Source: a virus (taxonomy: Duplodnaviria > Heunggongvirae > Uroviricota > Caudoviricetes). From it: a stretch of DNA of 64,000 nt. Below the pieces are notes generated by a model that saw only the letters and a program-made list of their open reading frames with translations, did not search any database and was not told the origin of the DNA. Positions 1 to 64,000 of the stretch are shown in pieces (positions within the stretch are counted from its first letter, which is position 1; every line of letters starts with the position of its first letter). The stretch covers positions 19,905 to 83,904 of the IMG/VR virus record IMGVR_UViG_3300006147_000008; one strand, 5' to 3'. The position numbers were made by a program, and so were the translations under genes.

Positions 1-146
1 ACTGCTGACAATCGATCCGACCGTGACACCATACTTCTTACCACGTACAGTATCACAGGCCACACGTGTGCCGGGGAGCAGCTGGGGGCCGATTTGGTCA
101 GGGACTTCAAACCAGTACGCCTTACCACAGCTCCCGTGTTTTACCA
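1..146 (-). CDS. hypothetical protein, N-terminal fragment (gene continues beyond window start)
   Basis: ATG at 146 preceded by GGAGGTG RBS; reads MNVVMVKHGSCGKAYWFEVPDQIGPQLLPG... off the window edge; type-2 leader box at 176-194 upstream. Confidence 0.4.
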
Positions 147-635
147 TTACAACATTCATTGTAGGCACCTCCGAAATAAGATTTTGTTGCAGGCTATAAA
201 TATAAGATAACACGGATTTCCAACTTTGTCAAGAGGAAATCCGTGATTTTGTTTCGCTTTATTTTGAAATGTACGGTTCGATGTGGAGGAGCACCGCCAT
301 GGGGTCGTTGCAATCTTTCAATGTGTTCTTGTAGTGCTGTTTCCACCAGTCGTGCAATAGTTCGGCATTCTTTATGGGGAGGTACTCTTTCATAAGCAGC
401 TGAGGATCATTCTGGGATGCGTAGTCCAATCCCATGAGGTGTAAATCGTCTTCGTCGAACTCTGATAGGGGCTTCACAAAAGTCTTCGTAACGAGCGCAT
501 ACCGGCGAATGGCAAAGTCAGGCATCTGCCTGGTGGCACTTCGTTTTACCGCTTCCGCAAATTTTGTTGCATCCAAAGCGAGAGATGTTTCTGGTACACA
601 CAACTTATCATCAGAGCAGTACCTAGATGGTGTCG

Positions 636-1004
636 TCAATAAACGAGGAGCCAAATGGCAATACAACGAATTTGGACAGCAGCGACGAAGGAAGCGACAT
701 TTTTGGCGTAGCGCGTAGCAATGCCGCGCCAGCGCTTGAGAAGAAGAAAAGCGTTCTCAACGAGATGGCGAAGTTTGTAAAGATATTCGTCGTATTCACG
801 TAATTCTTTGCGGTTTTTCTTTGGAGGGATAACTGGCGTCATTCCCTCGTCAGCAGCTTTGAGAATGATTGCGTCTGTATCATAGCCCCGATCTGCCAGA
901 AGATATTCCGCTTGGAAGCCCTCGATCAACTGCGCTGCAATTGTGCAATCCGCTGTGGTACCAGAAGTGACAAAGAATCGCACCGGCATACCATGCGCAT
1001 CCAC
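636..1004 (-). CDS. IS5-family transposase OrfB (DDE catalytic part), overlaps OrfA (likely programmed frameshift)
   Basis: DDE_Tnp_1-like sequence (LLADRGYDTD...KLRHLVENAF..LK.WRGIATRY); 79-nt overlap with OrfA in different frame. Confidence 0.8.
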   Translation of the reverse strand: MDAHGMPVRFFVTSGTTADCTIAAQLIEGFQAEYLLADRGYDTDAIILKAADEGMTPVIPPKKNRKELREYDEYLYKLRHLVENAFLLLKRWRGIATRYAKNVASFVAAVQIRCIAIWLLVY

Positions 1005-1399
1005 GGCCAGATGTATTTTGGTGTTGAGCCCCCTTTTGTACGGCCCATTGCCTGGTTTCCACCTCGAGCGCCAGTGGCGTCAGGATGTACTTTGACATGG
1101 CTGGCATCGATCATCAGCCACTCAAAGTCGGTGTCATCCACCAGCGCTTCCAGAATCTTTTCCCAAATCCCCTTGTCGCGCCACCGGCAGAACCGCCGGT
1201 GTACATTCTTCCAATTTCCATATGTTTCCGGCAAATCCCGCCAGGGTGCTCCGGTGCGTAAGATCCAGAATACACCGTTGATAAACTGCCGTGTATCTCG
1301 GGCATTGCCTCCGCGCGTCCCCTTTTCGCCTATCGTGTATGGTCTTATTTTCTCCCAAGCTCTGTCGCTTATATCATGTCGATGCTGTTCTCTTGCCAT
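926..1399 (-). CDS. IS5-family transposase OrfA (N-terminal HTH/DUF4096-like part)
   Basis: Protein contains GAPWRDLPE..YG.W..V..RF..W motif typical of IS5 family N-terminal domain. Confidence 0.8.
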   Translation of the reverse strand: MAREQHRHDISDRAWEKIRPYTIGEKGTRGGNARDTRQFINGVFWILRTGAPWRDLPETYGNWKNVHRRFCRWRDKGIWEKILEALVDDTDFEWLMIDASHVKVHPDATGARGGNQAMGRTKGGSTPKYIWPWMRMVCRCDSLSLLVPQRIAQLQRS

Positions 1400-1638
1400 T
1401 TTTCTGCCCCCCGCTTCTTTTGGGGACTATTATAACACACCTTTATTGACGACACCATCTAATAGCCACGAGAACCTTTTGAGATTTTTCTTCGCCCTCT
1501 TTGGTGGTGATTGCTTCGGTCATGGTGATCCTTTTGAACGGCTCTTTGATACAGAGCACGTCGCCGGCCTGTACTACGTCATCAGGGTCGCACGGGACGG
1601 CGAATGCGGGGAGAGTACCGTGCTCCCACCTATGCAGA

Positions 1639-2511
1639 TCAAGCAGGTTCATGTTGAGATACATTGATTGCCTCCAATCTCTGCTGGGCAACTTCCGCCC
1701 AAGGCAGTCCATAAAAATGGCTTTTCTTCTTATCACAGATGCCATTGTCAATACCGATGTACTGCCGCCCTTCCAGCTTGGCGGCAATCAACGTAGCGCC
1801 AGTGCCACAGCAGTTGTCCAACACCAGAGCGCCGGGGTTGGTATAGGTGCGTATGATATAGCGAAGTAGCTCCACAGGTTTTTCAGTGGCATGAAGCGCA
1901 ACAGATGGGTGTGGCTTGGGGAAGCTCCAAATTGACGCTGGGTACTTCATATCGCTGTCGGAAGACTGGACAAGAGTGTAGTTACCATAGCTCCTATTGG
2001 AGTGGATGTCCTCAGCCTGTTTACCAACCGCCCGCCCCTTACTGTGGTTTTTCTCACCCTTCACCATCTGAGGGTTATAGGGTGGTGGAGATTTGTAAAA
2101 CACCATGATATCCTCGTGTTCTCGAAGGGGCATCTTTTTTGCGTTTAGAAAACCGCTTTTGAGTACCTTATCCCAAATAATGTTGTAGCGGTGGAGCTTT
2201 GGGTTAGAAAGCATCATGGTGGCGGTGAACTTGTCTTGCCCGAAGAGAAGGATTGCACCGTTCGGCTTGATGATCCGTTCGTACTGCTCCCAGAGTGGGA
2301 CGGGTGATATCACCACGTCCCACTTATTCTGGGTCGCTCCGTAGGGTAAGTCGCAGAGAATCAAATCTATGCTCTCGGTGTCAATCTCTTTCATTACTTC
2401 CAGGCAGTCACCATTGATGACGGTGTTGGAAGCGATACTCATTACAGCTCCTCCTCGTCTTTGGTCATGGTAAATGCCACAACGGGTGCGTTGAAGGTTT
2501 CTGCCGCCCAT
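1639..2511 (-). CDS. DNA methyltransferase (N6-adenine/N4-cytosine, beta-class, DPPY motif)
   Basis: LCDLPYG (motif IV) near N-terminus and CCGTGAT (motif I) near C-terminus. Confidence 0.75.
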   Translation of the reverse strand: MGGRNLQRTRCGIYHDQRRGGAVMSIASNTVINGDCLEVMKEIDTESIDLILCDLPYGATQNKWDVVISPVPLWEQYERIIKPNGAILLFGQDKFTATMMLSNPKLHRYNIIWDKVLKSGFLNAKKMPLREHEDIMVFYKSPPPYNPQMVKGEKNHSKGRAVGKQAEDIHSNRSYGNYTLVQSSDSDMKYPASIWSFPKPHPSVALHATEKPVELLRYIIRTYTNPGALVLDNCCGTGATLIAAKLEGRQYIGIDNGICDKKKSHFYGLPWAEVAQQRLEAINVSQHEPA

Positions 2512-2744
2512 TGACGTAGCACATCCTGAGCTTCGTCAATCAGAACACCAGGCAGCTTCAATCCCCGTGTCTGGCTTTTCACCGAAATGGGTTCAGGGAT
2601 GCTCACACCCAGCGCCATAGCCTTTTCCATGATGACCCTCTTTTTGCACTCTGTCCCTACAATGATAGGGTATCCAGTGCAGGCCGACGTGTAAATCAGT
2701 GCCGTGGCCTTTCCTTGACCACGCTTCATGAACAGACCCTTCAT
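2442..2744 (-). CDS. hypothetical protein
   Basis: 100-aa ORF co-oriented, overlaps MTase start region; no recognised motif. Confidence 0.3.
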   Translation of the reverse strand: MKGLFMKRGQGKATALIYTSACTGYPIIVGTECKKRVIMEKAMALGVSIPEPISVKSQTRGLKLPGVLIDEAQDVLRQWAAETFNAPVVAFTMTKDEEEL

Positions 2745-2793
2745 AGTTACACCTCTTTATCAAAAAGTAGTTTCATTCAGACTTTTAGCTTAT

Positions 2794-3645
2794 TTATCCG
2801 TTCTCTTCCAGATACGCTTTCACACGTTCACAGTCCCAGTAGGCGGAGAAGGTGCCCAAGGCCATGTCAATCAGGTAGAACTTTTTATCGCCAGCCTCCA
2901 TGAGATCGACAGACCAAATTCCTTTCAGCCCGGTAACGTTTGCCAAAGCCTTTTCTACCAGCTCTACAGCAAATTGGGAAACTTCCTGGAAGCGGCTGAC
3001 CAGCTGTGGATACACAGCCTCATAGACAATTTTGTCTGAGGGGTTACGACTTATGGCCTCGTGGCAGTAGTCCCAATCCCAGTAGTTTTTCGCATAGACG
3101 GCTTGATGCCGGTCAAAGTCATAGAATACACGGATTTCACAACGTAGCGGCATCCCAGAGTAGATAGTGACAACATTCCATGGCGTGCCAATAAACTCGC
3201 GGGCAATCAGCTCTGTGTTACCTCCGGTTTCAAAACACAGGGACTGATAGTTGATATTGACAATACTGCTGGTCAGTGCCATCAAATCACTGCTCTGGCA
3301 CATACATTGTCTGAACTCAAACTTATTGGAAAAGGAGCCGTTCTTAATAAACCACAGCGGCCCATCGAGATCCTTCCGAACAGCGGGGTAGAACGTGTCT
3401 CTGACCCACTTGTAAATCTCCTCCATAATCTGAATTTGTGTCATGCCACGCTTCTCCATGAAGAACAGCTCCATGATTTCAGGCGGAACGGACTGGATTA
3501 CAGTTTTAGGGATCAAAAGGTTATCACCATTTCCAACATCCTTGATTTTGGGGAACCAGAAAGACAGGTTATTGGGGCTTCCGGCCAGATCCTTGTAGTA
3601 GTCCATAAAGCCCGGAGTTATTGTTGTAGTGATTTTCTTCTCCAT
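2794..3645 (-). CDS. hypothetical protein (283 aa)
   Basis: Long intact ORF in operon context; no confident family assignment. Confidence 0.5.
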   Translation of the reverse strand: MEKKITTTITPGFMDYYKDLAGSPNNLSFWFPKIKDVGNGDNLLIPKTVIQSVPPEIMELFFMEKRGMTQIQIMEEIYKWVRDTFYPAVRKDLDGPLWFIKNGSFSNKFEFRQCMCQSSDLMALTSSIVNINYQSLCFETGGNTELIAREFIGTPWNVVTIYSGMPLRCEIRVFYDFDRHQAVYAKNYWDWDYCHEAISRNPSDKIVYEAVYPQLVSRFQEVSQFAVELVEKALANVTGLKGIWSVDLMEAGDKKFYLIDMALGTFSAYWDCERVKAYLEENG

Positions 3646-3651
3646 TGGTAA

Positions 3652-3990
3652 TCACTTCCTTTCCGTGCGTTGCTGCTCTGCAAGCTGATTATTAACGTAG
3701 TCACAGACCTCGCAGTATTCCCGAATAGCGTGAGATAGTTTTTCCTGTTTATCCCTTGGGAGAGTTTCGGCGGTCTTGCCCAAGAGCATCGTCATGTGGT
3801 CAAGAGGGACGGTCATATCCCCCGTAAGTGTAGACAAAGTAGTTTTCGGAAACCACTTGTCATGCGGTTCATTCATCCACCTGTGTACCCATTCCTCCCG
3901 CTCAGGGTTGATGGGAAAACCCATCAACCCCAGCAAGGTAGTTTCAAATAGCGGCTGAGGCATGGTTTGAAGGTACTGAAATACTGTCAT
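3652..3990 (-). CDS. hypothetical protein
   Basis: 112-aa ORF, tight spacing to neighbours. Confidence 0.45.
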   Translation of the reverse strand: MTVFQYLQTMPQPLFETTLLGLMGFPINPEREEWVHRWMNEPHDKWFPKTTLSTLTGDMTVPLDHMTMLLGKTAETLPRDKQEKLSHAIREYCEVCDYVNNQLAEQQRTERK

Positions 3991-3999
3991 GTTAGCCCC

Positions 4000-4305
4000 C
4001 TAAATCTTTTGTCCTTCTACCTGGTAGCCCAAGCGAACCCTTTTCCATTCGCTTTTGAGAAGAGCTTTCAGCTCAGTTGCAACACCCTTGCACATTCGGG
4101 CGGTCTGTCCTGTCACTTCGTATTCACAGAGATAGGTGCCATCCTCCGACGTTCCAAAGCCTACATAGATGTTAAGGCGGTTTGCCCAGTCAATAACCTC
4201 ATCAACTTTCGCCTTGTGTTGTTCATAGTAGGCGCTGACATCTTCCACATTCTCTTCCAGAAGCCAAGACCCACGCACAAACTTCTCTTTTGCCATGCCG
4301 CTCAC
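4000..4305 (-). CDS. hypothetical protein
   Basis: 101-aa ORF, 4-nt overlap with downstream gene. Confidence 0.45.
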
Positions 4306-5315
4306 CGTTTTCCTGTGGTGCCGAACCCGCCACGGTCAGCGTTGCCCAGCGAAGTCACTGCCTCAAAATGAAGCTGGGGCTGGTGCTTATCAATGCGGAA
4401 CTGGCAAATGCGGTCGCCGACGTGGATTTCAGTATCACGCATGGCGATGGCCGGGAAGTGCCACTGATCATTGTCACCACAATAGCTTTCGTCGATCATG
4501 CCAATGTGGTTGGCCTGGATGATGCCAAAGTTTTTGAAGGTAGAGCTACGGGGGATCATGTACGCCTCATAACCCTTGGGGAGCTGCATAGCAATACCCA
4601 ATGGGATCAACTTGTAGTCCCCCTTCTTCATGGTGGCGTCCTCGGCAGCATAGAGGTCGATCCAGTCAGACTTGCCGTCGATATAGCTCAGAGGCGGGAT
4701 GTCCGGGGAAAGATAGCGTACCTTAATGGTCTGGGTACTCGAAGTGCGTCGCAGCATCTCAGCCGCCGCCTTGTCGTTCAGGATCTCCAGAACATGGCTC
4801 ACCAGTGTGTCATACCCAGCGAAGTCCCCGTTGATATGGCAGCAGTCAACGTTGTGGGCTTCCAAAAACCGCAGCAGATCCTCACTGAGTTTGTCGCTCT
4901 CAGCTTCAGTCTGGAAGCGCCCTGCCTCATTGTAGGGCTTTACTCGATGGACATACACGTTTACACTGTCATAGTGGTTGAACACTTTGAGGGTGAGGTC
5001 GTTGAACTCCTTGCCCAGCACCTGATCGTTTTTGCCATAAAAGGCGGAGAGAAGGATGGGCGAGTCAGTAATCGCCACGTCCACTTTGCCAACAAGCCGG
5101 CTGATGCGGAAATACTGTTTACCGAAGATGTACGCCTGGTTCTCAAAGACAGCTTTTGTCTCCTCCCAGACCTTATCTTTGGCGAACTCTGTGACAAGTT
5201 CGGCGTTGATGCCAGCAGCTTTTAGCTGGGAGAAAACATAGGCCGCTCCAGTGGACTTACCCGCACCGGGAGCACCAAACAGATTGATGATCAACATTTT
5301 CAGAAACCTCCTCAT
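4302..5315 (-). CDS. P-loop NTPase (kinase-like) fused to trimeric dUTPase
   Basis: N-term GAPGAGKST Walker A; C-term dUTPase motifs [10 protein letters not shown] (motif 3) and RGGFGTTG (motif 5). Confidence 0.7.
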
Positions 5316-5839
5316 TGTTTCTCGTAAAGAATGATTTTGCCTTGCTTGATAGTTTTCTGCACGTCAATCACACGTTGATTGGCGGAACCGCGCCAATTCA
5401 AAGCACGGTCGGCCTGTGCCTCAATAAAGGGGCCATCAATCACCACGTCACAACGCATCAGAAGCTCCTGCTTCATAATGCCAATGTTACTGTAATGGTT
5501 GTTATTGAAGAGATCTTCCCATAAGAAGCCTGTCCAAAGCCATACCGTCTTGTCCATACATTTGGTGATCTTGCACAGTTCGTTCAGGTAAAAGATGCCA
5601 TGGGGATTTTGACACATTGGGTCGCCGCCCAGTATACTTAACCCACTAACGGTGGGTTCCTTCAGCATCGTGCTCAACTCAAAAAGGGTGTCTGTGGTAA
5701 AGAGCTTGCCATACTCAAAGTCCTGCGCCTCTGGGTTGAAGCAACCAGGACAGTGGTTGGTACATCCGCTCACGAAGAGGGAGGTGCGGACTCCCTCTCC
5801 GTTTGCGATGTCGTGATTACGAATTGCGGCGTAATTCAT
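5312..5839 (-). CDS. nrdG: anaerobic ribonucleotide reductase activating protein (radical SAM)
   Basis: [12 protein letters not shown] CxxxCxxC cluster; immediately downstream of nrdD. Confidence 0.8.
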
Positions 5840-6066
5840 TTGCCATTCTCCAAATTCCCAAGTTCATGTTGTGCCCACATTGAAATTCCTTTTGGAATAT
5901 TTGCCTGGTAGTATTCTGTTCCATTGAAATTTTTACAGCCTTTACACCCAACAAGGGTACAAGAGATTTCATTCTTCCAATGTTCGGATGCCGGTTCTTC
6001 ACACATTGCCCCACATGGCAGGCAGATAACATCCGCCATATTACTCTTCACCTCCGAGGTGGACAT
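5836..6066 (-). CDS. small Cys-rich hypothetical protein between nrdD and nrdG
   Basis: 76-aa ORF with CxxC...CxxC pattern; overlaps nrdD end by about 26 nt. Confidence 0.35.
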   Translation of the reverse strand: MSTSEVKSNMADVICLPCGAMCEEPASEHWKNEISCTLVGCKGCKNFNGTEYYQANIPKGISMWAQHELGNLENGK

Positions 6067-8353
6067 ACCGTTCCTTGATTTCCTCTGTCCGTCCCTGGTT
6101 CCAGTCGTTCAGACCGATGTAACCACAGGTACGGCGGGCAATGTTCATTTTGGTCTTGTCAGTGTTCCCACAGTTGGGGCAGCGCCACACCAGTTTGTCA
6201 CGTTCATCTTCCACGATTTCGATTTCCTTATCCCAGCCGCACACTTGGCAGTAATCGGATTTCGTGTTGATTTCCGCGTACATGATGTTTTCGTAAATGT
6301 ACTTCAACACTGTCATGACTGCGGGAATGTTGTCGGTGAGGTTCGCCACCTCAATGTAGCTGATTGCCCCACCGGGAGACAGCCTCTGGAACTGAGACTC
6401 AAACTTGAGCTTGTCAAAAGCGTCGATATGCTCCGTAACATGAACGTGGTAGCTGTTTGTGATATACCCCTTGTCGGTAATACCCTCGATCACACCAAAG
6501 CGCTGCTGAAGGCATTTGGCGAATTTGTAGGTAGTGCTCTCAATGGGTGTCCCATAAAGGGAATAGTCGATATCCTCCGCAGCTTTCCACTCAGCACACT
6601 TGTCGTTCATGCGCTGCATGACCTGCAACGCGAAAGTCTCACCACCAGGATCGGTATGGCTTACGCCAGTCATAGCCTTAACACACTCATACAAGCCGGC
6701 GTACCCCAAAGAGATAGTAGAGTAGCCACCATAGAGGAGCTTATCAATCTTTTCTCCTTTTTTGAGACGGGCCAAAGCGCCATACTGCCAATGGATGGGA
6801 GATGCGTCAGATATGGTGCCCAACAACCGCTCGTGACGAATACGAAGGGCACGGTGACACAGCTCCAGCCGCTCATCAAAAATCTCCCAGAAGGTTTCAA
6901 ATAGGGCTTTCAGATCGTCATGATCCTCAAGTGCCTGCCAAGTGTGCAAAGCACTCAAAGCTACGTCAGGAAGATTGATGGTGACAACACCTTGATTGAA
7001 GCGCCCATAGTATTTGGGCTTTCCAGGCTGATAGTTGCCAGCGTTGGCGATATTGTTCCAGCCGTTGCCAGAACGGTCAGGCGTGAGGAAAGAGCGACAG
7101 CCCATGCAGGTGTATACGTCGCCGTTACCCTCAGTCTCGCCCAGTGACAGCTTGTATTCCCTCATTTTCTTTGCGGAAATGTAGTCAGGAACAAGCCGTT
7201 TGGCGGAGCAACCCGCGCACATCACGGATAGATAGTAGTAGGGTGAACCCTCAAAAACGTTATCTTTATCCAGCACATAGATGAGCTTGGGGAATGCTGG
7301 TGTAATCCACACACCCTTCTCGTTCTTGACTCCCTGCCGACGCTGCCGTACAACCTCTTCAATGACCATAGCAAGGTCTTTTTTGCCTTGCGGATCGTCA
7401 ACCTCGCCCAAGTTCATGTAGACGGTGATAAATGGAGCCTGCCCATTTGTGGTCATGAGGGTGATAACCTGATATTGAATGGTTTGGACTCCACGTTTGA
7501 CTTCATCGCGGACACGGCGTTCGGTTACACGTTGGGCATACCTCTCATAGTGGTTTGAGCCAATGGTCATGGCGATTTCGCCGTTTTCGATGCCCTCATT
7601 CAATTCTTCATAGACCTGTTGCCGGATTTTCTGGCGACTGATCTCCACAAAGGGCGAAAGATGGGCCAAAGAAATAGACTGTCCGCCATATTGATTGGAT
7701 GCCACCTGTGCAATGATCTGTGTGGCGACATTACACGCCGTAGAAAAAGAGTGCGGCTTCTCAATTAACGTGCCAGAGATAACGGTGCCATTTTGTAGCA
7801 TATCTTCCAGGTTGATGAGACAGCAATTCATCATGTGTTGGACAAAGTAATCACTGTCGTGGAAATGAATGATACCCTCGTCGTGTGCCTGCCGAATCTC
7901 GTCAGGGAGCAACTGACGGTTGGTTACATCGCGGCTTACCTCGCCGGCGATGTAGTCCCGCTGCACGGAAAGAATGGTGGGGTTTTTGTTGCTGTTTTCT
8001 TGGATCACCGTTTCGTTGATGCCATCCGCAATGGAAAGGATCTTGCCATCAAGAGTAGAGGCGTTGCGCAGCAGTTCATGCTCATAGCGGTACTTGATAT
8101 ACGCTTTGGCAAGGTCAAACCGCCCCTCTTTCATCAGCTCTGTCTCCACATCGTCTTGGATCTCCTCGACGGAAATCGTGCGGTTGCGGCGCTTATACCG
8201 AGAATAGAGCCGTTCGGTAATCCGCTTGGAAAGCTCATCCTTGTCCTTAATGGGGTGGATTTTGTCAACCTCGTCTGCCGCCCGGTGGACGGCATTGTAA
8301 ATTTTGCTCTTGTTGAAAACGACCTCGCGGCCATCACGCTTGATTACTACCAT
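6041..8353 (-). CDS. nrdD: anaerobic ribonucleoside-triphosphate reductase (class III)
   Basis: 770 aa; C-terminal glycyl-radical motif RRTCGYIGL; Cys-rich zinc ribbon (CQVCG...CPNCG) before it. Confidence 0.9.
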   Translation of the reverse strand: MVVIKRDGREVVFNKSKIYNAVHRAADEVDKIHPIKDKDELSKRITERLYSRYKRRNRTISVEEIQDDVETELMKEGRFDLAKAYIKYRYEHELLRNASTLDGKILSIADGINETVIQENSNKNPTILSVQRDYIAGEVSRDVTNRQLLPDEIRQAHDEGIIHFHDSDYFVQHMMNCCLINLEDMLQNGTVISGTLIEKPHSFSTACNVATQIIAQVASNQYGGQSISLAHLSPFVEISRQKIRQQVYEELNEGIENGEIAMTIGSNHYERYAQRVTERRVRDEVKRGVQTIQYQVITLMTTNGQAPFITVYMNLGEVDDPQGKKDLAMVIEEVVRQRRQGVKNEKGVWITPAFPKLIYVLDKDNVFEGSPYYYLSVMCAGCSAKRLVPDYISAKKMREYKLSLGETEGNGDVYTCMGCRSFLTPDRSGNGWNNIANAGNYQPGKPKYYGRFNQGVVTINLPDVALSALHTWQALEDHDDLKALFETFWEIFDERLELCHRALRIRHERLLGTISDASPIHWQYGALARLKKGEKIDKLLYGGYSTISLGYAGLYECVKAMTGVSHTDPGGETFALQVMQRMNDKCAEWKAAEDIDYSLYGTPIESTTYKFAKCLQQRFGVIEGITDKGYITNSYHVHVTEHIDAFDKLKFESQFQRLSPGGAISYIEVANLTDNIPAVMTVLKYIYENIMYAEINTKSDYCQVCGWDKEIEIVEDERDKLVWRCPNCGNTDKTKMNIARRTCGYIGLNDWNQGRTEEIKERYVHLGGEE

Positions 8354-8927
8354 CTAAACTCTCCTTCCACTTCATGAAGTCGATACGGCGGCGGATGATA
8401 CGCTCAACATCATCCCAGGTCTGAACACGGGCGATACCATGAGCCGCATTGTCGAAGCCGTGGTTATGAGGACGGTCGAACAAAATAGGTACATATTCAC
8501 CGTCAATCAGGTTGTGCGGAGCGTCGTCAATCAGGAAGTCCCCCTTCACCAGTTGCTTGTTTGCGGTGATGATAACGTGGTTCCAGTCCAGGAAGGGGAA
8601 TAGCTGTAAGATACGCTCCATTTTGGCCTTACAGGTCTGGTAGCCCGTAGCAGTGACCATGTAGAGCTGATGCCCCTCGTTGTAGAGCCTTTGCAGCACT
8701 TCCAGACTGCCAGGGACACGTTCAAGCCTATGAAACAGCTCATCCTCGTTGAGCACACCAAAAACCTGTTCCCTGGTCAGTGTTGGAAATGCCAAGGCGA
8801 TATCCCAATCGGTTACATCCTCAATCCTAACCGACGTGCCGTAGCGCTCATTGAGGAGCGCTATCCAGCAGTCGCACAGGTTCTCCACGGTGTCGTCGGC
8901 GTCAAATAAGATTGTCAGCGGCTTCAT
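8334..8927 (-). CDS. HAD-family 5'(3')-deoxyribonucleotidase
   Basis: ILFDADDTV (DxDxT) motif; probable start MKPLTIL at about 8927 (ATGA overlap with upstream gene). Confidence 0.65.
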   Translation of the reverse strand: MKPLTILFDADDTVENLCDCWIALLNERYGTSVRIEDVTDWDIALAFPTLTREQVFGVLNEDELFHRLERVPGSLEVLQRLYNEGHQLYMVTATGYQTCKAKMERILQLFPFLDWNHVIITANKQLVKGDFLIDDAPHNLIDGEYVPILFDRPHNHGFDNAAHGIARVQTWDDVERIIRRRIDFMKWKESLDGSNQA

Positions 8928-9490
8928 TCTTTGCGCCTCCTGATAGTGATACCCGTCCAATCAAGCAATCCACGCTGGATCAAGCCAGCCACCATCGTCT
9001 GTAAATCTTCCAAGGTGCCGTCATTGATGATGTGGAGATCGTAATGGTAGTTATCCAAAGCTGTCTCAGATGGGTGCATCTGCTGTTTGTCGGTCAACGG
9101 AGAGACAAAATTGGGACGCTCCACACGGAGCAAAGAGGCATCCATACCATAGTTTTTGAAGATCTCAAACTCATTGGGGAAACGGGTATCGGGGATGAGC
9201 ACGTAGTCCCACTCATCGGGAAACATGGACAGAATGCCTACGATGAAGTCCACCCAATAATCTGGGGACTGTGCCCGAATCTTATCAGTGCCGACGTACT
9301 GCAAAAGCGTCCGCCCCTTTTCATCCTTCTTACCGTCCCAACCGAAGAACTTGGTACAGACGTACTTGACCAGATCCCCGAAATGAGCAATCAGGACTTT
9401 CTTCCCCTGGGCGGTCAATTCATCCGCCATGAATTGTGCCGTGGTGTCTTTGCCGTTCTGTGCTTTACCCGAAATGCAGATAATCTTCAT
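8924..9490 (-). CDS. deoxynucleoside monophosphate kinase (P-loop)
   Basis: ISGKAQNGKDT Walker A at N-terminus; 188 aa typical of phage dNMP kinases. Confidence 0.65.
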   Translation of the reverse strand: MKIICISGKAQNGKDTTAQFMADELTAQGKKVLIAHFGDLVKYVCTKFFGWDGKKDEKGRTLLQYVGTDKIRAQSPDYWVDFIVGILSMFPDEWDYVLIPDTRFPNEFEIFKNYGMDASLLRVERPNFVSPLTDKQQMHPSETALDNYHYDLHIINDGTLEDLQTMVAGLIQRGLLDWTGITIRRRKE

Positions 9491-10116
9491 GCTGCCACCT
9501 CAATATCGTCAAAAACCACGGGGATGAGCTGCTTCAACCCTTCCAGCAAAGGAATCGCCACCTCACGCATCTGGGGATGAGCAGCGGGCGCACAGCGGAG
9601 CTTAAAGAAATGTCGCCATTCACGGATGTTGGCCGTCATAACCACCTCAGTTTTGAGGCTATTGGGAAGGACGCTACGGGCTTCTTGGGCAGAACAGCCG
9701 AGATCCAACATCCTAAAATAGGAGAACTCAGCATTCTTCATGGCGGACTCCCATGCTGCCCACTGCGGAGTGTCATGCACCAAGAAGCAAGGCTCAATAA
9801 CGGTGATTTCACTGCCGAAACTGTTCTTAGAGTAGTTGCAGTAGCGAGTGCTCTCCTGGCAGTACGCCGCAAGGCGATGCCGGACAATCTCGTGGCTGAC
9901 CCCACGATCCACAATGAATTTCACCGTAATGGACTGGTGCTCCAATACGGCCTCGTGGCCGCGCTTGATAATACCGGCCACAAATTTTGTGGCGCTGTCT
10001 TCGGTAATTTTGTCCTCAGACTTGTAGCAAACACGGCCAGCCTGCTCGATTGACTTCAAGATTTCCATGCTATTGATAGGCGTCACAACCTCAAAGCCTG
10101 CTTTGATAATTTTCAT
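9487..10116 (-). CDS. thyX: flavin-dependent thymidylate synthase
   Basis: ThyX signature EIVRHRLAAYCQESTRY (RHRxxxxxS); 209 aa. Confidence 0.85.
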   Translation of the reverse strand: MKIIKAGFEVVTPINSMEILKSIEQAGRVCYKSEDKITEDSATKFVAGIIKRGHEAVLEHQSITVKFIVDRGVSHEIVRHRLAAYCQESTRYCNYSKNSFGSEITVIEPCFLVHDTPQWAAWESAMKNAEFSYFRMLDLGCSAQEARSVLPNSLKTEVVMTANIREWRHFFKLRCAPAAHPQMREVAIPLLEGLKQLIPVVFDDIEVAA

Positions 10117-10148
10117 AGTAGTACCTCCATGAGAGATTTTGTTGTATG

Positions 10149-10748
10149 CTATGAATAAGTACGAAAGACGTGTGCGCCAATCGTCTTATAATAGCTGCCG
10201 TAACGGAGACTGCCTGTGGAGAAAAACACAACATCCGTATTCAAATCAAGCGCTGGGTGTCCCATAAGCGCCGCTTCTACCGCTTCCTCCTGCGCCTCAG
10301 TATACGTGTTGCCTACACAAAACTGGTTTGGCTGAAACAACACCGATTCCACATCGCTGGGGAATTTCTCGTGCATTAGGCGGTTCAACGCCACCTGTAC
10401 GACCGCAACTTGCCCGTCAAACTCCTGATTGCCTGCCTCACTGTAAGCCATACAGCATAACCACACACGTTCCTGATCGGTTAGTGTAATCCCAGCATAG
10501 GGATTAAGGTTCTCCTGTGGGGGTTCTGGCTCAGGTGTGGGTATCACCATTGGAGAAGGTGTAGCAGACGGCGAAGGTACAGTAGCGGGAAGGTTCACAG
10601 CGGCCCTCAAAGTGGAGGCAGGTTCGCTTTGCGTGGGGGGGATAGCATCATTGCTGAACGCAGCCAACACACTAATTCCAACCAACACCACCATCAAAAC
10701 GACAATGTAAATCGGCCCAAACATCTTGATTTTCTCTTTGGTCATCAT
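10149..10748 (-). CDS. membrane-anchored SleB-like cell wall hydrolase
   Basis: N-terminal TM helix, Pro-rich linker, Hydrolase_2-like AYSEAGNQ...VAVVQVALNR; start at RBS-preceded MMTKEK. Confidence 0.6.
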   Translation of the reverse strand: MMTKEKIKMFGPIYIVVLMVVLVGISVLAAFSNDAIPPTQSEPASTLRAAVNLPATVPSPSATPSPMVIPTPEPEPPQENLNPYAGITLTDQERVWLCCMAYSEAGNQEFDGQVAVVQVALNRLMHEKFPSDVESVLFQPNQFCVGNTYTEAQEEAVEAALMGHPALDLNTDVVFFSTGSLRYGSYYKTIGAHVFRTYS

Positions 10749-10759
10749 ATCAAATCTCC

Positions 10760-13700
10760 TTAGATAACATAGTCGTAACAATCCAGATACAGGTAGCCTC
10801 TTTCCTCATGCCAACCCGATTTCGGGACTTCAATTACATCGAGTTTTTTGACGGGCTTCTTGTCAAAATACCGACTTCGCACCGTCCAGCGGTTGTGTTT
10901 TCCACTCCCGATGGAGCGCACCTGAAGCGCATAACCCCAGACACTTCCATCCCGCTTGCTCTTCAGCGGAAATACATCGAGAATGATTAGCTTTCGCAAA
11001 TCCTCTTTTTTGTTGGTGGTCAGGTCGATGTATCCCAGGCATTCCAACTGGTCGTTCATCTTACTTTTCAAGTCGAAATCCTGAATGTTCATCTCTCTAA
11101 CCATTCGTTCCAAGTGAAGAAGGAAACCCAACATATCAGTGAAGGTGTAGCTCTTAGCTGGTGTTCCATTCTTGGATACGTCGGTCGCATACTGGGCAAC
11201 AATGGCCTGCATTTCCGGCGTCAATTTTTCTTTGAGGATCTTCTTCATAGAGCCGTTTTTGAAGAATGCGAAAAGCTGAACCATTTTCAAAAGTTCTTTG
11301 GCGTTACCGTACTCAGAAAAATAGTCAATCCTCACCAAGATATCCCGCTGGCGAGTGTCCAAATGAGTTTTCGTATCACACAAGGTCAGTAGCTCCATAA
11401 AGGACTTTGGCTTACCCTCCGCCGCCAATTCGTACAGCTCGTTTGCAACATCAGCATTCATATACTTAACTGACGTGATACCCTTGGCGATGACCTTCTC
11501 CTCTTTGTTGAGTAGGTACTTATCCTTGGACAGTCCAAAACGAGGTGGCACGATTTTGATACCATAGAGCTTTGCCAGTTCGTTGCCGGCCTTTACATCA
11601 TCCTCACCGTTAGCGTTATTGAGGTAGGCTGTAATGAACTCAAAGGGGTGGTAATACCGCAGGTAGGCACAGAGATAGCCAATCATGCAGTATCCAACCG
11701 AGTGATTGTACCCGAACATATAGCTGGAAGCGTCGCTGATGATCTGCAAAAACTCTTTTGCCTCCTGCTCCGCAACCTCTTGGGGCTGGGGAGACTTTTC
11801 ACAGTAGCCCTTCAAAATGTCCGGCAAAATCTTTTCAAGATCTTCTGGCTTCTTTCGGGCGATGGTGCGCCGCGCATTGTCGGCGTCTGACCCACTAAAC
11901 CCACAGATTTGTTGGAGGAACTTGATTACATCCTCCTGGTACACCAGATATCCGTAGTTGTCCTTCAACAGCTCGTCGATAAGGGCTGAGGGGTTTTTGT
12001 GGGGCTTGTGCTGCATGAGGTCATCCCGGTAGGACGCCCCAGAGGGCCGCAATGCCGCCGTAACCAGGCTCATGTCAAAGATGCTGTGCGGCTCGTACTG
12101 CTTGAGCATCTGGAATGCGAAATCACCTTCAAACTGGAAGATACCCACCGGAGAGCGGAGCATATCTTTCCACACCTCTTGATCGTCCCAGTTGATCTCG
12201 TGGGATTTGGGATAGGTTCTGCCCATCAACTCGTAGGCATCCTTGATGATTTCGATGTTCTTCAAGCCCAAGATATCGTACTTCACCAGACTTACATCAT
12301 GAACGCAATCCATGTCGATTTGCAGAATCTCTTTGCCCTCCGAGATAAAGGTGCCGTAATTGTCCCGCAAGGTGAGGGGGCTTGCAACAATACCCGCAGG
12401 GTGCATAGACTGGGAAATCGCCACATCCAGCAGGCCATCATAGTAGTAAAAGACATCCGAATACTTTTTGCGAACTTCGGCAGTCTCTCTTTCAATGATT
12501 TTCTTAGCTTCCTCTTTGCTTTTACCCTCTGTCAAACTAAGTGCTCGTTGTTCTGCAGCGCCATATTCACTTTTGATGACAGCGCTGACTTTTCCAGCCC
12601 AGGGGTTTTGGGCAAAAATACGCTCGTTTTCCTCTTTAATCCGACTGTATTCTTTGGTGAACTCCTTGATCAGCTCAGCACGGGATGCACCTTGTAAATC
12701 CTTACTGAGGATGAGATTCCCTTTCTCGTCAAAAAGATACGCACCGTTACCGTCACGGGCATCACCAAACTTCACCTCTACACCGTTGTCTTTCAGAGCA
12801 GCCAGCACTTTGCGAAACGCTTTCTCATCGTGCTGGTGTTCTTTGTTCCACTGAATGGACAGGGCACGGCAAATTTCGTCGATACACCCCTTACTCTTAA
12901 TCGTGCCGATAGCGAGGATGAATGCCGTCTTTTCCTGCCCGAACCGATTGATGATGTAGTCATAAACCAGGTCACGCTGAGAGGGAGACACATCAATGTC
13001 AATGTCACCGATCTCTTTTCGATCCTCATTACAGAACCGACTGAACACCGTATGCCATGTCTCAGGGTTGAGGTCGGTAGTATCGGATACATAGGCCACA
13101 CGAGAACCACCACAAGAGCCACGGTTGAAACCAATGGGGATACCATTTCCCTTGCACCACGTCACCATCTCGCTCATAAAGAGCATAAAGCCAGACATAT
13201 CAATCTTGTCGAAAACCCGGCACTCCTCGGCAATGGCCTCTCTAAACGGATCAACTTGCTCCGCAGTGATAGCGCCCTCGGTGATTTTTGCTTCCAGATT
13301 GTCGTGTAGAACCTGGTGCAGCACCTCTCGGTCACGATCACCGTAGAGAGGCGGATACTTAAAGGAGGTATCCAACTCAAAGGGTTCTACACTGTCAGCC
13401 ATACGGTTGGTATTTTCGATTGCCTCCAAATAGAGCTTTGGAGGGATGGCATCTTGCTGGGCAAACATATTAACCAGCTCGTCATAGGACTTGTACGTTA
13501 GGTCGAAGGTATCCTCATCGGCGAACTCAATGTGCTTGGACAGCTGCATGATCGTCCGACACTCGGCCTTATACCCGTCGAGGCTGTGTGTGTCGGTGCC
13601 AGCGATGAGCGGGATATGGTAGCGCTGAGACATCTCTGCCAGATGGCGGTTGTAGGCCACCTGCTCTGGGCAGTTGTGCGCTTGGATCTCCAAGTAATCG

Positions 13701-14440
13701 TAGTGCCTCAGTAGCCACTCATACATGGGATGGGTCATGCCCATCTTGTTCAGTGGCGAGGCAAGGCAAGCACTGATTTTGATGACGTTCTGCGAAAGAC
13801 TAAGGAACTCCTCGAAAGTAATGCGGGGTTTGTAATAGAAATGGTCTTCTTGAGAGGAGCGGCTGATCAGCTCGTTCATTTCCTGCAAGCCGGCGTAGTT
13901 TCGAGCAATCAAGATGGTATGGAAATTATCACGAACCTTGTGCATCCCCGCCTTGGTCAACTCTTCGGTGCGCCAGCTAATATAGCTTGCAGCATCGAAA
14001 GGCTGTTGTTCTCCGGCCTCACTTCTATGCAAAGCATCCAAATCATCACAAAAGCGGTCATAGTACGCCCTGCCGTCCGGTGTTCTTTGTAGCGTTTCCA
14101 AATATGCCTCGAACTTTTTCGGGGCTTTCCGCAGCTCGTCGTACTCCTTCTCGCGCTGCCACACCTCCTCCATGACCTGCCGGCGTACCTCGCTGGGGTC
14201 GGGCGGCATCAAAAGTGCCTCAGTCAGATAAATCTCACAGCCATGAAGATATTTCAACCCGGCCTCGTCACAGGCGATTTTCTTTGCCACCCATTGATAG
14301 ATGTTGCCATGCTCCGTGAAAGCAAGTGCGGTCTGCCCAAGCTCCATAGCACGGTCAATGTAGTCTTGGAACTTCGTCACACTGTCCTGCAAGGACAACT
14401 CGGTGTGTAGATGGTATACGGTGTAATTTTTCTCACTCAT
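10760..14440 (-). CDS. dnaE: DNA polymerase III alpha subunit (DnaE-type replicative polymerase, PHP domain)
   Basis: About 1227 aa from RBS-preceded MSEKNYTVYHLHTE (PHP motif HxH) through polymerase core and OB region. Confidence 0.9.
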   Translation of the reverse strand: MSEKNYTVYHLHTELSLQDSVTKFQDYIDRAMELGQTALAFTEHGNIYQWVAKKIACDEAGLKYLHGCEIYLTEALLMPPDPSEVRRQVMEEVWQREKEYDELRKAPKKFEAYLETLQRTPDGRAYYDRFCDDLDALHRSEAGEQQPFDAASYISWRTEELTKAGMHKVRDNFHTILIARNYAGLQEMNELISRSSQEDHFYYKPRITFEEFLSLSQNVIKISACLASPLNKMGMTHPMYEWLLRHYDYLEIQAHNCPEQVAYNRHLAEMSQRYHIPLIAGTDTHSLDGYKAECRTIMQLSKHIEFADEDTFDLTYKSYDELVNMFAQQDAIPPKLYLEAIENTNRMADSVEPFELDTSFKYPPLYGDRDREVLHQVLHDNLEAKITEGAITAEQVDPFREAIAEECRVFDKIDMSGFMLFMSEMVTWCKGNGIPIGFNRGSCGGSRVAYVSDTTDLNPETWHTVFSRFCNEDRKEIGDIDIDVSPSQRDLVYDYIINRFGQEKTAFILAIGTIKSKGCIDEICRALSIQWNKEHQHDEKAFRKVLAALKDNGVEVKFGDARDGNGAYLFDEKGNLILSKDLQGASRAELIKEFTKEYSRIKEENERIFAQNPWAGKVSAVIKSEYGAAEQRALSLTEGKSKEEAKKIIERETAEVRKKYSDVFYYYDGLLDVAISQSMHPAGIVASPLTLRDNYGTFISEGKEILQIDMDCVHDVSLVKYDILGLKNIEIIKDAYELMGRTYPKSHEINWDDQEVWKDMLRSPVGIFQFEGDFAFQMLKQYEPHSIFDMSLVTAALRPSGASYRDDLMQHKPHKNPSALIDELLKDNYGYLVYQEDVIKFLQQICGFSGSDADNARRTIARKKPEDLEKILPDILKGYCEKSPQPQEVAEQEAKEFLQIISDASSYMFGYNHSVGYCMIGYLCAYLRYYHPFEFITAYLNNANGEDDVKAGNELAKLYGIKIVPPRFGLSKDKYLLNKEEKVIAKGITSVKYMNADVANELYELAAEGKPKSFMELLTLCDTKTHLDTRQRDILVRIDYFSEYGNAKELLKMVQLFAFFKNGSMKKILKEKLTPEMQAIVAQYATDVSKNGTPAKSYTFTDMLGFLLHLERMVREMNIQDFDLKSKMNDQLECLGYIDLTTNKKEDLRKLIILDVFPLKSKRDGSVWGYALQVRSIGSGKHNRWTVRSRYFDKKPVKKLDVIEVPKSGWHEERGYLYLDCYDYVI

Positions 14441-14444
14441 AGCA

Positions 14445-14640
14445 TCAGCTCCTATACCACGGGCCATCAAAGGTGTCGTCAACGGCGTAATTGCGCAGAC
14501 ATTCCTCACAAACGAGGTGGGAAACAGCGTGGCGCTTTCGTCCTGTTTGGCACATAATTCCATGCTGCACAACTGTTTCCTCCTCAGTGAAGAAAATAGG
14601 ATGGAGTGTGCCACCACACTCACATTGACCGTAATGCTTA
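14445..14640 (-). CDS. possible small zinc-ribbon protein between primase and dnaE
   Basis: Frame encodes ...CECGG...CEEC...; start codon uncertain. Confidence 0.2.
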
Positions 14641-16620
14641 TTATCCACTGTCAATCCCTCCAAACGCACCGGCCTCCGCATCATCCTCCATAAGCTGTGC
14701 TGGAGGAAACGGCAGCGGGGTACTGTATCGTTTCCTGTCCCAACTGTATTGGAAGTCCAGTTCGGCCTCACTGGTGAAGAAGCGCCGGGACGGTCGGTCA
14801 TAAAAGACCTCGATACCTCTACCCTCATAGCCTGTGAGACGATCTTTCAGAATGTCAATCAAGACATCTGCCTTGATGGGTTTGACCTTCCACCCGTTGC
14901 CGTTCAGCTTCGGTTCGCCCTGGTGGTCTTTCTCCTGCACACGGTAGAGACTGATAATACGGTGGGCGAGGTCAATCAGAGCGGATAGACCTTGAATGTC
15001 CATCTTGTTCAGCCTGCGCATCATGTCCAACTTGTGCGGATGGATCACGAGAACTACCACCACGTTGAACTTCACCGCAAAGGCAATGAGTTTGATGATA
15101 AAGTCGGCCTGTTTCTCATATTTGTTGTTGTCGTTCGCTTCTACGTTGATGGCGGTCAAATTGTCCAACACCAACAGTTTTGTTCCGTACTTTCGCACGG
15201 AGTCTTCCATTGACTGCATCAGATCTGTGACCTTGTTAGACTCTCCGTCAGCTCGGATATACAGCCTACCGCGATAGTGTTCGCTGATGGCTTTTTTAGC
15301 CTCCGGTGTTACCTTATAGAAGGTTGAGTCGTTATATCGGCACTCACTAACGTTGCGCTGGCCGGCAAAGATGTAGTTGATCCAGTTTTTTGTTTGGAAG
15401 TTGGGTAGCTCTCCTGAGAATAGGTAGGCGTTGTCACCACGTTCCAAGGCTTGGCAAATTACCTGGTTGAGGAATGAAGACTTGCCGCTGCCATTGATAC
15501 CTGTCACGATGTTCAGTGTTCCGAAGAACAGCTTCATAAGATAACGGTCGAGGGTGGGCAATCCGGTGGGAATGCCATCCATGGCGTCCAGGTCGAGGTC
15601 TTCAATGTCGGCGAAGTCAACCACACCGGGAACGGGAGAGTCCTTAGCGTCCAGAATAATCTCCAAGACCTTTTCCCTGCCAAAGAAGTACAGCACCTCA
15701 TTCAAATCGTTGATGGGGCGTTTGACCCTGTTTTGCTCATCCACGTAGTAACGGGGAATTTCAACTACCTTCGTGCGCCAGCTGCCCAGACGGTAAATGC
15801 ACTCTTTCTGCATTTTGAGGCCAGCTTCGTCGTTGTCGGAGCAGACGATGATATTATCAAACTGCTCCAACCACTCCCAGTTCTCCTCCATCCAGTGGAA
15901 GTTGGTGCTGCCCAAAGGCACAGAGACTGCGTTGGTGAACCCAGCCTCTATCGCCGTTAGACAGTCAGGTTCACCCTCACAAATCAAAAGGGTGGATTTC
16001 CCATCCACCATAGGCTGGGTGGTGATGCGGTTCATGTTGAAAAGGAGGGGCGTAGTGTCTGCGCCCTTTTGACACCACGACTTGTTTTCCCCTTTTCTGA
16101 CTTTACGGGCAGGACGGTACTTCACCATCGTAAGCACGTCGTTCGTGTCGTAGTAGTTGAAAACTACATTGCCCTCACTGTCTTGGCGCACATCCGCATA
16201 GTCGATTGTCTTGGGGCTGATTTTGCGCCGCTGGAAATACTCATACACCTTGGACTTGTCCTCACACACCACTTCTTTGGGATAGTGGTACTGCCGACGT
16301 GTCTTCACACCCAATTCTCCGAAGGAGTAGGGCATATCAGCCAGCTCGAAGAGCTTCCGGCACGCCTCAGCGTAAGTCATGCCCTTGTACATCAACACAT
16401 CCAAGATATCATAGCTGCGGGAACAAGCTCCAAAACAGCGGAAGTTGAATGCTTTTTTATTGTAGATGAACGAAGCGTGATCCTCCTGATGAAACGGGCA
16501 GCAACACTTCATGTCGCGCTCGTTATAGTCGGTAATGCCAAGCTCCTCTACGATAATTCGGGCGTTGTCATCGCCCAGCTTTTCCTTGGCCTGCATGATT
16601 GCTTCACGGTCGATTTGCAC
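14641..16620 (-). CDS. primase-helicase (CHC2 zinc finger + TOPRIM + DnaB-like P-loop helicase)
   Basis: CCCPFHQEDHASF..C Zn finger; LICEGEPDCLTAIEAG TOPRIM; GINGSGKSSF Walker A. Confidence 0.85.
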   Translation of the reverse strand: MQIDREAIMQAKEKLGDDNARIIVEELGITDYNERDMKCCCPFHQEDHASFIYNKKAFNFRCFGACSRSYDILDVLMYKGMTYAEACRKLFELADMPYSFGELGVKTRRQYHYPKEVVCEDKSKVYEYFQRRKISPKTIDYADVRQDSEGNVVFNYYDTNDVLTMVKYRPARKVRKGENKSWCQKGADTTPLLFNMNRITTQPMVDGKSTLLICEGEPDCLTAIEAGFTNAVSVPLGSTNFHWMEENWEWLEQFDNIIVCSDNDEAGLKMQKECIYRLGSWRTKVVEIPRYYVDEQNRVKRPINDLNEVLYFFGREKVLEIILDAKDSPVPGVVDFADIEDLDLDAMDGIPTGLPTLDRYLMKLFFGTLNIVTGINGSGKSSFLNQVICQALERGDNAYLFSGELPNFQTKNWINYIFAGQRNVSECRYNDSTFYKVTPEAKKAISEHYRGRLYIRADGESNKVTDLMQSMEDSVRKYGTKLLVLDNLTAINVEANDNNKYEKQADFIIKLIAFAVKFNVVVVLVIHPHKLDMMRRLNKMDIQGLSALIDLAHRIISLYRVQEKDHQGEPKLNGNGWKVKPIKADVLIDILKDRLTGYEGRGIEVFYDRPSRRFFTSEAELDFQYSWDRKRYSTPLPFPPAQLMEDDAEAGAFGGIDSG

Positions 16621-16637
16621 AGGTTAGATCACCTCGC

Positions 16638-17414
16638 TCAGTCAAAATACTCACAGTCGGCTTGCACGTCGCATAGGTGCTTGCAGAACCAAAAGCTGAA
16701 ATTGGCGTACCAGTCGTCCGTCGCCGTGATTTTTTCAATAAGCCGCGCCGCCCACGCTTCAACCTCGACCATGCGTTCATACTGAAACGGTTCGCAAATC
16801 CATGTTCGTGTTCGGAAGCAGTTAAACTCCAGGAAGTCAGGGTATCGTCCATAAAGTTGACTGACGGCACTGGCATAGATGTAGAGCTGGCGAAGGTACT
16901 GATCCAGCTCACGATCAGATTGTGTGGGCTTTACTCGGTGAGAGCGGGGCTTCAAGGCTCTGGACTTGTGGTCAGTGATATACAGCTTGCCACTGTCGTC
17001 CTCACTAAGTACATCCAAAAAGCCAATAAAAGGGTGCCCCGCAAATTCAAACCTCATCTCATCCTCTACCTTGAGTATCTTCCGGGCAGGGAACGACAGT
17101 GTTTTGAGATACTGCCGTCCCTGCTCCAGATAGTCCAGATAGATTTTGCGGGATGGGGCTTTCTCCGTAATGTCGGAGATAAAGTGTGACACGTAGTAGG
17201 CAACGAGCGATTTTTGGGGCAGTACGCCGGTCAGATATTGCTGGAGGATGGAGTGCATGAGGCTCCCATATTGGGCAAAGAACTTGGATTGGGGGACGAT
17301 ACTGTACTCATCCCGCAAGATATACCGCATCAACCACATATATGGGCAGTCTTCAAAAGCAGTCAGCCGTGAATAGCTCCACTCCATCGGCTCAATCGAC
17401 AGGTCGTATCTCAT
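16638..17414 (-). CDS. PD-(D/E)XK nuclease (Cas4/RecB-like exonuclease) with C-terminal Cys cluster
   Basis: 258 aa; C-terminal CKHLCDVQADCEYFD 4Cys. Confidence 0.7.
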   Translation of the reverse strand: MRYDLSIEPMEWSYSRLTAFEDCPYMWLMRYILRDEYSIVPQSKFFAQYGSLMHSILQQYLTGVLPQKSLVAYYVSHFISDITEKAPSRKIYLDYLEQGRQYLKTLSFPARKILKVEDEMRFEFAGHPFIGFLDVLSEDDSGKLYITDHKSRALKPRSHRVKPTQSDRELDQYLRQLYIYASAVSQLYGRYPDFLEFNCFRTRTWICEPFQYERMVEVEAWAARLIEKITATDDWYANFSFWFCKHLCDVQADCEYFD

Positions 17415-17423
17415 TGCCCCTCC

Positions 17424-17858
17424 TTAGAACGGGAGATCGCCGTCTTCTTCTCCCCCGTCGTCATTCGCTGTGGGCGGGGGAGGTGCGCTCTTGCCGCTCT
17501 TCTTGTTGGCAGTTTTGGCAGACGCATCATCAGAGTTCCCGTCACCCTGACCCTTACTGTCGCAGAACTCCACACGGTCAGCCTTGATCTCCCAGGCGGT
17601 ACGGTTGTTACCCTCCTTGTCGGTGTACTTCCGGCTCTGCATCTCACCCTCAACCAGGATCTTGCGGCCCTTAGCGAAATACTTGGCAACGAACTCGGCG
17701 GTCTGCCGCCAGCACACGACGGTGAAGAAGTCCACCTCCTTCTCCTTGGAGTAGATACGATCTACGGCCACATTGAATGAGCACACTGGGGTATCGTTCT
17801 GCGTACGCTTCAGTTCAGGGTCGGCCACCAGCCGGCCAGTGATTTTGATACTGTTCAT
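17424..17858 (-). CDS. ssb: single-stranded DNA-binding protein
   Basis: OB-fold SSB sequence with acidic C-terminal tail ...EEDGDLPF. Confidence 0.8.
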   Translation of the reverse strand: MNSIKITGRLVADPELKRTQNDTPVCSFNVAVDRIYSKEKEVDFFTVVCWRQTAEFVAKYFAKGRKILVEGEMQSRKYTDKEGNNRTAWEIKADRVEFCDSKGQGDGNSDDASAKTANKKSGKSAPPPPTANDDGGEEDGDLPF

Positions 17859-18610
17859 TCTGCCTCTCCTTCCACGAATTGTTTCACTGCATTCAGCAGC
17901 TCGGTAGCGGTTTTCAGATTGTTGACCTTACGATAGTCGCCGGTGGGCTTGCCCTTGGCGTCCTTCACATACTTTTTGACCAGAACGGTCATCTTATCGC
18001 GGGCCTCCTTGGTGGCAGCTTCGGAATCAGTGAAACGCTCCAAATAGCCGGACACCAACTCCTGAACCTCCGCAATGGCGGCGGCGATCAGCTCGTTTTC
18101 TTCCCGCTCGGCGGTTTCCTGCTTCTTACTCCGCCAGTTGTCGGGATCGTCATCGGGCGTTGCGATCTGGAACATCTTCAGCAGGAAGTAACGGTTTAGA
18201 TAGCTCAAACCGCTACCCACCGCTTGGCTGGCGTCGGCCTGCTGGCCCACAATCAACCAGGGCACCTCAAGACGATCCTCCGGGTTATCCAGGTTCACCC
18301 ACGTGTACACCATGTCAGCCTTGACCAGTACCTCATTGACTGTCTCCTCCAGCCTCTTGCCATCCTTGGTATTCTTGGTCTTGGTGTAGCTGTACGGGGT
18401 GATCTCGGCAGTCTGGGGCACAATGCTGGGATACAGCAGAACGTGGTACTTGTCCATGCCGGCAGTCACACGCGCCAGGATCTCATCCTCAGACACGTAC
18501 TTGTAGTTGTAACCGGACTTGTTTTTGCGGATGACCTCGACCATGCTGCGGATACCCGCCAGCTTTTCCACGAGGGTCATCGTCTCAATGGGTTTCTTGC
18601 TCATTGACAT
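17855..18610 (-). CDS. ERF-family single-strand annealing protein
   Basis: 251 aa with ERF-like core (KYVSEDEIL...); sits between SSB and small genes. Confidence 0.65.
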   Translation of the reverse strand: MSMSKKPIETMTLVEKLAGIRSMVEVIRKNKSGYNYKYVSEDEILARVTAGMDKYHVLLYPSIVPQTAEITPYSYTKTKNTKDGKRLEETVNEVLVKADMVYTWVNLDNPEDRLEVPWLIVGQQADASQAVGSGLSYLNRYFLLKMFQIATPDDDPDNWRSKKQETAEREENELIAAAIAEVQELVSGYLERFTDSEAATKEARDKMTVLVKKYVKDAKGKPTGDYRKVNNLKTATELLNAVKQFVEGEAE

Positions 18611-18654
18611 TCAAAACTACCTCCAAGAGAGATTTTGTTGCACGTTATCGACAT

Positions 18655-18939
18655 CTATTCGCCGAAATTTTTGACCAAATAGCAGGACTCACAGAAATGC
18701 TCCCCGCTGGGCAAAATCTTGACGTATTCCCCGGTTATCGGCTTTCCGCAGCCATCACAGATAATGGTGTTTGCATACGCACCTCCGCAAAGAGGACAGC
18801 CGGTGAATGTTTCGTAAGGCGGTGTTTCAAGCCCGTGCCGCTCCGTATATTTCTGTGGGGTGTCAAAGGATGCCCCACATTCCAAGCAGGTATATCCAGG
18901 CGTCAATGTCAAACCACCTTCCAAATTGAGGTTTTCCAT
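18655..18939 (-). CDS. zinc-ribbon hypothetical protein
   Basis: CLECG...CPLCG...CDGCG three CxxC pairs. Confidence 0.4.
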   Translation of the reverse strand: MENLNLEGGLTLTPGYTCLECGASFDTPQKYTERHGLETPPYETFTGCPLCGGAYANTIICDGCGKPITGEYVKILPSGEHFCESCYLVKNFGE

Positions 18940-19199
18940 TTTGTGTTGGGGTTCTTACGCTTATCCACCACAGCAACCTCGCCCAATTTTTTCATCTCAG
19001 ATAGACGAGGCTTGATATAGCGACTGTCAGGTTTGGGGATCTCCCCACGCTTATAGAGCGCAGCAGCTATATCGTCGGCGGTCATGCCCCCAGGATCGCC
19101 GCAGGCCAGCACCTCAAGGATCATGGTCTTGCGGTTTTTCTTGCGGGGCTTTACCGGACGGCTTTTCAGTTCGATGCTCAATGTTATCACCCCTTTCAA
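18909..19199 (-). CDS. hypothetical basic protein
   Basis: 96-aa ORF, Lys/Arg-rich. Confidence 0.35.
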   Translation of the reverse strand: MKGVITLSIELKSRPVKPRKKNRKTMILEVLACGDPGGMTADDIAAALYKRGEIPKPDSRYIKPRLSEMKKLGEVAVVDKRKNPNTKWKTSIWKVV

Positions 19200-19335
19200 T
19201 CCGGCAAACTCCGGTTTCTATTGCCGTTATGGTCGGGCAAATCAAACCACCCTCCTGAACACGACCTCTGCGAGTTTTGCTGGAAGGGTAAGAGAGGTCT
19301 GCTACCCCCCCACAACACACTCAATGAAGCCCTGT

Positions 19336-20974
19336 TTAGTCGCTTGCTTTATCCAGACTGTTTTCATCCACCGTCAGCCTCCACTGTGTACCAGCCGGTC
19401 TTTGCTCCGCCCCCCCCGCTTCGGCTTTCAAAACACGCGCTACCGTATCACCATCATAGACGCGGTTGGCGTCGCCGTTATAGTTGTTGATGTAACCAAC
19501 CTGCCTCAGTTCGTCGCTCTTAGGAGGCTGGTCATCGTCACACTGGCGACATTGTGTGTCGAAGGTAGTGAGCGCTTTTTCAAACGCTCCGATACCGGAA
19601 AAGAAGGAACCAATCTCCATATCCTCAAAGAGATACGGCATGGCTTGGTACAGCTCTCCCATGATAGCGCAAAGCACATCCACCACAATGGAATTGCCCG
19701 CCTGCTTGTAGAGTTGAGAACCGCTGCGGTCGTTACCGCCGTACAGGTTCTGGTTCATCGCGGCCTGCGCCTTGTAGAAATCTTCGTCCTCAAAGCCCAT
19801 AAGCCGCCATGCTTCCAGTTGGGTCAGCTTCCGAACACGATAGCTCGGATTTTGAGTAGCACACGGTTTCTCCAAAACAAGTTGCCTCCTTTTCTTTGTA
19901 AGATATTGCTGAACTGTTGTGCCCTTATAGTAATTCGCATCAATACAATACGATATGGGTGGGGTAGCCAATGGAGATAGGTCTTCGTTGACTTCAATCA
20001 CTCTTTTGTCCCCCCCCCCGTCAATGGTGCGAATGGTGCCGCATACATTATCCTTGAAGAAACGGACACCTTCGTCACATCGCCGCTCACATACGATTTT
20101 CATGTCGTTCCACAACTCCTGTCATCTGTTGATTTCCGAACCCTTTATAGTCACGGGCCAACAAGGTTAGCGCCGTATCACAGTACCCATCAAATTGGGT
20201 GCCCTTCTTACTCAGCTTTGCGCTGGCAAGTGAGCAAGTCCCAGCAGTGACGGTCTGTTGAACCTCTTCCGCTTGTGCGGATGGTGTTACTGATCTGTCG
20301 TAGCGGGGGGGGGTGATCATAGCCGCTACCTTGTCGTCAGACAGATAGTAGCGCTCGTCTACATGGTCATCCAACATATCCACCAACACCCTTTTCAGCG
20401 GGATGGGTGCGGGAAATTGGAACTTCCCGTTGTCCAAGTCCTTACGGATGATGACGCAATACACACGCTCCCGATTTTACGGAATACCATAGTTCTTGGC
20501 ATTCAACACTTTCCAGTAAACGTTGTAGCCATAGTCCTCCAGCTCTTTGACAAAGAGGTCAAAAGTGGTGCGGAAACGAGATCCGGTGATGTTCTTGACA
20601 TTCTCATAGATGGCGAAACGGGGCTTCTTCTCTCTCAGGAAACGAAGCCACTCAACCAAGAGCGAAGAGCGGGTCTTCTCAATCTCTGTGTGCCCACATT
20701 TGGGGCAGTGGTCGCGCTGTGTAAAGTGGGCTTCCAGGGGGTTGTAGGTGTGGCCGCAGTGTTTACAAGTCCACGCAGCCCCTCCCTGCTTACCACTGAT
20801 ACTGAAATCCTGACACGGGGAGCCGCCGAACATCACGTTGAAGTCGGGGACGCTCTTCTCGTCGGCCTTGGTGATATCGCCGATGTTGAGCGCTGGGTTA
20901 GTCCCATGCACAGCACAGTAACTTTCTGCGGCGTACTTATCAAACTCGCAGAAAAGGGCAGTTTTGTAATTCAA
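19336..20974 (-). pseudogene. DNA (cytosine-5) methyltransferase, disrupted (in-frame TAA at conserved Gln plus frameshift)
   Basis: Three ORF fragments. Motifs II-IV (PCQ) and VI (ENV) in 20477..20974. Expected QNRER (motif VIII) reads TAA-NRER at about 20477. Frames shift again at about 20087-20115. Motifs IX/X (GNS) in 19336..20115 are followed by a motif-I-like FSGIGAF. Confidence 0.6.
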
Positions 20975-21050
20975 AAGAGGTTCCTCCTATCAAATAGTAT
21001 AGCACATACTGCTGCTCAAGTCAAGAGATTTTGTTGCACTGTATGACCAG

Positions 21051-21588
21051 TCAGACCTTTTTTATTTCCTCAAAGACAATTTGCTTGGGCAGCATTCCCA
21101 TACAAACATAGACACTGCTAAACGGCGGGTTCAAAGAGGGCTTCTGTTCCTCATAGCTCTTGAAGTAAGCGATACGCTTGTTGAGATACATAATCTCAAA
21201 GTCGTGGTCACGGAACATGGCAAATCGCTTTTGGCTCTCGAATAGCCCCACCACACCAACCAGCATGGCAAACGGAATGCCCAGCTCGAACAACCGCTCA
21301 AACACTTGCCCTTTAAGGGAGTAAGGCGGATTGCTAATGATGTAATCGCACTTGGGCAGTTCCATCGCAAAGAAATCTTGTCCATTTACGATATGGGTGG
21401 CAATGACCGTGTAGCCACGCTGCCGGAAGAGCTTTACGAACAGACTGTCCTCAGTGTCGAATGGGCACCAAATCGTTGCGGGGGGGGGGTACAAGGTACT
21501 TATACAACGGAATAATGGCGTACTCTGGTGTGTAGAACTCGTCGTTGCCACTACCGGCAACCTTATCCATTTTCATGTCGATCACTCC
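21051..21588 (-). CDS. phage Dam-like N6-adenine DNA methyltransferase, frameshifted at a G10 homopolymer
   Basis: RBS + MKMDKVAGSGNDEFYTPEYAIIPLYKYLVPPP reads into the G10 tract, then stops. With 9 G it is in frame with 21051..21560 (NPPY at ISNPPYS). Confidence 0.65.
21480..21489. repeat. G10 homopolymeric tract inside MTase gene (candidate slipped-strand phase-variation site)
   Basis: Run of 10 G on plus strand encodes PPP; causes +1 frame break. Confidence 0.8.
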
Positions 21589-22881
21589 TTATCCATAGCT
21601 AATATCGTTTTTGTCCATCCTCAGTGTGACGAAAATGGGGAACTGCAGGCTTTCAGCGCCGGTCTTCTTATCGTAGGAAATCTCCTTGTACTTGACCTCA
21701 CACAAAACGCCCAGCAAATCCTCTTTATGCTTCCAGAGCTGTGCCCGCTGCTCATCAGTGAAGCCAGACCCTACACTAACGGTAGACCCCTTAAAAGATA
21801 CGACCAGCGCACCCAAAGTACCAGCTAACCTACCTGTGCCCTCCTCAAAGTTGATGATGGGCAAGTCCATAGTATAAAACCGCTTAACCTTCAAAATGCC
21901 ACGGTGCCGCTTGCGCTGGTAGGGCACATCAAGGTTGACCATCAGCCCTTCTTTATCCTCAGCCACCATCTGATCCAGTAGCTCGTCGATCTTAGCTTGG
22001 TCAGTACCCATATAGAGTGTCGGTAACACACGGATATGGCAATCGCTCGGCAATAGCCCACCAACTGCGTCCAACGCCGTCCGACGTGCTTTGTAAGTCA
22101 TGACACACTTGTCAGACTCGAACTCTGGTGTGTTGATCACGTCGAAAATAGTGTAGCAAATTGCAGTTTTATCCACGTCATCAGAGTTGATAATGCCAGT
22201 AGCCTTGCGGAATGCCTCATTGTCACTCAGGTCGCCCTTGTCTATCAGTGTCAGCTCTCCGTCGAACACCAGGCCAGAAAACGTTTTGTTGCTGGACAGA
22301 ATATCCGTGATGTGGTCAAGTCCCTCATAAGGGACGCCACTACGGGCATAGAGCTTACCTTTGTAGAAAGTGGCCCGAACACCATTGAGCTTCTGAGTAA
22401 GGGCGAACCACGTCCCCTCTTTGAGCGGGTACTTGTCAATGGGATATGCTTGCTGGACTTCCCACTCTGGGATCAGACCCAGAATGACTTTATTCACGGT
22501 CTTGGCAGTAACACCCAGGCGAAGTGTCTTTGCCAGCAGCTTCGTGTAAAACTCCTTTACACCAGTTGGGCACACTTGAAGGAATGCGCACACCTGATAG
22601 ACTGTAACATCGTCCAAGGCTTTCTTGGCTGATAAGGTATCGCAAATTGTGTAGATGTCGCACAGCGTTAGAGTGATAGCCGGATCATATTTAACTGGAC
22701 GGCTCATCGTCTGTTCCGAAATCTTGTAAGTAAGCATGGGGTTAAGTGCATAGTAAAGGAGCTTGCGAAAATGCTCATTATCCTTGTACCGCCGCAACAT
22801 CTCCTGCTTTTTCAATGTGCTGGACTCCTGCTGGAGCGTACACAACGCTGTGATAGCGTCAAACATGACAGTATTCATCAT
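21589..22881 (-). CDS. ATP-dependent DNA ligase
   Basis: KLNG adenylation motif (motif I KxDG-type), 430 aa, ligase/OB architecture. Confidence 0.8.
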   Translation of the reverse strand: MMNTVMFDAITALCTLQQESSTLKKQEMLRRYKDNEHFRKLLYYALNPMLTYKISEQTMSRPVKYDPAITLTLCDIYTICDTLSAKKALDDVTVYQVCAFLQVCPTGVKEFYTKLLAKTLRLGVTAKTVNKVILGLIPEWEVQQAYPIDKYPLKEGTWFALTQKLNGVRATFYKGKLYARSGVPYEGLDHITDILSSNKTFSGLVFDGELTLIDKGDLSDNEAFRKATGIINSDDVDKTAICYTIFDVINTPEFESDKCVMTYKARRTALDAVGGLLPSDCHIRVLPTLYMGTDQAKIDELLDQMVAEDKEGLMVNLDVPYQRKRHRGILKVKRFYTMDLPIINFEEGTGRLAGTLGALVVSFKGSTVSVGSGFTDEQRAQLWKHKEDLLGVLCEVKYKEISYDKKTGAESLQFPIFVTLRMDKNDISYG

Positions 22882-23617
22882 AAGGGTTGAAGGATGGCAT
22901 GGGACTCAACTTGTGGAGATTATGAGCGTGAAGGGTAGCAATTTTGGTATCGGTAGCCTCGTTGCCAGAGGTGCCGGTAAGGATATACCTATCGAGGTCG
23001 TCATAGGAAAAACCCAGATTATCCTCATCGGTTTTCCCACAAAGACCATCAGAGGGCACCTTGTTTACCAGCTCGGCAGGCAGACCCAATGCGTGACCAA
23101 GCTGAATGACCTCATGTACCATCAAATTGGCAAGAGGACTGAAATCGCCAGCACTATCACCAAATTTGGTGGAGTACCCCACAAAATCCTCAGAGCGGTT
23201 GCAGGTGTTGGCGACACGCCCACCATTGGGAAGGGACTGGGCGATAGCGTAGAGTGTGGTCATGCGGATGCGGGCAGGCAGGTTCGTCTTCGTTTGCTCA
23301 CTGACTTCCATCTTGATGCGAACCCTAAACAAAATGGAATCAACAGGGCTTTGGATATTTACCTGATACGACCGGATGCCAAGATGCTCCACGATTCGCT
23401 TACTGTCCTCGATATCAGCCTGCTCTCCACACGGCATAAGGACACCAACAACTCTTTCCTTTCCCAGGGCTTCAACACAGAGGGCGGCGACGACACTCGA
23501 ATCTTTGCCGCCAGAAATGCCGACCACAGCGTCACATTTGGGGCCGTTCATATTGAAGTAGTCACGAACCCACTGGACAATCTCATCCTTGGCCTGTTTA
23601 GGATCAGACAGCATCAA
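22859..23617 (-). CDS. nadE: NH3-dependent NAD+ synthetase
   Basis: GISGGKDSSV PP-loop motif, 252 aa. Confidence 0.85.
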   Translation of the reverse strand: MMLSDPKQAKDEIVQWVRDYFNMNGPKCDAVVGISGGKDSSVVAALCVEALGKERVVGVLMPCGEQADIEDSKRIVEHLGIRSYQVNIQSPVDSILFRVRIKMEVSEQTKTNLPARIRMTTLYAIAQSLPNGGRVANTCNRSEDFVGYSTKFGDSAGDFSPLANLMVHEVIQLGHALGLPAELVNKVPSDGLCGKTDEDNLGFSYDDLDRYILTGTSGNEATDTKIATLHAHNLHKLSPMPSFNPYDEYCHV

Positions 23618-25149
23618 AACTCACCTCCATGAAGATTTTTGCGTACCTCGTCCAAGGTGAAAACCTTGAGCATCTGGCCGTTTTTGAACACAACTCTCAG
23701 CTCGTTATCTTCCTGCGCCTGTTCCCAGGTAAGGCCGTCCATGTAACAATAGTTGCCGCTGGGAAGGCTCCTGGTGACACGGCAACACCCACGCTGGGAC
23801 TTTTTGAAATTGCCGCTGTCGGTCTTGGGGTTTTTGTAAATCATGATAGGATTGCCGTTATAATCCTCAGCATAGGTAGCCTTGACAGCAATACCGAAGG
23901 TATCACGGGTATAGGGTGCATAAGCCTTGCTGTCGCCGTCTGTTGTCTCCAGACACTGCATGGAGAAGGAACCGACACCCAAAGAGACGTTGTTGATAGC
24001 AAACCCACGCTCCATAAGAATCTGGTAGATCGCCTTGCAGCGCTGCGGAGTAATGCTGTCGCCATAGAGTGCCTTAACGTGCGGGTCAAGAACCTTGTAG
24101 CCCTTGCTGTTCACGGTGCCGCCGAAGATATCCCACAACTTGAATACGGTCTTGGTTACAACCTCTACGGGGTCGCCGCTATCTCCACGAATAGCAAGGC
24201 ACCCATCATGTGCCAGAACGTCGTCCTTGATCTGAGGGAGAATGTTGTCTACCAGGTTCCAGTAGTCATAGCTGTCACTGACCATAGAGAAGTTCTGGTG
24301 CGGGTAAACCTCTTTCAACAGACGCTTGATGTGTGTTACCTCATCACCGTCCACAGCGTAGTTGGAACACATGACACTATGCTCAGTGGACAGAGCACCA
24401 TAAGCCACAGGTTCATTCTCAACACGGCAGGCATAATTCTTTTCCAGCCAGAGGATGGCCGGCACAGTGGCCGTATTCAAAAAGCTCAGGCAGAATGCAG
24501 CAGAACTCTTGGTGGCGCTCTCAACACTTTCCTGACCACGCATAGAAAAGTCGCCCAGGAGCTTTGCCCGCACCACGCTGTCGTCGCAGGTGATATCAGC
24601 AAACTCGTTGACAATCTGCCGATAACGGTATCCCACCTCAGCTGAGATCTGAGTGTGCCACATGGAGCAGGACAGCATAGTTTCAATGCTGTTGACCAAC
24701 CAGACAAAGTGGGGGTTGGTATTCGAGATTTCGATTTGCGGGACATGGATGTCGGTGCGAGTACCCTCCGGCACAGCACGAATCATAAGGGGCAGGTAGC
24801 CCAACTCGTGAAGCGCTTTCACACGACCATAGCCAACACCAACTGTGCCAATGGTACAGCCCAGAATCCGAACGTACTCTTTCATAACCTCGCCGAGAGG
24901 ACGGTTGAAAAAGTAGGTGTTGAACGCCTCAATCAGGTATTCCTGAATAAACGCCTGCAAACCAAACATCGTGATCTTATTCACGTCAGGCAGGCGGGTC
25001 ATACGGGGCGTGTAGTAGGATACCATTTTGGTCAGCGTTTCAGGATACTGCTCCGCGTGCGCTGTCTTATAGAAGTCCAGGCACAGCAAAGGATTGTATG
25101 AAATCATTGTTTGATACCCTCTTTCAGTCAATGATGGAGATTTTTTCAT
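23614..25149 (-). CDS. nicotinamide phosphoribosyltransferase family (Nampt/NadV, or NARP1 Namat-like)
   Basis: 511 aa with Nampt-family sequence; overlaps upstream prs-like gene by 26 nt. Confidence 0.8.
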   Translation of the reverse strand: MKKSPSLTERGYQTMISYNPLLCLDFYKTAHAEQYPETLTKMVSYYTPRMTRLPDVNKITMFGLQAFIQEYLIEAFNTYFFNRPLGEVMKEYVRILGCTIGTVGVGYGRVKALHELGYLPLMIRAVPEGTRTDIHVPQIEISNTNPHFVWLVNSIETMLSCSMWHTQISAEVGYRYRQIVNEFADITCDDSVVRAKLLGDFSMRGQESVESATKSSAAFCLSFLNTATVPAILWLEKNYACRVENEPVAYGALSTEHSVMCSNYAVDGDEVTHIKRLLKEVYPHQNFSMVSDSYDYWNLVDNILPQIKDDVLAHDGCLAIRGDSGDPVEVVTKTVFKLWDIFGGTVNSKGYKVLDPHVKALYGDSITPQRCKAIYQILMERGFAINNVSLGVGSFSMQCLETTDGDSKAYAPYTRDTFGIAVKATYAEDYNGNPIMIYKNPKTDSGNFKKSQRGCCRVTRSLPSGNYCYMDGLTWEQAQEDNELRVVFKNGQMLKVFTLDEVRKNLHGGEF

Positions 25150-25942
25150 GGGAAGCGCGAAGGATACTACTGGTAGTGAACACGCGGGAGATCATGCCGT
25201 CTGTCAGCACATCACCTTGCAAAATGGTGTTTTCACAATGGCTGACATAAAGGAAGATTTCTTTTGCCCCAGCCTCTTTCAAAGCCTTAGCGGTATGGGT
25301 GAACGTACCGCCACGAGAGCAAATATCATCTACGATCAAAACGTTCTGCCCAACAACCTTCCATGAGTCAGTCAGCTCCAAACGCTCAATTTTGCCGGTA
25401 CGCCAATCGCGGTGCTTGATACAGAACACATAGTCCATCTGGAACATAGCAGAGTACCGCTTGGCTGCACCCTCGTCGGGGTAGCACAGCAAAACATTCA
25501 TGTTGCGCTTGCCGTTCAGTTCGTCGATCACCGACTCAATACAGTCATGGGCTGCAATAGTCTCGACATGGTTAATCAAAGCCTCAGAGACATTAGAATG
25601 GGGATCAAATACTTGGACATAGGAGAAATGCAGGCTGTTGATAAACTCCGCAAACCATTTGAGGGTGAAAACCTCATCGCAGTTTTTCACACGATCCATA
25701 CGCGCATTGGGCACATATGGCATATACAGCCCGATTGGAGTATTCTCCCCATTGTTGGCCCGGATATGATGAACAAGGTTCCAAAGCAACATACACTCGT
25801 GGTCGCCATCATACTTCCAGTCAATCTTGTAAGCGTCGTCTCTTGCGTAAAGCCGCAAAGAGCAGGTTTTGTCTGGGAAGGATGTAGGGGAGAGCTTTTC
25901 ACCATTTACCGTAAACATCTCAGCCCTCCCAGTTCTCCACAT
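25124..25942 (-). CDS. ribose-phosphate pyrophosphokinase family (Prs, or NARP1 Adps-like)
   Basis: PRPP-binding loop VLIVDDICSRGGTFTHTAKAL; 272 aa. Confidence 0.75.
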   Translation of the reverse strand: MWRTGRAEMFTVNGEKLSPTSFPDKTCSLRLYARDDAYKIDWKYDGDHECMLLWNLVHHIRANNGENTPIGLYMPYVPNARMDRVKNCDEVFTLKWFAEFINSLHFSYVQVFDPHSNVSEALINHVETIAAHDCIESVIDELNGKRNMNVLLCYPDEGAAKRYSAMFQMDYVFCIKHRDWRTGKIERLELTDSWKVVGQNVLIVDDICSRGGTFTHTAKALKEAGAKEIFLYVSHCENTILQGDVLTDGMISRVFTTSSILRASHEKISIID

Positions 25943-26477
25943 TGATCTGGCACACCTTCATAGCGACCAAAGCATTGGCATGGCTTTCAGGGGTTACACC
26001 AGCACAGCAGGCAGCATCAACAGTGATCTTCACCTCTGGCAGAAACGCTTTGATAAGCAAAGCGTTGGAAATAACACAGATATCGGTGCAGAGGCCAATC
26101 ACAACCACCTCATCTACACGCTGCCGCTGAGAAAGAGTATCCAGGCACTCGCCCAGATCAACAGAGGCGAAAGTGTCCTTCTGGAATACCGACACACCTT
26201 TGTGAAAGTCAATAGCCGCATGGCTGACAGCCGTAGCCACAGCATCGTGGAGTCTCCATCCCGCCGTCTCCTCAATACAGTGCTCAACAGGGAGCAACTT
26301 GCCCTCCTGAGTCTCCAGATAATTGCGCTGGTGCGTATCCTTGGTAATGTAGATTGCGTCGCCATCAAACTGGTCGATTTTCTTAACGACGTTATCAACA
26401 ATAGCCTGTGCTGCCGGCGTCCCAAGGGCACCATCAATGAAATCGTTCTGCATATCTACGATCACAAGAACTTTCAT
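25920..26477 (-). CDS. isochorismatase-family hydrolase (nicotinamidase PncA-like)
   Basis: Start at RBS-preceded MKVLVIVDMQNDF, a characteristic nicotinamidase N-terminus; conserved Cys present. Confidence 0.7.
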   Translation of the reverse strand: MKVLVIVDMQNDFIDGALGTPAAQAIVDNVVKKIDQFDGDAIYITKDTHQRNYLETQEGKLLPVEHCIEETAGWRLHDAVATAVSHAAIDFHKGVSVFQKDTFASVDLGECLDTLSQRQRVDEVVVIGLCTDICVISNALLIKAFLPEVKITVDAACCAGVTPESHANALVAMKVCQINVENWEG

Positions 26478-26490
26478 CGTAATCACTCCT

Positions 26491-27318
26491 TCAGAATGAG
26501 CACTCACACGGTAGGTTATCATCATCTTTAATGAGCTTCCGTGCGACTGCCCAGAATTTTTGAGGTTTGGTTTTTTCAGTGGGCGGCAACGCCTTTTCTT
26601 TGAGCTTGGCAAATTCCGCCTCAAATTCTGAAAGAAAACCTTGCTTTAGAATACTGTACCCGATTGCATCCTCAGCTTGCTTTGCCTTTGCCCATATCTC
26701 AGGGTAGAGGCAATACACAATAAACCAGTGTTGTTTACCAGCTTTTAGGCAACCGGTACAATTTGCATGGTTGAAAATGCTGTAAGGTTTTGGACGATCA
26801 ATCCCAACCTCTTCAATCTCATAGATCGTTCTCGTTTCCCAAGTCAACGGATACTCAGTCTGATAACCCATAGCAGCCATGATGCCGACTCTACGCCGGA
26901 TGCGGTGCTGCTCATTGGCATCAAAACCGTATACCAAGGAAATGTCGTCTCGGATTTCTGGAGGATTTGCGGGATAATGCTCAGCAAGCCATTTATGGAA
27001 TGGCTCAGTTTTCAGCCTATTGGTGCAGAGAGCGGTAGACTGTGCGCCGCACTTGAACGCTTTGATCTCCATGCACACATCAAACTGATCTTTGGTTTCC
27101 CATCCGGGCATATTGGCGTATGTGATGGATACACCCAAATAGTCCGAAACCTCTTGTTTGAAACGTTTGATATCTGCGTCTTCGGTGCGAGGGCAGAGAT
27201 CGTGATTGAGTAAAATGACGTTCTCTGCTCCGTACCGTCTGACTACTTCCACGGCGGCTATCGCAGATGAATGACCGCCAGAAAAACATACGATGTGCTT
27301 CATACCGACCACAACCAT
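26491..27318 (-). CDS. PAPS reductase-like PP-loop protein
   Basis: CFSGGHSS PP-loop variant, Cys-rich C-terminus. Confidence 0.55.
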   Translation of the reverse strand: MVVVGMKHIVCFSGGHSSAIAAVEVVRRYGAENVILLNHDLCPRTEDADIKRFKQEVSDYLGVSITYANMPGWETKDQFDVCMEIKAFKCGAQSTALCTNRLKTEPFHKWLAEHYPANPPEIRDDISLVYGFDANEQHRIRRRVGIMAAMGYQTEYPLTWETRTIYEIEEVGIDRPKPYSIFNHANCTGCLKAGKQHWFIVYCLYPEIWAKAKQAEDAIGYSILKQGFLSEFEAEFAKLKEKALPPTEKTKPQKFWAVARKLIKDDDNLPCECSF

Positions 27319-27459
27319 ATCTGGCTGAGGTCAACTGCCTAATCCTCCCAAGCTACTTTCCACAAACTCAAAGTTCGTGTTGAACGATTTCACGCTGTAA
27401 CAGGCAGCTTTACCATGCACTTAGCAATCTTACATGAACCTGGTTTACCAGGATTGGTA

Positions 27460-27747
27460 TTAGCTCCTTCCATTATTATTGTTGTTTGTTTGAGAACTCT
27501 TAAAATACTTGCCGATAGTGGCGAGGGTCGCACAGGCCAAAGGAATAAAGTCAGGGGTAAAACGAGTCGTGTCGAACAGCAGATTCATACCGCCTGCAAT
27601 CGCATCGCCAACCACCAGCTTTAAGATCCATCCACCCAAATAAGCGAACCCAAAGGTGATCACTGGACTAAACACCAGCAGACCGACAAATCCAGCAATC
27701 ACGGTAATCACGCCGATAGATTCAAGTTTACTTCTCATAGCTAACAC
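27460..27747 (-). CDS. small membrane protein (2-3 TM)
   Basis: Hydrophobic segments VITVIAGFVGLLVFSPVITFGFAYLGGWIL; poly-Asn tail. Confidence 0.4.
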   Translation of the reverse strand: MLAMRSKLESIGVITVIAGFVGLLVFSPVITFGFAYLGGWILKLVVGDAIAGGMNLLFDTTRFTPDFIPLACATLATIGKYFKSSQTNNNNNGRS

Positions 27748-27943
27748 CTCCTCGTATAATAAGATTTGCAGATAATTTTAAGTGCATCTGTTTAGTACAC
27801 TCCACTTTGTCAGCAGGCTTAGAGATACCCGTGATAGAATAGCTGTAGGACAGCAGGGTCAGGTTCTCCACCTCCTGGTTGAGCCGCAAGGCTGCTTCAT
27901 GGAAAGTCCGTCCCCCTGAGCCGGAAGTTAGCTGCAAACTCAT

Positions 27944-29460
27944 TAGCTGTTTGCCGGAAGCGGAGCCGCCCTTTTAGCAGTGAGGGCTATCGCATTGGCC
28001 CGACCCGGAATGATTCTGATACGCGAGGTTGCGGATGCTCCGGATATCATGGGTATCTCAAAGCCTGCTGGCCTGAAATCCCATCACAGGGGAGGTGAAA
28101 ATATGAATCCACTATTTGTAGGCATTGACGTGAGCAGCAAAAACAATGTGACCTACCTGATGAAGCCGGACGGAAGCAAGTACAGCAGTTTTTCCGTGCA
28201 AAACAACCTGGGTGGTGCTAAACTGATGTCAGAGAAGATCGTGTCAGCGCTGGAGGCCATGCAGCTCAGTGATGTGGTGATTGGCCTGGAGGCCACGTCC
28301 ATCTACGGGGATGGCCTGGTCTGCGCCCTCCGGGAAGACGGGCGGCTGGGACATTACCAGAGGAAGATCCATGTGCTCAATCCCAAGCAGGTCAAGAAGT
28401 TCAAGGACTCCTATCCCGACCTGCCCAAGAATGACTGGGTGGACGCCTTTGTCATCGCCGACCATCTCCGCTTCGGCAGGATCGGCAAGGAGGTCTACAT
28501 GGACGATTACCGCTATAAATCCCTGCAAACCCTCGCCAGGGCCAGATTTGACGTTGTGCAGAACCTGACGCGGGAGAAGCAGCACTTCGCCAATTACCTG
28601 TTCCTCAAGTGCTCCGGCATGGCCCAGGACAAGGACATTGCCAATTCCAGCGCCACCACCATCGCCCTCATGGAGCGGTTTGAAACGGTGGACGAGCTGG
28701 CCTACGCTGATCTGGATGAACTGACCAGGTTCATTGATGAAACCGGGCGCAACTTCGCAGACCCAGCGGCAAAAGCAAAGGCCATCCAAGCCGCTGCCAG
28801 AAACTCCTATCGCCTGCCTGTTACGGTAAACAGCTCTGTAAACCAGGCGATGGCCGTTTCTATTGCCACAATGAGGGCACTGGAAAAGCAAATTAAAGTG
28901 TTGGACAAGGCCATTGAGCAGCAGTTTCAGATCATCCCCAACACGCTTACCTCCATCCCCGGTATCGGCAAGGTCTACTCCGCTGGTATCATTGCCGAAA
29001 TCGGCGATGTCCACCGTTTTAACTCTCAGGCGTCCGTTGCCAAATACGCCGGCCTTGTCTGGACACAGCACCAGTCCGGCGACTTTGAGGCTCAGCATAC
29101 CAAGCTCATCAAGTCCGGTAACCGCTATCTACGTTACTACCTGCTGGAAGCCGCCAACTCCGTGAGAAGATGCGACTCCGAGTTCCGGCGCTACTATGAC
29201 CTTAAATTCAAAGAGGTCAATCAGTTCCAGCATAAACGCGCACTCGCTTTAACTGCCAGAAAGCTGGTTCGGTTGGTCTATCGGCTGCTGATGGACAACC
29301 GCCTGTATATCCCGCCAGAGAGCTGAGCAAGTCGCTCACTGCTCTGACGAACAGGCCCTGTTTCAAAAATTTGCAGGGACAGGGCTTGGGTTGGTGTTGC
29401 CTTTTTACGGCTCCTATGGCCCCTTTTGGCCGATTCTTCTCAAATTTTCCTTGCATCACC
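27944..29460 (+). mobile_element. IS110-family insertion sequence (boundaries approximate)
   Basis: Single plus-strand transposase gene among minus-strand phage genes; IS110 elements lack terminal IRs so ends not determinable by eye. Confidence 0.5.
28103..29326 (+). CDS. IS110-family transposase
   Basis: RBS GGAGGTG + MNPLFVGIDVSSK N-terminus (DEDD_Tnp_IS110) and C-terminal Transposase_20-like segment ...GLVWTQHQSGDF... Confidence 0.85.
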   Translation: MNPLFVGIDVSSKNNVTYLMKPDGSKYSSFSVQNNLGGAKLMSEKIVSALEAMQLSDVVIGLEATSIYGDGLVCALREDGRLGHYQRKIHVLNPKQVKKFKDSYPDLPKNDWVDAFVIADHLRFGRIGKEVYMDDYRYKSLQTLARARFDVVQNLTREKQHFANYLFLKCSGMAQDKDIANSSATTIALMERFETVDELAYADLDELTRFIDETGRNFADPAAKAKAIQAAARNSYRLPVTVNSSVNQAMAVSIATMRALEKQIKVLDKAIEQQFQIIPNTLTSIPGIGKVYSAGIIAEIGDVHRFNSQASVAKYAGLVWTQHQSGDFEAQHTKLIKSGNRYLRYYLLEAANSVRRCDSEFRRYYDLKFKEVNQFQHKRALALTARKLVRLVYRLLMDNRLYIPPES

Positions 29461-29560
29461 TACTTGACTTTATACCATTAGACTTCCTGTTTCAATTACA
29501 AACAGACAGCCACACTTGCTAACCCCAAGGCTCTATTTTATTGGAGCGCCAGTGATTTTC

Positions 29561-29974
29561 TTATTCCAGATAGGGAAGCTCCTGTCGAATGTCATTTGGA
29601 ACGTTGCCACTCCAAACATAGGAGTTTTCCAGGATGAAATTGTTGTAAGTAGCAGCTGTTTTGTTCGCTCTCATTTTTGCCTGCTCTGCCCAGCCCTGCT
29701 TCTCCTCATTGTCACTGGCCTTATACTGCTCATAGGTGAGTCGGTCAGCTTCATAGGAAGCGACCATAGAGCGGCAGGTGTCCTCCACCTCTTTCTTAGT
29801 ATGGTAGTTGGTGGCGTCGTCAGCTTTCTGAACTGCGCCCCAATACGTGTTCCAGCTGGCGCGTCCCATAGGTGTGCAGCCGGAAAGGAAGCCTGCAACA
29901 ATAATAATCAGTGCCAGAGCAATGACTGCGAGTGACACAATTTGGATGGCACCATAGCGTTGTCTGTGTTTCAT
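29561..29974 (-). CDS. lipoprotein (hypothetical)
   Basis: Signal peptide with lipobox FLSGC. Confidence 0.5.
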   Translation of the reverse strand: MKHRQRYGAIQIVSLAVIALALIIIVAGFLSGCTPMGRASWNTYWGAVQKADDATNYHTKKEVEDTCRSMVASYEADRLTYEQYKASDNEEKQGWAEQAKMRANKTAATYNNFILENSYVWSGNVPNDIRQELPYLE

Positions 29975-30552
29975 TGGTTATCCTCCTGGATCAGCACTGT
30001 CGGCGTGCCCAGCTCGAAGGGGATGTCAGAATAGAGGTAGATACCCGTCCACTCAATATACTTACCATCTGGTGTGAAGAAAAAGATACCGTTGTCATTT
30101 TCGCCGTATGATCCGTCTACATCAGCCAGCTCAGTAGTAATGGTGTAATACCCGGCAGATGAATTTCCACCGCCTCTTGTCTCAACGTAGTCGGGGCTGA
30201 GAAAACTGTTGAGGCTGGATACTTTTCCATCTACAACGAACCGGCCCACAACGCCGCCCGCCTCCGTAAACAAAACGATGTAGCCCAAGGGCTTTTCTAC
30301 GGCACACGTAAGGGTGTTCGCCCGTTCCCGCTGCCCGTTGACCCAGTAAGCACGGCGTATCAGGTTGTACCGTTCCAGAGAGTAGTCGATATCAGTGGGT
30401 GTTTGTTGGGAATGTGTTAGCTTATCCGTAACGTTTTTGGTGTCGTCAATGTTCTGCTGGGTGCCAGAAGCAGTGTACGCACTCGGATCACCGCAGGCGC
30501 ACAGCGAAAGTGTCATCAGAGCGGCAAGGATAATTGCAATAATCTTCTTCAT
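29971..30552 (-). CDS. lipoprotein (hypothetical)
   Basis: MKKIIAIILAALMTLSLCAC lipobox; 193 aa. Confidence 0.5.
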   Translation of the reverse strand: MKKIIAIILAALMTLSLCACGDPSAYTASGTQQNIDDTKNVTDKLTHSQQTPTDIDYSLERYNLIRRAYWVNGQRERANTLTCAVEKPLGYIVLFTEAGGVVGRFVVDGKVSSLNSFLSPDYVETRGGGNSSAGYYTITTELADVDGSYGENDNGIFFFTPDGKYIEWTGIYLYSDIPFELGTPTVLIQEDNQ

Positions 30553-30670
30553 AAAATGTTCCTCCTTTAGTCACATGAGACGCCAATGTATTCCAGAACA
30601 CGGCGCATACCCAGCCCATGTTCTTCCCACGGCCTCATGCAGTAATCCCAAAGTTTGGGGTGGGTAATTT

Positions 30671-31504
30671 TCAGACGTTGGAAACGGTTTGGAGCCTTTT
30701 CCAAATGAGCGCCAAAGGCACAAAAGACACAGCCTGTACGATGCTCTCCTGTTGTTGTCCACCCCCCCCGTTAGTTCTGACGATATCGCCATAGACAGAT
30801 GCGTAAGGAATCTGATAGGTATACAGGTACTCAAGTACATCGCTTTCAGTCCAGAAGGACATGGGCTGAGAACTGGGATTTTTCCCGGAGAAAGCGTTAC
30901 AGCCCTGGTGTAGCCACGTACTGCGACGTAATCTGCTTTCTTCCGCCATGGTTGCGATGATGGGGTGCCGACCTGTCTCCTTTTTATACTTCTTCATGGG
31001 CCGCTTTTTCATGATATTGCAGCATCGAGCAGAAACCTTAAAGGGGGCGTCCAGCAGATAGCACCACTTTTCACAGTTGAACTCTGAAGGAGTACCATTG
31101 CTCCGCATAATCTCTCCGTGAAGCTCTTTCCACCGAAAAGAGCCAGGCTTGTGCCCATATTCCACAGTGTCGGCCACTCGTTTAGAAACAACTGGGTAGC
31201 CATACCGCTCAATGATTTTGCGGAAATTCATCTCTGGACGAACAACAGTGACATTTTCACAGCTTCTGGCAAACTGCCTAACCTCTGGGAACTCCAGCCC
31301 TGTGTCTGAAAACACTGCCGGCACATCAGGGTAGATGCGCCGTACAATGTCAAGGAGCACCGTAGAATCCTTGCCCCCAGAAAAAGCCACGTAAACTTGG
31401 CCGTCGTAGTGCTGATACCACTCAATGATCCGAGCGGTCGTAATTTGGATTTTGCGTTGAAGTGGAAGCCTCTGTAGCTCTTCCAGCTGTTCCCTACTAT
31501 GCAA
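30671..31504 (-). CDS. PP-loop ATP pyrophosphatase (PAPS reductase / TtcA-like)
   Basis: VAFSGGKDSTVLLD PP-loop; Cys cluster CEKWC...CC; TTG start with RBS; contains in-frame C8 tract at about 30756. Confidence 0.6.
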   Translation of the reverse strand: MHSREQLEELQRLPLQRKIQITTARIIEWYQHYDGQVYVAFSGGKDSTVLLDIVRRIYPDVPAVFSDTGLEFPEVRQFARSCENVTVVRPEMNFRKIIERYGYPVVSKRVADTVEYGHKPGSFRWKELHGEIMRSNGTPSEFNCEKWCYLLDAPFKVSARCCNIMKKRPMKKYKKETGRHPIIATMAEESRLRRSTWLHQGCNAFSGKNPSSQPMSFWTESDVLEYLYTYQIPYASVYGDIVRTNGGGGQQQESIVQAVSFVPLALIWKRLQTVSNV

Positions 31505-31607
31505 ATCTCATACCTCCGGGACGTGGCCCACCTCCATCGCCTCCTCCGCTGATAAAATAGAGGAGGACGAGGAGGGCCACCAGAATGAGTGTGACGCCGC
31601 CCATAGC

Positions 31608-32081
31608 TTACTCCGTGGCTTCAGCAATAGGCGTCTCTGCACAGTCAGGGGCCGGCAGAGCAGAGATAACAGACGGCTTGTACTGGCCGGTGCGCTTCAG
31701 CCACTCGTTGATGACACGATTGAAGGTGTTGTCGTTGCCCATGTACTTCTTGAGCATGGCAGTGGTCAGGCCGGCCTCAGCACTGAACACATCTCCGGGC
31801 TGGCACTTCACCACCGTCTTGGTGCCGTCGCTCCAGTACACAATGGTAGCCGGATCGTTGAAAATCACGTTCGTGGGCAGCGGCAAAGGAGCGGATGCGG
31901 GTGGGTTGTTCTTCATGTGCCGCATAGCGGCGTTCCAGCCACGGACAAAAGGATCGTCTGGAACAGCGGCGTTGACTGCGGCAATAGCTGCACCCCCAAA
32001 CAGATCACCCAGAATATCGGGCAGTGTGACAGGCTTCCAAGGTTCAACGACGGGACGAGCAAAAATTTGATTCGGGTTCAT
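31608..32081 (-). CDS. hypothetical protein
   Basis: Start at RBS-preceded MNPNQIFA; 157 aa. Confidence 0.45.
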   Translation of the reverse strand: MNPNQIFARPVVEPWKPVTLPDILGDLFGGAAIAAVNAAVPDDPFVRGWNAAMRHMKNNPPASAPLPLPTNVIFNDPATIVYWSDGTKTVVKCQPGDVFSAEAGLTTAMLKKYMGNDNTFNRVINEWLKRTGQYKPSVISALPAPDCAETPIAEATE

Positions 32082-32100
32082 AATTGATTTCCTCCTATTT

Positions 32101-33033
32101 TTAATGTGCGTGTAGGTCACAATCGTTGATGATTTTGACCCGTTTCCAGATATCCTTACCGAGCATACGTTTGAACTTTTGTTCTGTCTTGCTCGGATTA
32201 TCTGAGTGGTTTATTGCAAACGGAACCATGTGCCAGCGGATCAAAAGAGCAGAGGCCAGCTGGTCATCCATGTGAAGGTCATAGTTACAGGCAAAGCTGT
32301 CGTATGCCCCCACACGCTCGTGATTGTAGAAGTGGGCGATCTCCGTGGGTTCGCCCTTGCTGTTGTGGAAAGCCTTAGTCTGCTCTTTGCCGATATCGTG
32401 GAGCAGAATAGAGCGGCTCAGGACGATATCTTGAGCCATATCACCGTAGTGACTGACGAAGTAGTTGTGGGCTGTCAGCATATGCTGACCAACTGTCAGT
32501 TGATGGTGCGGGTTGTCATGCTCTAAGGCCGAGAGGCGGATCAAGGTCTTGTTGATGATATCCTCGCTCGGCTCTACACCACGCACGATGATGTCATCCC
32601 AGCCCTCCAAATACATGGGAACATCAAATTTGTGGTACATCCGGGTGATTACACTGTCTGGGACACTGCGTTCATGCTCATGATTTTGTTGCAAGCAACG
32701 CTCATAAGAAACAGCCATGAACACACAGGTAATTTGCAAATCCCGGATACGAAGCGCCTGCACACGATCTACGAACTGCTTGCGCTGTTTGTAATTGATG
32801 TTTGTGGCGTCGTAAACCACATTCTTCCCCGCCCGCAAATCAGAGAATACGCGCTCGTGGAGGGTGCTGAACACTAAGGCTTGCTGTGTCTGGTCGTTCT
32901 CATCACCCAGCAACTCACGTCGGATCTCATCACTGGAATGTACCACCGCACCAGGACTGACACTGAGCACATTCCGAGCGAAGGTAGACTTGCCGCTACC
33001 CGGCAGTCCCACCATCATAAAGAAATTTTGCAC
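32101..33033 (-). CDS. polynucleotide kinase (P-loop) fused to HD-domain phosphoesterase (RNA end-healing enzyme)
   Basis: MVGLPGSGKSTFARN Walker A and ...YDATNINYKQRKQ kinase region like T4 Pnk; C-terminal HD motif LLHDIGK..H. Confidence 0.65.
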   Translation of the reverse strand: MQNFFMMVGLPGSGKSTFARNVLSVSPGAVVHSSDEIRRELLGDENDQTQQALVFSTLHERVFSDLRAGKNVVYDATNINYKQRKQFVDRVQALRIRDLQITCVFMAVSYERCLQQNHEHERSVPDSVITRMYHKFDVPMYLEGWDDIIVRGVEPSEDIINKTLIRLSALEHDNPHHQLTVGQHMLTAHNYFVSHYGDMAQDIVLSRSILLHDIGKEQTKAFHNSKGEPTEIAHFYNHERVGAYDSFACNYDLHMDDQLASALLIRWHMVPFAINHSDNPSKTEQKFKRMLGKDIWKRVKIINDCDLHAH

Positions 33034-33045
33034 GTCACTTCCTCC

Positions 33046-33372
33046 TCACCCCAGAAGTACCCCCAAAAGCAGGTACGTTCCGAGTTTTTTGATGTCTGGG
33101 TCATCCGGTGCGTCTGTCTCGCACTTACTTGAATTGCAGTGGAATAGTAGGTGTGCGGCACTCTCGCCATTTACCACCTTGCAAACCTTCATGATGTCGT
33201 CCGGCTCGGTCACATACTCGACCTTCCACTCAAAGCCATCCGACTTCAACTGCGGAATTGCATTGAAGAACTCCGAGGCCATTTTCCCAGCCTTTTCGAG
33301 CATCACTTCCAAAGAGTCTTCATCCTTGATCCCAGAGAGAAACTTGAGGGCGTTGAGCTGGCCGTCATTCAT
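33046..33372 (-). CDS. hypothetical protein
   Basis: Start MNDGQ with GGGAGGTG RBS overlapping NTase stop. Confidence 0.4.
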   Translation of the reverse strand: MNDGQLNALKFLSGIKDEDSLEVMLEKAGKMASEFFNAIPQLKSDGFEWKVEYVTEPDDIMKVCKVVNGESAAHLLFHCNSSKCETDAPDDPDIKKLGTYLLLGVLLG

Positions 33373-34186
33373 CCTTGTCACCTCCCTGGAGTTCTGTCAG
33401 GAAGCACCGCTTGAGAATTTCAACCGTAGCGGTGCGGAGCACTGCGTCAGCGTGCCCGTTGACTTGTACCGGCACCGCATCCATATACTGCTGCTTGTCG
33501 GCTTTCATAAAAGCAATAGTGGCGTTCATCATAGCGCGGGCCTGTTCCAATGGATAGTCACCCCGTTTGACCTCCATCAGAAAATCACGGTCGTTGCTGA
33601 CCAAGCACTCTGCGTAAGGCTCACCAGCCATATAGCGGGTCATAAACTCCCTCATGCGCAAAGCGTGGTGAAGCTGTTTGGGGTCATATCCAAACGCCTC
33701 GATTTTGTCCATAGTGCCCGGATAAGGGTGCTCCATGGCCTTTTGCTTTTCCAAAGCCATACCCATCAGACAGTTCATACCGGCGTAGTTGTTATAGCGG
33801 GCAATCTCCTCACGGGCGTCCAACACCGACTGGAACAAATCGGCGTATTTGGGATTGAGAATGCGATAACGAGTGAACAGGATCTCCACGAAGTTCACAT
33901 TCTGCTTTTTGATGCACTCGAACATCAACCGGATATCCTTGAAGTCAACGTGCTCGTTGTTCTCCATAATGTGAGTGGTACTGATGGGCTTAGAACACAG
34001 CACGAAATCGGAGAAGTTGGGCAACAGGATGGCCTTGGTGTCAATGTCACTGCCCGCATAGTCCAACTCGTAATTCTGGGAGCCTTGGAGAAAAATGCCC
34101 ACCCATTCCCGCCCAGTGGCCCGCACCGCATCGAGGTGTTGATGGATGCGGGCCATGATCTTGTTTTTCTTCTCTGCTACGTTCAT
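33365..34186 (-). CDS. minimal nucleotidyltransferase (Pol-beta superfamily)
   Basis: GSQNYELDYAGSDIDTKAIL = GS-x10-DxD NTase signature. Confidence 0.55.
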   Translation of the reverse strand: MNVAEKKNKIMARIHQHLDAVRATGREWVGIFLQGSQNYELDYAGSDIDTKAILLPNFSDFVLCSKPISTTHIMENNEHVDFKDIRLMFECIKKQNVNFVEILFTRYRILNPKYADLFQSVLDAREEIARYNNYAGMNCLMGMALEKQKAMEHPYPGTMDKIEAFGYDPKQLHHALRMREFMTRYMAGEPYAECLVSNDRDFLMEVKRGDYPLEQARAMMNATIAFMKADKQQYMDAVPVQVNGHADAVLRTATVEILKRCFLTELQGGDKDE

Positions 34187-34199
34187 CCTGCGCCTCCTT

Positions 34200-34340
34200 A
34201 GATGGGTTCGGGCAGGTTGGGGTTGTACCGGCCAACATACTTGCCGTCCTCAAAGATCAGCCGGTAGCCATCGGGCAGTTCCAGGTAGTTGCGGTCGTCC
34301 CCACAGGGGATTTTCTTCATGCCCTCAATGCAGACGTTCA
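34200..34340 (-). CDS. small hypothetical protein (47 aa)
   Basis: ATG-initiated MNVCIEGMKKIPCGDDRNYLELPDGYRLIFEDGKYVGRYNPNLPEPI between NTase and ligase. Confidence 0.25.
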
Positions 34341-35849
34341 TCCCTCATCTCCTCCTCTCTCAATTTCTTGGGCTTCCTCCATATCAGGTGCGGCGGCGGT
34401 GTCCTTAATCAGCCCCTCCAGTACCTTGAAATAGAAGTTTTTATGCTTGTAAGCAGTGAACTTGGGGCGGTTGACGATCCGACAGACAACACCTTCGCGG
34501 ATGTGGGACTTGCCCACAGGATCAGGGCCGTCGTAAAACTGTTCTGCCACAGACTTTACATACTCGCCAGCGTTCACAGCATGGGGAGATCCCACATTGT
34601 CGGAAAGCTGAACCATGTCGGGAATGAAGCCGCGCCAGAACAGCGGCACATACTTGACACCCATCTGTTCACAGCGATAGCGCATAAAGTCGGGTGAATA
34701 CTCCACCACATCACCGTCCTCATTGGTCATGGTCATACGGTAGACATAGAGGTCGGACTTGGGGCAGTCCACAGGATTAAGCGGTTGATTCACGAAGTCG
34801 GAAACTTCAATCTCCGGCCCGCCGTCTGTGGATACTTTACCGGGGCCGAAGTGGATAGCATCAGCCATCTTCTTGCCAGTAGGATCACAACCATAACTAA
34901 ATACGGTCATCTTGCCATACTGCTTGGCAAACTCCTTGTCATTCACCTTGGCATTACTACCAGGAGACATGATAGGTGTTCCGTCGTTGGTGAAGCCCAC
35001 CACCTCGTAGTAGACCGTCTCGCCCTTGCGGAGCTTCCCTTCAAAAACCTTGGCGTGCTGCTCACGGAAAGCATTGCTACCGTAGTAGCCTCCATTCTCA
35101 AAGTCATCCAGTACCACGCGGCGAGTGCCAGTCACATAGCCCCAGTCGTACACCGGCGTCCGCTTGATCCGGTTGCGAAGCCAAAGCGGAGTATGCTTGC
35201 CCTCGGAGAAAAACTTCCCCATGCGACTTTGGTACTTGTACCCTTGGAGAACAGGAAGGTAGCCGGTACGCTGAGAAGTACCGTGCATTTTCAGTGTGAT
35301 CTCCACCAAATCGCCCGGACGGAAAGCAGAGAGGTTGTAGGCCAGCTGCTCGGTATCGGCGTGCTCCTGGAACAGCGGGGAGATAGGGTCAGAGCGTTTA
35401 CGAACATGGTTGCCCTTATCCCCGCCGCCATATCTCTGAGATTTCCGCTTGGGGATATACTTTTCACAGATGGTCACACCGTTCAGCACGGTGATGGTGT
35501 CGCCCTCGGAGAGCTTGGAGACATCGGTAAACCCGTCCAAGCAGGACAGCGGCATGAACAGCCCGTCGCTCTGTTCACCACGGAGCTTCAGTGCCTTGAT
35601 ATTCCGCTTCTCAGGGTCGAGATATCCACCTGCGGGGTTGCCATTCTCATCCTTCCGCCGCAAAAGGTCGTGCTTCTGGGAAAACTCAAGACCGAGCCTG
35701 CCGTCCACTGGGAAATAAACACCCAGCTGGTCAGGCTGCGTCCCCAGATCCACAATTACGGTGTTGCCAAAACACTCGCCACAGAGAAGTCGGTCGGCGT
35801 TGCTGTGCTTCCGCAGATTGCGTATCCGAGTAACATACGCACAGTACAT
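34338..35849 (-). CDS. RNA ligase (Rnl2-like KxHGxN motif) with N-terminal tRNA-binding (Myf/EMAP-like OB) domain
   Basis: N-term ...HSNADRLLCGECFG..VIVDLG...LRGEQSDGLFMPLSCL matches tRNA_bind domain; ITLKMHGTSQR = nucleotidyltransferase motif I as in T4 Rnl2 KIHGTN. Confidence 0.6.
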   Translation of the reverse strand: MYCAYVTRIRNLRKHSNADRLLCGECFGNTVIVDLGTQPDQLGVYFPVDGRLGLEFSQKHDLLRRKDENGNPAGGYLDPEKRNIKALKLRGEQSDGLFMPLSCLDGFTDVSKLSEGDTITVLNGVTICEKYIPKRKSQRYGGGDKGNHVRKRSDPISPLFQEHADTEQLAYNLSAFRPGDLVEITLKMHGTSQRTGYLPVLQGYKYQSRMGKFFSEGKHTPLWLRNRIKRTPVYDWGYVTGTRRVVLDDFENGGYYGSNAFREQHAKVFEGKLRKGETVYYEVVGFTNDGTPIMSPGSNAKVNDKEFAKQYGKMTVFSYGCDPTGKKMADAIHFGPGKVSTDGGPEIEVSDFVNQPLNPVDCPKSDLYVYRMTMTNEDGDVVEYSPDFMRYRCEQMGVKYVPLFWRGFIPDMVQLSDNVGSPHAVNAGEYVKSVAEQFYDGPDPVGKSHIREGVVCRIVNRPKFTAYKHKNFYFKVLEGLIKDTAAAPDMEEAQEIERGGDEG

Positions 35850-35908
35850 TGTTTATCACTCCTTCAAGAGATTTTGTTGCACCAAAAGCAAAAAAGGTAC
35901 AAAAAAAA

Positions 35909-37066
35909 TTAGGGATACATAGTTTTCAACCGATGTACAGCCTCAGCGATAGCCTGGGCCGTATCCACCATGTCGTTTGCCGTATTGTCATACCCCAGTG
36001 AGATACGGACTGTTGACGCTGCGTCTTCATCTGACAGCCCAATTCCTTTTAGAACATGGGACGGTACAGAGTCGGATGCGCTGCAAGCAGAGCCGGCAGA
36101 AAGATAAATTTCCTTTTGATCCAGCAAAAGAAGCAGTGCTTCACTGTTCACACCTGGAATTGTTATGCTGATGATGTTATGGGTTCGCAAATCGGCGGCG
36201 TTCTGCCGATACTCTCCAGGCATTACCTTATCCAGCTCTTTCAACAGAACATATTCCTGACTGTTCCACTTTTGAATTTGCCGAGGAAGCCGATGAATGA
36301 TAATCTCAGCAGCTTTGCCAAGACCTACGATGCCGGGCACATTGTATGTTCCCGCTCTCATGCCGTGCTCCTGTCCGCCACCACCGATTAGCGCCCTCTT
36401 GGAAACTCCATTGCGTACATAGAGCACTCCAACACCAGGAGGTGCGCCGAACTTATGCCCGGACATCGAGAGGAAATCCATACCACACTTCTTAACGTCG
36501 ATGGGAATGTGGCCCGCCGCCTGCACAGCATCCACATGGAAAGACAATCTATTCTTTTTACAAAGCATTGCAATTTCCTCAATGGGATTGATCGTGCCAA
36601 GCTCGTTGTTTACCCACATCACAGACACAGCTTGATAACAGCTGGAATCAAGGAGGTGTCTTAGATCGTCCATATCCACACTTCCGTCTGACAGGTTCTT
36701 CACATAGGTGACTTCATGTGCCCACTCTTCCAGTGGATGAGGCACGGAATGATGTTCAAGTCTGGTTGTGATAACTCGCTCACCCATAACATATCGGGCA
36801 AATGTGTTGTTGGACTCCGTACCACCGGAGGTAAAGAAAATCTCCGATGTATCAGCGTTGATCATTTTGGCAACCTGTTCACGAGCGTTCTCTATGGCCT
36901 GCGATGCGTTCACGCCCTGCGTGTGAATACTGCTGGCGTTACCTACATGATCCGGCTGAAACCAAGGAAGCATGGCTTCCAAAACCTCTGGGAATACGGC
37001 TGTGGTCGCTGCATGGTCGAGATAAATCACTGGTATCACCTCTTTCTGAAAAAGAGGCTCAGACAA
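35909..37066 (-). CDS. cysteine desulfurase (class V aminotransferase, NifS/IscS-like)
   Basis: PLP-lysine motif SMSGHKFGAPPGVGVLYV; 385 aa. Confidence 0.85.
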   Translation of the reverse strand: MSEPLFQKEVIPVIYLDHAATTAVFPEVLEAMLPWFQPDHVGNASSIHTQGVNASQAIENAREQVAKMINADTSEIFFTSGGTESNNTFARYVMGERVITTRLEHHSVPHPLEEWAHEVTYVKNLSDGSVDMDDLRHLLDSSCYQAVSVMWVNNELGTINPIEEIAMLCKKNRLSFHVDAVQAAGHIPIDVKKCGMDFLSMSGHKFGAPPGVGVLYVRNGVSKRALIGGGGQEHGMRAGTYNVPGIVGLGKAAEIIIHRLPRQIQKWNSQEYVLLKELDKVMPGEYRQNAADLRTHNIISITIPGVNSEALLLLLDQKEIYLSAGSACSASDSVPSHVLKGIGLSDEDAASTVRISLGYDNTANDMVDTAQAIAEAVHRLKTMYP

Positions 37067-37134
37067 GATATCCGTGGGTATTGGAAAATTCGCCTGAGCC
37101 TCCTTTGAGAGATTTTATTGCTTGCTATTCGGTT

Positions 37135-38688
37135 TTAAGAGAAGCGCAGAGCATCCTCGACGGGCTGATAGCGATCCACATTGATGGCTTCCAGCAAACA
37201 CTCGTAGGGGTCGAGCTTGCCGCTCATAACCATCTTGGCGATGTTCACAGAGAAACCACTGACCAAGGCAACGCCCATATCGTTCTCCTTGACGGGGATG
37301 GTGCCCGTGCGAGAGGCCACATTCCAGAACACCAACCGAGGCATCTTGTAGCCCGCTGCCTCATACCGCTTGGCAATCTCCTTGAACAAGTTGGCGTTGG
37401 GACGGCCAGAAGAGTAGGAAGACCAGCCGGTGCCCCACACCGTACCCGCCGTCGTGCAGGAGTCAAACTCCATATCGGAGATGATGAGGATATTGGTAGG
37501 CAGCTCATCCTGCTCCATATGGTTGGCCTTGGCCGTCTCCAGAATCAGGTCGAAAACCGCCTCCACATTGGTGTTGGCACCGGCGTGGTGATCGTGGGTG
37601 ATGCGCAGCTTCTCATAGAGGTTCTTACCGTTACGCAGGCTGATGAGCTGGGGCCGATCAGAAAAGCTCATATACTGATCCTTGAACTGACCAGAGGAAC
37701 GCTCGGCGAAATAGATCGCCAAGGCGTTCGCCACCTCCAAGGGGCGGGCAGTGCTGCCGGGCAGGTTCACCCATTCCATGCTCCCACTGTCATCCATGAC
37801 CACCATCGTGTTACCACATCCACTCACGGTATCGGGCAGGTTGCTCCACAGCGCCTCCAGCGTGTCGTCCACGTTATACGCACTGCGATACTTGTTGACG
37901 ATCTCATGCGGGAAAAGAGCGCCAGCATTGATGTGGCTCTCACCCTTCTTCACGCTTTCCAAGAAAGCGCGGCGGCGATCCTCGTCATGGCGGAGGAAAG
38001 CCTTGTTGTACACCAGATTGGCACGGGAGGGGACACGGGGGTACTCGATCTCGTCCCACTGCTGGGCGGACATCTGCTGCTCCACGACCTTGAGGTAGTT
38101 GCAGAGGATAGCCAGCGTGGACTGGTATTCACTCTCGGTCATGTGCAGTCCCTTCCGCATGGTCTGGCCGTAGCTTCTCGTCCGCTTGGAAGATGTCTTG
38201 CAGCGGGGCATCCACTTGGCGAGAAGGGATACGGGCTTCTTCGCCATACGGTTTTCTGTGTCCTCCATGAGCTGCTGGCGCACCAGGCTGATCACGTCCT
38301 CCTTGAGGGGCGTATCCAGTAGGCACCACAGGTCGTCCCAACGGCCATATTCTGGCACCAGCGGGATGATGGGCTTGATATACTGCGGCATGGTTTTCGC
38401 CATGTCAAGCAACACAGCCCGGAACAGCCGCCGCTCACCCAGACCGCCACGCACATCACGTGCGTAAAACAGCCATTTCATAGCCGTCAGCTTGTCATCG
38501 AAGAACGCCTTGGAGAAACGCTTGGCAATCTCCGTCTCCGGCGTTTTCCGTAGGGAGGCCACGGCAAAGCTCAGATCCAACAAATTCTTTCCCGTGGTGC
38601 GGTAGCCCACTGCGCCGTTCTCGGTGATAGAAACGTTGTGGTTGTCCCCGTTCAGCGTGTCCTTCATGCTGTTCATAAAGTCACCCAT
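37135..38688 (-). CDS. vWA-domain protein with large N-terminal domain (DUF2828-like; possible TROVE/Ro60-like RNA-binding protein)
   Basis: C-terminal MIDAS TMVVMDDSGSMEW (DxSxS) vWA; 517 aa; first gene downstream of tRNA-like array. Confidence 0.55.
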   Translation of the reverse strand: MGDFMNSMKDTLNGDNHNVSITENGAVGYRTTGKNLLDLSFAVASLRKTPETEIAKRFSKAFFDDKLTAMKWLFYARDVRGGLGERRLFRAVLLDMAKTMPQYIKPIIPLVPEYGRWDDLWCLLDTPLKEDVISLVRQQLMEDTENRMAKKPVSLLAKWMPRCKTSSKRTRSYGQTMRKGLHMTESEYQSTLAILCNYLKVVEQQMSAQQWDEIEYPRVPSRANLVYNKAFLRHDEDRRRAFLESVKKGESHINAGALFPHEIVNKYRSAYNVDDTLEALWSNLPDTVSGCGNTMVVMDDSGSMEWVNLPGSTARPLEVANALAIYFAERSSGQFKDQYMSFSDRPQLISLRNGKNLYEKLRITHDHHAGANTNVEAVFDLILETAKANHMEQDELPTNILIISDMEFDSCTTAGTVWGTGWSSYSSGRPNANLFKEIAKRYEAAGYKMPRLVFWNVASRTGTIPVKENDMGVALVSGFSVNIAKMVMSGKLDPYECLLEAINVDRYQPVEDALRFS

Positions 38689-38784
38689 TTTCTCTTACCT
38701 CCTTGATTTTGAGATACTCGGAACACATAGGGATTTTTGTTGTTCGTGTTCAGAGATGTACCCGTCTTTCCGGGTTGTCTAAGG

Positions 38785-38907
38785 TACGGCGGGTAGGATT
38801 TGAACCTACGAATGGCAGCTTGGCTTCCTTTTTACATTGCTGTTAGTGAAACTGGGGTGTTCCACATTTTATAGGGCTGCTGTGTTAAACCACTTCACCA
38901 CCGCCGT
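38785..38907 (-). ncRNA. tRNA-like RNA A (about 123 nt): canonical arms plus about 56-nt insert between anticodon-stem strands
   Basis: 7-bp acceptor ACGGCGG/CCGCCGT, D-arm GGTG..CACA, T-arm GTAGG-TTCAAAT-CCTAC; GCAGC...GCTGC encloses an insert with hairpin GTGGAAC-N6-GTTTCAC and ACAGCAA box. Confidence 0.55.
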
Positions 38908-38912
38908 GTAGG

Positions 38913-39030
38913 TGCCAGGGGTTGGATTTGAACCAACGACCTTCGGCTCCTGGCCGACGCTCTATCCAGATAAACTTGCTGTTCACGCCTCTTAAAAGAC
39001 GCACGTTTTTTTTGACTGAGCTACCCTGAC
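38913..39030 (-). ncRNA. tRNA-like RNA B (about 118 nt): about 44-nt insert in D-loop
   Basis: Acceptor GTCAGGG/CCCTGGC, TAGCTCAGTC...TGGATAGAGC D-arm split by insert (hairpin CGTCTT-TTAA-GAGGCG + ACAGCAA), T-arm GTTGG-TTCAAAT-CCAAC; anticodon loop non-canonical. Confidence 0.55.
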
Positions 39031-39036
39031 ATATGT

Positions 39037-39156
39037 TGCGGCAGGCAGGACTCGAACCTACAGTGTAGCGGTTCCCATTAGCATACCTTGCTGTCAGTGA
39101 AACCAGACGTTTCACATTTTGCATTACCGCCGTGTCTACCATTCCACCACTGCCGC
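39037..39156 (-). ncRNA. tRNA-like RNA C (about 120 nt): about 53-nt insert in anticodon region
   Basis: Acceptor GCGGCAG/CTGCCGC, D-arm GGTGGAATGGTAGACAC, stem GCGGT/ACCGC around insert (GTGAAAC-GTCTG-GTTTCAC hairpin + ACAGCAA), T-arm GTAGG-TTCGAGT-CCTGC. Confidence 0.55.
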
Positions 39157-39280
39157 ATAAATGCTCGTCTTTCCAAGCTGCCATCGGTTCTCCACTTTTC
39201 GTTGTCTGAACCGAAAACTTGGCCCACGCTGGTTCAAATTCTATCTGGAGAGAATGGAACCAGAAACTAAATACTCCTTG

Positions 39281-39397
39281 TGCCAGGGGTGGGACTCGAA
39301 CCCACGACCACGGGATTAAAAAGTCCTTTTGAAAATTGCTGTGCGCGTTTCCTTGAATACGCATTGATACGTGCTCTATCCGCTGAGCTACCCTGGC
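39281..39397 (-). ncRNA. tRNA-like RNA D (about 117 nt): insert after a canonical D-arm
   Basis: Acceptor GCCAGGG/CCCTGGC, D-arm GCTC-AGCGGATA-GAGC, T-arm GTGGG-TTCGAGT-CCCAC; insert with hairpin TGCGT..ACGCG + CACAGCAA. Confidence 0.55.
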
Positions 39398-39985
39398 TTA
39401 TCATATGTGTGGGTGAGGATTTCCACCTCACAAAGCGTCTTCTACCGTTCGTGTGCGCACACTCTGGGCGGTTCTCACGCCTGAACCACTTGCGTCTACA
39501 TATTCCGCCACCACACATATAATCCTGGCTCTCACAGGTGGGAGCGGTACGTTCTCCCAGATGTTCCGATTTGCACGGTCACTACACTTATTTTACGTCC
39601 GTTGCTGATCACCATTAGACGGCGTTCTCTGTACCAGAGCAATCGCATTGTGCGAACGCATTTTGTTTCCCCAAATTTACGGATGATTTGCTGTTAGCGT
39701 CCATTGTTATCATTTTTCAAAAATCGCACTGAAAGCGGTGAATGTGTTGCTACTCAGGATTGGATTAGGGCTTGTCTCGTGCTTTATTCATTGCAGATCC
39801 TCCTTAGCTGCTTCCCTGAAAATTCCGCACTTATGTGGGCGGCTCACATTTTGAGATCACATTGGGGCAACCGCCCCGCACATTTTCGCAGCCGATTTAC
39901 ATTTTTCAAAGTAGGGCTTAAACGGTCTGGTCACGTGCTCTATTCATGGCACGAACCTCCTTTCTAAGACTCTTATGACGGCTTT

Positions 39986-40100
39986 AGGGGAGCTGCGGAG
40001 TTGAACCGCAAGCAAAAGATTTCCATTCTTTTTTTTGGTAAGATTGCTGTAAGTGTCCGCCGTTGATTACACTTTTATGTGCTGCCACCGGACGCTCCCC
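39986..40100 (-). ncRNA. tRNA-like RNA F (about 115 nt): D region replaced by structured insert; candidate anticodon GGA
   Basis: Acceptor GGGGAGC/GCTCCCC, T-arm TGCGG-TTCAACT-CCGCA, anticodon arm AAAGA-ATGGAAA-TCTTT; insert contains TTACAGCAAT box. Confidence 0.4.
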
Positions 40101-40176
40101 GTATTGCCCGTCTTTCCAGGCTGTCAGTGGTCTTTCCCACCGTCAGAAAGGGGGTCGCCGCCCACCACAGCGGCGA

Positions 40177-40267
40177 TGGCGAAGGGAGCGGGACTCGAAC
40201 CCACACGTCCTTGCGGGCTACTGCTGGTTTAGCAAACCAGTGCCTTACCAGTTAGGCTTATCCCTCC
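40177..40267 (-). tRNA. tRNA-Ser (anticodon GCU), type II with long variable arm, encoded CCA
   Basis: Acceptor GGAGGGA/TCCCTTC, anticodon stem CTGGT/ACCAG with loop TTGCTAA, 19-nt variable arm, T-arm GTGGG-TTCGAGT-CCCGC, 3' GCCA; promoter-like ACAGCAAT box 68 nt upstream (about 40335-40346). Confidence 0.7.
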
Positions 40268-40499
40268 ATGTGCAGCCTGGGCCGCAACGAGACGCATTAA
40301 ACGTGACGAATTAGCAGTTCGTTGTTTTTTTGATTGCTGTTAGCGTCTCACTACTCACATCGTCAGGCTGTGTTCCAACCCGGCGATTGCTCGGCTCATG
40401 CCGGCGATCCGTCCACGCAGAGAGTCTATCGTCTGCTGTATCTCCTCCTTGTCGTGGGAGACAGGCACACTCTTCTTTCCGAATGCCATAGCGCCCTCC

Positions 40500-41399
40500 T
40501 CAGTTCATGCCGTCGATGGAGACGATGGACGTTCCACCAGACACCTTGGGCATCTGCCCGTTCCACTGCTCATACTTGATCTTCTCAATCAGCTCAGGAG
40601 TGAGAGAGGCGGCAATCACACGGTTGGCCTCCGCCTCCGCTTCAGCGGCAATCCGCACCACATCAGCTTCGGCGTTCGCCTTAACAACGGCTGTCTCGGC
40701 TTGGATCTCGGCGACTTCCTTTTCCTTGTTGGCCTGAATCTTGGCGGTCTGTGCCTCAATGTTTGCCAGCTCCAGCTCCTGCTGGGCTGTGACTTTCTTC
40801 TGAATTGCCGCCGCCGTCTCAGCGTCCACGGAAATGTCTGTAAAGTTCACGGTGTCAATGATGATGCCGTATCCGTCGAACTTCTCTTTGAGGTAGGTGT
40901 CCAGCTCGGTATTGATGGCGGTACGCTGATCGCCGAAGATGTCCGTAACGGGGTAGTTGGCACTGACCTCCTGCGTCCAAGCGATAATCTTGGGCTTGAT
41001 GAACGTATCCTTGATTTCCTCGCCAGACTTGCCCTTAAAGGTAACAAATGTCTGTGCTACTCGTGCCTCGTCAAACCGATAAGAGAACTCCAGGTTGACA
41101 CGAACCGTCTTGCCGTCTGAGGTGGGAACGTTGAAGCTCTCGTCACTGGAGGAGTCACCCTTATCATCCGCCGTCAGGTAGGACTGCTCGATGCCGATGG
41201 AGTAGGTTGTGACCTTCTTGGTGGGCGCTACCAGGTGCCAGCCCTGGGTCAGCACCTCGCCGTCCACGCCGCCGTTCATGTTGTACACCACACCCACATA
41301 GCCTGCCGGCACGCGGCTGGTGCAGAGCAGCGCAAGGATCACCACGCCAAAGATGATGACCGCCAAAGCGATTGCGCCAACAAAACCCTTTTTCTTCAT
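40500..41399 (-). CDS. SPFH/band-7 (prohibitin/HflK-like) membrane protein
   Basis: N-terminal TM, SPFH core, long coiled-coil Ala/Glu-rich region. Confidence 0.8.
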   Translation of the reverse strand: MKKKGFVGAIALAVIIFGVVILALLCTSRVPAGYVGVVYNMNGGVDGEVLTQGWHLVAPTKKVTTYSIGIEQSYLTADDKGDSSSDESFNVPTSDGKTVRVNLEFSYRFDEARVAQTFVTFKGKSGEEIKDTFIKPKIIAWTQEVSANYPVTDIFGDQRTAINTELDTYLKEKFDGYGIIIDTVNFTDISVDAETAAAIQKKVTAQQELELANIEAQTAKIQANKEKEVAEIQAETAVVKANAEADVVRIAAEAEAEANRVIAASLTPELIEKIKYEQWNGQMPKVSGGTSIVSIDGMN

Positions 41400-41419
41400 G
41401 TTGTCGTTACCTCCGTTTT

Positions 41420-41602
41420 TTAATAGTCTGCTGTGTCGTTCTCTGCTGGGATATCCGGGTCTTCCTCATCCTCCTCGTTCATGGCGTCCTTGGCGTCTCC
41501 CCAGATTTGACTGATTAGGTCGCCCAACGACCAGTACGAGGATGAAAGCAGCAACCACAGCAAAGCCGCTGCCAGAAAGACCAGAAAGATAAATACAGGC
41601 AA
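41420..41602 (-). CDS. small membrane protein upstream of SPFH gene (NfeD/YqiJ-like partner?)
   Basis: TTG start after GGGGGGGAGAAC; hydrophobic N-terminus then acidic tail. Confidence 0.4.
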   Translation of the reverse strand: MPVFIFLVFLAAALLWLLLSSSYWSLGDLISQIWGDAKDAMNEEDEEDPDIPAENDTADY

Positions 41603-41691
41603 GTTCTCCCCCCCTATGCTAATTTTGAGAGATTTTGTTGCTTGCTATTGAGTTCTTAAAACGGCGTAAGCCGTTTTAAGAGTTATAGCCT

Positions 41692-42627
41692 TTAGTAGAA
41701 TAACCGCTTGTAAAGCGTGTAGTCGTTCATACGCTGCCGGTATATGCGCTGCACATCCGTCTTGGCCTTTGGATTGACAAAATCCTCACAGAACACCTTG
41801 GAGGCAAAGGCCAGGTCGTCCAAATTGAACTTTGTGCTCTCGCATTCCAGCATATACGCCCGGTAGAATATTCCCGACAACCGCACCACCTCAAACCGAA
41901 GTGCTCCGATGTGATCCAGTATCTTGTCCATACGGCTCAAACTGCGCCGCATATGGAAGACGGTCATTTGAGATGAAGCAAGTGTCCGTATCAGGTTGGG
42001 CGACTCAGCGTAGCGCATGAAAGTAAGACCCTTGGACTGCTTGTAGTAGCCGTCCGCGTCCCGCAGGCGGGCCAGGATTTCGGTCACAAAACTTGGCATG
42101 GAAATCATCTGACCGTTCAGCATCACACCTTCATTTGTTACGGCGTCCTTCGGGAGATTGATGATTTCCTCCTCTGTCAAGCCAAACCAGGCCAGATAAA
42201 GGATCGAAACTGGCACATCAAAAACCATATCGTCCGCACGCGCCGCAGCGTCTATGGTGCTCTGGATCATCTCACGCAACATGGACAAATTCTTGTAGTA
42301 GCGGATGCGTCCATCTTCCGACTTGATACTCAGCTCCTCCGGCTTGATGGAAAAGATGATCTGCTCATGTTCCTCTGGCATAACCTGATGGGAAATCATA
42401 TACCGGACGTAGTGCATAACGACTTTCCTATCGTTGAGAAAGGTGCCGGTCTTTTGCACCAGGAGGGAACTGAACAGCTTGATGTACTCCTCTCTGGTGT
42501 ATCCCTCGTCCAGCGTCTTACCGAAGCTCTCCTCGAACTTCAAGACCTTGTTCCATGTCCTTTGGAACTGTGCGGCCTGCGGGTATGAGGAACTGCCCTC
42601 CGGGTCGTCGAAATATTTCTTGCGGTT
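41692..42627 (-). CDS. hypothetical protein (312 aa)
   Basis: Start MNRKKYF placed downstream of leader box at 42651-42680 with GGAGAAACGGAGG RBS. Confidence 0.45.
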   Translation of the reverse strand, partial: NRKKYFDDPEGSSSYPQAAQFQRTWNKVLKFEESFGKTLDEGYTREEYIKLFSSLLVQKTGTFLNDRKVVMHYVRYMISHQVMPEEHEQIIFSIKPEELSIKSEDGRIRYYKNLSMLREMIQSTIDAAARADDMVFDVPVSILYLAWFGLTEEEIINLPKDAVTNEGVMLNGQMISMPSFVTEILARLRDADGYYKQSKGLTFMRYAESPNLIRTLASSQMTVFHMRRSLSRMDKILDHIGALRFEVVRLSGIFYRAYMLECESTKFNLDDLAFASKVFCEDFVNPKAKTDVQRIYRQRMNDYTLYKRLFY

Positions 42628-42748
42628 CATGGCGTCCTCCGTTTCTCCACAAAAGATTTTGTGTAATGCTATCTTAGCACTTCTTGACGGGTTTGTCAAT
42701 AGGGTGAAACAAAATTGCAGAGATTTTTTTTGGAGGTCGCCTTGGCTA

Positions 42749-43225
42749 TTACTCTTCCAGCCGACGATGCAGCCAGTTCTTTTGCTGAGGGGTCAGACGG
42801 TCAACCATCTTGCCCAGCCACTTGAAATCTGTCGCAAGCAACCGCCAGTTGAAATAGTTGGCTTCCTCAAAACCCAGCTGCCGGCTGTCCAGGCCAGTGT
42901 CTTGGGCAAAGAACTTGTCCAGCAGACCCATGATCTGCTCATTGGTGGCCTCCAAGGGGCGGCGCATCTGCTTCCCACCGTTCAGATCAGCGACCAGCGC
43001 ACACTTCACTCCCTGAACGGGCTGGGCGGTTATCTGGATGTACGCGCTGGACACCGAGGACATCTGCTTGGGAAGCGGGCCGCGATAAGGAAGCATGATG
43101 TTCTCCTTTTTTGCGCTGTGAAGCTCCACCGCGCTGGTGTCCAGCTCAAAGCCTCCGAAATCTTCTACCGGATTGTTCCGCAGTTGCATTTTCCTACCTC
43201 CGTTCATTTTTTGGTTGACGTTCAT
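42749..43225 (-). CDS. hypothetical protein
   Basis: 158-aa ORF; divergent to HTH gene. Confidence 0.4.
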   Translation of the reverse strand: MNVNQKMNGGRKMQLRNNPVEDFGGFELDTSAVELHSAKKENIMLPYRGPLPKQMSSVSSAYIQITAQPVQGVKCALVADLNGGKQMRRPLEATNEQIMGLLDKFFAQDTGLDSRQLGFEEANYFNWRLLATDFKWLGKMVDRLTPQQKNWLHRRLEE

Positions 43226-43365
43226 TGAAATATGTGATATAATTTTCTCGAAACACGAAAGTTATCGTGTCTGTTGCCTACTATACCATCAAACTTTCGT
43301 GCTGTCAAGTGGTTTTCACGAAAATCTGCGTGACTTTTTCAAAATTTCTACTGGGAGGTCATGTT

Positions 43366-43731
43366 ATGGAGTCCATCATCTTTACAAGGATCAAGGAACT
43401 GTGTGTTGAAAACGACATCACAGTCAATAAACTTGAGTCCGAGTTGGGTATGAGCCAATATTCCATTGGGAGATGGAAAAACGCCACATCACCCACTATT
43501 GACAAGGTTTCCAAGATCGCTAAATATTTCAATGTCTCCATAGACTACTTGGTAGGCGCTACAGACATCCGCACACCCATGGATACCATGATGAAGGATC
43601 AGGACTTCATCTCTATCCAGCGGGCGCGGGAGCAAATGAGCGACAGAGATCGGCAGCGCATGATGATTATGCTAAAGGCCGGCTTTGACTTTGCTTTTTC
43701 CGACGACAAGTCCCGTTTATCGGACACTTGA
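43366..43731 (+). CDS. XRE-family HTH transcriptional regulator (CI/ImmR-like repressor)
   Basis: HTH_3 ...ITVNKLESELGMSQYSIGRWKNA...; RBS GGGAGG before MESIIF. Confidence 0.8.
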   Translation: MESIIFTRIKELCVENDITVNKLESELGMSQYSIGRWKNATSPTIDKVSKIAKYFNVSIDYLVGATDIRTPMDTMMKDQDFISIQRAREQMSDRDRQRMMIMLKAGFDFAFSDDKSRLSDT

Positions 43732-43773
43732 TATGATATACTTGTTTCCCAACGGTTCCGAAAGGAGGCAGAA

Positions 43774-44373
43774 ATGGTCAGGACTGTCTATGTCCAACGT
43801 AAAGTGCTGGAGATATACCAACGGATGGATACTATCATCTATCCCATCCAACCCTTAACGGTAATTCCATGCCTTACCCAGCATTGTCGAGCGCTTACCT
43901 ATCAGGATATGGCAAAGCTCAACCAATGCAACATCAAAGATGTAGCTGTCATGTGTAAAAGCAATTCCGGTGCAACCCACTACGATACTGAACAGAACCG
44001 TTACCTCATCCTTTACAACGACGCTATGAACCAAGGAAGGGTTCGATGGACAATCAGCCATGAAATCGGCCACATCTGCATTGGGCACCTGGAAATGATT
44101 GAGGAAGCAGAGATTGCTTGCTCCGAATGGCGGGAACCATACAATCAGTTCGAGGGTGAAGCTGACTATTTTGCTTGGAACCTCATCGCTCCACTCCCTA
44201 TCATGCGTGAAATGGGCATCCGTACTGCAAATCAGATACAAACCGTGTACGGCCTGTCATCCCAAGCCGCCGCTCTCCACTATGACAGATACCTCAAGTG
44301 GTGCCGCAGCCATATCAAAACCGCTTGGGAAAACAATATGCTCCGAGAGTTCCGCTGTAAATTCCAGAAGTGA
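43774..44373 (+). CDS. ImmA/IrrE-family zinc metallopeptidase
   Basis: HEIGHICIGH zinc-binding motif; directly downstream of XRE regulator. Confidence 0.8.
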   Translation: MVRTVYVQRKVLEIYQRMDTIIYPIQPLTVIPCLTQHCRALTYQDMAKLNQCNIKDVAVMCKSNSGATHYDTEQNRYLILYNDAMNQGRVRWTISHEIGHICIGHLEMIEEAEIACSEWREPYNQFEGEADYFAWNLIAPLPIMREMGIRTANQIQTVYGLSSQAAALHYDRYLKWCRSHIKTAWENNMLREFRCKFQK

Positions 44374-44375
44374 CT

Positions 44376-44406
44376 TTTGGGGATACCGCCCTCTTGCGAG
44401 GGCGGT
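44376..44406 (+). terminator. rho-independent terminator after immA-like gene
   Basis: CCGCCCTCTTGCGAGGGCGG hairpin followed by T9. Confidence 0.8.
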
Positions 44407-44413
44407 ATTTTTT

Positions 44414-47400
44414 TTACTCAATCACCTGTTTGCCCCAGGAAAGATAGGACAATCCCTTGTCATCCACCTTGCGAGACATCAGCAGACTCATAAGGTCATA
44501 GTCCACGCCGAAGCGGTTATACACCTCATCCAAGTCCACATCCTGCCCCTTCATAAACAGGTTCAACTTCTCCTTTGCAAGAACCATCTGCATTTGGTTA
44601 GACTCAATGCTTCCAGAGTAGGTAACAAAGTAGATGTCCTTCCAGTCTGTAGAGGTGAAGCGGACAAACCTCATATAGAACTGGCTCATCCGGGCATTAT
44701 TATAGTGCAGCTCTGGGATAACCACCTTGTTTACAAACTCGAAGTTGACCGAAGATGGGAGGCATTGCTGAGTACAGACCATAATGCCATTGCCGCTTTC
44801 CTTCAGAGACTTTTTCAGCTTCCGCCGTCCGGCCAAGGTCGTGGTGCTGCCAGTGACGGTAAACAGCTTACGCTTAGGGAAACGCTGCCGAATTGCCTCA
44901 GTGTATGCCTCCACAACGTTTTTATGGCGGACACCGATTACCACGACCTCATCATTCCACTCTGCCACCATATCGCAGACCTTCCTGATCTTGACTGGCA
45001 AATCCGCACTGTCGTATTCCTCCACAGTGTTGGGGGCGGCAGAAATACGCAGGAGCAGGGTGATTTGCTGGATCAGAGCCATCATGCTATCCTTTCGGCT
45101 GTTTCCGGTGAGGGCAAAATACCGCTGACGCAACGCAAAAAACTCCTCAACCGCTTTCCGATACACCTCGCGTTCCACGGAGGAGAACGACACAGGAACC
45201 TGGTGGATGCGACGGATCTCCTTGCCCGTGATTTCCGCGAACGTTCTGGTAATGACAGCGTAAGACAACATCCTGTTCAGCGCGTCCGCATTGTAGATAT
45301 CCTGGGTCTTTTTACCAACACCAAACACGGTGATCTTCTCCGGCAAATGAGACTCAGCAAACAAACGGTATCCAGGCTTGTAGGCGGGGATGGGCTTGCC
45401 ATAGAAGGGGTTGTTAGTGCTGCCCAGCCAGCTACCGTCCTCGTCTTTTTCATACTGATACAAGCACTCCGCCCAAGAAATCATATTGTAAGAGTTGTTA
45501 TAAAGCAGTTCCAGCTGTGGCGCACTCTCCGAGATGTTGTTCCGAGTGACGGTGCCAGTCATTTCCAGCTTAAACCGAACCTTTCTGAAGCAATCCAGTA
45601 CAGCCTTGGTGCGTTTGCTATCTGGGTTGGTCATCTCATCGCTCTCGTCAAATACCAAATCCACGTTCCGCTGCCGCATCTTGATGTGGCGCTTGATCTG
45701 CTTGCGGTACTTGGAGAGCATATTCAGGGTGATGATGACAAACTCACCATCCCTTACCCCATCCAGGTCGGAGAGGGTGCGGATCATCCGATAGTTGGTC
45801 ATACCATAGTTTTTGAACACCAGATCCCAGTTATTTTTGATGGAGATAGCTGTGGACACAACCCAGACGTTCCGAGCACCCTGCCGCTCCATACGATACC
45901 TACCCGTAGCGATACCTGCCAGCGTCTTGCCGCCGCCCTGCTCCCACTGTAGGAGATGGTAACGCTTCTGTAAGATCAGGTTGAGGTTATGCTTCTGAGT
46001 GTCGTTAAGGTGTATCCACTCCTCATTCTCATTATCATAGACGGTAAACTCGTCCAAGAACCGAGCAATCTTAGCGTCCAGCTCCATCTCTTCAAAGGGT
46101 TTTGTCTCTCGGTCATAGTCACGCTGCTTGCGGCGAATGAGACGGGCATACTGCTCTAAACCCGTGCCGTCCATCTGCCCCGAAACGAGAGCGTAAAACG
46201 GGACAAACTGCTTCATTTCCAACGTCATGGACTGCCGTACCTTTTTACTATACCCTTTGTAAATCAGTCCGCCGTCCTGCTTGACCAACCGGATCACATC
46301 GCGGCTGGGCTTCTTGTGCTGGGACTTGACCACACGCCGAAGATAGGCCAGCACCTTAGCTTCTGTAATGCGGATTTTTGCCCACTCCTCGTATTTCATA
46401 TCGGCGGGCTGAACCTGGTGCTGGAACTTATACAGATACTCCTGGCACTTGGCGTACTTGTCGGCCAGCTTGGGGTTTTTCTTAATGTGAAACAACATCT
46501 TCTGCACTTGGTAGTCAAACTCACTGCAATTATCACTGCGTCCAAGCAGCTCGGCACGAGCGCGATTTTGTTGCTTCAGCATTTTGGCAGGAGCCACGAT
46601 TTTCTCCTTGGTGTAACGCAGTAGATCGGCGGTGTCATCCAGGCTGAACATTTGAGCGTCGCAATCCAAACGGTAAACGCCGGAGACTTCCTCACCGTCC
46701 ATTCGTTTCTGCCAGAACATCACCTTTGTAAGATAGTTGGTTACACCCAGATATCTGAACGCGCCGCCCATAATCTCAATCTGTCCCATAAAGGAAAAGT
46801 GCTTTTCCATCTCTGCAATTTTTTGTTTATCCATATAATCATCAGAGAGGAATTGTGCTGGCACCACGATAGCCATGATACCCAGGGGCTTGAGAAGCTG
46901 CGCTGCCTTGAGACAGTAGTACATCTGAGAAATATACTCTGTATCATCCACCTGCCATTTCAGATTGAAGGGCGGATTGCCCACCACAAAATCGAAGTGC
47001 ATATCCGGCTCATAGAAACGAATGTCCTTATGCTCCAAATTGGCGGCAGGGTAGAGATAGTGAGCAACCTTATGGGATTTGATATCCAGCTCACAGCCAT
47101 AGAAGTTGGCCTCCACCGGCATGAAGTTGGCAAAGTGCGCCATCCCGGAGGTAAGGTCGGCTACGGTGTCGGTCATCCCTACATCCAGTGCCTCCATGAT
47201 GAACTGGCACAGGGCAGGCGGAGTGAAGAACTGCCCGTTCTCGATCTCCTTCTTAGCCTCGCCGTACTCGTGGTAGTTGGCAAAATCCGACCGTTTCAGG
47301 CCGTGCAGTCCGCCGTCGCCGGTGTAAGCGTTGAAGATATCCTCACGGGTGATGCCCTCCTGCTCCGCTATATCCTGATCGACGATATAGAGGATCTTGT

Positions 47401-47458
47401 CGTTCAGCTCACGACGGGCCTCCTGGGGGATAATCTCATTGTGAAATGTGTATTTCAT
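44414..47458 (-). CDS. DarB-like N6-adenine DNA methyltransferase fused to SNF2/DEAD-type helicase (1014 aa)
   Basis: N-term MTase motif VVGNPPFNLKW; central/C-term helicase motifs (GGGKT-like Walker A region, DESDEMTNP DExx box). Confidence 0.8.
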   Translation of the reverse strand: MKYTFHNEIIPQEARRELNDKILYIVDQDIAEQEGITREDIFNAYTGDGGLHGLKRSDFANYHEYGEAKKEIENGQFFTPPALCQFIMEALDVGMTDTVADLTSGMAHFANFMPVEANFYGCELDIKSHKVAHYLYPAANLEHKDIRFYEPDMHFDFVVGNPPFNLKWQVDDTEYISQMYYCLKAAQLLKPLGIMAIVVPAQFLSDDYMDKQKIAEMEKHFSFMGQIEIMGGAFRYLGVTNYLTKVMFWQKRMDGEEVSGVYRLDCDAQMFSLDDTADLLRYTKEKIVAPAKMLKQQNRARAELLGRSDNCSEFDYQVQKMLFHIKKNPKLADKYAKCQEYLYKFQHQVQPADMKYEEWAKIRITEAKVLAYLRRVVKSQHKKPSRDVIRLVKQDGGLIYKGYSKKVRQSMTLEMKQFVPFYALVSGQMDGTGLEQYARLIRRKQRDYDRETKPFEEMELDAKIARFLDEFTVYDNENEEWIHLNDTQKHNLNLILQKRYHLLQWEQGGGKTLAGIATGRYRMERQGARNVWVVSTAISIKNNWDLVFKNYGMTNYRMIRTLSDLDGVRDGEFVIITLNMLSKYRKQIKRHIKMRQRNVDLVFDESDEMTNPDSKRTKAVLDCFRKVRFKLEMTGTVTRNNISESAPQLELLYNNSYNMISWAECLYQYEKDEDGSWLGSTNNPFYGKPIPAYKPGYRLFAESHLPEKITVFGVGKKTQDIYNADALNRMLSYAVITRTFAEITGKEIRRIHQVPVSFSSVEREVYRKAVEEFFALRQRYFALTGNSRKDSMMALIQQITLLLRISAAPNTVEEYDSADLPVKIRKVCDMVAEWNDEVVVIGVRHKNVVEAYTEAIRQRFPKRKLFTVTGSTTTLAGRRKLKKSLKESGNGIMVCTQQCLPSSVNFEFVNKVVIPELHYNNARMSQFYMRFVRFTSTDWKDIYFVTYSGSIESNQMQMVLAKEKLNLFMKGQDVDLDEVYNRFGVDYDLMSLLMSRKVDDKGLSYLSWGKQVIE

Positions 47459-47469
47459 GCAGTCACCGC

Positions 47470-47504
47470 CTCAATTTATTGAGAGATTTTGTTGCTTGCT
47501 AAGG
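47470..47504 (-). promoter_or_regulatory. promoter cassette P1 (drives MTase-helicase gene); also carries leader box
   Basis: minus strand: TTAGCAAGCAACAAAATCTCTCAATAAATTGAGG. Confidence 0.5.
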
Positions 47505-47590
47505 ATAAAGTGGATGGAGGCTTTTGTATGGAGTCCTCCAAGAACCACACCCTCCATCACTATTACAAAGAGAAAGAGGGATTTGCTAAC

Positions 47591-47899
47591 CTAAGCACGA
47601 TATCCTATACCGTCTTTGGTCGGGGCCATCTCCCGATATGCCTCCTGCACAGCCTCCCATATCTGATCCTCTGTGCAATATTTCAAGTATTCGTTGTGGA
47701 TGTACTCACGGCGGGCATCACGATCCAATACCCGGTATTCGTATCTGTCACGTATCTGTGCCGCCAAACTGATCGGCTTCCGCTTTCGGTAGGGTGTGAT
47801 GCAGACATCCTCAATACGATACTGGCACTCGCCGCCATAGTTCAGAATCGTCCTTACAACGATCTCAACCCTGTCCCTATTTTCGTTTACAAATATCAT
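47591..47899 (-). CDS. hypothetical protein
   Basis: 102-aa ORF in small-gene array. Confidence 0.45.
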   Translation of the reverse strand: MIFVNENRDRVEIVVRTILNYGGECQYRIEDVCITPYRKRKPISLAAQIRDRYEYRVLDRDARREYIHNEYLKYCTEDQIWEAVQEAYREMAPTKDGIGYRA

Positions 47900-47935
47900 G
47901 TTGACACCTCCATACTTTCCCGCAAAAGGACTGTT

Positions 47936-48142
47936 TTATATCTCACGAACAACAAAATTGTATCCAACTTTGTTGAGGCGGGCCACAGTATCAGCAGCCT
48001 CCTGATACGACTCGAACTTTTTGGCACATTCCTTGATAGTTATATTGATTAGACTGTAATATTTTGGGTTTGGCCCACCATAAAAGCCAGTCGAAATCAG
48101 CTTTCCAGAATCATTTGCGGCCATCCATTCCAACACATACAT
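47936..48142 (-). CDS. hypothetical protein
   Basis: 68-aa ORF. Confidence 0.35.
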   Translation of the reverse strand: MYVLEWMAANDSGKLISTGFYGGPNPKYYSLINITIKECAKKFESYQEAADTVARLNKVGYNFVVREI

Positions 48143-48171
48143 ATCTCTGCCTCCATAAAAGAATTATTTGT

Positions 48172-49017
48172 TTAGCTAAGGTAGTCTTTGGTTGTAACCG
48201 CTACACGATCCAAGAACTGTTCCCAATCTGTATTCTGCTCATAAGACGGCCAGTTGTGGTATTCTCGAATCATGGGCCAGACCTTCTTGGCAATTTGCGG
48301 AGCGTTCAGAATTTTTACCATGGGGACAAAGTTGGTGATCCGCAGCCACGCTTTATTTTGTAGTACGATGTCGCCCCAGCAGTCCGCATAGCAGAACTTC
48401 TCCGGTCTGGTAATCCCGAAATATTTTTTCAGGTAATACGTTGTCGGTTTCCCAAAGTCGTCAGCCGGTGGCCTCCACGACCGGCTGAAATAGTCGTGAT
48501 GATTGATGTAGAGATCGTCTCCTTTTAGAAAGAGCTGGCATTTGCATTTTCCAAAAGAGACAGATGCGAATTTCATGATGCCGCACAGCTCCTGCGGCTT
48601 CTTGTGATTCTTCCCGCTGGAAAGCACAGCGTACTCCGCCTGGGGAAACAGAAACTGTTTGCAAAAATCAGCGGGGTTTGTGAGGTTCCATCCAAAGGGC
48701 ACGACAACTGCGCCTGTTTTCCACAGCTGATACTTGCAGAAATCAAACCACACGTTATCCACACTGTCCTGCATAAGCTGGACTATGCAAGCGCCCACCG
48801 GCGTATCCACCTGCAGCACATGGACGATAGAACTGTTGTGTTCCACAGTCGTACAGCTTGTTGCAGCTTCCAGCATTTGCTGAATATACGCCACATGGGA
48901 CTGTCCAACATAGTCCTCTATTATGGCGTCCGGCCAATGCTCCTGAGCCTCGGCCTGGGTGCGGTAGTAGAGAAAAAGGGTATGGCCGTCTCCCGTCTGC
49001 ACCTTGAACCGCTTCAT
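48172..49017 (-). CDS. hypothetical protein (281 aa)
   Basis: Start MKRFKV with GGAGGTG RBS downstream of promoter at 49041-49077. Confidence 0.5.
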   Translation of the reverse strand: MKRFKVQTGDGHTLFLYYRTQAEAQEHWPDAIIEDYVGQSHVAYIQQMLEAATSCTTVEHNSSIVHVLQVDTPVGACIVQLMQDSVDNVWFDFCKYQLWKTGAVVVPFGWNLTNPADFCKQFLFPQAEYAVLSSGKNHKKPQELCGIMKFASVSFGKCKCQLFLKGDDLYINHHDYFSRSWRPPADDFGKPTTYYLKKYFGITRPEKFCYADCWGDIVLQNKAWLRITNFVPMVKILNAPQIAKKVWPMIREYHNWPSYEQNTDWEQFLDRVAVTTKDYLS

Positions 49018-49040
49018 CTGAACACCTCCAAAATTGTTTC

Positions 49041-49077
49041 TATTTGTATTACAGGCGGGGAACGGCATTTGCTAACC
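49041..49077 (-). promoter_or_regulatory. promoter cassette P2
   Basis: minus: GGTTAGCAAATGCCG...CCTGTAATACAAATAG. Confidence 0.55.
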
Positions 49078-49502
49078 TACAATTTCCCTTGTTTGACAAG
49101 CTCCTGCCGCCAAGCCTGGTATCGCTCTCCGTTCACACCCTGCCATTCCTCAGTGTCGTGCGTCCACTGGTAAAGATCGGCGTCTGCGGCCTCCACCGTC
49201 GCGGCAAAATAGCACCAGCACTCCCTGACAGACTCCGAATAGTCGGCGACACTGGTGTATGCCACAACCCTTTTGGCAAATCTTCCACAGGAGCAGAAAT
49301 TTCCCATCCAGTTGAGATGACTACGCATAAACCTTATGATGTCATCCTCAGTAACCATCCGGTCAAACTCAATCCAAAACATGGACATATTTGTTTTGTT
49401 GTGCCCCTGGCAAGACATATTGGTGGGTAGTCCGTTTTCATTGAAGAAACGGACAAGAGGAATTACCCTCTTGTCCAGCTTCGACTCCACATACTGACTC
49501 AT
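49077..49502 (-). CDS. hypothetical protein
   Basis: GGAGGTAAGG RBS + MSQYVESK. Confidence 0.5.
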   Translation of the reverse strand: MSQYVESKLDKRVIPLVRFFNENGLPTNMSCQGHNKTNMSMFWIEFDRMVTEDDIIRFMRSHLNWMGNFCSCGRFAKRVVAYTSVADYSESVRECWCYFAATVEAADADLYQWTHDTEEWQGVNGERYQAWRQELVKQGKL

Positions 49503-49515
49503 GGCCTTACCTCCG

Positions 49516-49902
49516 CTAACCTACAGTTACTTTCCCGCCCAAATCTATCTCACTTTGGGCCATCAGCTTATCCGTAAAGCCATTCGTGTACTGTCCAGAA
49601 TTGCTCCGTACTGTAACAAGCTGAAACATGGTACAGATGCGTTCTGATAAGCTGGGATCAGACAATGCGTATTGGTGAAAGAGACACCGAAGATCGAATC
49701 CGGGCTTATTCGCACTGTTAAGATAGTCAAACAGCGCTTCCTCCAAAATTGACTCCATCAGCCTGCCCTTATAGTCCTCTTTCGGGCAAGCGCACTCATG
49801 GCTCATGTATGCGGCAATGGCTTCCATGGGTGTTTCTCCCGCACCTTCCAACTGGCAATGGCCTTTGCAGCACATGATGATATTGCAGGTTCTTTGTTCC
49901 AT
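49516..49902 (-). CDS. Cys-rich hypothetical protein
   Basis: Start MEQRTCNIIMCC after GGAAAGGTG; multiple Cys/His. Confidence 0.45.
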   Translation of the reverse strand: MEQRTCNIIMCCKGHCQLEGAGETPMEAIAAYMSHECACPKEDYKGRLMESILEEALFDYLNSANKPGFDLRCLFHQYALSDPSLSERICTMFQLVTVRSNSGQYTNGFTDKLMAQSEIDLGGKVTVG

Positions 49903-49910
49903 ACTCGCTC

Positions 49911-50525
49911 TCACCTTTCCTCGTATCCCCAAATGAACCCACAGTAGGGCAGACCATCCTCCAAGGCACGCTGCACCGCCAAAACCGCATTGATGGAAGC
50001 GCGAATAATCTCCTCCTTATTTTTCTTTGACGGTTTGATAAAGTTTGTAACAGCATGAAACGCAGCCTTGTTGATGTCACGGAAATATGACTTTTTGTTC
50101 GTATCCAACCGTGTTGCTGTGATGTACTTGATCTTGACCTCTGGATGGTAGTTCCCTTTGGCGGCGTTACACTTTTCGCACATTGGCTGGAGATTTTCTA
50201 CGGTATCTTCTCCGCCCTTACTCTTGGGCAGAATGTGATCCTTGGTTATCAGTGTCCCGTCATCCGCGAACAAGTTGAAATGGCGGCGGGCGGTAGAGTC
50301 ATCTCCACACAGTTTGAAGTGTGTTCCAACCTTGCCACAGCAGACACAGGTGGTGCCCTTTTGATAAAAGGTCATATACCGCAGAGAGATAGGATGTACC
50401 TTGAAACCATCCACCTCAACATCCTTGGACTTCTTCAACCGGCTGTCACGGCGAAGCAGATCACCTTCTCCAATCAGCCCAAAAACTTCCGCGATCTCAT
50501 ATCGCTTTGGCTCTATGATTTGCAT
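49911..50525 (-). CDS. HNH endonuclease
   Basis: CVCCG...DHILPKSKGGEDTVENLQPMCEKCNAAK HNH core; start MQIIEPK after AAGGAGAAG RBS. Confidence 0.7.
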   Translation of the reverse strand: MQIIEPKRYEIAEVFGLIGEGDLLRRDSRLKKSKDVEVDGFKVHPISLRYMTFYQKGTTCVCCGKVGTHFKLCGDDSTARRHFNLFADDGTLITKDHILPKSKGGEDTVENLQPMCEKCNAAKGNYHPEVKIKYITATRLDTNKKSYFRDINKAAFHAVTNFIKPSKKNKEEIIRASINAVLAVQRALEDGLPYCGFIWGYEER

Positions 50526-50535
50526 ATTCTTCTCC

Positions 50536-51216
50536 TTAGCAGTAGATTGGCTTTTCTCCACGTTCCTCGGTTTCCCCCTGGAAACAGTGGCCGCAGTATT
50601 CCCAGATGCCGTTAGGCCATTCGCCGGCCACCTTGCGGAAGGTGGCATAGGTGTTTCGCCACTTACCTGTTCTGTCATCCAGCTTGGTATCATACGGCTC
50701 ACCCATTTGAGAGCAGCCCGACCTCATGCAGGCGGGCGGTAAGCAGTCCATCGCGTTGTCCACCACAGCTTGGGTTACAAAGTCGCCGGGCTTGGCGAGA
50801 TGGTATCTGAACGTGTCCTCATCCAGCACAGGCTTACCTTCCCAGAAGTTCATCCTGTCTACCCCTGCGGCGTTCGATTTCAGCAGATACACCTCATCCA
50901 AATCCGCCAGCAGAGCCGTCAGGTGCTCCAAATCATGGGCGATGCCCAGCCGTGCCCCAACGTTGCGGCTGTCCGAGGGGTCAAGATGAGAATGATAGCA
51001 GTGGTTGATCTGGGGGATGACTTTCAGGAAGTCCGCCATGGAGGACACGGCGTTCAGCATCTCCATGATTTCAGGCCAGGTCTTATCACAGCCGTCCGCA
51101 CCGGGGCCGAAGATGGTTCTCATTGCCGAAAAATCCTCCTTGTCTCCGTTATACTCCTCAGAGACGTACCAGGTGCTGTTGCTGTCGTTCCAAAACACAA
51201 TTTTTCTTCTGGTCAT
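50536..51216 (-). CDS. hypothetical protein (226 aa)
   Basis: Driven by promoter at 51281-51315 with about 75-nt leader; RBS AAGGAGGG. Confidence 0.5.
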   Translation of the reverse strand: MTRRKIVFWNDSNSTWYVSEEYNGDKEDFSAMRTIFGPGADGCDKTWPEIMEMLNAVSSMADFLKVIPQINHCYHSHLDPSDSRNVGARLGIAHDLEHLTALLADLDEVYLLKSNAAGVDRMNFWEGKPVLDEDTFRYHLAKPGDFVTQAVVDNAMDCLPPACMRSGCSQMGEPYDTKLDDRTGKWRNTYATFRKVAGEWPNGIWEYCGHCFQGETEERGEKPIYC

Positions 51217-51280
51217 GTCGAACCCTCCTTTTTATGCCCTCCACCCAACCGAGTGGAGGGCTGGTCATGATTGTCTCCAT

Positions 51281-51315
51281 TATCATTACAGGTGAAAAAT
51301 CCCAATCCGCTAACC
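51281..51315 (-). promoter_or_regulatory. promoter cassette P4
   Basis: minus: GGTTAGCGG-N16-TGTAATGATAATGGAG. Confidence 0.5.
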
Positions 51316-51320
51316 GCCTT

Positions 51321-51911
51321 TTACAAAATTCTCAGCGGAAGAACGTATCCGGTGATATGGTTGATATCGTCCATCCAGTTCTTGGGATACACCAGCAAAG
51401 AGCAGAAGCAGCTTTGCTTACCGTACCTGCCAATGTAAACCATGGCACCAGAGCCAACAGCCTCCACAGCATCAACCAAATAGCGGGGATCATAGTACCC
51501 TTCAACCATTTCGCCATCGTTGTTTTGCGCAGTCAGCTTTACAGGAACAGCGCCAGTCTTGTGAGTCTTTCCAGCTTTCCAATCCTTGGAGAGCTTCTTC
51601 CACTCGCTGACGTGGTTGGCAGTTACAGTTAAGGCCAGGAAGTGATCGGTATACTTGTCGGAGCACTCAACTTCCCGCCGCATAACGTCCCACAACCCGT
51701 CCATCCGTTCCGCCTCCGGTACTCCGTCCGGCTTTTCTTGGAAAATCACCGCCACCATACCGTCTGTTACGATGTGGTGTTCCCAACTGGGGTGGACACC
51801 GGCCTTTTTCTCTATGCCGGTGTCCGTCTTTTTGTTCTGCTTCTCCCACTCAATATGAGAAGCCTCACGGTCGATGATCCGCTGCAAAGCGGCTTGCTGT
51901 TTCTTTGTCAT
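51321..51911 (-). CDS. hypothetical protein
   Basis: GGAGGTAAACG RBS + MTKKQQ. Confidence 0.5.
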   Translation of the reverse strand: MTKKQQAALQRIIDREASHIEWEKQNKKTDTGIEKKAGVHPSWEHHIVTDGMVAVIFQEKPDGVPEAERMDGLWDVMRREVECSDKYTDHFLALTVTANHVSEWKKLSKDWKAGKTHKTGAVPVKLTAQNNDGEMVEGYYDPRYLVDAVEAVGSGAMVYIGRYGKQSCFCSLLVYPKNWMDDINHITGYVLPLRIL

Positions 51912-52912
51912 GCAGCGTTTACCTCCACATATCTCCGCAGGTAGTTCTCCACAAACTCCTGGGCGTAGGCCGCGCTGGAAAACTTGATATCCACACGACC
52001 ATTTTTGAACAGCTTGATGTTCTTGACCTTCTCCATGTTGTTGATAGGGAACACATTGTTCTTGGTATCATACCTGAACAGCTCAGGGAACCACAGGTGT
52101 CCCTCATTCATCCGCCCGCACTGGAAATAGGCGACGGCTTCCAGCACGTGCTTTAGCCCATCAGACGCAGACCACTCAGGATAGCTCCGCCAACTGTCAT
52201 CGCGGCAGTGGCACCAGTACCCGCTGTCCAGCAGCTTGAGGGTATCATTTTTGACCTCAAACTCCTCCTCAATCTTATCAGTGCGCCAGTCCTTTCTGTG
52301 CCCGGCTTTCCAGCACCGCGCCAGCATCTCGTTCATGGCCCGCTCCTGGAAGGAGAACCCACCCAACTGGGTGATGATCTCGTCCACGATCTGCTCATAA
52401 CGCAGGGGAAGGTGTCGGAGGAGGTTGGTATGCTGCGCCACCAACTCCTTATGCTTGGCACATTTCTTATTGAAATCTTCCCGCTCCTCCTCCGTCATGC
52501 TGTTCCAGCTGCGATAGCGGCGCACATCAACAAAGTCATCGTTGGGTTTCTCCGGGATGAGGTGCTTCTTGACATCGTAAACGCTCAGTTCCACGGAATA
52601 GGTACGGGCGAAATAGTTGACCACACGGTCAATGAACATTTCATTCCGTGCCTCCATAGCACGGCGGGCATCGTCCGAAGCGAAACGGAACCCGTCGGTG
52701 TGCATATAGGGATTGTAGAAATCCTTGGTATCCTCTCCAAGGATGCCGCGCTGTTCCGCATTCAGCGCATCATACAGATCGGCCAACTGCTCCAGCGCGG
52801 GGCCAGATTTGTCGAACGCCTCCTGCTCTCGCAGGCACACCGCCTTGTCCGCCTCAGAGATACGGGCGTCGGCTTTGATCTCCACATGAGAAAATTTGTT
52901 AAGCAGACTCAT
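51908..52912 (-). CDS. hypothetical protein (334 aa)
   Basis: AGGAGGATG RBS + MSLLNKF. Confidence 0.5.
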   Translation of the reverse strand: MSLLNKFSHVEIKADARISEADKAVCLREQEAFDKSGPALEQLADLYDALNAEQRGILGEDTKDFYNPYMHTDGFRFASDDARRAMEARNEMFIDRVVNYFARTYSVELSVYDVKKHLIPEKPNDDFVDVRRYRSWNSMTEEEREDFNKKCAKHKELVAQHTNLLRHLPLRYEQIVDEIITQLGGFSFQERAMNEMLARCWKAGHRKDWRTDKIEEEFEVKNDTLKLLDSGYWCHCRDDSWRSYPEWSASDGLKHVLEAVAYFQCGRMNEGHLWFPELFRYDTKNNVFPINNMEKVKNIKLFKNGRVDIKFSSAAYAQEFVENYLRRYVEVNAA

Positions 52913-52925
52913 TGATTACATCCTC

Positions 52926-53045
52926 CTTACTGTCGTGCCCAGCGCTGCCGGGCTTTTTCCTGTGCGTACCGTTCTGCCTTGCGCTCCTGATGGCGCTCAC
53001 AGACGAGGCCACCAATCAGAAAGAGCAATCCAAAGAAGATTTCCA
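52926..53045 (-). CDS. small hydrophobic peptide (39 aa)
   Basis: MEIFFGLLFLIGGLVCERHQERKAERYAQEKARQRWARQ, single TM. Confidence 0.3.
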
Positions 53046-53049
53046 TTCG

Positions 53050-53847
53050 TCACACCTCCCTGTGCTCCACATAGTATTTAGCAAAGTCAAACTCGGTCTT
53101 GCTAACCGTGTAACTGAAATTTTCCCTAACCAAGCGGTACTCCGTTCTGGGCTTGCCCTGCCTTGTCACACCGTCCCGCTGCTCTGGCATCCAGCCGTCC
53201 CTAACCGCCTGGACAACAAACTCACGACGAGTCATTACCTTGCCATCACAACGGACAAGAGAACCGAGAACAGCATCTACCCTGCCGAAGCGCATGGGGG
53301 ACATGGTGTCTACCCATCCGAAATACTTGGCCTTGGCAGCGTCCAGCTCTGCCTGCTGGCGGGCTTTCTCCGCTGCTTCCTGTTCTTCCAGCACACGGCG
53401 GCGCTCCCTCTCCGCTGCTTCTTTGCGGGCGTAGTAGTCCAGACGGTGCTGGGCATAGCGTTCGGCGGCGGCACAATCAAACTGACGGAAGAACTCAATA
53501 TCGGCAGCACCGATGAATTTGTCCTGTTCCATACGCTCGTTCAAACTCATGTACATATGAACGGCGCTGTCAATCTGGCAGCGGCGCATGGTATCCGCAA
53601 CCCGTTCCACGGTGTATCGCTCAGGGTAAGACATTCTCTCAAACATCAGGCCGTCCAACTTGTCGTCAAAGAAGATGACCAGGTTGAACAGGAGATCGCC
53701 CCGCTCGTTTTTCGTCTCCTTGGTTTTGTAGAGTGTCCCTATCACGTGCTGCACCTCATACCAGTGGCGCACAACCTTGTTTCCGTCAGCGCCGTACTCA
53801 ATTACCCTCCGGCGCTCAAAAGGGGTGGTCAGCTTGTCCAAAGTCAT
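53050..53847 (-). CDS. hypothetical coiled-coil protein
   Basis: 265 aa; ERERRRVLEEQEAAEKARQQAELDAAKAKY segment. Confidence 0.45.
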   Translation of the reverse strand: MTLDKLTTPFERRRVIEYGADGNKVVRHWYEVQHVIGTLYKTKETKNERGDLLFNLVIFFDDKLDGLMFERMSYPERYTVERVADTMRRCQIDSAVHMYMSLNERMEQDKFIGAADIEFFRQFDCAAAERYAQHRLDYYARKEAAERERRRVLEEQEAAEKARQQAELDAAKAKYFGWVDTMSPMRFGRVDAVLGSLVRCDGKVMTRREFVVQAVRDGWMPEQRDGVTRQGKPRTEYRLVRENFSYTVSKTEFDFAKYYVEHREV

Positions 53848-54068
53848 ACAGAAAACCCCATTTCTTTTTCAAATTCCGCATGACGGCGGGCTTCGATTTC
53901 TTCAACCTTATTGGGCAGAAGATTGTACATTTTTGCGTACTCCATTGCCTCAGACTTTTTCTTGGAGAAACTTCCTCCAACTGGGATATGGGGATACCCC
54001 CTCATATGGGCATACCACAGCCCACTCTTTACATCCTTGCTTACCGTGTAGCCGCGTTTCATATTCAC
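53844..54068 (-). CDS. hypothetical protein
   Basis: 74 aa; promoter 54138-54172 upstream. Confidence 0.4.
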   Translation of the reverse strand: MNMKRGYTVSKDVKSGLWYAHMRGYPHIPVGGSFSKKKSEAMEYAKMYNLLPNKVEEIEARRHAEFEKEMGFSV

Positions 54069-54137
54069 ACCTCTTTACTAAGTTGTATGGAATGGGGTGA
54101 GGCTTTGTTTTGCGGAGCCTCCCAGACCGCCCTCCAT

Positions 54138-54172
54138 TTCATATAGCAGAATGAAACTATTCTTTGCTAACC
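54138..54172 (-). promoter_or_regulatory. promoter cassette P5
   Basis: minus: GGTTAGCAAAG-N15-TATATGAAATGGAGG. Confidence 0.55.
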
Positions 54173-54408
54173 TATCTGATCGGTTTTTTGAACGGTTGGA
54201 TGTTATAAATCACCACGCTCCCACGATCATCAAAGATATTCCCGGTTGACAGCATACGGAAGAATTTTCTCCCGCGCTCCATATCACGCAGGATCGTCCA
54301 GCTCCCAATCTTTTCGGCCTCCGGCCTGGTCAACTCCTCAAACTTAATATCGCTTGACCATCCGTCCTTGACAAACGCAGCCTTGATCTGCTCCACCGTG
54401 TTATACAT
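54172..54408 (-). CDS. hypothetical protein
   Basis: Start MYNTVEQ after GGAGGAGG RBS. Confidence 0.4.
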   Translation of the reverse strand: MYNTVEQIKAAFVKDGWSSDIKFEELTRPEAEKIGSWTILRDMERGRKFFRMLSTGNIFDDRGSVVIYNIQPFKKPIR

Positions 54409-54410
54409 GG

Positions 54411-54707
54411 CTAAACCTCCTCCAATTTGAAATAGAACGGGATGCCGGCCTGGAAAGGATAGATTGTGAATTTGTCGTCTCCCCACACCCGCATAGCATG
54501 GCCGCTCGGCTTGTCCTTGCGAATGGTCTTGCGCTTTTTGCCGTTGAACATAGTTTTGATATGGTCATATCCATATCGGTTGTTATACTCCACCAGCTTG
54601 AACACATAGGACTTCTCCGTCTCTTTGACCTCCATCACAATTTTGTAGTGGGAGTGCCAACTGTCATTGTTCTCCGCCACATAGCGTCCAGGCTTCAACA
54701 TGGTCAA
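54411..54707 (-). CDS. hypothetical protein
   Basis: 98-aa ORF. Confidence 0.4.
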   Translation of the reverse strand: MTMLKPGRYVAENNDSWHSHYKIVMEVKETEKSYVFKLVEYNNRYGYDHIKTMFNGKKRKTIRKDKPSGHAMRVWGDDKFTIYPFQAGIPFYFKLEEV

Positions 54708-54997
54708 ATCTCCTCCCCGTCATAGCAGTAGTCCAGAAAGCCATAGTGCAGGCAGTTGTTGATATCGTCCCGCAGACCATTCTCGAAGTCCATCTTGAAC
54801 AGCTTCACCTGCTGAGAAATGGACAACTCGTCCCCTTTGTCATAGGTGAACGTCTTGTCGATGATTTTCCGAACGATGAAAGATTTCAGCTTGCGGACAG
54901 AGGTAGTAGCCATCATCAGCCTCATGCTGTTACGACTTTTCCACTGGTCACAGGCGAACACGGTAAAAATCTGTTTGCTCATTTTGCACACCTCCAT
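54704..54997 (-). CDS. hypothetical protein
   Basis: 97 aa; promoter/terminator hairpin 55011-55052 upstream. Confidence 0.4.
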   Translation of the reverse strand: MEVCKMSKQIFTVFACDQWKSRNSMRLMMATTSVRKLKSFIVRKIIDKTFTYDKGDELSISQQVKLFKMDFENGLRDDINNCLHYGFLDYCYDGEEI

Positions 54998-55010
54998 TTT
55001 TATTGCCTCA

Positions 55011-55052
55011 TTCCTATTACAAAAAGAGGGGAGAGGTTAGCAAACCTCTCCC
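55011..55052 (-). promoter_or_regulatory. promoter cassette P6; -35 box lies inside a terminator hairpin
   Basis: GGGGAGAGGTTAGCAAACCTCTCCCC palindrome; minus-strand TGTAATAGGAATGAGG follows. Confidence 0.5.
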
Positions 55053-55187
55053 CTGATACAATCCTTCCAATGCTTTGAGCGCATTCTTAATCTTGAACTC
55101 AAATTTATCCATGCTCACACCGATGCTTTGAACCACCGTGCAAATGCGGTCGATTATAAACTGCTCCATATTTGACCTCCTTGGTTG

Positions 55188-55580
55188 TCAACCTATTACA
55201 TTCCAGCTCCATGCGCCGTCCACCATAGGGCGCAGAAACTTGTCACAGATACATTGAGCGGCGGCGATCCCCTCGTCCATAGCGTCCATAAACTTGGCGA
55301 TCTCCTCCATAGTCAGGGCACCATAGGACGTGGTATCAACCCACATATCCACCCAACAGGCGTAGCCCTCGTTGTCGAAGCAGTTTTCGCTTAAAGTGGG
55401 AAGATACCGCGCATCGGGGATACCGCTACGCTTCCGTACCGTTATCCAGAGATGGTCGCCAGTAGACTTGCGCGGGCCACGCACGATTACATCATACTTG
55501 CCCACTTCATAGACCTGGCACATATCCCCATCATTCAGCGCACGCTCCTGTACAAGTATAGTCTTGATATCAGTGCTTTT
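55188..55580 (-). CDS. hypothetical protein
   Basis: Start MKSTDIK after AAGGAGGGAATG RBS. Confidence 0.45.
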   Translation of the reverse strand, partial: KSTDIKTILVQERALNDGDMCQVYEVGKYDVIVRGPRKSTGDHLWITVRKRSGIPDARYLPTLSENCFDNEGYACWVDMWVDTTSYGALTMEEIAKFMDAMDEGIAAAQCICDKFLRPMVDGAWSWNVIG

Positions 55581-55625
55581 CATTTTCGCATTCCCTCCTT
55601 GATGATGCTGAAACATATCTGCTTC

Positions 55626-55664
55626 CTATTATATTTCCAAACACAATACTGCTTTTGCTAACCT
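55626..55664 (-). promoter_or_regulatory. promoter cassette P7
   Basis: minus: GGTTAGCAAAAG-N14-AAATATAATAGGAAG. Confidence 0.55.
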
Positions 55665-55671
55665 CTGAAAT

Positions 55672-55703
55672 AAAAAAAGCGGTGGAGCGTTTAGCCCCAC
55701 CGC
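55672..55703 (-). terminator. intrinsic terminator
   Basis: GCGGTGG...CCACCGC hairpin + T7 on minus strand. Confidence 0.7.
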
Positions 55704-55713
55704 TTGATACGGG

Positions 55714-55953
55714 TCAATCATACACGAAATTTTCCCGCCCGATATATTCGCCGTTCGCATAGTCCTCATCAACGTAGCCGGAATACCAGACAAGCTCACC
55801 ATGCTGCTCCGTCAGATCATTCAGCTTTTCCATACAGTCACCTTCATCGTTGCCGCCGACCGTCACCTCAAAGTCATCTGCGAACCGTCCGCACATTCTA
55901 AACGGCTCCAAAATACGGCTGTCAATATCGGAAATGGTGTTATAATAAATCAT
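55714..55953 (-). CDS. hypothetical protein
   Basis: 79 aa; AGGAGGATG RBS; ends at terminator 55672-55703. Confidence 0.4.
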   Translation of the reverse strand: MIYYNTISDIDSRILEPFRMCGRFADDFEVTVGGNDEGDCMEKLNDLTEQHGELVWYSGYVDEDYANGEYIGRENFVYD

Positions 55954-55966
55954 CAGTTACATCCTC

Positions 55967-56260
55967 CTAAATTTCACTTCTGTAAACAGTGAAGTCGTAG
56001 CTGTTGTCCGTTACCTCCTCCACCCACAACTGGCAGGTGGCGTCGTTGCCGTACTTGTCCCAGGCGATGTGCTCCGCTTCCTCCTGACTGTCGGCCAACA
56101 CCACGCCGCAACGTTTTCCGATATGCTCATCAGTACGGCGGTGGCACACAGTCATACAGAAGAAGAAAATCTTTTTGCCGTCCATGTTGTATCCTTCCTC
56201 CCCGTATAGCCGATGGGACAGCTTTATTGTATCAAACATCCAGCTCATTTGCAAGGGCAT
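55967..56260 (-). CDS. hypothetical protein
   Basis: 97 aa; promoter 56266-56305. Confidence 0.4.
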   Translation of the reverse strand: MPLQMSWMFDTIKLSHRLYGEEGYNMDGKKIFFFCMTVCHRRTDEHIGKRCGVVLADSQEEAEHIAWDKYGNDATCQLWVEEVTDNSYDFTVYRSEI

Positions 56261-56265
56261 AGGCT

Positions 56266-56305
56266 CCTATTACATTTACAAACCGTTCTAAAATATTGCT
56301 AACTA
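56266..56305 (-). promoter_or_regulatory. promoter cassette P8
   Basis: minus: AGTTAGCAATA...GTAAATGTAATAGGAGCC. Confidence 0.5.
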
Positions 56306-56352
56306 AAAATTACAGGCGAGGCAGATTTCTCCACCTCGCCTGTTTTATTTTA
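56305..56352. terminator. bidirectional intrinsic terminator
   Basis: CAGGCGAGG...CCTCGCCTG hairpin flanked by A- and T-runs. Confidence 0.65.
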
Positions 56353-57291
56353 CTTTGCGCCCACCCCGGCCAGCAGGGAGGCCATCTTGTCCATCATGGC
56401 GTGTCCGTCCATGATACGGCCCCAGTTGTTCTCCCAGTAGTTGGCCGTCTGACGGCGGGGAGCGTTGTGGCCTACCATATCGCTCATGGCGTTCAAAGCG
56501 CCCCAGGCGGTGCCCTTGAACTTGGCGATGTCCGGGGCGAAGTAGCAGACCATGTACTCCGTGCGGGCTTTCTTCGCGTTCTGCTTCTCACGGTCGGTGC
56601 TATCCTCAGCGATGGGGAACATCTCATCCAGAATCTTGGCGATCTCCTCATCCTTGATGGTCTTGTTCGCCAGGTTGTCAGCGTACACGGCCAGCTTGTC
56701 CATGTACTTGTTTGCCATATCCAGACACATCCGCGCCTCGTGGAGCTTGGCCTGAATGTCTCCAGTATGCCGCACAGACCATGCCCGCTTTGCGCCGTTC
56801 AGGGCGATGTTCAGGGTGTTGTTGCAAACCACACGCACCGGCGTCATGCAGACACGGATAGCGCCACTCCCGTCGTGGGTGTTGGAGAAGCACAGATACG
56901 GCTCCGTCTTGTCGCCGACGATCTCCGTGTCGGGCAGCTTTGCCAACAGCCAAATCTTCCGGCCACCCCGAAGGGAACCCGCCGTGTCATACCGCACGGG
57001 AACGTCACCACCGATCAGGGCGTCGGTAAAAGCAAAGGCGTCCACGTTCTGAACGATCTTGTACTGGTCAGACACAACCCCCAGCACAGACCCGTCACTG
57101 CTCCGCACGTTGGCCTTGTAGTTGGGAATGACTGCGCCAGTGGGCAGGTGAACATCGTGCCGATCCACCGTCCAGTTCAGCCCAGCCAGCCGCAGCGCGT
57201 CGGCGCTGGTAGGCGCTTCCTCCACCCGTGTGCCCAGACCGTGCCAGGGCTTCTCACGAACATACATCATAGTCTCCACATTAGCAGCCAT
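56350..57291 (-). CDS. hypothetical protein (313 aa; phage/plasmid DUF932-like?)
   Basis: Start MAANVET after GGAGGAACAG RBS, downstream of promoter 57353-57387. Confidence 0.45.
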   Translation of the reverse strand: MAANVETMMYVREKPWHGLGTRVEEAPTSADALRLAGLNWTVDRHDVHLPTGAVIPNYKANVRSSDGSVLGVVSDQYKIVQNVDAFAFTDALIGGDVPVRYDTAGSLRGGRKIWLLAKLPDTEIVGDKTEPYLCFSNTHDGSGAIRVCMTPVRVVCNNTLNIALNGAKRAWSVRHTGDIQAKLHEARMCLDMANKYMDKLAVYADNLANKTIKDEEIAKILDEMFPIAEDSTDREKQNAKKARTEYMVCYFAPDIAKFKGTAWGALNAMSDMVGHNAPRRQTANYWENNWGRIMDGHAMMDKMASLLAGVGAK

Positions 57292-57352
57292 TTTTCTGTT
57301 CCTCCTCAAATTTGTTTGTGATTGGTGGGGGGGGGAGGAATGTCCCCTCCCC

Positions 57353-57387
57353 ATTGTACTTACAAGATGCAATAGGGTTTTGCTAAC
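57353..57387 (-). promoter_or_regulatory. promoter cassette P9
   Basis: minus: GGTTAGCAAAAC-N12-TGTAAGTACAATGGGGAGG. Confidence 0.55.
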
Positions 57388-57757
57388 CGTTGTTATAAAC
57401 TTTTTCCACAACGGGCAGGCAATCATGCCGCCAGGTATAGAAGTCCTCCACAGCGGCGATGGCGTCCTCCTTGGGCATATCGTCGGGGAAGTTGGAAAAG
57501 AAGTGCTCCAACCTCTCCACATCAGGACTGAACTCCTCCTCGTCGCACAGTGTCAGCACCTCGCCCAGCGTCAGATCGTTTTCCTTGCAGGCACGCCAGT
57601 CATCCTCCGTGAAGTCCAGCACGGAACCCATGGAGCCATGGTAGTCTTGGAGCGTCCAGGCCAGTGTCTCGCTCCAATATTCATCCCGTCCACCCTTTTC
57701 GTGGAACTCCGCCTTTGCCTCGGCGATCTTGTTTCTCAGCGTAAACTCTTTCGGCAT
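57383..57757 (-). CDS. hypothetical protein
   Basis: AGGAGGTGTC RBS + MPKEFTL. Confidence 0.4.
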   Translation of the reverse strand: MPKEFTLRNKIAEAKAEFHEKGGRDEYWSETLAWTLQDYHGSMGSVLDFTEDDWRACKENDLTLGEVLTLCDEEEFSPDVERLEHFFSNFPDDMPKEDAIAAVEDFYTWRHDCLPVVEKVYNNG

Positions 57758-57772
57758 AATTGACACCTCCTA

Positions 57773-57806
57773 TTTCATATACAGGGATAAAAGCTGTTTT
57801 GCTAAC
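57773..57806 (-). promoter_or_regulatory. promoter cassette P10
   Basis: minus: AGTTAGCAAAAC-N12-TGTATATGAAATAGGAGG. Confidence 0.55.
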
Positions 57807-58166
57807 TTACTCTATCCAGACTTTTTCTATCCCGAAGGAAATGCGGATGCCCCGGTCGCCGCCGCTCATCATGATGCGGTCAGCCTTGCCCATGATCGTG
57901 GTCAGCTTGTCCGTCTCCGCCTTATCAAAGATAGAGATCGACTTGATGTCCAGGAAAATCACCGCGTTCGGCTCATACTGGTTGGGCTTGCATTCGGATA
58001 GCTTCACCACATCATCACAGCCCTGCAGAAAGTCCACCAGATTGGCCTTAATCTCCTGATAAAGCGCCAGCTTGGAAAAGTCGGCGCGTTTACCATCGAA
58101 GTTTTCATTGTGGTCTACCATTTCCCCGAACTCCTCTGGGGTGATCTTGTCATAATTGTTGCTCAT
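57807..58166 (-). CDS. hypothetical protein
   Basis: AGGAGGAAGC RBS + MSNNYDK. Confidence 0.4.
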   Translation of the reverse strand: MSNNYDKITPEEFGEMVDHNENFDGKRADFSKLALYQEIKANLVDFLQGCDDVVKLSECKPNQYEPNAVIFLDIKSISIFDKAETDKLTTIMGKADRIMMSGGDRGIRISFGIEKVWIE

Positions 58167-58345
58167 CCCTGCTTCCTCCTAATGTCCATGTAATCCCTGT
58201 AGCTCATGCCGCAAAGGTCAGCGGCGTAGTGCAAAGCGGCTTTCTTATCCATCAGCGGGCCAGCGGGCGTCTTGGGAGTCCCCGTTTTGTGGGCATAGTA
58301 GCGGTTGCTGCCCTTCTGCTTGGACACGTCATAGGCGATGGTCAT
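58163..58345 (-). CDS. hypothetical protein
   Basis: 60 aa; GGGAGGAAAAG RBS. Confidence 0.35.
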   Translation of the reverse strand: MTIAYDVSKQKGSNRYYAHKTGTPKTPAGPLMDKKAALHYAADLCGMSYRDYMDIRRKQG

Positions 58346-58358
58346 ATCTTTTCCTCCC

Positions 58359-58547
58359 TCATAAAGTCCAGGCGATCTTTGCCGCCTGTGATTTTAATTC
58401 CTCATCGGAACCGCTCTCGAAGTCCTCCACGAATATCATAGGCAGGCGTCCGTATTTCTTGCGGAACAGAATGTCGAACACGGTGTTGACCACCGTGTTC
58501 ATTGACATCCCTATTTCCTTGAACGCCTTGGCGTCGCTAAAATCCAC
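58359..58547 (-). CDS. hypothetical protein
   Basis: 62 aa; probable GTG start. Confidence 0.3.
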   Translation of the reverse strand: MDFSDAKAFKEIGMSMNTVVNTVFDILFRKKYGRLPMIFVEDFESGSDEELKSQAAKIAWTL

Positions 58548-58559
58548 CTCAACGCCTCC

Positions 58560-58997
58560 TCACCATACGTTCCGCCAGCCAGGGGCCTTGACCCGCTCGT
58601 TCAGCTCGGCCTCTTTTTTGTCGGCCTCATCCTGTTCACCCTCATCGGGGAAGTCGGACACGTCCAAATCGTACACATCGGCGCTCACATCGGTGTTGGC
58701 GTAGATGTTCTGAACCATCCCACCTTTGACCTCCACGGCCAGCTCCACAGCCAGATCGTACTCATCAATGCGCCAGTGCATAGAGTCCATACCGTCACGG
58801 ATAACGGCGCTGTCCTCCTCGCAGTAGCACTCGTCCTCATCCTTGTGCTCCTTGGCGTTGTACTCCCATCCTTCAACGGACTCTTGCCAACCAGTCCGCA
58901 TAGCGGCCTGGGCGTCCTCCTTATGGAGAAAAGGGGATGCTTCTGCGCTGCACCCACAATCGGTGTCCTGTTCACAAACCAGGATGTAAATTTTCAT
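58560..58997 (-). CDS. acidic Cys-rich hypothetical protein
   Basis: Start MKIYILVCEQ after AAGGAGGAG RBS; promoter 59038-59083. Confidence 0.45.
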   Translation of the reverse strand: MKIYILVCEQDTDCGCSAEASPFLHKEDAQAAMRTGWQESVEGWEYNAKEHKDEDECYCEEDSAVIRDGMDSMHWRIDEYDLAVELAVEVKGGMVQNIYANTDVSADVYDLDVSDFPDEGEQDEADKKEAELNERVKAPGWRNVW

Positions 58998-59037
58998 TGT
59001 GCGCTCCTCCTTATCGGTGTTGTAAGGGATGCCCCTC

Positions 59038-59083
59038 ATTCTATTTACATGATGAAAGTATTATTTGCTAACCACTAAAGTGA
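59038..59083 (-). promoter_or_regulatory. promoter cassette P11
   Basis: minus: GGTTAGCAAATAA-N11-TGTAAATAGAATGAGG. Confidence 0.55.
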
Positions 59084-59109
59084 AAGCCCGCCGAAAACGG
59101 CGGGCTTTC
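59078..59109 (-). terminator. intrinsic terminator
   Basis: AAAGCCCGCCG-AAAA-CGGCGGGCTTT hairpin. Confidence 0.65.
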
Positions 59110-59112
59110 TTC

Positions 59113-59652
59113 TCAGGCGACAGCGGCCTTCAGGCGGGCGCGGGGATTAGAGGCCGGCTCAAACCACGCCTCCCCGTTGGAGAAACGAGCGGTACAAACC
59201 AACTCAGTGAAGCCCCATCTTTTGCCCAGCTCGGCCAGCTTGCGGTTGATCTTCCGCACCTCGACGGCGTACTTCCGATAGACCACACTCCGGCAGCAGT
59301 CGAAGTAGTAGTGACACTCATCGTTGTCATAGTCGTATGCGCCCAGATCGTGCTCGGCCTCAACTATGAACTGGATGCCGGAATAGTAGCCGCTCTGCAG
59401 CTTGACCTCATGGAACATCAATTCCCGATTGAAGTCGTTCAACAGGGTGGTGATCTCGTCCCACTCTTCATCGCGGGCCAGCTCATCCAGCTCATAGCCT
59501 TCTTCCAATTCCTCAGAGCCGCAGACCTCGCAGGTGTCGCTATCCAGGTCGTAATGAACCGCCCCACAGACGGGGCAACGCTTGACTTCCGAAACATAGT
59601 CCTTAGCATACAGGGGGAAGTCCCTCATCAATTCAAAGTTGGCAGTGCTCAT
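59113..59652 (-). CDS. zinc-ribbon hypothetical protein
   Basis: Start MSTANFE after AGGAGGTTGCGAT; CPVCG...CEVCG; promoter 59694-59728; ends at terminator 59084-59109. Confidence 0.45.
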   Translation of the reverse strand: MSTANFELMRDFPLYAKDYVSEVKRCPVCGAVHYDLDSDTCEVCGSEELEEGYELDELARDEEWDEITTLLNDFNRELMFHEVKLQSGYYSGIQFIVEAEHDLGAYDYDNDECHYYFDCCRSVVYRKYAVEVRKINRKLAELGKRWGFTELVCTARFSNGEAWFEPASNPRARLKAAVA

Positions 59653-59693
59653 ATCGCAACCTCCTAAAAAATTGTGTGTTGTAAACCCTTCAT

Positions 59694-59728
59694 TATCATT
59701 TACAGTCAGAAAACAAAATTTGCTAACC
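59694..59728 (-). promoter_or_regulatory. promoter cassette P12
   Basis: minus: GGTTAGCAAATT-N12-TGTAAATGATAATGAAGG. Confidence 0.55.
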
Positions 59729-59745
59729 GGAAAGAAAAGATTTGC

Positions 59746-59784
59746 AAAAAAATGAAAAGGGGACGGGTTTAGTCCCCGTCCCCA
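59746..59784 (-). terminator. intrinsic terminator overlapping stop codon of 59769..60011 gene
   Basis: GGGGACGGG-TTTAGT-CCCCGTCCCC + TTTTCATTTTTTT (minus). Confidence 0.7.
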
Positions 59785-60011
59785 AAACACTCGCTGTCAA
59801 TCTCGCGCCGCATATCAAAGACTTGGTGAACAGCACTTTCCGCCTCAGCGATTGACTTGGTGGCATAGGCACACTTCTCTTTCAGCGCATCCGCCTCGGC
59901 CTCCAGCAGCTCTTGAACAAATTCAAGCGCCTCATCAGCATCATCGTCCAGTATTAAAAGTGTGCTGTGCTTCCGCTTAATCTCATCAAACTTCTCTTTG
60001 GTCATGTACAT
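59769..60011 (-). CDS. hypothetical acidic protein
   Basis: 80 aa; stop codon embedded in terminator hairpin 59760-59784. Confidence 0.4.
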   Translation of the reverse strand: MYMTKEKFDEIKRKHSTLLILDDDADEALEFVQELLEAEADALKEKCAYATKSIAEAESAVHQVFDMRREIDSECFGDGD

Positions 60012-60030
60012 TTGATTTTCCCTCCCTCAG

Positions 60031-60270
60031 TTAAAAGTCCAGGCCGGTGATTGCCAGAAGCACATTGTAGAGCACCCGGTAGAAATCCTTGTTGTAAGGG
60101 TTTTGCGCAGCGGCCTTGATCTGGTACAGAGCCTCTTCCACGTCCTTGTACAGCGCGTCGGGATCTTCCACATTGGAGCGCAGATTTGACAGCTCGATCA
60201 GCTTTTCTGCGATGTCCCCGCTGTCGTAGCAAGCGGCCTCATTGTACTTTTTCAGTTCTTCCATCAGCAT
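60031..60270 (-). CDS. hypothetical protein
   Basis: 79 aa; GGAGGACAAG RBS. Confidence 0.4.
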   Translation of the reverse strand: MLMEELKKYNEAACYDSGDIAEKLIELSNLRSNVEDPDALYKDVEEALYQIKAAAQNPYNKDFYRVLYNVLLAITGLDF

Positions 60271-60300
60271 TTTCTTGTCCTCCTTTTTTGTTGAATGCTA

Positions 60301-60339
60301 CCTATTGTATTTACAATCCGTCATGTATCCATGCTAACC
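60301..60339 (-). promoter_or_regulatory. promoter cassette P13
   Basis: minus: GGTTAGCATGG-N13-TGTAAATACAATAGG. Confidence 0.55.
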
Positions 60340-60370
60340 AGCTGAAAAAAAATAAAGATAGGCGGGCCGG
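60337..60370 (-). terminator. intrinsic terminator
   Basis: AGGCGGGCCGGTGCCCGCCT + T-run (minus). Confidence 0.7.
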
Positions 60371-60390
60371 TGCCCGCCTACTCATCCAAA

Positions 60391-60675
60391 TCAAATTTCA
60401 AACCACCACTCCGGCGCGATAAATAAGCTCCCATCCACTTCTTTCAGTGCCCAGCCATCCAGCTCATCCCACGGCCACTTTATATAAATCTGTACCCATG
60501 CCTTATTTTCGTAGCCGTCGATTATCAGTACATCCAGTGTATCCCGTTTGAAACCCCAATTAGAAACCTCGACTTGAGCTATTTTCTGTGTCACTGTACC
60601 GTCCGTCAAGAAAACGGGACAGCCAGCGTCCAGCGCATTTTTGACCGCCGCACAGACCTCACTTGCGTTTGTCAT
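60391..60675 (-). CDS. hypothetical protein
   Basis: Start MTNASEV after TATAATGGAGGTG; promoter 60689-60724. Confidence 0.4.
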   Translation of the reverse strand: MTNASEVCAAVKNALDAGCPVFLTDGTVTQKIAQVEVSNWGFKRDTLDVLIIDGYENKAWVQIYIKWPWDELDGWALKEVDGSLFIAPEWWFEI

Positions 60676-60688
60676 ACTCAACACCTCC

Positions 60689-60724
60689 ATTATATATACA
60701 AACGCTTCTGAAATTCTGCTAACC
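60689..60724 (-). promoter_or_regulatory. promoter cassette P14
   Basis: minus: GGTTAGCAGAAT-N12-TGTATATATAATGGAGG. Confidence 0.55.
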
Positions 60725-60732
60725 ATAAACTG

Positions 60733-60757
60733 AAAAAGGGAGGGCTGCTGCCCTCCC
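60733..60757 (-). terminator. intrinsic terminator
   Basis: GGGAGGGCTGCTGCCCTCCC + TTTTTC (minus). Confidence 0.7.
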
Positions 60758-60765
60758 TCAAAATT

Positions 60766-61044
60766 TCATCTCGCCAGCGTTTTCAGTTCCACACTGTCAA
60801 ACCGCTTGTTGTACGGCTTGTTTCCACCGGAAAGCACCAGGCAGAAATTACGGAACACAACACCGTCGATCTCCTTCAGTTCTTCCTCAGAAATCCGATA
60901 GTAAAACTGCCCACGCTTTGGCGTCTCCTTGTAGTGCTTCAGCATGGCCTCGTGCGCCTGCTCCACCGTGTCAAAGTCGCCGACGTTTACCATCTTGCCG
61001 GTTTTGGTCGATCTCGTCACATGAAATACCCTCTTGTTTTCCAT
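60766..61044 (-). CDS. hypothetical protein
   Basis: 92 aa; AAGGAGGGTG RBS. Confidence 0.4.
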   Translation of the reverse strand: MENKRVFHVTRSTKTGKMVNVGDFDTVEQAHEAMLKHYKETPKRGQFYYRISEEELKEIDGVVFRNFCLVLSGGNKPYNKRFDSVELKTLAR

Positions 61045-61059
61045 AACGCACCCTCCTTA

Positions 61060-61233
61060 ATAAATCACAATTTCTTTTGTCAGCAGCATCCACAGCCCCA
61101 GCGGGGCCATCAGTACCACAGCTGCGGCGTCACGATCTTCTGGAGTTGTCCCAGTGGAACACAGCCACAGCACGACGGCGCAAATTAGCAGTAGGCCAAT
61201 CCCCATCAGCTTTTGTTCCGCTCGCTTGCTCAA
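61060..61233 (-). CDS. small membrane protein (about 57 aa)
   Basis: TTG start after GGGAGGAAAAG; two hydrophobic helices (coordinates approximate). Confidence 0.3.
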
Positions 61234-61248
61234 TTTCTTTTCCTCCCA

Positions 61249-61461
61249 TCAATACTTGATCTCGATACGCTTGCTACCGGCTTCCAGCGCCTTACCCAGC
61301 TTGCCAGCGATAGCCGTCATCTGCTCCGATCTCAGAGCCGCAAACGACGCTTCCATACCCGTCGCCTGGTGGGAATGCTCAGTGTAATATTCAGCCAGCT
61401 TGGTTGCCATTTCCTGCATCCAAACGATCTCATTTTTTGTGAACGATTGCATCATGTTCAC
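61249..61461 (-). CDS. hypothetical protein
   Basis: 70 aa; GGGAGGTGAAC RBS; promoter 61467-61503. Confidence 0.4.
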   Translation of the reverse strand: MNMMQSFTKNEIVWMQEMATKLAEYYTEHSHQATGMEASFAALRSEQMTAIAGKLGKALEAGSKRIEIKY

Positions 61462-61466
61462 CTCCC

Positions 61467-61503
61467 ATTATCTATTACACTGTAATTTTGTTGCTTGCTA
61501 ACC
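61467..61503 (-). promoter_or_regulatory. promoter cassette P15 (also contains leader box GCAACAAAAT)
   Basis: minus: GGTTAGCAAGCAACAAAATTACAG-TGTAATAGATAATGGGAGG. Confidence 0.55.
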
Positions 61504-61510
61504 ACAAAAT

Positions 61511-61542
61511 GAAAAAGAGGCGGGGAGAAAACTCCCCGCCTC
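61511..61542 (-). terminator. intrinsic terminator
   Basis: GAGGCGGGGAGAAAACTCCCCGCCTC + TTTTTC (minus). Confidence 0.7.
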
Positions 61543-61718
61543 CGGTCAATCCTCTACCTCAAACGTGACCATGTTCCGATTGTTGTCCGCCTCAAACTCC
61601 CCGGACTTCTCATCATATCCGGTGATACGGTTTACCGCCGTCAGCAGAGCGTCGCGGATGATCGTCTCATCCTGAATGCCGTCCTTCCCAGTGGGCATAC
61701 AAATTACGACCCGCATAG

Positions 61719-62081
61719 CTATCTCTCCTCCAGTTCTTTTCTGTTGTTGCTGCCGTGCTCGATCTCAAAGCTGTCTCCAACGCGATCTCCACCGGGGAAC
61801 CGATAAATCGGGATGCCCCTCGACTCCTCATACTGGAACCGGCCAATGTACTCACCGCACTTGATGTACAGCGGATACTTCTGTTTCACCAGCTCATAGC
61901 AGCGGGCCAGCTCTTTACCCAGAGGCTTTTCATATTCGATATAGCCCCATGCGTCGCAGTTGGCGTCGTAGCAGGGTGTCCGCTTGTCAAAGTTGACGAT
62001 CTCCAAAACTCGATTGCCGACCGGCTTCGGGAAACTCCCCGGCGTAACCGGGCGCTGAGACGAATAATAACGATAGCTCAT
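61719..62081 (-). CDS. hypothetical protein
   Basis: Start MSYRYY after AGGAGGTGCGATT; promoter 62092-62130. Confidence 0.4.
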   Translation of the reverse strand: MSYRYYSSQRPVTPGSFPKPVGNRVLEIVNFDKRTPCYDANCDAWGYIEYEKPLGKELARCYELVKQKYPLYIKCGEYIGRFQYEESRGIPIYRFPGGDRVGDSFEIEHGSNNRKELEER

Positions 62082-62091
62082 AATCGCACCT

Positions 62092-62130
62092 CCTATTCTT
62101 ATTACAACCACACCTTTCTATTTGCTAACC
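62092..62130 (-). promoter_or_regulatory. promoter cassette P16
   Basis: minus: GGTTAGCAAATAG-N11-TGTAATAAGAATAGGAGG. Confidence 0.55.
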
Positions 62131-62135
62131 GTCCT

Positions 62136-62175
62136 AAAAAATAAAAACGGGACGCCACAAACCAGCAGCGTCCCG
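62136..62175 (-). terminator. intrinsic terminator
   Basis: CGGGACGC...GCGTCCCG hairpin + TTTTTATTTTTT (minus). Confidence 0.65.
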
Positions 62176-62180
62176 CTCAA

Positions 62181-62390
62181 TCAGAAATTCAAGTCCGTGT
62201 TGCCCGTCCGTTTCTGGTGCTGATACCAGTTCAGCATCATTACAAAGTCCCCAGGGGAGATGGTATACTCGCTCTCGCAGTCCGTTGTCCCGTCGCCTCT
62301 CGGTGCCTCCCAGGTGGTAATACTCACAGAGCCGTCCGGCTCGGCCTGTTCCAGCTTGATCTTCCGCCCGTTGTTTACCTCAAATTCCAT
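62181..62390 (-). CDS. hypothetical protein
   Basis: Start MEFEVNNG; 69 aa. Confidence 0.35.
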   Translation of the reverse strand: MEFEVNNGRKIKLEQAEPDGSVSITTWEAPRGDGTTDCESEYTISPGDFVMMLNWYQHQKRTGNTDLNF

Positions 62391-62404
62391 GTCCTTGTCC
62401 TTCC

Positions 62405-62893
62405 TCAAACAATAATGTCGTCGTCCATGTAGACGAACCCGATGTGAATAGAATCCATACAGGCGATATTGCCCTCGCCCAGCTTGTCCATCAGTTTTTC
62501 CAGCGCCTGCCGCTTGTCCTCAGCGGAGATCAGGAATCCACGGCTCCCGCCGTTGGTAAACTGAACCACGATGGAGTATTGGGGGATGTAGTGATCTTCC
62601 TCCTCCTGACGCCGTTCCTCACGTGTTGTGCCATCCACGATGTCTTTGCCGCAGGAAGGGCAGGCGCAGAACGTATCGCCGCCGATCTCCTTCTCGTCGC
62701 TATGCAGCACATCGTTGGAGAACCACTCACCACAGGCTTCGCACTGGATGATCTTGTTGCGGTCAATGGCATGATCGTGGCAGCTTTCGCACTCCACGTA
62801 TTCCTTATCAGGGATGCCGGGGTTGACAGTAAAGGCCAACTCGCCCTCCTCATCATCCAGGATGAATTTCCCGCAGGTTTTGCAGATTTTCAT
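62405..62893 (-). CDS. multi-zinc-ribbon hypothetical protein
   Basis: MKICKTCGKF...CESC...CEACG...CACPSCGK; AGGAGGTG RBS; promoter 62911-62944. Confidence 0.45.
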   Translation of the reverse strand: MKICKTCGKFILDDEEGELAFTVNPGIPDKEYVECESCHDHAIDRNKIIQCEACGEWFSNDVLHSDEKEIGGDTFCACPSCGKDIVDGTTREERRQEEEDHYIPQYSIVVQFTNGGSRGFLISAEDKRQALEKLMDKLGEGNIACMDSIHIGFVYMDDDIIV

Positions 62894-62910
62894 TTTGAAA
62901 CACCTCCTAT

Positions 62911-62944
62911 TTCTATTACAGGGATACAACTGTATTTGCTAACC
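62911..62944 (-). promoter_or_regulatory. promoter cassette P17
   Basis: minus: GGTTAGCAAATAC-N12-TGTAATAGAAATAGGAGG. Confidence 0.55.
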
Positions 62945-62961
62945 GTTCAGAAAAATAATTT

Positions 62962-63008
62962 GAAAAAAAGCTGGGTGGGCCAGTGTCTCCACCAGCCCAC
63001 CCAGCTTT
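62962..63008 (-). terminator. intrinsic terminator
   Basis: AAGCTGGGTGGGC...GCCCACCCAGCTT long hairpin + T-run (minus). Confidence 0.65.
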
Positions 63009-63311
63009 TTATACCTCCAATCCACGATTGAATTTTTCTTGGTCAATCACACAGCAGATGGCGCTCATTGCGTCCATCAGCTCCATTGTCTCCTGAACAC
63101 AGCCCTCCTTGGCACGCGCCGTCTCAGACCAGCGCCCATACAGTATTACCACCATGTCCCGCACATTCTGAAGCTCAATGTCATTGCGGGATTTGATTTC
63201 CAGCGCAGCTTTAATCTGCTCCGCTTCAGTGTCGCTTACGATGCCGCGTCGCGCCGGCCTGTATACCTCTTTCAACTCCCTGATAGCGTGAAAATCAGTT
63301 TTCGTAACCAT
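63009..63311 (-). CDS. hypothetical protein
   Basis: 100 aa; GGGAGGAAG RBS. Confidence 0.4.
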   Translation of the reverse strand: MVTKTDFHAIRELKEVYRPARRGIVSDTEAEQIKAALEIKSRNDIELQNVRDMVVILYGRWSETARAKEGCVQETMELMDAMSAICCVIDQEKFNRGLEV

Positions 63312-63467
63312 TTATACTTCCTCCCACTCCATATTTTTGATCTCGTTGTTGACTTCCTTTTACTATTACAGGAGAAAATCACAATCCGCTACTGGTATCC
63401 AGACCAGAAATTTTATCCAGCCGGTTCATTTCTTCACGAATGATACTTGTGTCCATTTTGACACCTC

Positions 63468-63504
63468 CCATTGATATAACAGTCGGAATTATGTATTTGC
63501 TAAC
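63468..63504 (-). promoter_or_regulatory. promoter cassette P18 (drives 28-aa mini-ORF about 63380-63466)
   Basis: minus: AGTTAGCAAATAC-N11-TGTTATATCAATGGGAGG. Confidence 0.5.
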
Positions 63505-63512
63505 TGAAAAAG

Positions 63513-63544
63513 CAAAAACGGGGAGAAGGTTTACCCCTCTCCCC
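63513..63544 (-). terminator. intrinsic terminator
   Basis: GGGGAGAAGGTTTACCCCTCTCCCC + TTTTTGCTTTTT (minus). Confidence 0.65.
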
Positions 63545-63554
63545 GCTGTCTGCC

Positions 63555-63863
63555 CTACATCGCCGCCTGCGCCGCCTGCGCCTGCCGCCGCTTCCAGTTA
63601 TCCATACGCTCCCGCTCCATCTTCTGCGCCTCCCGGTGGGCCATCGCCGCACGCATGGCCCACCGCGCCGCACGCTTGGGGTTGCGGGCGCTGGCCTTGG
63701 CGTTGACCGTCTGCGCCTCTCCCCAGGACGGGATGCCAGCCACACGATGACGGCGATACTCCGCCTTGGTGATCTCCACCGCGCCGTCCAGGATGCTCAG
63801 GCGCTCCGCGTGGGCGACAAACTTCTGTCCGTTCTTCTCACCGATCATGTACTGCTTCTTCAT
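63555..63863 (-). CDS. hypothetical basic protein
   Basis: 102 aa; ACGGAGGAAT RBS; promoter 63905-63943. Confidence 0.4.
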   Translation of the reverse strand: MKKQYMIGEKNGQKFVAHAERLSILDGAVEITKAEYRRHRVAGIPSWGEAQTVNAKASARNPKRAARWAMRAAMAHREAQKMERERMDNWKRRQAQAAQAAM

Positions 63864-63904
63864 GCTGTATTCCTCCGTTTTGTTTTAGTTTGTTGGGATG
63901 CCTC

Positions 63905-63943
63905 CCATTCTTATTTACAGGAAAACACCCCCATCTGCTAACC
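63905..63943 (-). promoter_or_regulatory. promoter cassette P19
   Basis: minus: GGTTAGCAGATG-N12-TGTAAATAAGAATGGGAGG. Confidence 0.55.
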
Positions 63944-64000
63944 TTGTTTCATAAAAAAAAAGCGGGGGCCCACAGCGGCGCCACCGCCCTGATTTCGCTA

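Follow-up and report, generated by a model that had tools for sequence, protein, structure and literature searches.

The 64-kb stretch of viral DNA analysed here (the window) carries a short repeat, (A/T)TAGCA-N-GCAACAAAATCTCT, in front of the leading genes of many transcription units, and the question is whether this box is read by a DNA-binding protein, by RNA polymerase or within the mRNA. The motif search that had been proposed when the box was first noticed found it enriched over shuffled sequence on the gene strand of the window. The core GCAACAAAATCTCTC was matched 10 times with up to 3 mismatches (2.28 expected), nine times on the minus strand, and none of 100 shuffles reached 10. For the 22-mer ATAGCAAGCAACAAAATCTCTC, a limit of 6 mismatches gave nine minus-strand and no plus-strand matches (0.35 expected per strand, maximum 2), and a limit of 4 mismatches gave five where 0 were expected. 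The repeated box is a genuine, gene-strand-biased, intergenic element, with about 20 informative positions, 50% GC, an A-tract and no dyad symmetry.

Ten of the twelve copies listed in the sequence-only reading hold, and those at 23631 and 38730 are weak. The match at 23631-23650 is partial and lies inside the coding end of NAMPT, with no box near there in the related loci scanned; the one at 38730-38748 corresponds to the loop, rich in A and C, of a conserved hairpin (GAACAC...GTGTTC) that follows the tRNA cluster, and is no clear box. A match at 46560, within an ORF, was set aside as due to chance. The ten accepted copies in the window are all intergenic and on the minus strand, and are joined by one degenerate and one inverted copy. 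The copies outside the locus of the repressor-like gene described below, with one adjoining promoter, are as follows.

176-197, minus strand: box ATAGCCTGCAACAAAATCTTAT, 5 mismatches in 22, starting 7 nt past a -10 hexamer; GGAGG follows 8 nt after AAAT.
232-204, minus strand: sigmaA-type promoter at the preceding box, with TTGACA at 232-227 and the -10 TATCTT at 209-204.
241-262, minus strand: degenerate direct box ATAAAGCGAAACAAAATCACGG, 8 mismatches, 5' of the -35 of the 232-204 promoter.
10131-10152, minus strand: box, 2 mismatches, directly 5' of the thyX SD.
18627-18648, minus strand: box, 3 mismatches, directly 5' of the erf SD.
21023-21044, minus strand: box whose 3' end overlaps the -35 TTGACT (21024-19) of the C5-methyltransferase promoter.
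35866-35887, minus strand: box with intact core and degenerate TAGC end, 5' of the SD of an RNA-ligase-like gene.
37107-37128, minus strand: box, 1 mismatch, with GGAGG next, ahead of the cysteine desulfurase gene.
41627-41648, minus strand: perfect box (0 mismatches), after a small hairpin and 5' of a 60-aa gene heading the SPFH operon.
47481-47502, minus strand: box, 1 mismatch, between the MTase-helicase SD and a structured leader that itself follows a type-1 element.
61480-61501, minus strand: box forming the spacer of a type-1 element (GGTTAGCA-box-TGTAAT).

The genes that had been named behind the boxes were borne out by Pfam (thyX, ERF, C5-MTase, NAD synthase, RNA ligase, cysteine desulfurase, the DUF2828/vWA-like gene, SPFH and the MTase-helicase); the TTGACT-N17-TATACT promoter behind the 21023 copy was likewise confirmed. 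The thyX gene heads a thyX/dNMP kinase/NT5C/NrdD block, and the TAG of its box is the stop codon of the preceding cell-wall hydrolase gene; erf heads an ERF/SSB/nuclease/primase-helicase/PolIII-alpha block. Two copies had been described as fused to the -35 of a type-1 element. Only one such fusion is present in the window (61503, GGTTAGCAAGCAAC); two further GGTTAGCAAGCAAC fusions lie just past its right end (L230:3211 and 4233), and the lineage-A box is fused to a type-1 element at L120:2113 and related loci.

An exact-pattern search of viral contigs gave no match for a window 19-mer and only scattered single chance matches for a 14-mer, and a megablast of 14 kb against the phage collection gave no match. 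Since the box sequence is private to the window lineage, relatives had to be found via their proteins. Six box types, W and A to E, were distinguished, one per lineage. Per 23 kb, a genome has 2-6 boxes of the type proper to it, and boxes of another type are essentially absent. Box positions are syntenic across lineages and box sequences are lineage-specific; lineage A has more than 20 distinct sites, with the same positional repertoire as the window. The sequence-only reading had held that absence from related phages would speak against regulation: the exact sequence is indeed absent from them, and a lineage-specific equivalent stands at the same positions.

Such boxes precede thyX in lineages B, C, D and E, and syntenic counterparts were found for the boxes of erf (A, B, C), the RNA-ligase-like gene (A, B, C, D) and the SPFH operon (A, B, C, D, E). 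The order of box then TTGAC(A/T) seen at 21023 is kept in lineages A and B, and the two-box, one-promoter arrangement of the 176/241 region recurs in A, B and C, the equivalent of the degenerate 241-262 copy being near-consensus in lineage A (L178:22599, L196:23313, L206:21657). At the MTase-helicase position, relatives have either lineage-specific versions or none. Relatives occur as prophages in Oscillospiraceae genomes, within bacterial contigs 259-581 kb long that include those of Dysosmobacter segnis, of an Oscillospiraceae isolate and of a Clostridiaceae MAG, and the family is therefore temperate. A gene for a tyrosine recombinase is located 8.6-9.4 kb upstream of gene 62893-62405, roughly 7.5 kb past the right end of the window.

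The remaining copies stand at a gene whose product is the candidate reader of the box.

41692-42630, minus strand: gene of a 312-aa MrpR/YopR/SroF homologue (integrase fold, CB and CAT domains), the proposed box reader.
42651-42672, minus strand: box ATAGCATTACACAAAATCTTTT, 6 mismatches, overlapping the end of the -10 TAAGAT (42676-42671) and spanning about +1 to +20.
42671-42699, minus strand: conserved sigmaA-type promoter TTGACA-N17-TAAGAT of the repressor-like gene, 10 of 12 matches, with TG before the -10.
42699-42720, plus strand: inverted box ATAGGGTGAAACAAAATTGCAG, abutting the -35 TTGACA (42699-42694) of the repressor-like gene.

The promoter of this gene is thus flanked by two boxes in inverted orientation, and the plus-strand copy at 42699-42720 contradicts the earlier statement that all copies are on the minus strand. 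Lineages A-D and the cultured Oscillospiraceae lysogens examined retain the inverted box at the -35. The direct box downstream can be clearly recognised in just two lineages, that of the window and lineage A; in lineage A the layout of the 42651 copy is kept, including in cultured lysogens L360 and L362. Nearly every box-bearing MTase-helicase locus of the relatives has exactly one inverted copy, in the lineage's own sequence, and the inverted copies examined there occupy the -35-abutting position.

The 312-aa protein has no Pfam match, its family comprises 544 clusters at 50% identity, and an integrase-fold homologue is present in every lineage. No match was obtained by tblastn against the phage collection, and phmmer and a narrow profile returned nothing relevant from PDB sequences. 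An AF2 model was built from a 49-sequence alignment (a single sequence gave a pLDDT of 37.6), and in a Foldseek search of the PDB with it YopR, MrpR and SroF ranked first (E 2.4e-7 to 1.9e-6), followed by lambda Int and Cre (E 3e-3 or worse). With hhalign, a 72-sequence profile aligned with SPbeta YopR over 274 columns (P 96.2%, E 2.6e-9); a broad alignment was needed, as a narrow one gave a weak result (P 6.6%). The motif SG(I/H)(F/L)YRAY aligns between the two proteins, and sequence identity to SroF/MrpR is 14-16%. In sequence, the family consensus has GLTEEE, SGIFYRAY and a near-invariant Tyr304. We take GLTEEE to stand at the position of the Arg-I motif TGLRxxE of recombinases (Arg I being absent) and SGIFYRAY at that of HxLRH. 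By predicted fold and profile, the 312-aa protein is a tyrosine-recombinase-fold homologue of the SPbeta/phi3T repressor.

Together with the layout of the boxes, this homology makes it probable that the box is the operator of the prophage's integrase-fold master repressor, the counterpart of SPBRE/Phi3TRE. Of the roles considered in the sequence-only reading, that of an operator is favoured: a homologue of the SPbeta/phi3T repressor is encoded and the box brackets its promoter, boxes lie at positions of several canonical promoters where they would occlude RNA polymerase, and they co-vary with the repressor clade. The class of middle genes then assigned to them was an assumption, as the repressor gene itself and sigmaA-type promoters of early appearance also have boxes.

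The product of 42630-41692 would, by homology, be a catalytically dead protein of tyrosine-recombinase fold whose monomer clamps round one asymmetric A-tract box of about 20 bp. The dozen or more boxes over the early and replication regions, each at or adjoining the start of a transcription unit, are predicted to act by their placement, overlapping the -35, covering +1 to +20 after the -10, filling the promoter spacer or lying against the SD, so that bound repressor may exclude or block RNA polymerase during lysogeny. The inverted pair round the repressor gene's own promoter would provide autoregulation, and a lineage-specific box matched to its own repressor allele would provide immunity specificity. 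We infer that the 312-aa protein recognises the box and thereby represses transcription, and likewise infer where transcripts start at the copies without a visible sigmaA promoter; the link between protein and box is drawn from homology, layout and co-variation.

The position of the boxes relative to the SD could also be read as that of a promoter core specific to the phage, recognised by a phage sigma factor or RNA polymerase, or by the host polymerase with a phage activator. TAGC and AAAT would then be read by the polymerase and transcripts would begin just before the SD, a role that may coexist with operator function. We regard this as unlikely. A contiguous, asymmetric box of about 20 nt, almost always co-oriented with its gene, directly 5' of SDs and sometimes right behind a hairpin/terminator (41627), would suit a promoter, as would the TAGC-N8-AAAT frame, which is kept in four lineages with a variable middle as in T7/T3/SP6 promoters. 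The conserved hairpin behind the 37107 box starts at GGAGG, as a 5'-terminal stem would, and SPBRE contains TGTATATAAT, which resembles an extended -10.

The spacing to the SD points the other way. It had been stated that the box ends 1-10 nt before GGAGG; AAAT is separated from GGAGG by 6-8 nt at five copies (176, 10131, 18627, 35866 and 37107) and by more at four (41627, 47481, 61480 and 21023), with an overall range from motif to SD of 1 to 45 nt. Only 1-4 nt separate GGAGG from AAAT, or from what corresponds to it, in lineages A, B, C and E, where a start 6-8 nt downstream would lose the SD. The spacing is not fixed, because sister lineages have 3-4 nt at many sites. Constant spacing was accordingly dropped as start-site evidence: only five window copies fit and sister lineages contradict it. 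Two assignments of promoter hexamers were also rejected: CAAAAT as a -10 showed on inspection no conserved hexamer 16-18 nt away as a -35, and TAGCA as a -35 with type-1 spacing would place the -10 on the SD. Boxes in a promoter spacer, over a sigmaA +1 or abutting a -35 are typical of operators and odd for promoters, one conserved inverted copy has no gene to drive, and the homologous SPbeta repeat is experimentally a repressor site. Pfam and PHROGs detected no sigma or RNA polymerase domain among about 60 window proteins, nor was one found in flanks of about 17 kb; window and flanks together cover about half of the genome.

The same proximity to the SD had suggested a leader element acting in the mRNA, through a translational regulator, a processing site or antisense pairing in which the inverted copy would be the antisense source. 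Sense-strand copies do lie against the SD at most sites, including the terminator-less, intra-operon copies at 10131 and 18627, the box would be the extreme 5' end of the transcript at two sigmaA-type promoters, and a lineage-matched inverted copy could pair with it. The leader reading fits the SD-adjoining copies; it does not account for those that precede or lie within promoters or for the inverted copy, and we consider it very unlikely. No SD adjoins the copies that precede promoters (21023, 241-262, L230:3211 and several lineage-A sites) or fill the spacer (61480), and some of them are probably not transcribed from the adjoining promoter. The GGAGG after the 37107 box is not an RBS; it is buried as the 5' arm of a conserved hairpin with a U-run (37103-37049), which also follows the lineage-specific box in L134, L119, L171 and L172, and the real SD is 60 nt away.

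By hand comparison the two inverted arms match each other at 13 of 17 positions and each matches the consensus at 13 of 17; compensatory changes between them, sought as a sign of RNA pairing, were not seen. Nor does the element lie inside the transcript at the initiation region of every target, as a RegA-like translational operator would, since several conserved copies precede a promoter, lie within one or stand on the opposite strand. In SPbeta, the corresponding repeat is bound as double-stranded DNA.

If the box is a repressor operator, its reader could also be one of two other proteins encoded in the same immunity region, and here the comparison between lineages is informative.

42749-43189, minus strand: gene of a 146-aa protein without family match, between the XRE-side promoter (43308) and the repressor-like gene.
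43267-43731, plus strand: gene of an XRE-family regulator.

Between lineages with 70-83% identical MTase-helicase, the repressor homologue is 38-55% identical; for lineage E the values are 23-28% for the repressor homologue versus 60% for the MTase-helicase. Clades with 71-81% identical repressors (A + A', C1 + C2) have a common box type, and in lineage D, whose backbone is ordinary, repressor and box are both the most divergent. The type of box goes with the clade of the repressor, which diverges far more rapidly than the proteins encoded next to it; this relation is correlative, and only partly independent evidence, because box divergence also increases with whole-genome divergence.

The XRE proteins are the usual phage repressors and had been put forward as an example of a partner, and the fast-evolving 146-aa protein keeps pace with the repressor homologue in divergence (35-59% identity between lineages vs 80% for neighbouring genes). 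That either of them reads the box is nevertheless highly improbable. XRE dimers usually bind palindromes and the box has no dyad symmetry, while a palindrome, CACGAAAGTT...AACTTTCGTG, is found at XRE's own divergent promoter region; XRE identity, like that of ImmA, is 58-79% and tracks the backbone. The suggested XRE partner is thus probably wrong. The E-lineage phages have no detected 146-aa homologue, yet carry boxes at the same positions, and all lineages have the integrase-fold homologue. The 146-aa protein may be a partner such as an antirepressor, and induction may run through ImmA/XRE instead of Sar/LexA.

Against the operator reading stands the fact that six of the ten good copies (10131, 18627, 35866, 37107, 41627 and 47481) have no recognisable sigmaA-type promoter, where it needs an unrecognised promoter or a roadblock role. 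The near-universal co-orientation, which is not required of a monomeric binder, suggests that the repeat also carries a directional signal (part of a promoter or a leader). A composite promoter-operator module, with a two-tier cascade unlike that of SPbeta, is conceivable, although we hold it to be doubtful. TAGC...AAAT (W, A-C) would be read by the polymerase at -35-less promoters starting at the SD and the middle by the repressor; ImmA would cleave XRE, leading to the 146-aa antirepressor, and the repressor would leave about 15-20 boxes. Were this so, the six repressor/box allele pairs on similar backbones would form a series for the DNA-recognition code of monomeric recombinase-fold repressors.

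To our knowledge, an integrase-fold master repressor with a dispersed operator is so far limited to Bacillus SPbeta-like (arbitrium) phages, where it has been presented as unique. If the operator reading is true, the same logic would operate in large human-gut Oscillospiraceae prophages at about 15% protein identity and would be an old, widespread means of silencing a 130-140-kb prophage. It would also give a function to a Pfam-less protein and to a conspicuous repeat of uncultivated gut phages. Since box type and repressor clade go together, immunity groups would be predictable from sequence. Several natural specificity variants are on offer for study, as are cultured lysogens; related prophages are carried, for example, by Dysosmobacter segnis BX15 and Hominicoprocola fusiformis CLA-AA-H269.

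Among known systems, the T7/T3/SP6 23-bp promoters, the T4 MotA-box middle promoters and the T4 late TATAAATA promoters are likewise contiguous motifs particular to a lineage, in which conserved flanks enclose a variable middle, and the box resembles phage-specific promoters in being co-oriented with genes and in preceding replication genes. Unlike these, it has no cognate polymerase, sigma factor or activator that could be found in the window and its flanks, in several lineages the SD is too close to allow a start site, and window boxes are embedded in other promoters. The MotA-box lies about 12 bp upstream of the sigma70 -10, a spacing that the window box does not have.

The function proposed here is shared with the lambda CI/Cro operators, namely repression of lytic promoters in the lysogen, autoregulation of the repressor and immunity specificity. 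In lambda, HTH dimers bind short palindromes that are grouped in one or two control regions, whereas the window sites are single, asymmetric and spread across tens of kilobases.

In phi3T, a single SroF monomer binds an asymmetric A-tract box and reads 24 of its 26 bp, the sites being dispersed over the genome and phage-specific, SPBRE versus Phi3TRE (bioRxiv 10.1101/2025.11.27.690993). A monomeric clamp on about 24 bp, as in the SroF structures (PDB 9rd5, 9rgl), would explain a non-palindromic repeat of 20-22 nt, and boxes and repressors are phage-specific there as they are between lineages here. The phi3T box differs in being AT-rich and 26 bp long, against about 20 informative positions and 50% GC in the window. 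A Sar-like antirepressor and a LexA box, present in phi3T, were not identified in the window, nor were arbitrium (AimR/AimP) genes, and Pfam/PHROGs gave no such annotation.

In SPbeta, MrpR binds SPBRE, as seen in 10 ChAP-seq peaks and by EMSA (PMC10516654). About 13 SPBRE copies were extracted from NC_001884, all co-oriented with the downstream gene and located directly 5' of the SD (yonX P2, yopM, yopV), 12-25 nt from it, or abutting the -35 (aimR); the window box and the more than 20 lineage-A sites take up corresponding positions. The differences from SPbeta are the host (Oscillospiraceae, Clostridia, not Bacillus), the low protein identity, a box unrelated in detail (TAGCAAGCAACAAAATCTCTC vs CAAATACAAATAATATGTATA), an XRE + ImmA pair adjoining the repressor gene without arbitrium genes in the window, and a repressor gene with its own box-bracketed promoter, that of SPbeta being the last gene of the six-gene sro operon.

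The likenesses to SPBRE/MrpR (Kohm et al. 2023) comprise a homologous protein and a long, asymmetric, A-rich repeat in about 10-20 co-oriented copies dispersed over the early and replication regions, which lie directly 5' of the SD or abut or overlap sigmaA-type hexamers. Both are large temperate phages of about 130-140 kb with one copy in the PolIII-alpha/cell-wall-hydrolase region, and synteny extends over PolIII-alpha, a cell-wall hydrolase-like gene, the box or SPBRE, dNMP kinase, NT5C, RNR and dUTPase. The box is most likely a distant new example of the known SPbeta-type switch, not a new kind of element.

From a phage of about 125-145 kb, the window takes in the 'early-looking' small-gene region and the genes for replication and nucleotide metabolism; it encodes PolIII-alpha, a primase-helicase, ERF, SSB, NrdD, ThyX, DNA ligase, NAD salvage enzymes and RNA ligase, among others. 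No close relative was found among deposited phages; by PolIII-alpha the closest isolates were large Clostridioides and Bacillus siphophages, and over 100 related contigs were present in IMG/VR. For one window gene, relatives were found inside bacterial contigs of 259-581 kb, whose hosts include Dysosmobacter segnis, an Oscillospiraceae isolate and a Clostridiaceae MAG. Smaller contigs, from Hominicoprocola fusiformis and from a Butyricicoccus MAG, also carry related prophages. Because these relatives sit within bacterial contigs, the phage family is temperate. About 7.5 kb past the window's right end, and 8.6-9.4 kb upstream of gene 62893-62405, there is a tyrosine recombinase gene.

Four Rfam tRNA matches (39-50 bits) were found on the minus strand, at 38785-38907, 38913-39030, 39037-39156 and 39281-39397. 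Their length, 117-123 nt, marks them as tRNA-like genes carrying insertions of about 45 nt. None of the four was called by ARAGORN, which found only a tRNA-Ser (40177-40267). The phage also codes for RNA ligase and a kinase/HD phosphatase, with a Thg1 homologue just outside the window, which together with the tRNA-like genes suggests tRNA processing or repair. The window further contains four G/C homopolymers of 9-10 nt, against about 0.4 expected in 64 kb:

20010-20019, 20305-20313, 21480-21489, 57327-57335: G/C homopolymers

Three of the four lie around a split C5-methyltransferase (N-terminal part 20974-20477, C-terminal part 20103-19336), which may reflect phase variation or frameshifting.

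The sequence-only reading had proposed at least 12 copies, all on the minus strand, of a repeat of about 20 nt (the box) directly 5' of the ribosome-binding site of operon-leading genes. The box itself held up. Its 15-nt core gave 10 matches with no more than three mismatches (2.3 expected; 0 of 100 shuffles reached 10), nine of them on the minus strand, where almost all genes are encoded. The 22-mer ATAGCAAGCAACAAAATCTCTC, with up to six mismatches, matched nine times on the minus strand and never on the plus strand (expectation 0.35 per strand). The accepted copies, every one intergenic, and two that had been overlooked are as follows:

176, 10131, 18627, 21023, 35866, 37107, 41627, 42651, 47481, 61480; minus strand: accepted box copies
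42699-42720; plus strand: inverted box copy
241-262: degenerate box copy

Two proposed copies were unconvincing, 23631 being a partial match in a coding end and 38730 corresponding to the loop of a conserved hairpin that follows the tRNA cluster. The inverted copy contradicts the assignment of all copies to the minus strand. Two copies had also been described as fused to the -35 box of a separate repeat, the type-1 element; the window has only one fusion to GGTTAGCA, and two further GGTTAGCA fusions occur just past its right end. The gene names given to the downstream ORFs were borne out by Pfam. A site at 46560 was rejected as a chance match within an ORF. Alignment of 14 sites from the window's lineage yielded about 20 informative positions, (a)TAGCa-n-GCAACAAAATCTCT.

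Absence from related phages had been named as evidence against a regulatory role. The exact box sequence of the window was not found in relatives, but a lineage-specific repeat occupies the same syntenic positions in every lineage: ahead of thyX, erf, the C5-MTase promoter, RNA ligase, the cysteine desulfurase leader and the SPFH operon, and flanking two sigmaA-type promoters on either side. The related phage groups (A to E; the window's is W) each have their own box type. The prophages of the cultured strains Dysosmobacter segnis BX15 and Hominicoprocola fusiformis CLA-AA-H269 belong to lineage A.

Box sequence by lineage
W (window): TAGCAAGCAACAAAATCTCTC
A: TAGCAACAAAGTAAATTA
B: TAGCGACGAAYWAAATCA
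C: TAGCAACWCATWAAATYA
D: (A)TAGAGACAAAAATACATAG
E: AGGAAATTAGTTAAACAAT

Counted per 23 kb on the gene strand, a genome has 2-6 boxes of its own type, the other types being essentially absent; a scan with the exact lineage-A box gave more than 20 distinct sites per genome type. Exactly one inverted copy was present in nearly every MTase-helicase locus with recognisable boxes, at the same place in those examined.

Canonical TTGACA-N17-TATAAT-like promoters are present in the window, and boxes were found in four arrangements: (a) abutting or overlapping the -35 (21023, L230:3211 just past the window's right end, and several A and B sites, e.g. box-GA-TTGACG-N17-TAAGAT); (b) beginning no more than a few bases past the -10, at about +1 to +20 (42651, 176 and a site in the lineage-A locus L242); (c) forming the spacer of the type-1 element, GTTAGCA-N16-TGTAAW (61480, L120:2113); and (d) as an inverted pair around a promoter (the 42699 promoter and a second one in lineage A, L242). 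A protein bound at any of these would occlude RNA polymerase. The remaining copies lie directly against the SD, where no recognisable sigmaA promoter was seen, and the operator reading leaves these to be explained. Nor would a monomeric binder need the boxes to point, almost without exception, the same way as the downstream gene. Besides its operator role the repeat may hold a directional signal, making it a composite promoter-operator, or it may work as a roadblock. That the box is a promoter and nothing else is unlikely, since it stands merely 1-4 nt from the SD in sister lineages and is embedded within other promoters, and no cognate polymerase or sigma factor was found in the examined genome parts. 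An RNA leader element, for which a place next to the SD might be expected, is more improbable still, given the copies upstream of or within promoters and the inverted copy.

Around the -35 of one sigmaA-type promoter runs a palindrome, CACGGATTTCC-TCTTGACAAAGTT-GGAAATCCGTG (245-211, minus), whose arms show compensatory changes between lineages (GGCTTCCC/GGGAGGCC in lineage A); a second operator and a hairpin are both conceivable. Box 37107 and the cysteine desulfurase start are separated by a conserved hairpin (GGAGGCTCAG...CTGAGCCTC) with a U-run (37103-37049, minus), which looks like an attenuator or 5' stabiliser; in lineages A, B and C the same stem comes after the lineage's own box. The MTase-helicase gene is preceded by a structured leader (47558-47510, minus) with alternative pairings GATGGAGG / TGGAGG-A-CTCCA / CCTCCATC, which relatives retain through compensatory changes, for example GAGAGG...CCTCTC in lineage A. 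Ahead of SPFH, the 60-aa gene has as its SD (41614-41608) a G run whose length varies among close relatives, being G7 in the window, G8 in L148 (L148:6175) and G9 in L159 (L159:14134). The type-1 element with its SD, GTTAGCA-N16-TGTAAW-N6-7-GGAGG, gave 15 matches on the minus strand, within 47550-63942, and one on the plus strand, mostly 3' of a terminator and 5' of a small gene. The TTAGCAA within it is similar to the box's 5' end. The type-1 element is identical in lineages W and A-D, and a group of about 60% identity has GGTTWA-N17-GGTAGRTATAATAGGAGG in its place.

The gene at 42630-41692 (minus) is predicted to be driven by the promoter lying between the inverted boxes. Its 312-aa product had no Pfam match and only a weak match to a PHROG 'integrase'. 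The AF2 model (pLDDT 90.8, 49-sequence alignment) had as top Foldseek matches YopR/MrpR of SPbeta (8bj6, 8a0a, 8bpz) and SroF of phi3T (9rd5, 9rgl; the DNA-bound form and an antirepressor complex), with E of 2e-7 to 2e-6, ordinary recombinases being at least four orders of magnitude weaker. SPbeta YopR aligned to a 72-sequence profile over 274 columns (P 96.2%, E 2.6e-9), and an SG(I/H)xYRAY motif is common to both. In the 312-aa family GLTEEE presumably replaces Arg I of the recombinase active site. The family comprises 544 clusters (50% identity; E of 1e-3 or better). An XRE regulator (43267-43731, plus) and an ImmA-like metalloprotease (43774-44373, plus) form an ImmR/ImmA-type module (43267-44373) adjoining the integrase-fold repressor gene. 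The pair is divergent from a TTGACA-N17-TATAGT promoter (43308, minus) that contains the inverted repeat CACGAAAGTT...AACTTTCGTG (43301-43254).

Identity of the repressor homologue was 38-55% between lineages with 70-83% identical MTase-helicases, and in lineage E 23-28% vs 60%. A box type is shared by clades whose repressors are 71-81% identical (A with A', C1 with C2). Lineage D has an ordinary backbone (PolIII-alpha 78% to the window), but its repressor diverges most among W-D, and its box is the most divergent too. XRE and ImmA (58-79% identity) follow the backbone, and no homologue of the repressor's 146-aa neighbour (43189-42749) was detected in lineage E, though boxes are present there. 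Since the type-1 element stays constant across W and A-D while repressors change, it is the box and not the type-1 element that tracks the repressor. L134 (type B) and L155 (type D), two phages that differ in repressor as well as box type, have in common an 11-kb block of small genes and the MTase-helicase (positions 1967-13083, 99.7% identical, divergent beyond). The shared block indicates recent recombination, by which L134 has acquired a 'foreign' D-type box within the imported segment, its boxes elsewhere being B-type.

Homology, layout, co-variation and lifestyle are the evidence for the operator reading: the box probably serves a master repressor with an integrase fold as its operator, and would be distantly equivalent to SPBRE and Phi3TRE, the repeated operators of SPbeta and phi3T. 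From these we infer that the repressor would bind the box and repress transcription, and where transcription would start. MrpR/YopR/SroF is the master repressor of SPbeta-like phages (PMC10516654; bioRxiv 10.1101/2025.11.27.690993), and ChAP-seq and EMSA showed it bound to the SPbeta repeated element at ten sites in the genome (PMC10516654). The phi3T protein is a monomer that wraps DNA and reads 24/26 bp of an asymmetric A-tract box, and both the box and the specific antirepressor differ by phage (bioRxiv 10.1101/2025.11.27.690993).

In NC_001884, about 13 SPBRE copies of CAAATACAAATAATATGTATA were found, each in the orientation of the gene downstream. At yonX P2, yopM and yopV the repeat is directly 5' of the SD; elsewhere it lies 12-25 nt from it, or, at aimR, against the -35, a positional repertoire equal to that of the window's box. 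In both phages a repeat follows directly after the PolIII-alpha gene, near a cell-wall-hydrolase-like gene. This kind of system is already known from the 2023-2025 literature, there only from Bacillus arbitrium phages. The present phages, by contrast, are prophages of gut Oscillospiraceae; they show at least six specificity types, and the neighbourhood differs, with a repressor predicted to have its own autoregulated promoter and with XRE and ImmA alongside.

Follow-up and report, generated by a model that had tools for sequence, protein, structure and literature searches.

The receptor-binding genes of Campylobacter Fletchervirus phages carry hypermutable polyG tracts (Sorensen et al. 2021). 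In phage T2, a run of A in the agt glucosyltransferase gene has been shown experimentally to be a contingency locus that hedges between restriction systems; the same preprint points to hitherto unstudied polyG tracts in the methylase gene of a phage of Bordetella (bioRxiv 10.1101/2025.10.21.683753). The Fletchervirus and T2 loci share a homopolymer inside a phage ORF, the reversible frameshifts of which give mixed progeny; agt is moreover itself a gene for DNA modification, and what is gained is a hedge between restriction systems of opposite requirements. Phasevarions, which are found in Haemophilus, Neisseria, Helicobacter, and Moraxella and involve Type III mod or Type I hsd genes, also have a repeat in a methyltransferase ORF that is turned ON and OFF by slipped-strand mispairing; these genes are chromosomal restriction-modification components, and their switching rewires host gene expression. 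Phages additionally encode orphan methyltransferases, such as T4 Dam and the multispecific C5 enzymes of the Bacillus phages SPR and phi3T, which have no cognate nuclease, are sited among early or replication genes, and are presumed to protect phage DNA. Phage methyltransferases are usually regarded as fixed anti-restriction equipment, and we know of no homopolymer-tract control of the T4 Dam, SPR, or phi3T enzymes.

The locus described here lies in a stretch of 64,000 nt from a virus of the Caudoviricetes (IMG/VR record IMGVR_UViG_3300006147_000008), which was analysed as a whole and which we refer to as the window. In this window, a run of ten C on the coding (minus) strand, corresponding to G10 on the plus strand at 21480-21489, interrupts a methyltransferase gene with the following features:

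21051..21576, minus strand: predicted adenine-type (NPPY) DNA methyltransferase gene, 174 aa at C9, a minimal Rossmann catalytic domain
21480..21489, minus strand: tract T5, C10 at codons 30-33 with Pro at codons 30-32; C9 is in frame and the window allele is +1
21451..21576, minus strand: OFF-state ORF of 41 codons (MKMDK...VPPPRNDLVPIRH), ending at TGA 21451-21453, nine codons past the tract
21585..21590, minus strand: AAGGAG, a ribosome-binding site as read from the sequence, 6 nt upstream of ATG 21576 and overlapping the stop codon of the DNA ligase gene

A preliminary description of this DNA had noted an ORF that is preceded by a ribosome-binding site, enters the tract, and ends soon after, and these positions are confirmed. 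The ORF begins at ATG 21576 with MKMDKVAGSGNDEFYTPEYAIIPLYKYLVPPP, crosses the tract, and terminates at the TGA after 41 aa that hold no catalytic motif; it overlaps the NPPY-bearing downstream ORF, which has its stop codon at 21051-21053. When other tract lengths were substituted in the window sequence, a single ORF was obtained at C9 or C12, and the frame was broken at C8, C10, and C11. The earlier proposal that removing one G joins the two ORFs therefore holds for C9, but the joined product is 174 aa and not 204 aa, a figure that arose because 169 and 35 residues had been summed despite the overlap of the ORFs.

The joined protein matches PHROG 799 'DNA methyltransferase' (4.5e-29) and no Pfam (threshold E<=0.1) or NCBIfam model. 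We identified 4352 homologues, typically 172-175 aa in length, and the fusion thus restores the normal length of the family. These data support the view that the methyltransferase gene is real and is interrupted by the homopolymer alone. Precomputed matches to PF13651 or PF05869 exist for a few homologues (PF05869 for 1 among 120 homologues listed), and 38 homologues show no variation in the NPPY motif (residues 82-85) or in a WCPFD segment. An AlphaFold (AF2) model of the joined protein consists of a single Rossmann domain (pLDDT 84.5, pTM 0.83), and its best match in the PDB is M.TaqI (Foldseek E 1.7e-4, query-normalised TM 0.61, approximately 15% sequence identity), followed by adenine-N6 rRNA methyltransferases (KsgA/Dim1/ErmC) and Type I M subunits; when the PDB was searched at the sequence level with a profile of the methyltransferase, only noise was obtained. 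Because of the PHROG match, the NPPY motif, the Rossmann model, and the structural matches led by M.TaqI, we regard the protein as a putative minimal NPPY amino-methyltransferase that is most like the gamma-class N6-adenine enzymes, with an activity that is predicted. The label 'Dam-like' used in the preliminary description is loose and unsupported as a statement of family membership, as the protein has no Pfam match and T4 Dam ranks only 42nd in the fold search (E 0.03, TM 0.34), behind structures of the M.TaqI/Type I HsdM kind. With the catalytic domains of M.TaqI and Type I HsdM the protein shares the order of an AdoMet-binding region followed by NPPY; it differs from them in that no separate target-recognition domain is visible and in a divergent motif I, which reads WCPFD in place of FxGxG. 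In the model, the Pro-Pro-Pro sequence encoded by the tract forms a loop between an N-terminal helix (residues 18-27) and strand beta1 (residues 34-37), and in-frame length changes should therefore be tolerated.

The methyltransferase gene follows the gene for DNA ligase and precedes that for a C5-cytosine methyltransferase, after which come ERF, SSB, a PD-(D/E)XK nuclease, a primase-helicase, and Pol III alpha. NAD-salvage genes are also among the neighbours. No res or hsd genes were found among them, and the Type I or Type III restriction-modification locus that characterises a phasevarion is lacking. An Xre/ImmA-type gene pair is located at 43267-44373, and the phage is probably temperate, as we infer. 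Near-identical contigs come largely from mouse-gut runs and the wider relatives, which are phages or prophages, from both mouse and human gut. Because relatives occur in Oscillospiraceae isolate assemblies, we assign the host to this clade; the related loci in these isolates have the same methyltransferase cassette and 6-8 long G/C tracts per 8.5 kb.

Several further genes and other positions of the window carry long G/C tracts, and these are listed here together with the ORFs to which they belong:

20087..20974, minus strand: N-terminal part of a C5-cytosine methyltransferase with motifs II-VIII and a zinc ribbon, 295 aa when intact, PF00145 (3.9e-48)
20305-20313, minus strand: tract T4, C9 on the coding strand, in frame, in the N-terminal part
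19336..20103, minus strand: C-terminal part of the C5-cytosine methyltransferase, approximately 246 aa, with motifs IX-X followed by a motif-I-like FSGIGAFEKAL
20010-20019, minus strand: tract T3, G10 on the coding strand, in the C-terminal part
19410-19417, minus strand: tract T2, G8 on the coding strand, which alters the C-terminal tail of the C-terminal part
19114..19367, minus strand: ORF of 84 codons that resembles a target-recognition segment of C5-methyltransferases (..SKTRRGRV..)
19305-19311, minus strand: tract T1, G7 on the coding strand, which splits the 84-codon ORF; G8 is in frame
30567..31504, minus strand: PAPS-reductase-like gene, split by a coding-strand G8 at 30762-30769
41608..41614, minus strand: G7 tract at the ribosome-binding site, with which it overlaps, of an ORF of 60 codons for a membrane protein; the Band_7 gene lies downstream of this ORF
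57327..57335, minus strand: C9 tract 36-44 nt ahead of the start of a DUF932 gene (ATG 57291), in its 5' untranslated region

The N-terminal and C-terminal parts of the C5-cytosine methyltransferase cover positions 21-244 and 273-328, respectively, of the 329 positions of the TIGR00675 (dcm) profile. Tracts T4 and T3 gate these two ORFs, and both are in frame in the window. In the window, the N-terminal part is interrupted at 20477-20479 by a TAA nonsense codon that falls in the QNRER motif. Recoding of this stop codon was considered and rejected because TAA replaces the CAA found in relatives, which makes it a plain nonsense change. The 84-codon ORF has no Pfam or NCBIfam match. At position 30762, the PAPS-reductase-like gene would be joined by a G9 to its conserved C-terminal ..TTGEHRTGCVFCAFG.. 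segment, and the repaired protein matches PF01507 (1.5e-18). The tracts at 41608 and 57327 appear regulatory in position, as judged from their placement in the sequence; the former has lengths of 7, 8, and 9 in 7 relatives, and the latter is C10 in one relative (L131) and C9 in another (L132).

The C10 tract exceeds chance expectation. In the 64-kb window, the numbers of C runs with lengths of 3, 4, 5, and 6 nt are 583, 104, 16, and 1, and those of G runs are 480, 142, 18, and 0, after which G/C runs reappear at lengths of 7-10 nt with nine examples. A first-order Markov model overestimates long runs and is generous to chance, giving 6.9 expected runs of at least 7 nt against the 9 seen. More can be learnt from the way in which run lengths fall off empirically and from the runs of at least 9 nt: the model predicts 0.5 such G/C runs and gave no more than 3 in any of 200 simulations, and the window has four. 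The methyltransferase genes contain five of the nine long G/C runs, all between 19305 and 21489, a region of 2.2 kb that makes up 3.4% of the window. CCC accounts for 40% of Pro codons and GGG for 15% of Gly codons, and the other three PPP motifs in the 32 genes are all encoded by mixed codons.

To survey tract alleles in relatives, we collected homologous loci from 80 viral contigs by means of peptide patterns located elsewhere in the gene. The preliminary description had taken homologues without any homopolymer at this site as evidence against phase variation. Throughout the close clade a poly-C run is present at exactly the same site, and only distant homologues, which encode, for example, K-P-N-S at this position, are without it, as is Enterocloster phage CB473P3, the nearest relative among cultured phages (64% amino acid identity). 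The tract in 61 fetched loci is C9 and in frame in 18, C8 in 28, C10 in 12, and C7 in 2, and the one further locus has a C8 that is in frame in its own context; these T5 counts are biased in that contigs of the window lineage were fetched by exact protein, a bias from which the other four tracts are free. Two loci (L069 and L070) have a short run of five C, which puts them out of frame. An exact copy of the C9, in-frame protein (P0121) is found on 17 other contigs, and the 41-aa OFF peptide (P0135) and fragments of the downstream ORF are also recorded from other contigs. C10 was seen again in at least ten independent assemblies and C7 in two, and C7, C9, and C10 were all found on genes that are 99-100% identical. 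One locus (L119, JGI 3300006204) shows no difference from the window and probably comes from the same source. Of 18 loci from the human-gut lineage, 16 have C8 at T5, and the adjacent tracts vary; this predominance of C8 may reflect a slower switch, a favoured OFF state, or leaky decoding through slippage of the ribosome or during transcription. Both states are present in well-covered genomes of isolates, with C9 in Dysosmobacter segnis (on a 388-kb contig) and C8 in Hominicoprocola fusiformis. A megablast search with 5.2 kb of the window against annotated phage genomes found nothing, nor did a search of viral contigs with exact-flank DNA patterns; the lineage of the window itself is therefore absent from that viral contig collection.

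Length variation was then compared with substitutions by aligning 22 independent, near-identical contigs (0.1-2.3% substitutions) to positions 19100-21650 of the window (2.55 kb). Every short indel in this alignment sits in one of the five G/C tracts T1-T5, with lengths of 7-9 at T1 (19305), 8-10 at T2 (19410), 7-12 at T3 (20010), 8-11 at T4 (20305), and 7, 9, and 10 at T5 (21480). Between the window and one contig (L111) there are 3 substitutions, yet four of the tract lengths have changed. The sole other difference in the alignment is one 138-nt segment in two contigs (L083 and L087). As a control for sequencing error, with control regions outside the methyltransferase cluster fetched via the Band_7 gene (the 158-aa ORF at 42749..43225 has no matching record), we found length differences in 4 of 107 comparisons for A/T runs of 6-8 nt and in 54 of 87 for G/C runs of at least 7 nt; indel errors in Illumina data are, for their part, commoner in long G/C runs, and the coverage of some contigs is low (approximately 6x). 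Contig ends between 17000 and 21650 fall within 45 nt of T2 or T3 in 9 of 15 cases, where about 11% would be expected. This clustering hints at mixed lengths within samples, which would disrupt de Bruijn assembly and are a candidate cause of the breaks, although low coverage or read errors could have the same effect. Tract T4 is ON in 8 of 10 contigs with T5 ON and in 2 of 11 with T5 OFF, an association to which we give little weight because several of the samples come from one study.

Analysis of the coding sequence revealed that a complete downstream ORF of 139-142 codons is retained in all 42 OFF alleles and that dN/dS between OFF alleles is 0.04 at a dS of 0.35. Among 24 unique variants, the third base is scrambled at 16 fourfold-degenerate codons that are invariant at the amino acid level, four Pro codons among them (the majority base has a mean fraction of 0.50 and is conserved in 0 of 16 codons), and the C run is unbroken in 24 of 24. 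Two tract lengths were found for each of four gene variants whose 300 nt downstream are identical, from which it follows that length changes faster than substitutions accumulate. Given the integrity of the ORF, the low dN/dS, the pure run amid scrambled sites, and the variants with two lengths, we conclude that the tract is selected and that the gene is not decaying. The signals from ORF integrity, dN/dS, and tract purity are independent of read errors.

We consider it likely that the C10 tract is a contingency locus, subject to slipped-strand mispairing, in an orphan adenine DNA methyltransferase gene of a phage. The locus combines a repeat within an ORF that, at C10, exceeds the 8 G/C needed for slippage and shifts the frame on a change of +/-1, length polymorphism between ON and OFF, and preservation of both gene and repeat. 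Of the phase-variable switch put forward earlier, the parts that stand are the ON and OFF lengths on otherwise identical genes in independent samples, a tract that is kept pure, and OFF alleles under purifying selection; we infer fast, reversible switching within a population, together with the activity and target of the enzyme and a selective benefit. Polymerase slippage during replication of the phage or prophage would alter the run by +/-1, so that C9 or any length in register would yield the 174-aa enzyme (ON), and with C7, C8, or C10 translation would end soon past the tract and before the catalytic motifs (OFF), giving the 41-aa peptide in the case of the window C10.

That the tract lengths are homopolymer errors of sequencing or assembly, with the gene in frame everywhere, was the alternative already raised in the preliminary description, and it draws on the rise of indel error rates in long homopolymers, on the low coverage of several contigs, and on the frequent breaks of contigs at tracts. 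It is very improbable: C10 recurs in at least ten independent assemblies, C8 in 28 loci, C9 in 18, and C7 in 2, so errors would need to be systematic in opposite directions; well-covered isolate genomes show both C8 and C9; A8 and T8 runs, which are of similar length, are stable in the same contigs; and the evolutionary signals do not depend on read errors. A neutral hotspot in a decaying, dispensable gene, in which OFF alleles represent gene loss under way, could account for an out-of-frame share of approximately two-thirds among the assembled alleles, which is near the two-thirds expected from neutral length drift, and would agree with the nonsense mutation in the adjoining C5-cytosine methyltransferase gene of the window and with the short out-of-frame runs of L069 and L070. 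We nevertheless regard it as improbable, since the downstream ORF is complete in each of the 42 OFF alleles and has a dN/dS of 0.04, the homopolymer stays pure amid randomised synonymous sites where neutrality predicts quick interruption, and the tracts cluster in DNA-modification genes, five of nine within 3.4% of the window. A pseudogene reading was rejected because of dN/dS and ORF integrity.

The purifying selection on the downstream ORF, which holds even in lineages that are almost always C8, is also what would be expected if out-of-frame alleles were still expressed through slippage of the ribosome or RNA polymerase and the tract set a low, constant level of expression. The C8 alleles hold a heptamer of the X XXY YYZ type (C CCC CCG) with a stop 0-2 codons later, CCC-C is a +1-prone site, and Pro-Pro-Pro stalls ribosomes. 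On the other hand, neither -1 frameshifting nor transcriptional slippage works well on G/C runs or on slippery sites made up wholly of G/C, and such recoding would need a -1 shift in C8 alleles but a +1 shift on CCC-C in the window C10. Moreover, lengths of 7, 8, 9, and 10 occur at one site, where a programmed shift predicts a single conserved out-of-frame length, and in-frame C9 alleles are common. A programmed ribosomal frameshift site was rejected for these four lengths, common in-frame alleles included, and for the want of a single conserved configuration. Recoding is compatible with the selection data and may coexist with switching at the DNA level; alone, it does not explain the four lengths, and we judge it unlikely.

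If the tract is a slipped-strand switch, the same device would be carried by the adjacent C5-cytosine methyltransferase ORFs, with four more tracts, and by the PAPS-reductase-like gene, and one population could therefore yield progeny with differing combinations of DNA modification. The most likely benefit would be hedging between hosts that cut unmethylated DNA by restriction-modification and hosts with methylation-dependent (Type IV) nucleases. Because the phage appears temperate, an ON allele could also methylate the chromosome of the lysogen. Bet-hedging against host restriction probably fits better than phasevarion-like gene regulation, as the gene is an orphan in the replication module and one of several tract-bearing DNA-modification genes. 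We put forward more tentatively, as a possibility that falls somewhat short of even, that a widespread clade of temperate gut phages of Oscillospiraceae carries a combinatorial cassette for epigenetic bet-hedging in which at least three modification activities are toggled independently by selected poly-G/C tracts; these would be the N6A-type methyltransferase, the split C5 methyltransferase together with additional target-recognition pieces, and the PAPS-reductase-like enzyme. Each burst would then comprise progeny of many modification patterns, pre-adapted to hosts with opposing restriction, and the switches could reprogram the host methylome in lysogens.

Should these conserved hypermutable switches be borne out, gut phages would diversify their own epigenome stochastically, which bears on host range and on coexistence with hosts that have both restriction-modification systems and methylation-dependent nucleases. 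The annotation of metagenomes would also be affected, given that such genes are routinely called fragments or pseudogenes. Cultured isolates with ON and OFF alleles exist in Dysosmobacter segnis BX15 and Hominicoprocola fusiformis CLA-AA-H269. In the literature, we did not find tract-controlled methyltransferase cassettes described in gut phages; CJIE1 and the other papers considered were judged not relevant.

The tract locus thus joins known kinds, namely, phage contingency loci and phase-variable methyltransferases, and its interest lies in the switches being multiple, conserved, and concentrated in the DNA-modification genes of a widespread clade of gut phages. Like the phage orphan methyltransferases, the enzyme has no cognate nuclease and is encoded among replication genes, and it differs from T4 Dam-type enzymes in having no detectable membership in the Dam family and in being much smaller. 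With phasevarions it shares the repeat within a methyltransferase ORF; unlike the chromosomal restriction-modification components that make up those systems, the gene of the window encodes an orphan catalytic domain of 174 aa, belongs to the replication module of a phage, and has neither a res nor an hsd partner close by. The Fletchervirus and T2 agt loci resemble it in organisation, with a homopolymer inside a phage ORF and, as at agt, in a gene for DNA modification. Compared with those contingency loci, the system of the window comprises orphan methyltransferases of the N6A type and the C5 type with several tracts in one 2.2-kb cassette, its hosts are gut Oscillospiraceae (Firmicutes), and its tracts are conserved across a wide clade of mouse and human phages.

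The C5-cytosine methyltransferase of the cassette is encoded by two overlapping open reading frames of 295 and 246 aa (19336-20974, minus strand), and the same arrangement is found in those relatives in which all tracts are in frame. Motif I is missing from the first of these frames, and the second contains a perfect motif-I-like sequence, FSGIGAFEKAL, located 3' of motif X. The methyltransferase is possibly split and circularly permuted, with additional segments resembling target-recognition regions located downstream. In the window, the Gln codon of the QNRER motif in the N-terminal part, which is CAA in relatives, is replaced by a TAA stop (20477-20479, minus strand), so the gene for this part is inactivated in the window and in the identical locus L119. 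The G/C tract of the N-terminal part is nevertheless in frame in the window, although the gene is broken by the stop. Alignment of the relatives to the window revealed a single indel in the cassette outside the tracts: in loci L083 and L087, approximately 138 nt are absent or replaced relative to window positions 19844-19994, within the variable region of the C-terminal part. This change could represent the swap of a target-recognition segment.

Beyond the cassette, G/C tracts and related genes were identified at the following positions:

30567-31504, minus strand: PAPS-reductase-like gene (PF01507) with a tract at 30762-30769, frameshifted at G8
41608-41614: variable G/C tract overlapping the ribosome-binding site of a 60-codon membrane open reading frame, 5' of a Band_7 gene
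57327-57335: variable G/C tract 36-44 nt upstream of the start of a DUF932 gene
44414-47458, minus strand: gene for a 1,014-aa fusion protein in which an N6_Mtase/Eco57I-like domain (NPPF motif) at the N-terminus is joined to a helicase of the ResIII/SNF2 type

The conserved C-terminus of the PAPS-reductase-like protein would be regained with a G9 tract, and in some near relatives (L081 and L084) an unrelated gene of 275 aa occupies this position. Among relatives, the tract at 41608-41614 has a length of 7, 8, or 9, and that at 57327-57335 a length of 9 or 10; judged from their placement, both tracts are regulatory in position. The gene at 44414-47458 is, on its predicted domains, a second adenine-methyltransferase-like gene, and it contains no tract.

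In the more distant homologue L079, a G8 run encoding Gly codons (near locus position 4090) lies where the clade has the poly-C run. A homopolymer may have evolved there on its own, in the same loop. A search of a phage collection identified distant members of the small methyltransferase family in 37 records of Campylobacter phages, a group known for polyG contingency tracts. The same search matched Streptococcus phage CHPC929 in three pieces, which may reflect frameshifts there too.

At 38785-39397 (minus strand), the Rfam tRNA model matched four times in tandem. Each match spans 117-123 nt and carries an insertion of approximately 50 nt in the region of the anticodon loop or stem. ARAGORN called none of these four and reported only a tRNA-Ser(GCT) at 40177-40267. 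The matches may represent phage tRNAs that contain introns or are unusual in some other way.

Adjoining the methyltransferases is a set of NAD-related genes, with Pfam assignments taken from the genes of relatives:

22859-25942 and 29971-30552, minus strand: NAMPT/NAPRTase-like protein, phosphoribosyltransferase (Prs-like), NAD synthase, and isochorismatase-family protein

This predicted gene set resembles phage NAD+ reconstitution pathways, which oppose NAD-depleting defence.

Follow-up and report, generated by a model that had tools for sequence, protein, structure and literature searches.

[quoted passage not shown] In the proposed route a PncA-like enzyme would convert nicotinamide to nicotinic acid and ammonia, an Adps homologue would form ADPR-pyrophosphate (ADPR-PP) from ADPR and ATP, and a Namat homologue with an altered pyridine pocket (Namat*) would join nicotinic acid to ADPR-PP, giving NaAD directly and releasing PPi. 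NadE would then convert NaAD, ammonia and ATP to NAD+, and the ammonia set free in the first step may be re-used. Adps and Namat* would hold the place of PncB and NadD in the Preiss-Handler route, and neither Nmnat nor NadD would be needed. We infer the substrates of the second and third steps, and the anti-defence role, from the sequence; the proposed substrate assignment draws on one precedent, human NAMPT D219S, and on gene context. No description of a deamidated NARP1 route was found in the searchable literature.

A wider proposition is evenly balanced in our judgement. It holds that Namat* is a nicotinate ADP-ribose transferase, which would be a new activity, and that the four-step route, bypassing PncB and NadD, is the dominant form of NAD+ reconstitution in phages and prophages of gut Clostridia and also serves as an ADPR-induced, NrtR-regulated recycling operon in some Clostridium chromosomes.

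Layout of the gene cluster

Four open reading frames, each with a significant family match, were present on the minus strand in the order PncA-like, Adps-like, Namat-like and NadE, located in a phage replication region. The features are as follows.

25920..26477, minus strand: PncA-like isochorismatase-family hydrolase, 185 aa; PF00857
25124..25942, minus strand: Adps-like Prs-family enzyme, 272 aa as listed; phrog_619, PF00156
23614..25149, minus strand: Namat-family transferase with altered pyridine pocket (Namat*), 511 aa as listed; PF04095 and PF18127
22859..23617, minus strand: NH3-dependent NAD+ synthetase NadE, 252 aa as listed; PF02540
24469..24471, minus strand: Ala227 codon of Namat* (511-aa numbering), aligning with Asp215 of SpβL1 Namat and Asp219 of human NAMPT
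24388..24390, minus strand: Ser254 codon of Namat*, aligning with Ala242 of SpβL1 Namat and human Ala244, at the nicotinamide pocket and tunnel
23902..23973, minus strand: selectivity-clamp helix (SCH) of Namat*, GSFSMQCLETTDGDSKAYAPYTRD, 24 residues, with a 13-aa insertion at about 23917-23955

In the junction sequences the PncA-like gene starts at the ATG at 26477, with the ribosome-binding site GAAGGAG ahead of it. Adps probably starts at the ATG at 25918, preceded by GGGAGG, which gives 264 aa, and the probable Namat start at the ATG at 25107 gives 497 aa, the length of database homologues. NadE probably starts at the ATG at 23614, overlapping the Namat stop as TGATG. The genes are thus closely spaced or overlapping at their junctions, and translational coupling is probable. 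An earlier note on this DNA had described consecutive, overlapping NadE, Nampt-family, Prs-family and nicotinamidase-like genes, with which the reading frames and family matches agree. The same four genes occur together in roughly 180 independent contigs, at protein identities down to 31–45% and in several gene orders, and because of this recurrence their clustering is far beyond chance.

The PncA-like protein matched PF00857 in Pfam (2.7e-25; 89.9 bits against a cutoff of 27). Its nearest NCBIfam model, nicotinamidase PRK11609, was matched below cutoff (9e-11), and the curated nicotinamidase family NF008623 scored 41.9 bits against a cutoff of 174. Among its best solved relatives are the S. 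pneumoniae nicotinamidase (3o90), M. tuberculosis PncA (3pl1) and P. horikoshii PncA (1ilw). The triad D8, K100 and C134 and the metal ligands D47, H49 and H66 align with those of M. tuberculosis PncA and the S. pneumoniae nicotinamidase, and the catalytic and metal residues are at least 95% conserved over 150 distinct module homologues. By these matches the protein is a divergent family member. NadE matched PF02540 (1.5e-53), TIGR00552 (183 bits against a cutoff of 63.65) and phrog_11189 (5.5e-67); the 252-aa protein is single-domain, with no glutaminase domain. Among 140 module homologues, conservation reaches at least 95% for its P-loop SGGKDS (in GISGGKDS) and for further motifs. Judging from these alignments, all catalytic residues are retained in both PncA and NadE.

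Family placement of the Nampt and Prs homologues

The earlier note had put forward NARP1 as a lead to be followed by phylogenetic placement, and placement supported it for both proteins. The Nampt homologue matched NF006629 at 445 bits (cutoff 405) and phrog_448 at 6e-153, and scored 407 bits to the crystallised SpβL1 Namat (9w5w/9w5x) versus 181 to Xanthomonas (Xcc) Nampt and 150 to human NAMPT. In a neighbour-joining tree rooted on the NARP2-type Nampt of PMBT1 it fell inside the Namat radiation. By sequence it is a member of the phage Namat family (NARP1) and not a housekeeping Nampt.

The Adps-like protein matched PF00156 and phrog_619 (1e-68), while real Prs models matched weakly and below cutoff and solved Prs structures at 43 bits only. 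By blastp it scored 58–167 bits to Adps genes adjoining Asp-type Namat versus 60 bits to E. coli Prs. In the tree it lay within the Adps radiation, clustering with the Adps of canonical loci, with E. coli Prs as a long, separate outgroup branch. The PRPP-type motif DDICSRGGT is kept. All 175 Adps-like sequences carry the Lys K176 in their flexible loop of the Prs type, a residue that may correspond to K162, the catalytic Lys of SpβL1 Adps. These placements make the Prs homologue a member of the phage Adps family and not a housekeeping Prs.

The pyridine pocket and its linkage to PncA and NadE

Asp215 of SpβL1 Namat, like Asp219 of human NAMPT, hydrogen-bonds the nicotinamide amide. In alignments Namat* departs from the canonical NARP1 pocket, with Ala in place of SpβL1 D215 and Ser in place of A242. 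Both positions are listed as NAM-pocket residues in the SpβL1 Namat crystal structure, and the D215A mutant is 8-fold less active (PMC12774641). Asp219 defines the specificity of human NAMPT (PMC7096376), in which D219S switches the substrate and D219A inactivates the enzyme (PMC4919578 Table 2).

A set of 221 related loci was compared, with flanks scored for genes within 8 kb. Ala or Ser at 215 together with Ser at 242 was found in 184 of the 221 loci (the Ala/Ser type), with Ser at 215 in 12 loci and Ala in the remainder of this type. The other combination, Asp or Glu at 215 with Ala at 242, was found in 37 of the 221, and the reference proteins of FelixO1, AS-yj, PMBT1 and crAss-like cr85_1 are all acidic/Ala. 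Ser at 242 accounts for 100% of the Ala/Ser type and Ala at 242 for 100% of canonical Namat. PncA and NadE lie within 8 kb in roughly 95% of the Ala/Ser-type loci (n = 184), the exceptions being truncated contigs or Clostridium chromosomes, and where flanks are of sufficient length both genes are always in the neighbourhood, arranged in three or more gene orders. PncA or NadE was found in none of the 37 Asp/Glu-type loci, 35 of which hold Adps. The genes stay linked through rearrangement, in three principal orders and at identities as low as 31–45%. An unbiased scan of about 488 columns returned six that strictly split the two types (H187G, G213N, D215A, S239G, A242S and P307G); all six flank pyridine-pocket residues, and the residues contacting ribose, phosphate and adenine do not differ. 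The 184 Ala/Ser loci may stem from one or two ancestral events and are for that reason not 184 independent observations. Support for monophyly of all Ala/Ser-type Namat was 5 out of 100 only, since phAss-1 branches apart.

The co-occurrence of the pocket change with PncA and NadE over the 221 loci points to one integrated four-step route via nicotinic acid and NaAD. It is quite improbable that the module is instead a standard NARP1 with helpers, in which Namat* would still join nicotinamide and ADPR-PP to NAD+ and PncA and NadE would raise host Preiss-Handler flux in parallel. An Adps and Namat pair with no detected Nmnat does fit the definition of NARP1, with nicotinamide the D215A mutant of SpβL1 Namat is still roughly one eighth as active as the unmutated enzyme, and NadE genes stand alone in other phages. 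The amide-binding Asp, however, is never found in the Ala/Ser type, where the six pocket-flanking positions are fixed otherwise, and the pocket state predicts the presence of PncA and NadE without exception, canonical Asp-type modules never carrying either. PncA would moreover compete with Namat for nicotinamide. The earlier note had treated NadE and PncA as extra genes that would add the deamidated route; a place as optional extras beside a standard NARP1 is difficult to reconcile with the loss of the Asp and its constant co-occurrence with both genes over the 221 loci.

The clamp and the candidate second substrate

The pocket change and the PncA and NadE linkage are equally compatible with the use of nicotinic acid in a PRPP-based deamidated salvage, in which the Prs homologue would make PRPP, the Nampt homologue would convert nicotinic acid and PRPP to NaMN, host NadD would form NaAD and the phage NadE would finish, i.e. 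a Preiss-Handler route lacking only NadD. We regard this route as unlikely. As far as is known, bacterial hosts universally have NadD, which counts in its favour, as do the clamp helix in the window, broken by an insertion, and the use of PRPP by SpβL1 Namat in vitro (PMC12774641).

The catalytic core of Namat* is conserved (D13, Y15, F189, R192, H245, R306, D308, T398, R399 and D400), with the catalytic residues R306, D308 and the phospho-His all present. NARP1 Namat proteins carry Arg, Lys or Tyr at the SCL stacking position R40, which is Arg52 (in TPRMTR) in the window protein and Arg in 95% of the Ala/Ser type. The Namat SCH signature GSXΦXΦXΦTRD spans 11 residues with aromatics at positions 3 and 7; the SCH of Namat* reads GSFSMQ, 13 further residues and YTRD, so that TRD and the Phe at position 3 remain and no aromatic stands at position 7. 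Across the window's clade the insertion is 9 to 25 aa long, F392, T398, R399 and D400 are retained, no counterpart of the Y396 position remains, and TRD always follows directly on an aromatic. The Ala/Ser pocket also occurs in related proteins from Clostridium and phAss-1, in which the SCH has the canonical length of 11 aa and matches the ADPR-PP clamp consensus exactly (GSYTYQYNTRD). As the 13-aa insertion removes the Y396 position, a preference for ADPR-PP is less secure in the window's sub-clade than in the Clostridium and phAss-1 versions.

Salvage from PRPP is nonetheless at odds with the retained adenine clamp (R40, F392 and TRD), canonical throughout in the versions from Clostridium and phAss-1, and with the position of the Prs homologue in the Adps radiation, a tested member of which gave no product in a Prs-type control assay. 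Modules often lie with ADPR-processing genes and, in bacteria, with the ADPR-sensing NrtR. Phages and bacteria with the classical route, furthermore, cluster PncB and NadD, while NadD was found in none of about 220 loci.

Within the window, no CTP_transf_like family was found by Pfam among the 46 ORFs of at least 138 aa over 64 kb of phage DNA, and phmmer seeded with E. coli NadD, E. coli NadR and phage G NadD returned no Nmnat or NadD. The earlier note had held that a canonical Nmnat elsewhere in the genome would count against NARP1; by both methods none was detected in these 64 kb, nor was PnuC or NadR found there. A Nampt-type GxGGGLLQ loop and an Asp at 215/219 are both absent from the window's Namat homologue. 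Loci L001-L141 and the complete phAss-1 genome yielded no NadD or NadR homologue, and weak NadR-like matches were seen in 2 of 80 genome loci. Searches seeded with phage G PncB and NadD detected no homologues, either in the window or in the loci, and the window ORFs contain no such Pfam family.

Distribution and role of the module

The module is common and conserved in gut phages and prophages of Clostridia, and is widespread among uncultivated gut phages of Oscillospiraceae, Lachnospiraceae, Ruminococcus and Clostridium. The earlier impression of a set of genes unusually complete for one phage is thereby replaced by that of a widespread module. Forty-nine modules enclose macro-domain genes, and genes near modules include those for NADAR, Tpt1/KptA, PARG and NrtR, a regulator that senses ADPR. 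Homologous operons adjoin NrtR in some Clostridium chromosomes, where PncB and NadD are absent and Adps and Namat* are present.

The chemistry may be as proposed and its main role still be general NAD+ recycling or boosting in infection, or housekeeping ADPR recycling in bacteria, and not counter-defence; this we hold to be rather unlikely, and the two roles are not mutually exclusive. A metabolic role would agree with the operons beside the metabolic regulator NrtR, with the increase of NAD+ by NARP2 even without a defence system, and with the metabolic interpretation of NAD synthesis clusters in gut jumbo phages. Counter-defence is favoured over it by the build-up of ADPR and nicotinamide together mainly upon NADase firing, by NARP1 homologues shown to counter Thoeris, DSR1/2, SIR2-HerA and SEFIR, and by the neighbouring macro, NADAR and KptA genes, which are usual companions in loci of NAD/ADPR conflict.

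If the deamidated reading is true, nicotinic acid and ADPR-PP would give NaAD in a new reaction, and phages would have a fourth way of rebuilding NAD+, one that the phages of E. coli, Bacillus and Vibrio investigated to date apparently lack. It would also explain ADPR recycling in anaerobes that salvage niacin by the deamidated branch, and in their phages, and would give the ADPR-sensing NrtR a logical target operon. Tools seeking the Adps and Namat pair alone would presumably call Ala/Ser-pocket loci plain NARP1; with the six discriminating residues as a rule, Namat homologues can be sorted from sequence according to their predicted substrate.

Comparison with known systems

NARP1 consists of Adps and Namat and is known from phages Bas63, SpβL1 and Fado (Osterman et al., bioRxiv 10.1101/2024.02.11.579819), with Namat structures 9w5w/9w5x (PMC12774641). 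The module resembles it in the adjacent Adps and Namat genes, the lack of a detected Nmnat, the phage context and ADPR as predicted input, and Namat* keeps the catalytic core, the SCL Arg40, F392 and TRD. It differs in the Asp215 to Ala and Ala242 to Ser changes, four further fixed pocket-flanking positions, the 13-aa clamp insertion, the obligate linkage of PncA and NadE, and a predicted transferase product of NaAD in place of NAD+. The four-enzyme route would consume more ATP than NARP1 with its two enzymes, a point against the proposed reading.

Classical Preiss-Handler clusters, such as PncA-PncB-KptA-NadD-NadE in phage G and nrtR-pncA-pncB-nadD-nadE in C. acetobutylicum (PMC2330246), share with the module a start with PncA and an end with NadE, deamidated intermediates and, in Clostridium, linkage to NrtR. 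In the module, however, Adps and Namat* replace PncB and NadD, and the ribose-adenylate would come from ADPR and not from PRPP and ATP.

NARP2 (KVP40 Nampt and a bifunctional Nmnat) likewise rebuilds NAD+ in infected cells with a Nampt-family enzyme, but its Nampt prefers PRPP, has a GxGGGLLQ-type loop and Asp at 215 (PMBT1), and requires Nmnat. NARP3 (a PnuC-like transporter and a NadR-like enzyme; PMC13464706) is also a phage NAD+-restoring counter-defence, with unrelated proteins and an unrelated substrate, nicotinamide riboside. In human NAMPT D219S (Khan et al. 2006, tabulated in PMC4919578) the same pocket Asp is replaced, with a reported switch in substrate affinity; that enzyme is an engineered single mutant dependent on PRPP, whereas the change in the module is natural and accompanied by five more fixed substitutions.

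The NAD module and its boundaries

Four tightly packed ORFs lie on the minus strand at 22859-26477, each of them with a family match:

25920-26477, minus strand, isochorismatase-family protein, PncA-like (PF00857 at 2.7e-25)
25124-25942, minus strand, Prs-family protein, Adps-like (PF00156; phrog_619 at 1e-68; real Prs models match weakly)
23614-25149, minus strand, Nampt-family protein, Namat-like (PF04095, PF18127; NF006629 at 445 bits; phrog_448 at 6e-153)
22859-23617, minus strand, NadE (PF02540 at 1.5e-53; TIGR00552 at 183 bits, above its cutoff)

The four-gene cluster described in the earlier note is thereby borne out. At the gene junctions Shine-Dalgarno sites are present and stop codons overlap with start codons, and the junction sequences suggest slightly shorter genes, with starts for Adps (25918), Namat (25107) and NadE (23614). 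Starting at 25107, Namat is 497 aa long, the same length as its database homologues.

A PAPS-reductase-like gene upstream (26491-27318), which abuts the module and is missing from more distant relatives, and an ATP-dependent DNA ligase downstream (21589-22881) were excluded as module members, both being found in the closest relatives only.

Family placement of the module proteins

When compared to solved structures, the Nampt homologue scored 407 bits against the crystal structures of SpβL1 Namat (9w5w/9w5x), 181 bits against Xanthomonas Nampt and 150 bits against human NAMPT, and in a tree rooted on NARP2-type Nampt it falls inside the Namat radiation. The Prs homologue scored just 43 bits against solved Prs enzymes and is nested among Adps genes that adjoin canonical Namat, with E. 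coli Prs as a long outgroup branch; both family trees are simple neighbor-joining trees. A housekeeping-type identity of the Prs and Nampt homologues is ruled out by these bit scores and trees.

A Pfam scan of the 46 ORFs in the 64-kb window detected no Nmnat, NadD, NadR, PncB or PnuC, and phmmer searches seeded with E. coli NadD, E. coli NadR and phage G NadD returned no match. One fusion protein with a kinase-like domain is not an adenylyltransferase:

4302-5315, minus strand, AAA_28 kinase-like domain (the family of the ribosylnicotinamide kinase domain of NadR) fused to dUTPase

The earlier note had named clustering with housekeeping enzymes and a canonical Nmnat elsewhere as counter-evidence to a NARP1 reading. 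Since the two homologues fall with Adps and Namat and neither Nmnat nor NadD was found in the window, that reading is refuted on neither count.

A generic cysteine hydrolase was ruled out for the isochorismatase gene, whose product retains the full catalytic triad and every metal ligand specific to nicotinamidases. Among 140–150 distinct sequences, the nicotinamidase triad and metal site are conserved in the PncA-like proteins and the P-loop in NadE.

An altered pyridine pocket

The nicotinamide pocket of Namat consists of F189, R192, D215, A242, R306, D13' and Y15' (SpβL1 numbering); the amide of nicotinamide is hydrogen-bonded by D215, and D215A results in an 8-fold loss of activity (NAR 2026 structure paper, PMC12774641). 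The equivalent residue of human NAMPT, D219, sets substrate specificity, D219S switching the substrate and D219A being inactive (PMC7096376, PMC4919578). In the window protein D215 is replaced by Ala227 and A242 by Ser254 (511-aa numbering), while all other pocket, ribose and phosphate residues are conserved. An unbiased column scan of non-redundant sequences, 27 of the Asp type (Asp or Glu at 215) and 56 of the Ala/Ser type (Ala or Ser at 215), returned six strictly discriminating positions among roughly 488, namely H187G, G213N, D215A, S239G, A242S and P307G. All six adjoin pyridine-pocket residues, and the ribose, phosphate and adenine contacts do not differ between the two types. By offset from D215/D219, the human equivalents are H191, G217, D219, S241 and A244, and inhibitor resistance is known to map to H191, G217 and A244 (PMC4919578).

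The adenine-clamp helix of the window protein reads GSFSMQ, a 13-residue insertion and YTRD, in contrast to the 11-residue GSXΦXΦXΦTRD. This interruption, together with the fact that Namat takes PRPP in vitro, leaves some room for an alternative route from PRPP via NaMN, for which host NadD would be needed and which we consider unlikely. In the Clostridium and phAss-1 proteins the Ala/Ser pocket occurs together with the exact canonical ADPR-PP clamp GSYTYQYNTRD, and neither NadD nor NadR was detected in the complete phAss-1 genome.

At one related locus (L011, 8001-9797) one 598-aa ORF encodes a Namat with ~94 additional residues mid-protein, and at four others (L087, L088, L130, L133) the ORF extends to ~650 aa, possibly through a C-terminal fusion.

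Covariation of pocket type and gene content

A total of 221 loci with flanks of up to 8 kb were compared, comprising the 80 IMG/VR loci nearest to the window protein, the 52 IMG/VR loci nearest to SpβL1 Namat, 80 loci from GTDB genomes, and deposited phage records. Position 242 was Ser in 184 out of 184 loci of the Ala/Ser type, a count that overstates independence in that these loci may stem from one or two ancestral events, and Ala in each of the 37 Asp/Glu loci. PncA and NadE homologues accompanied the Ala/Ser type wherever flanks were long enough, the exceptions being short contigs and some Clostridium chromosomes, which have no nearby NadE. Neither gene was found within the flanks of up to 8 kb at any of the 37 Asp/Glu loci, where an Adps gene is usual and the canonical clamp motif is present in all but one. 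Linkage of the four genes is kept down to 31-45% identity and occurs in at least three orders (PncA-Adps-Namat-NadE; Adps-Namat-NadE-PncA; PncA-Namat-NadE…Adps). In the neighbor-joining tree phAss-1 branches apart from the other Ala/Ser types, which may reflect an independent origin or a long-branch artefact.

An acidic/Ala pocket is shared by the reference proteins of FelixO1 (presumably of the Felixounavirus group, Bas63-type), AS-yj, PMBT1 and the gut crAss-like phage cr85_1. As cr85_1, a gut phage, has this pocket and neither PncA nor NadE, mere gut origin was ruled out as the basis of pocket type. An ordinary nicotinamide-using NARP1, to which PncA and NadE were added as unrelated helpers, is quite improbable given that pocket type and PncA/NadE covary perfectly and that PncA would compete for nicotinamide.

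A proposed deamidated pathway

We propose that the module encodes a deamidated variant of NARP1 that proceeds via NaAD, and assign a probability of roughly 0.55 to this four-step pathway as a whole. Nicotinamide would be converted to nicotinic acid by PncA (step 1) and ADPR to ADPR-PP by Adps (step 2); the pocket-altered Namat would then form NaAD from nicotinic acid and ADPR-PP (step 3), which NadE would amidate to NAD+ (step 4). Steps 1 and 4 are predicted on strong family evidence, and we infer steps 2 and 3 from the clades to which the proteins belong, the altered pocket and the gene neighborhood. An advantage of this costlier route might, speculatively, be the trapping of membrane-permeable nicotinamide as nicotinate or, alternatively, a match to hosts that quickly deamidate nicotinamide.

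Classical deamidated-route clusters contain PncB and NadD. Both are missing from the window module, in which Adps and the altered Namat are found in their place, and the same replacement is seen in chromosomal Clostridium loci adjoining NrtR. In Clostridium sartagoforme, C. beijerinckii and C. grantii, the ADPR-responsive regulator NrtR (NUDIX and NrtR winged helix) adjoins an Adps-PncA-Namat(-NadE) operon of the altered type:

10266-11177, NrtR-linked locus L220
5264-6172, NrtR-linked locus L214
5956-6579, NrtR-linked locus L210

Such an arrangement suggests that the pathway also exists in a chromosomal form induced by ADPR. Macro-domain genes were present inside 49 modules (including L013, 6568-7194) and at 73 of the 184 Ala/Ser loci as compared to 5 of the 37 Asp loci, and NADAR, Tpt1/KptA and PARG genes are frequent neighbors, which ties the module to ADP-ribose metabolism. 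General NAD+ recycling could be its role instead of counter-defence, and the two roles are compatible.

Genes for Tpt1/KptA, NADAR, microbial PARG and a PurA-like adenylosuccinate synthetase homologue likewise lie inside or beside related modules (L131, L082, L214). No Macro, Tpt1/KptA, NADAR, PARG or PurA-like extra gene was found in the window.

Phage context and host

The window is phage DNA that encodes NrdD/NrdG, ThyX, a dNMP kinase, a Pol III alpha-type polymerase, a primase-helicase, SSB, ERF, a PD-(D/E)XK nuclease, an ATP-dependent DNA ligase and several methyltransferases. Megablast of a 10-kb region against deposited phage genomes gave no match and hence no near relative there; close relatives are present among IMG/VR contigs. 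The nearest genome matches are an Oscillospiraceae isolate scaffold (L144), 93.6% identical in DNA across the 4.6-kb module, and Dysosmobacter segnis. In D. segnis BX15 (L146, contig 300519-318015) phage genes ~80% identical to those of the window directly abut ABC-transporter-like bacterial genes, which suggests that the phage is integrated there as a prophage and that this phage group is temperate; on the same account an Oscillospiraceae gut anaerobe is the probable host.

Module contigs were also binned in MAGs of Methanomassiliicoccaceae, other methanogens (L168, L172), Elusimicrobia, Saccharibacteria, Azoarcus, Spirochaetales and Bacteroidales (Alistipes, Odoribacter), the odd-taxon loci being L152, L153, L159, L161, L164, L167-L169, L172, L173, L181, L204, L206 and L212. 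Several of these are short contigs, probably mis-binned phage contigs and hence unreliable for host assignment.

Further features of the window are as follows:

26491-27318, 30671-31504 and 35909-37066, minus strand, two PAPS-reductase-like genes and a class-V aminotransferase (cysteine desulfurase-like)
27980-29326, plus strand, IS110-family transposase (phrog_2199 at 1e-74), just upstream of the module region
926-1399, minus strand, ORF with DUF4096 (N-terminal part of an IS4/IS5-type transposase)
20477-20974, 20087-20464 and 19336-20115, minus strand, C5 cytosine DNA methylase in three successive ORFs, seemingly split
44414-47458, minus strand, 1014-aa protein with N6-adenine methyltransferase and ResIII/DEAD helicase domains

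The first set may serve sulfur-dependent DNA or tRNA modification. The IS110 copy is a recent insertion in the phage genome, since the closest relatives (L003, L144) have no IS110 there, and the DUF4096 ORF is a second mobile-element trace. The split methylase, whose first ORF contains a zinc-ribbon insert, may have been fragmented or hit by a frameshift, and the 1014-aa protein resembles a fused restriction-modification or anti-restriction enzyme.

Relation to known phage NAD+ pathways

A NARP1 variant with nicotinic acid, NaAD, PncA and NadE was not found described in the searchable literature, many subscription papers excluded, and the searchable NARP1 literature, the final journal version aside, makes no mention of these in connection with the pathway. 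In the phAss-1 record the genes simply bear the labels nicotinamidase, ribose-phosphate pyrophosphokinase and nicotinamide phosphoribosyltransferase. NARP1, NARP2 and NARP3 are phage NAD+ pathways already described; the interest of the present module lies in the new reaction predicted and in its abundance in gut viromes.
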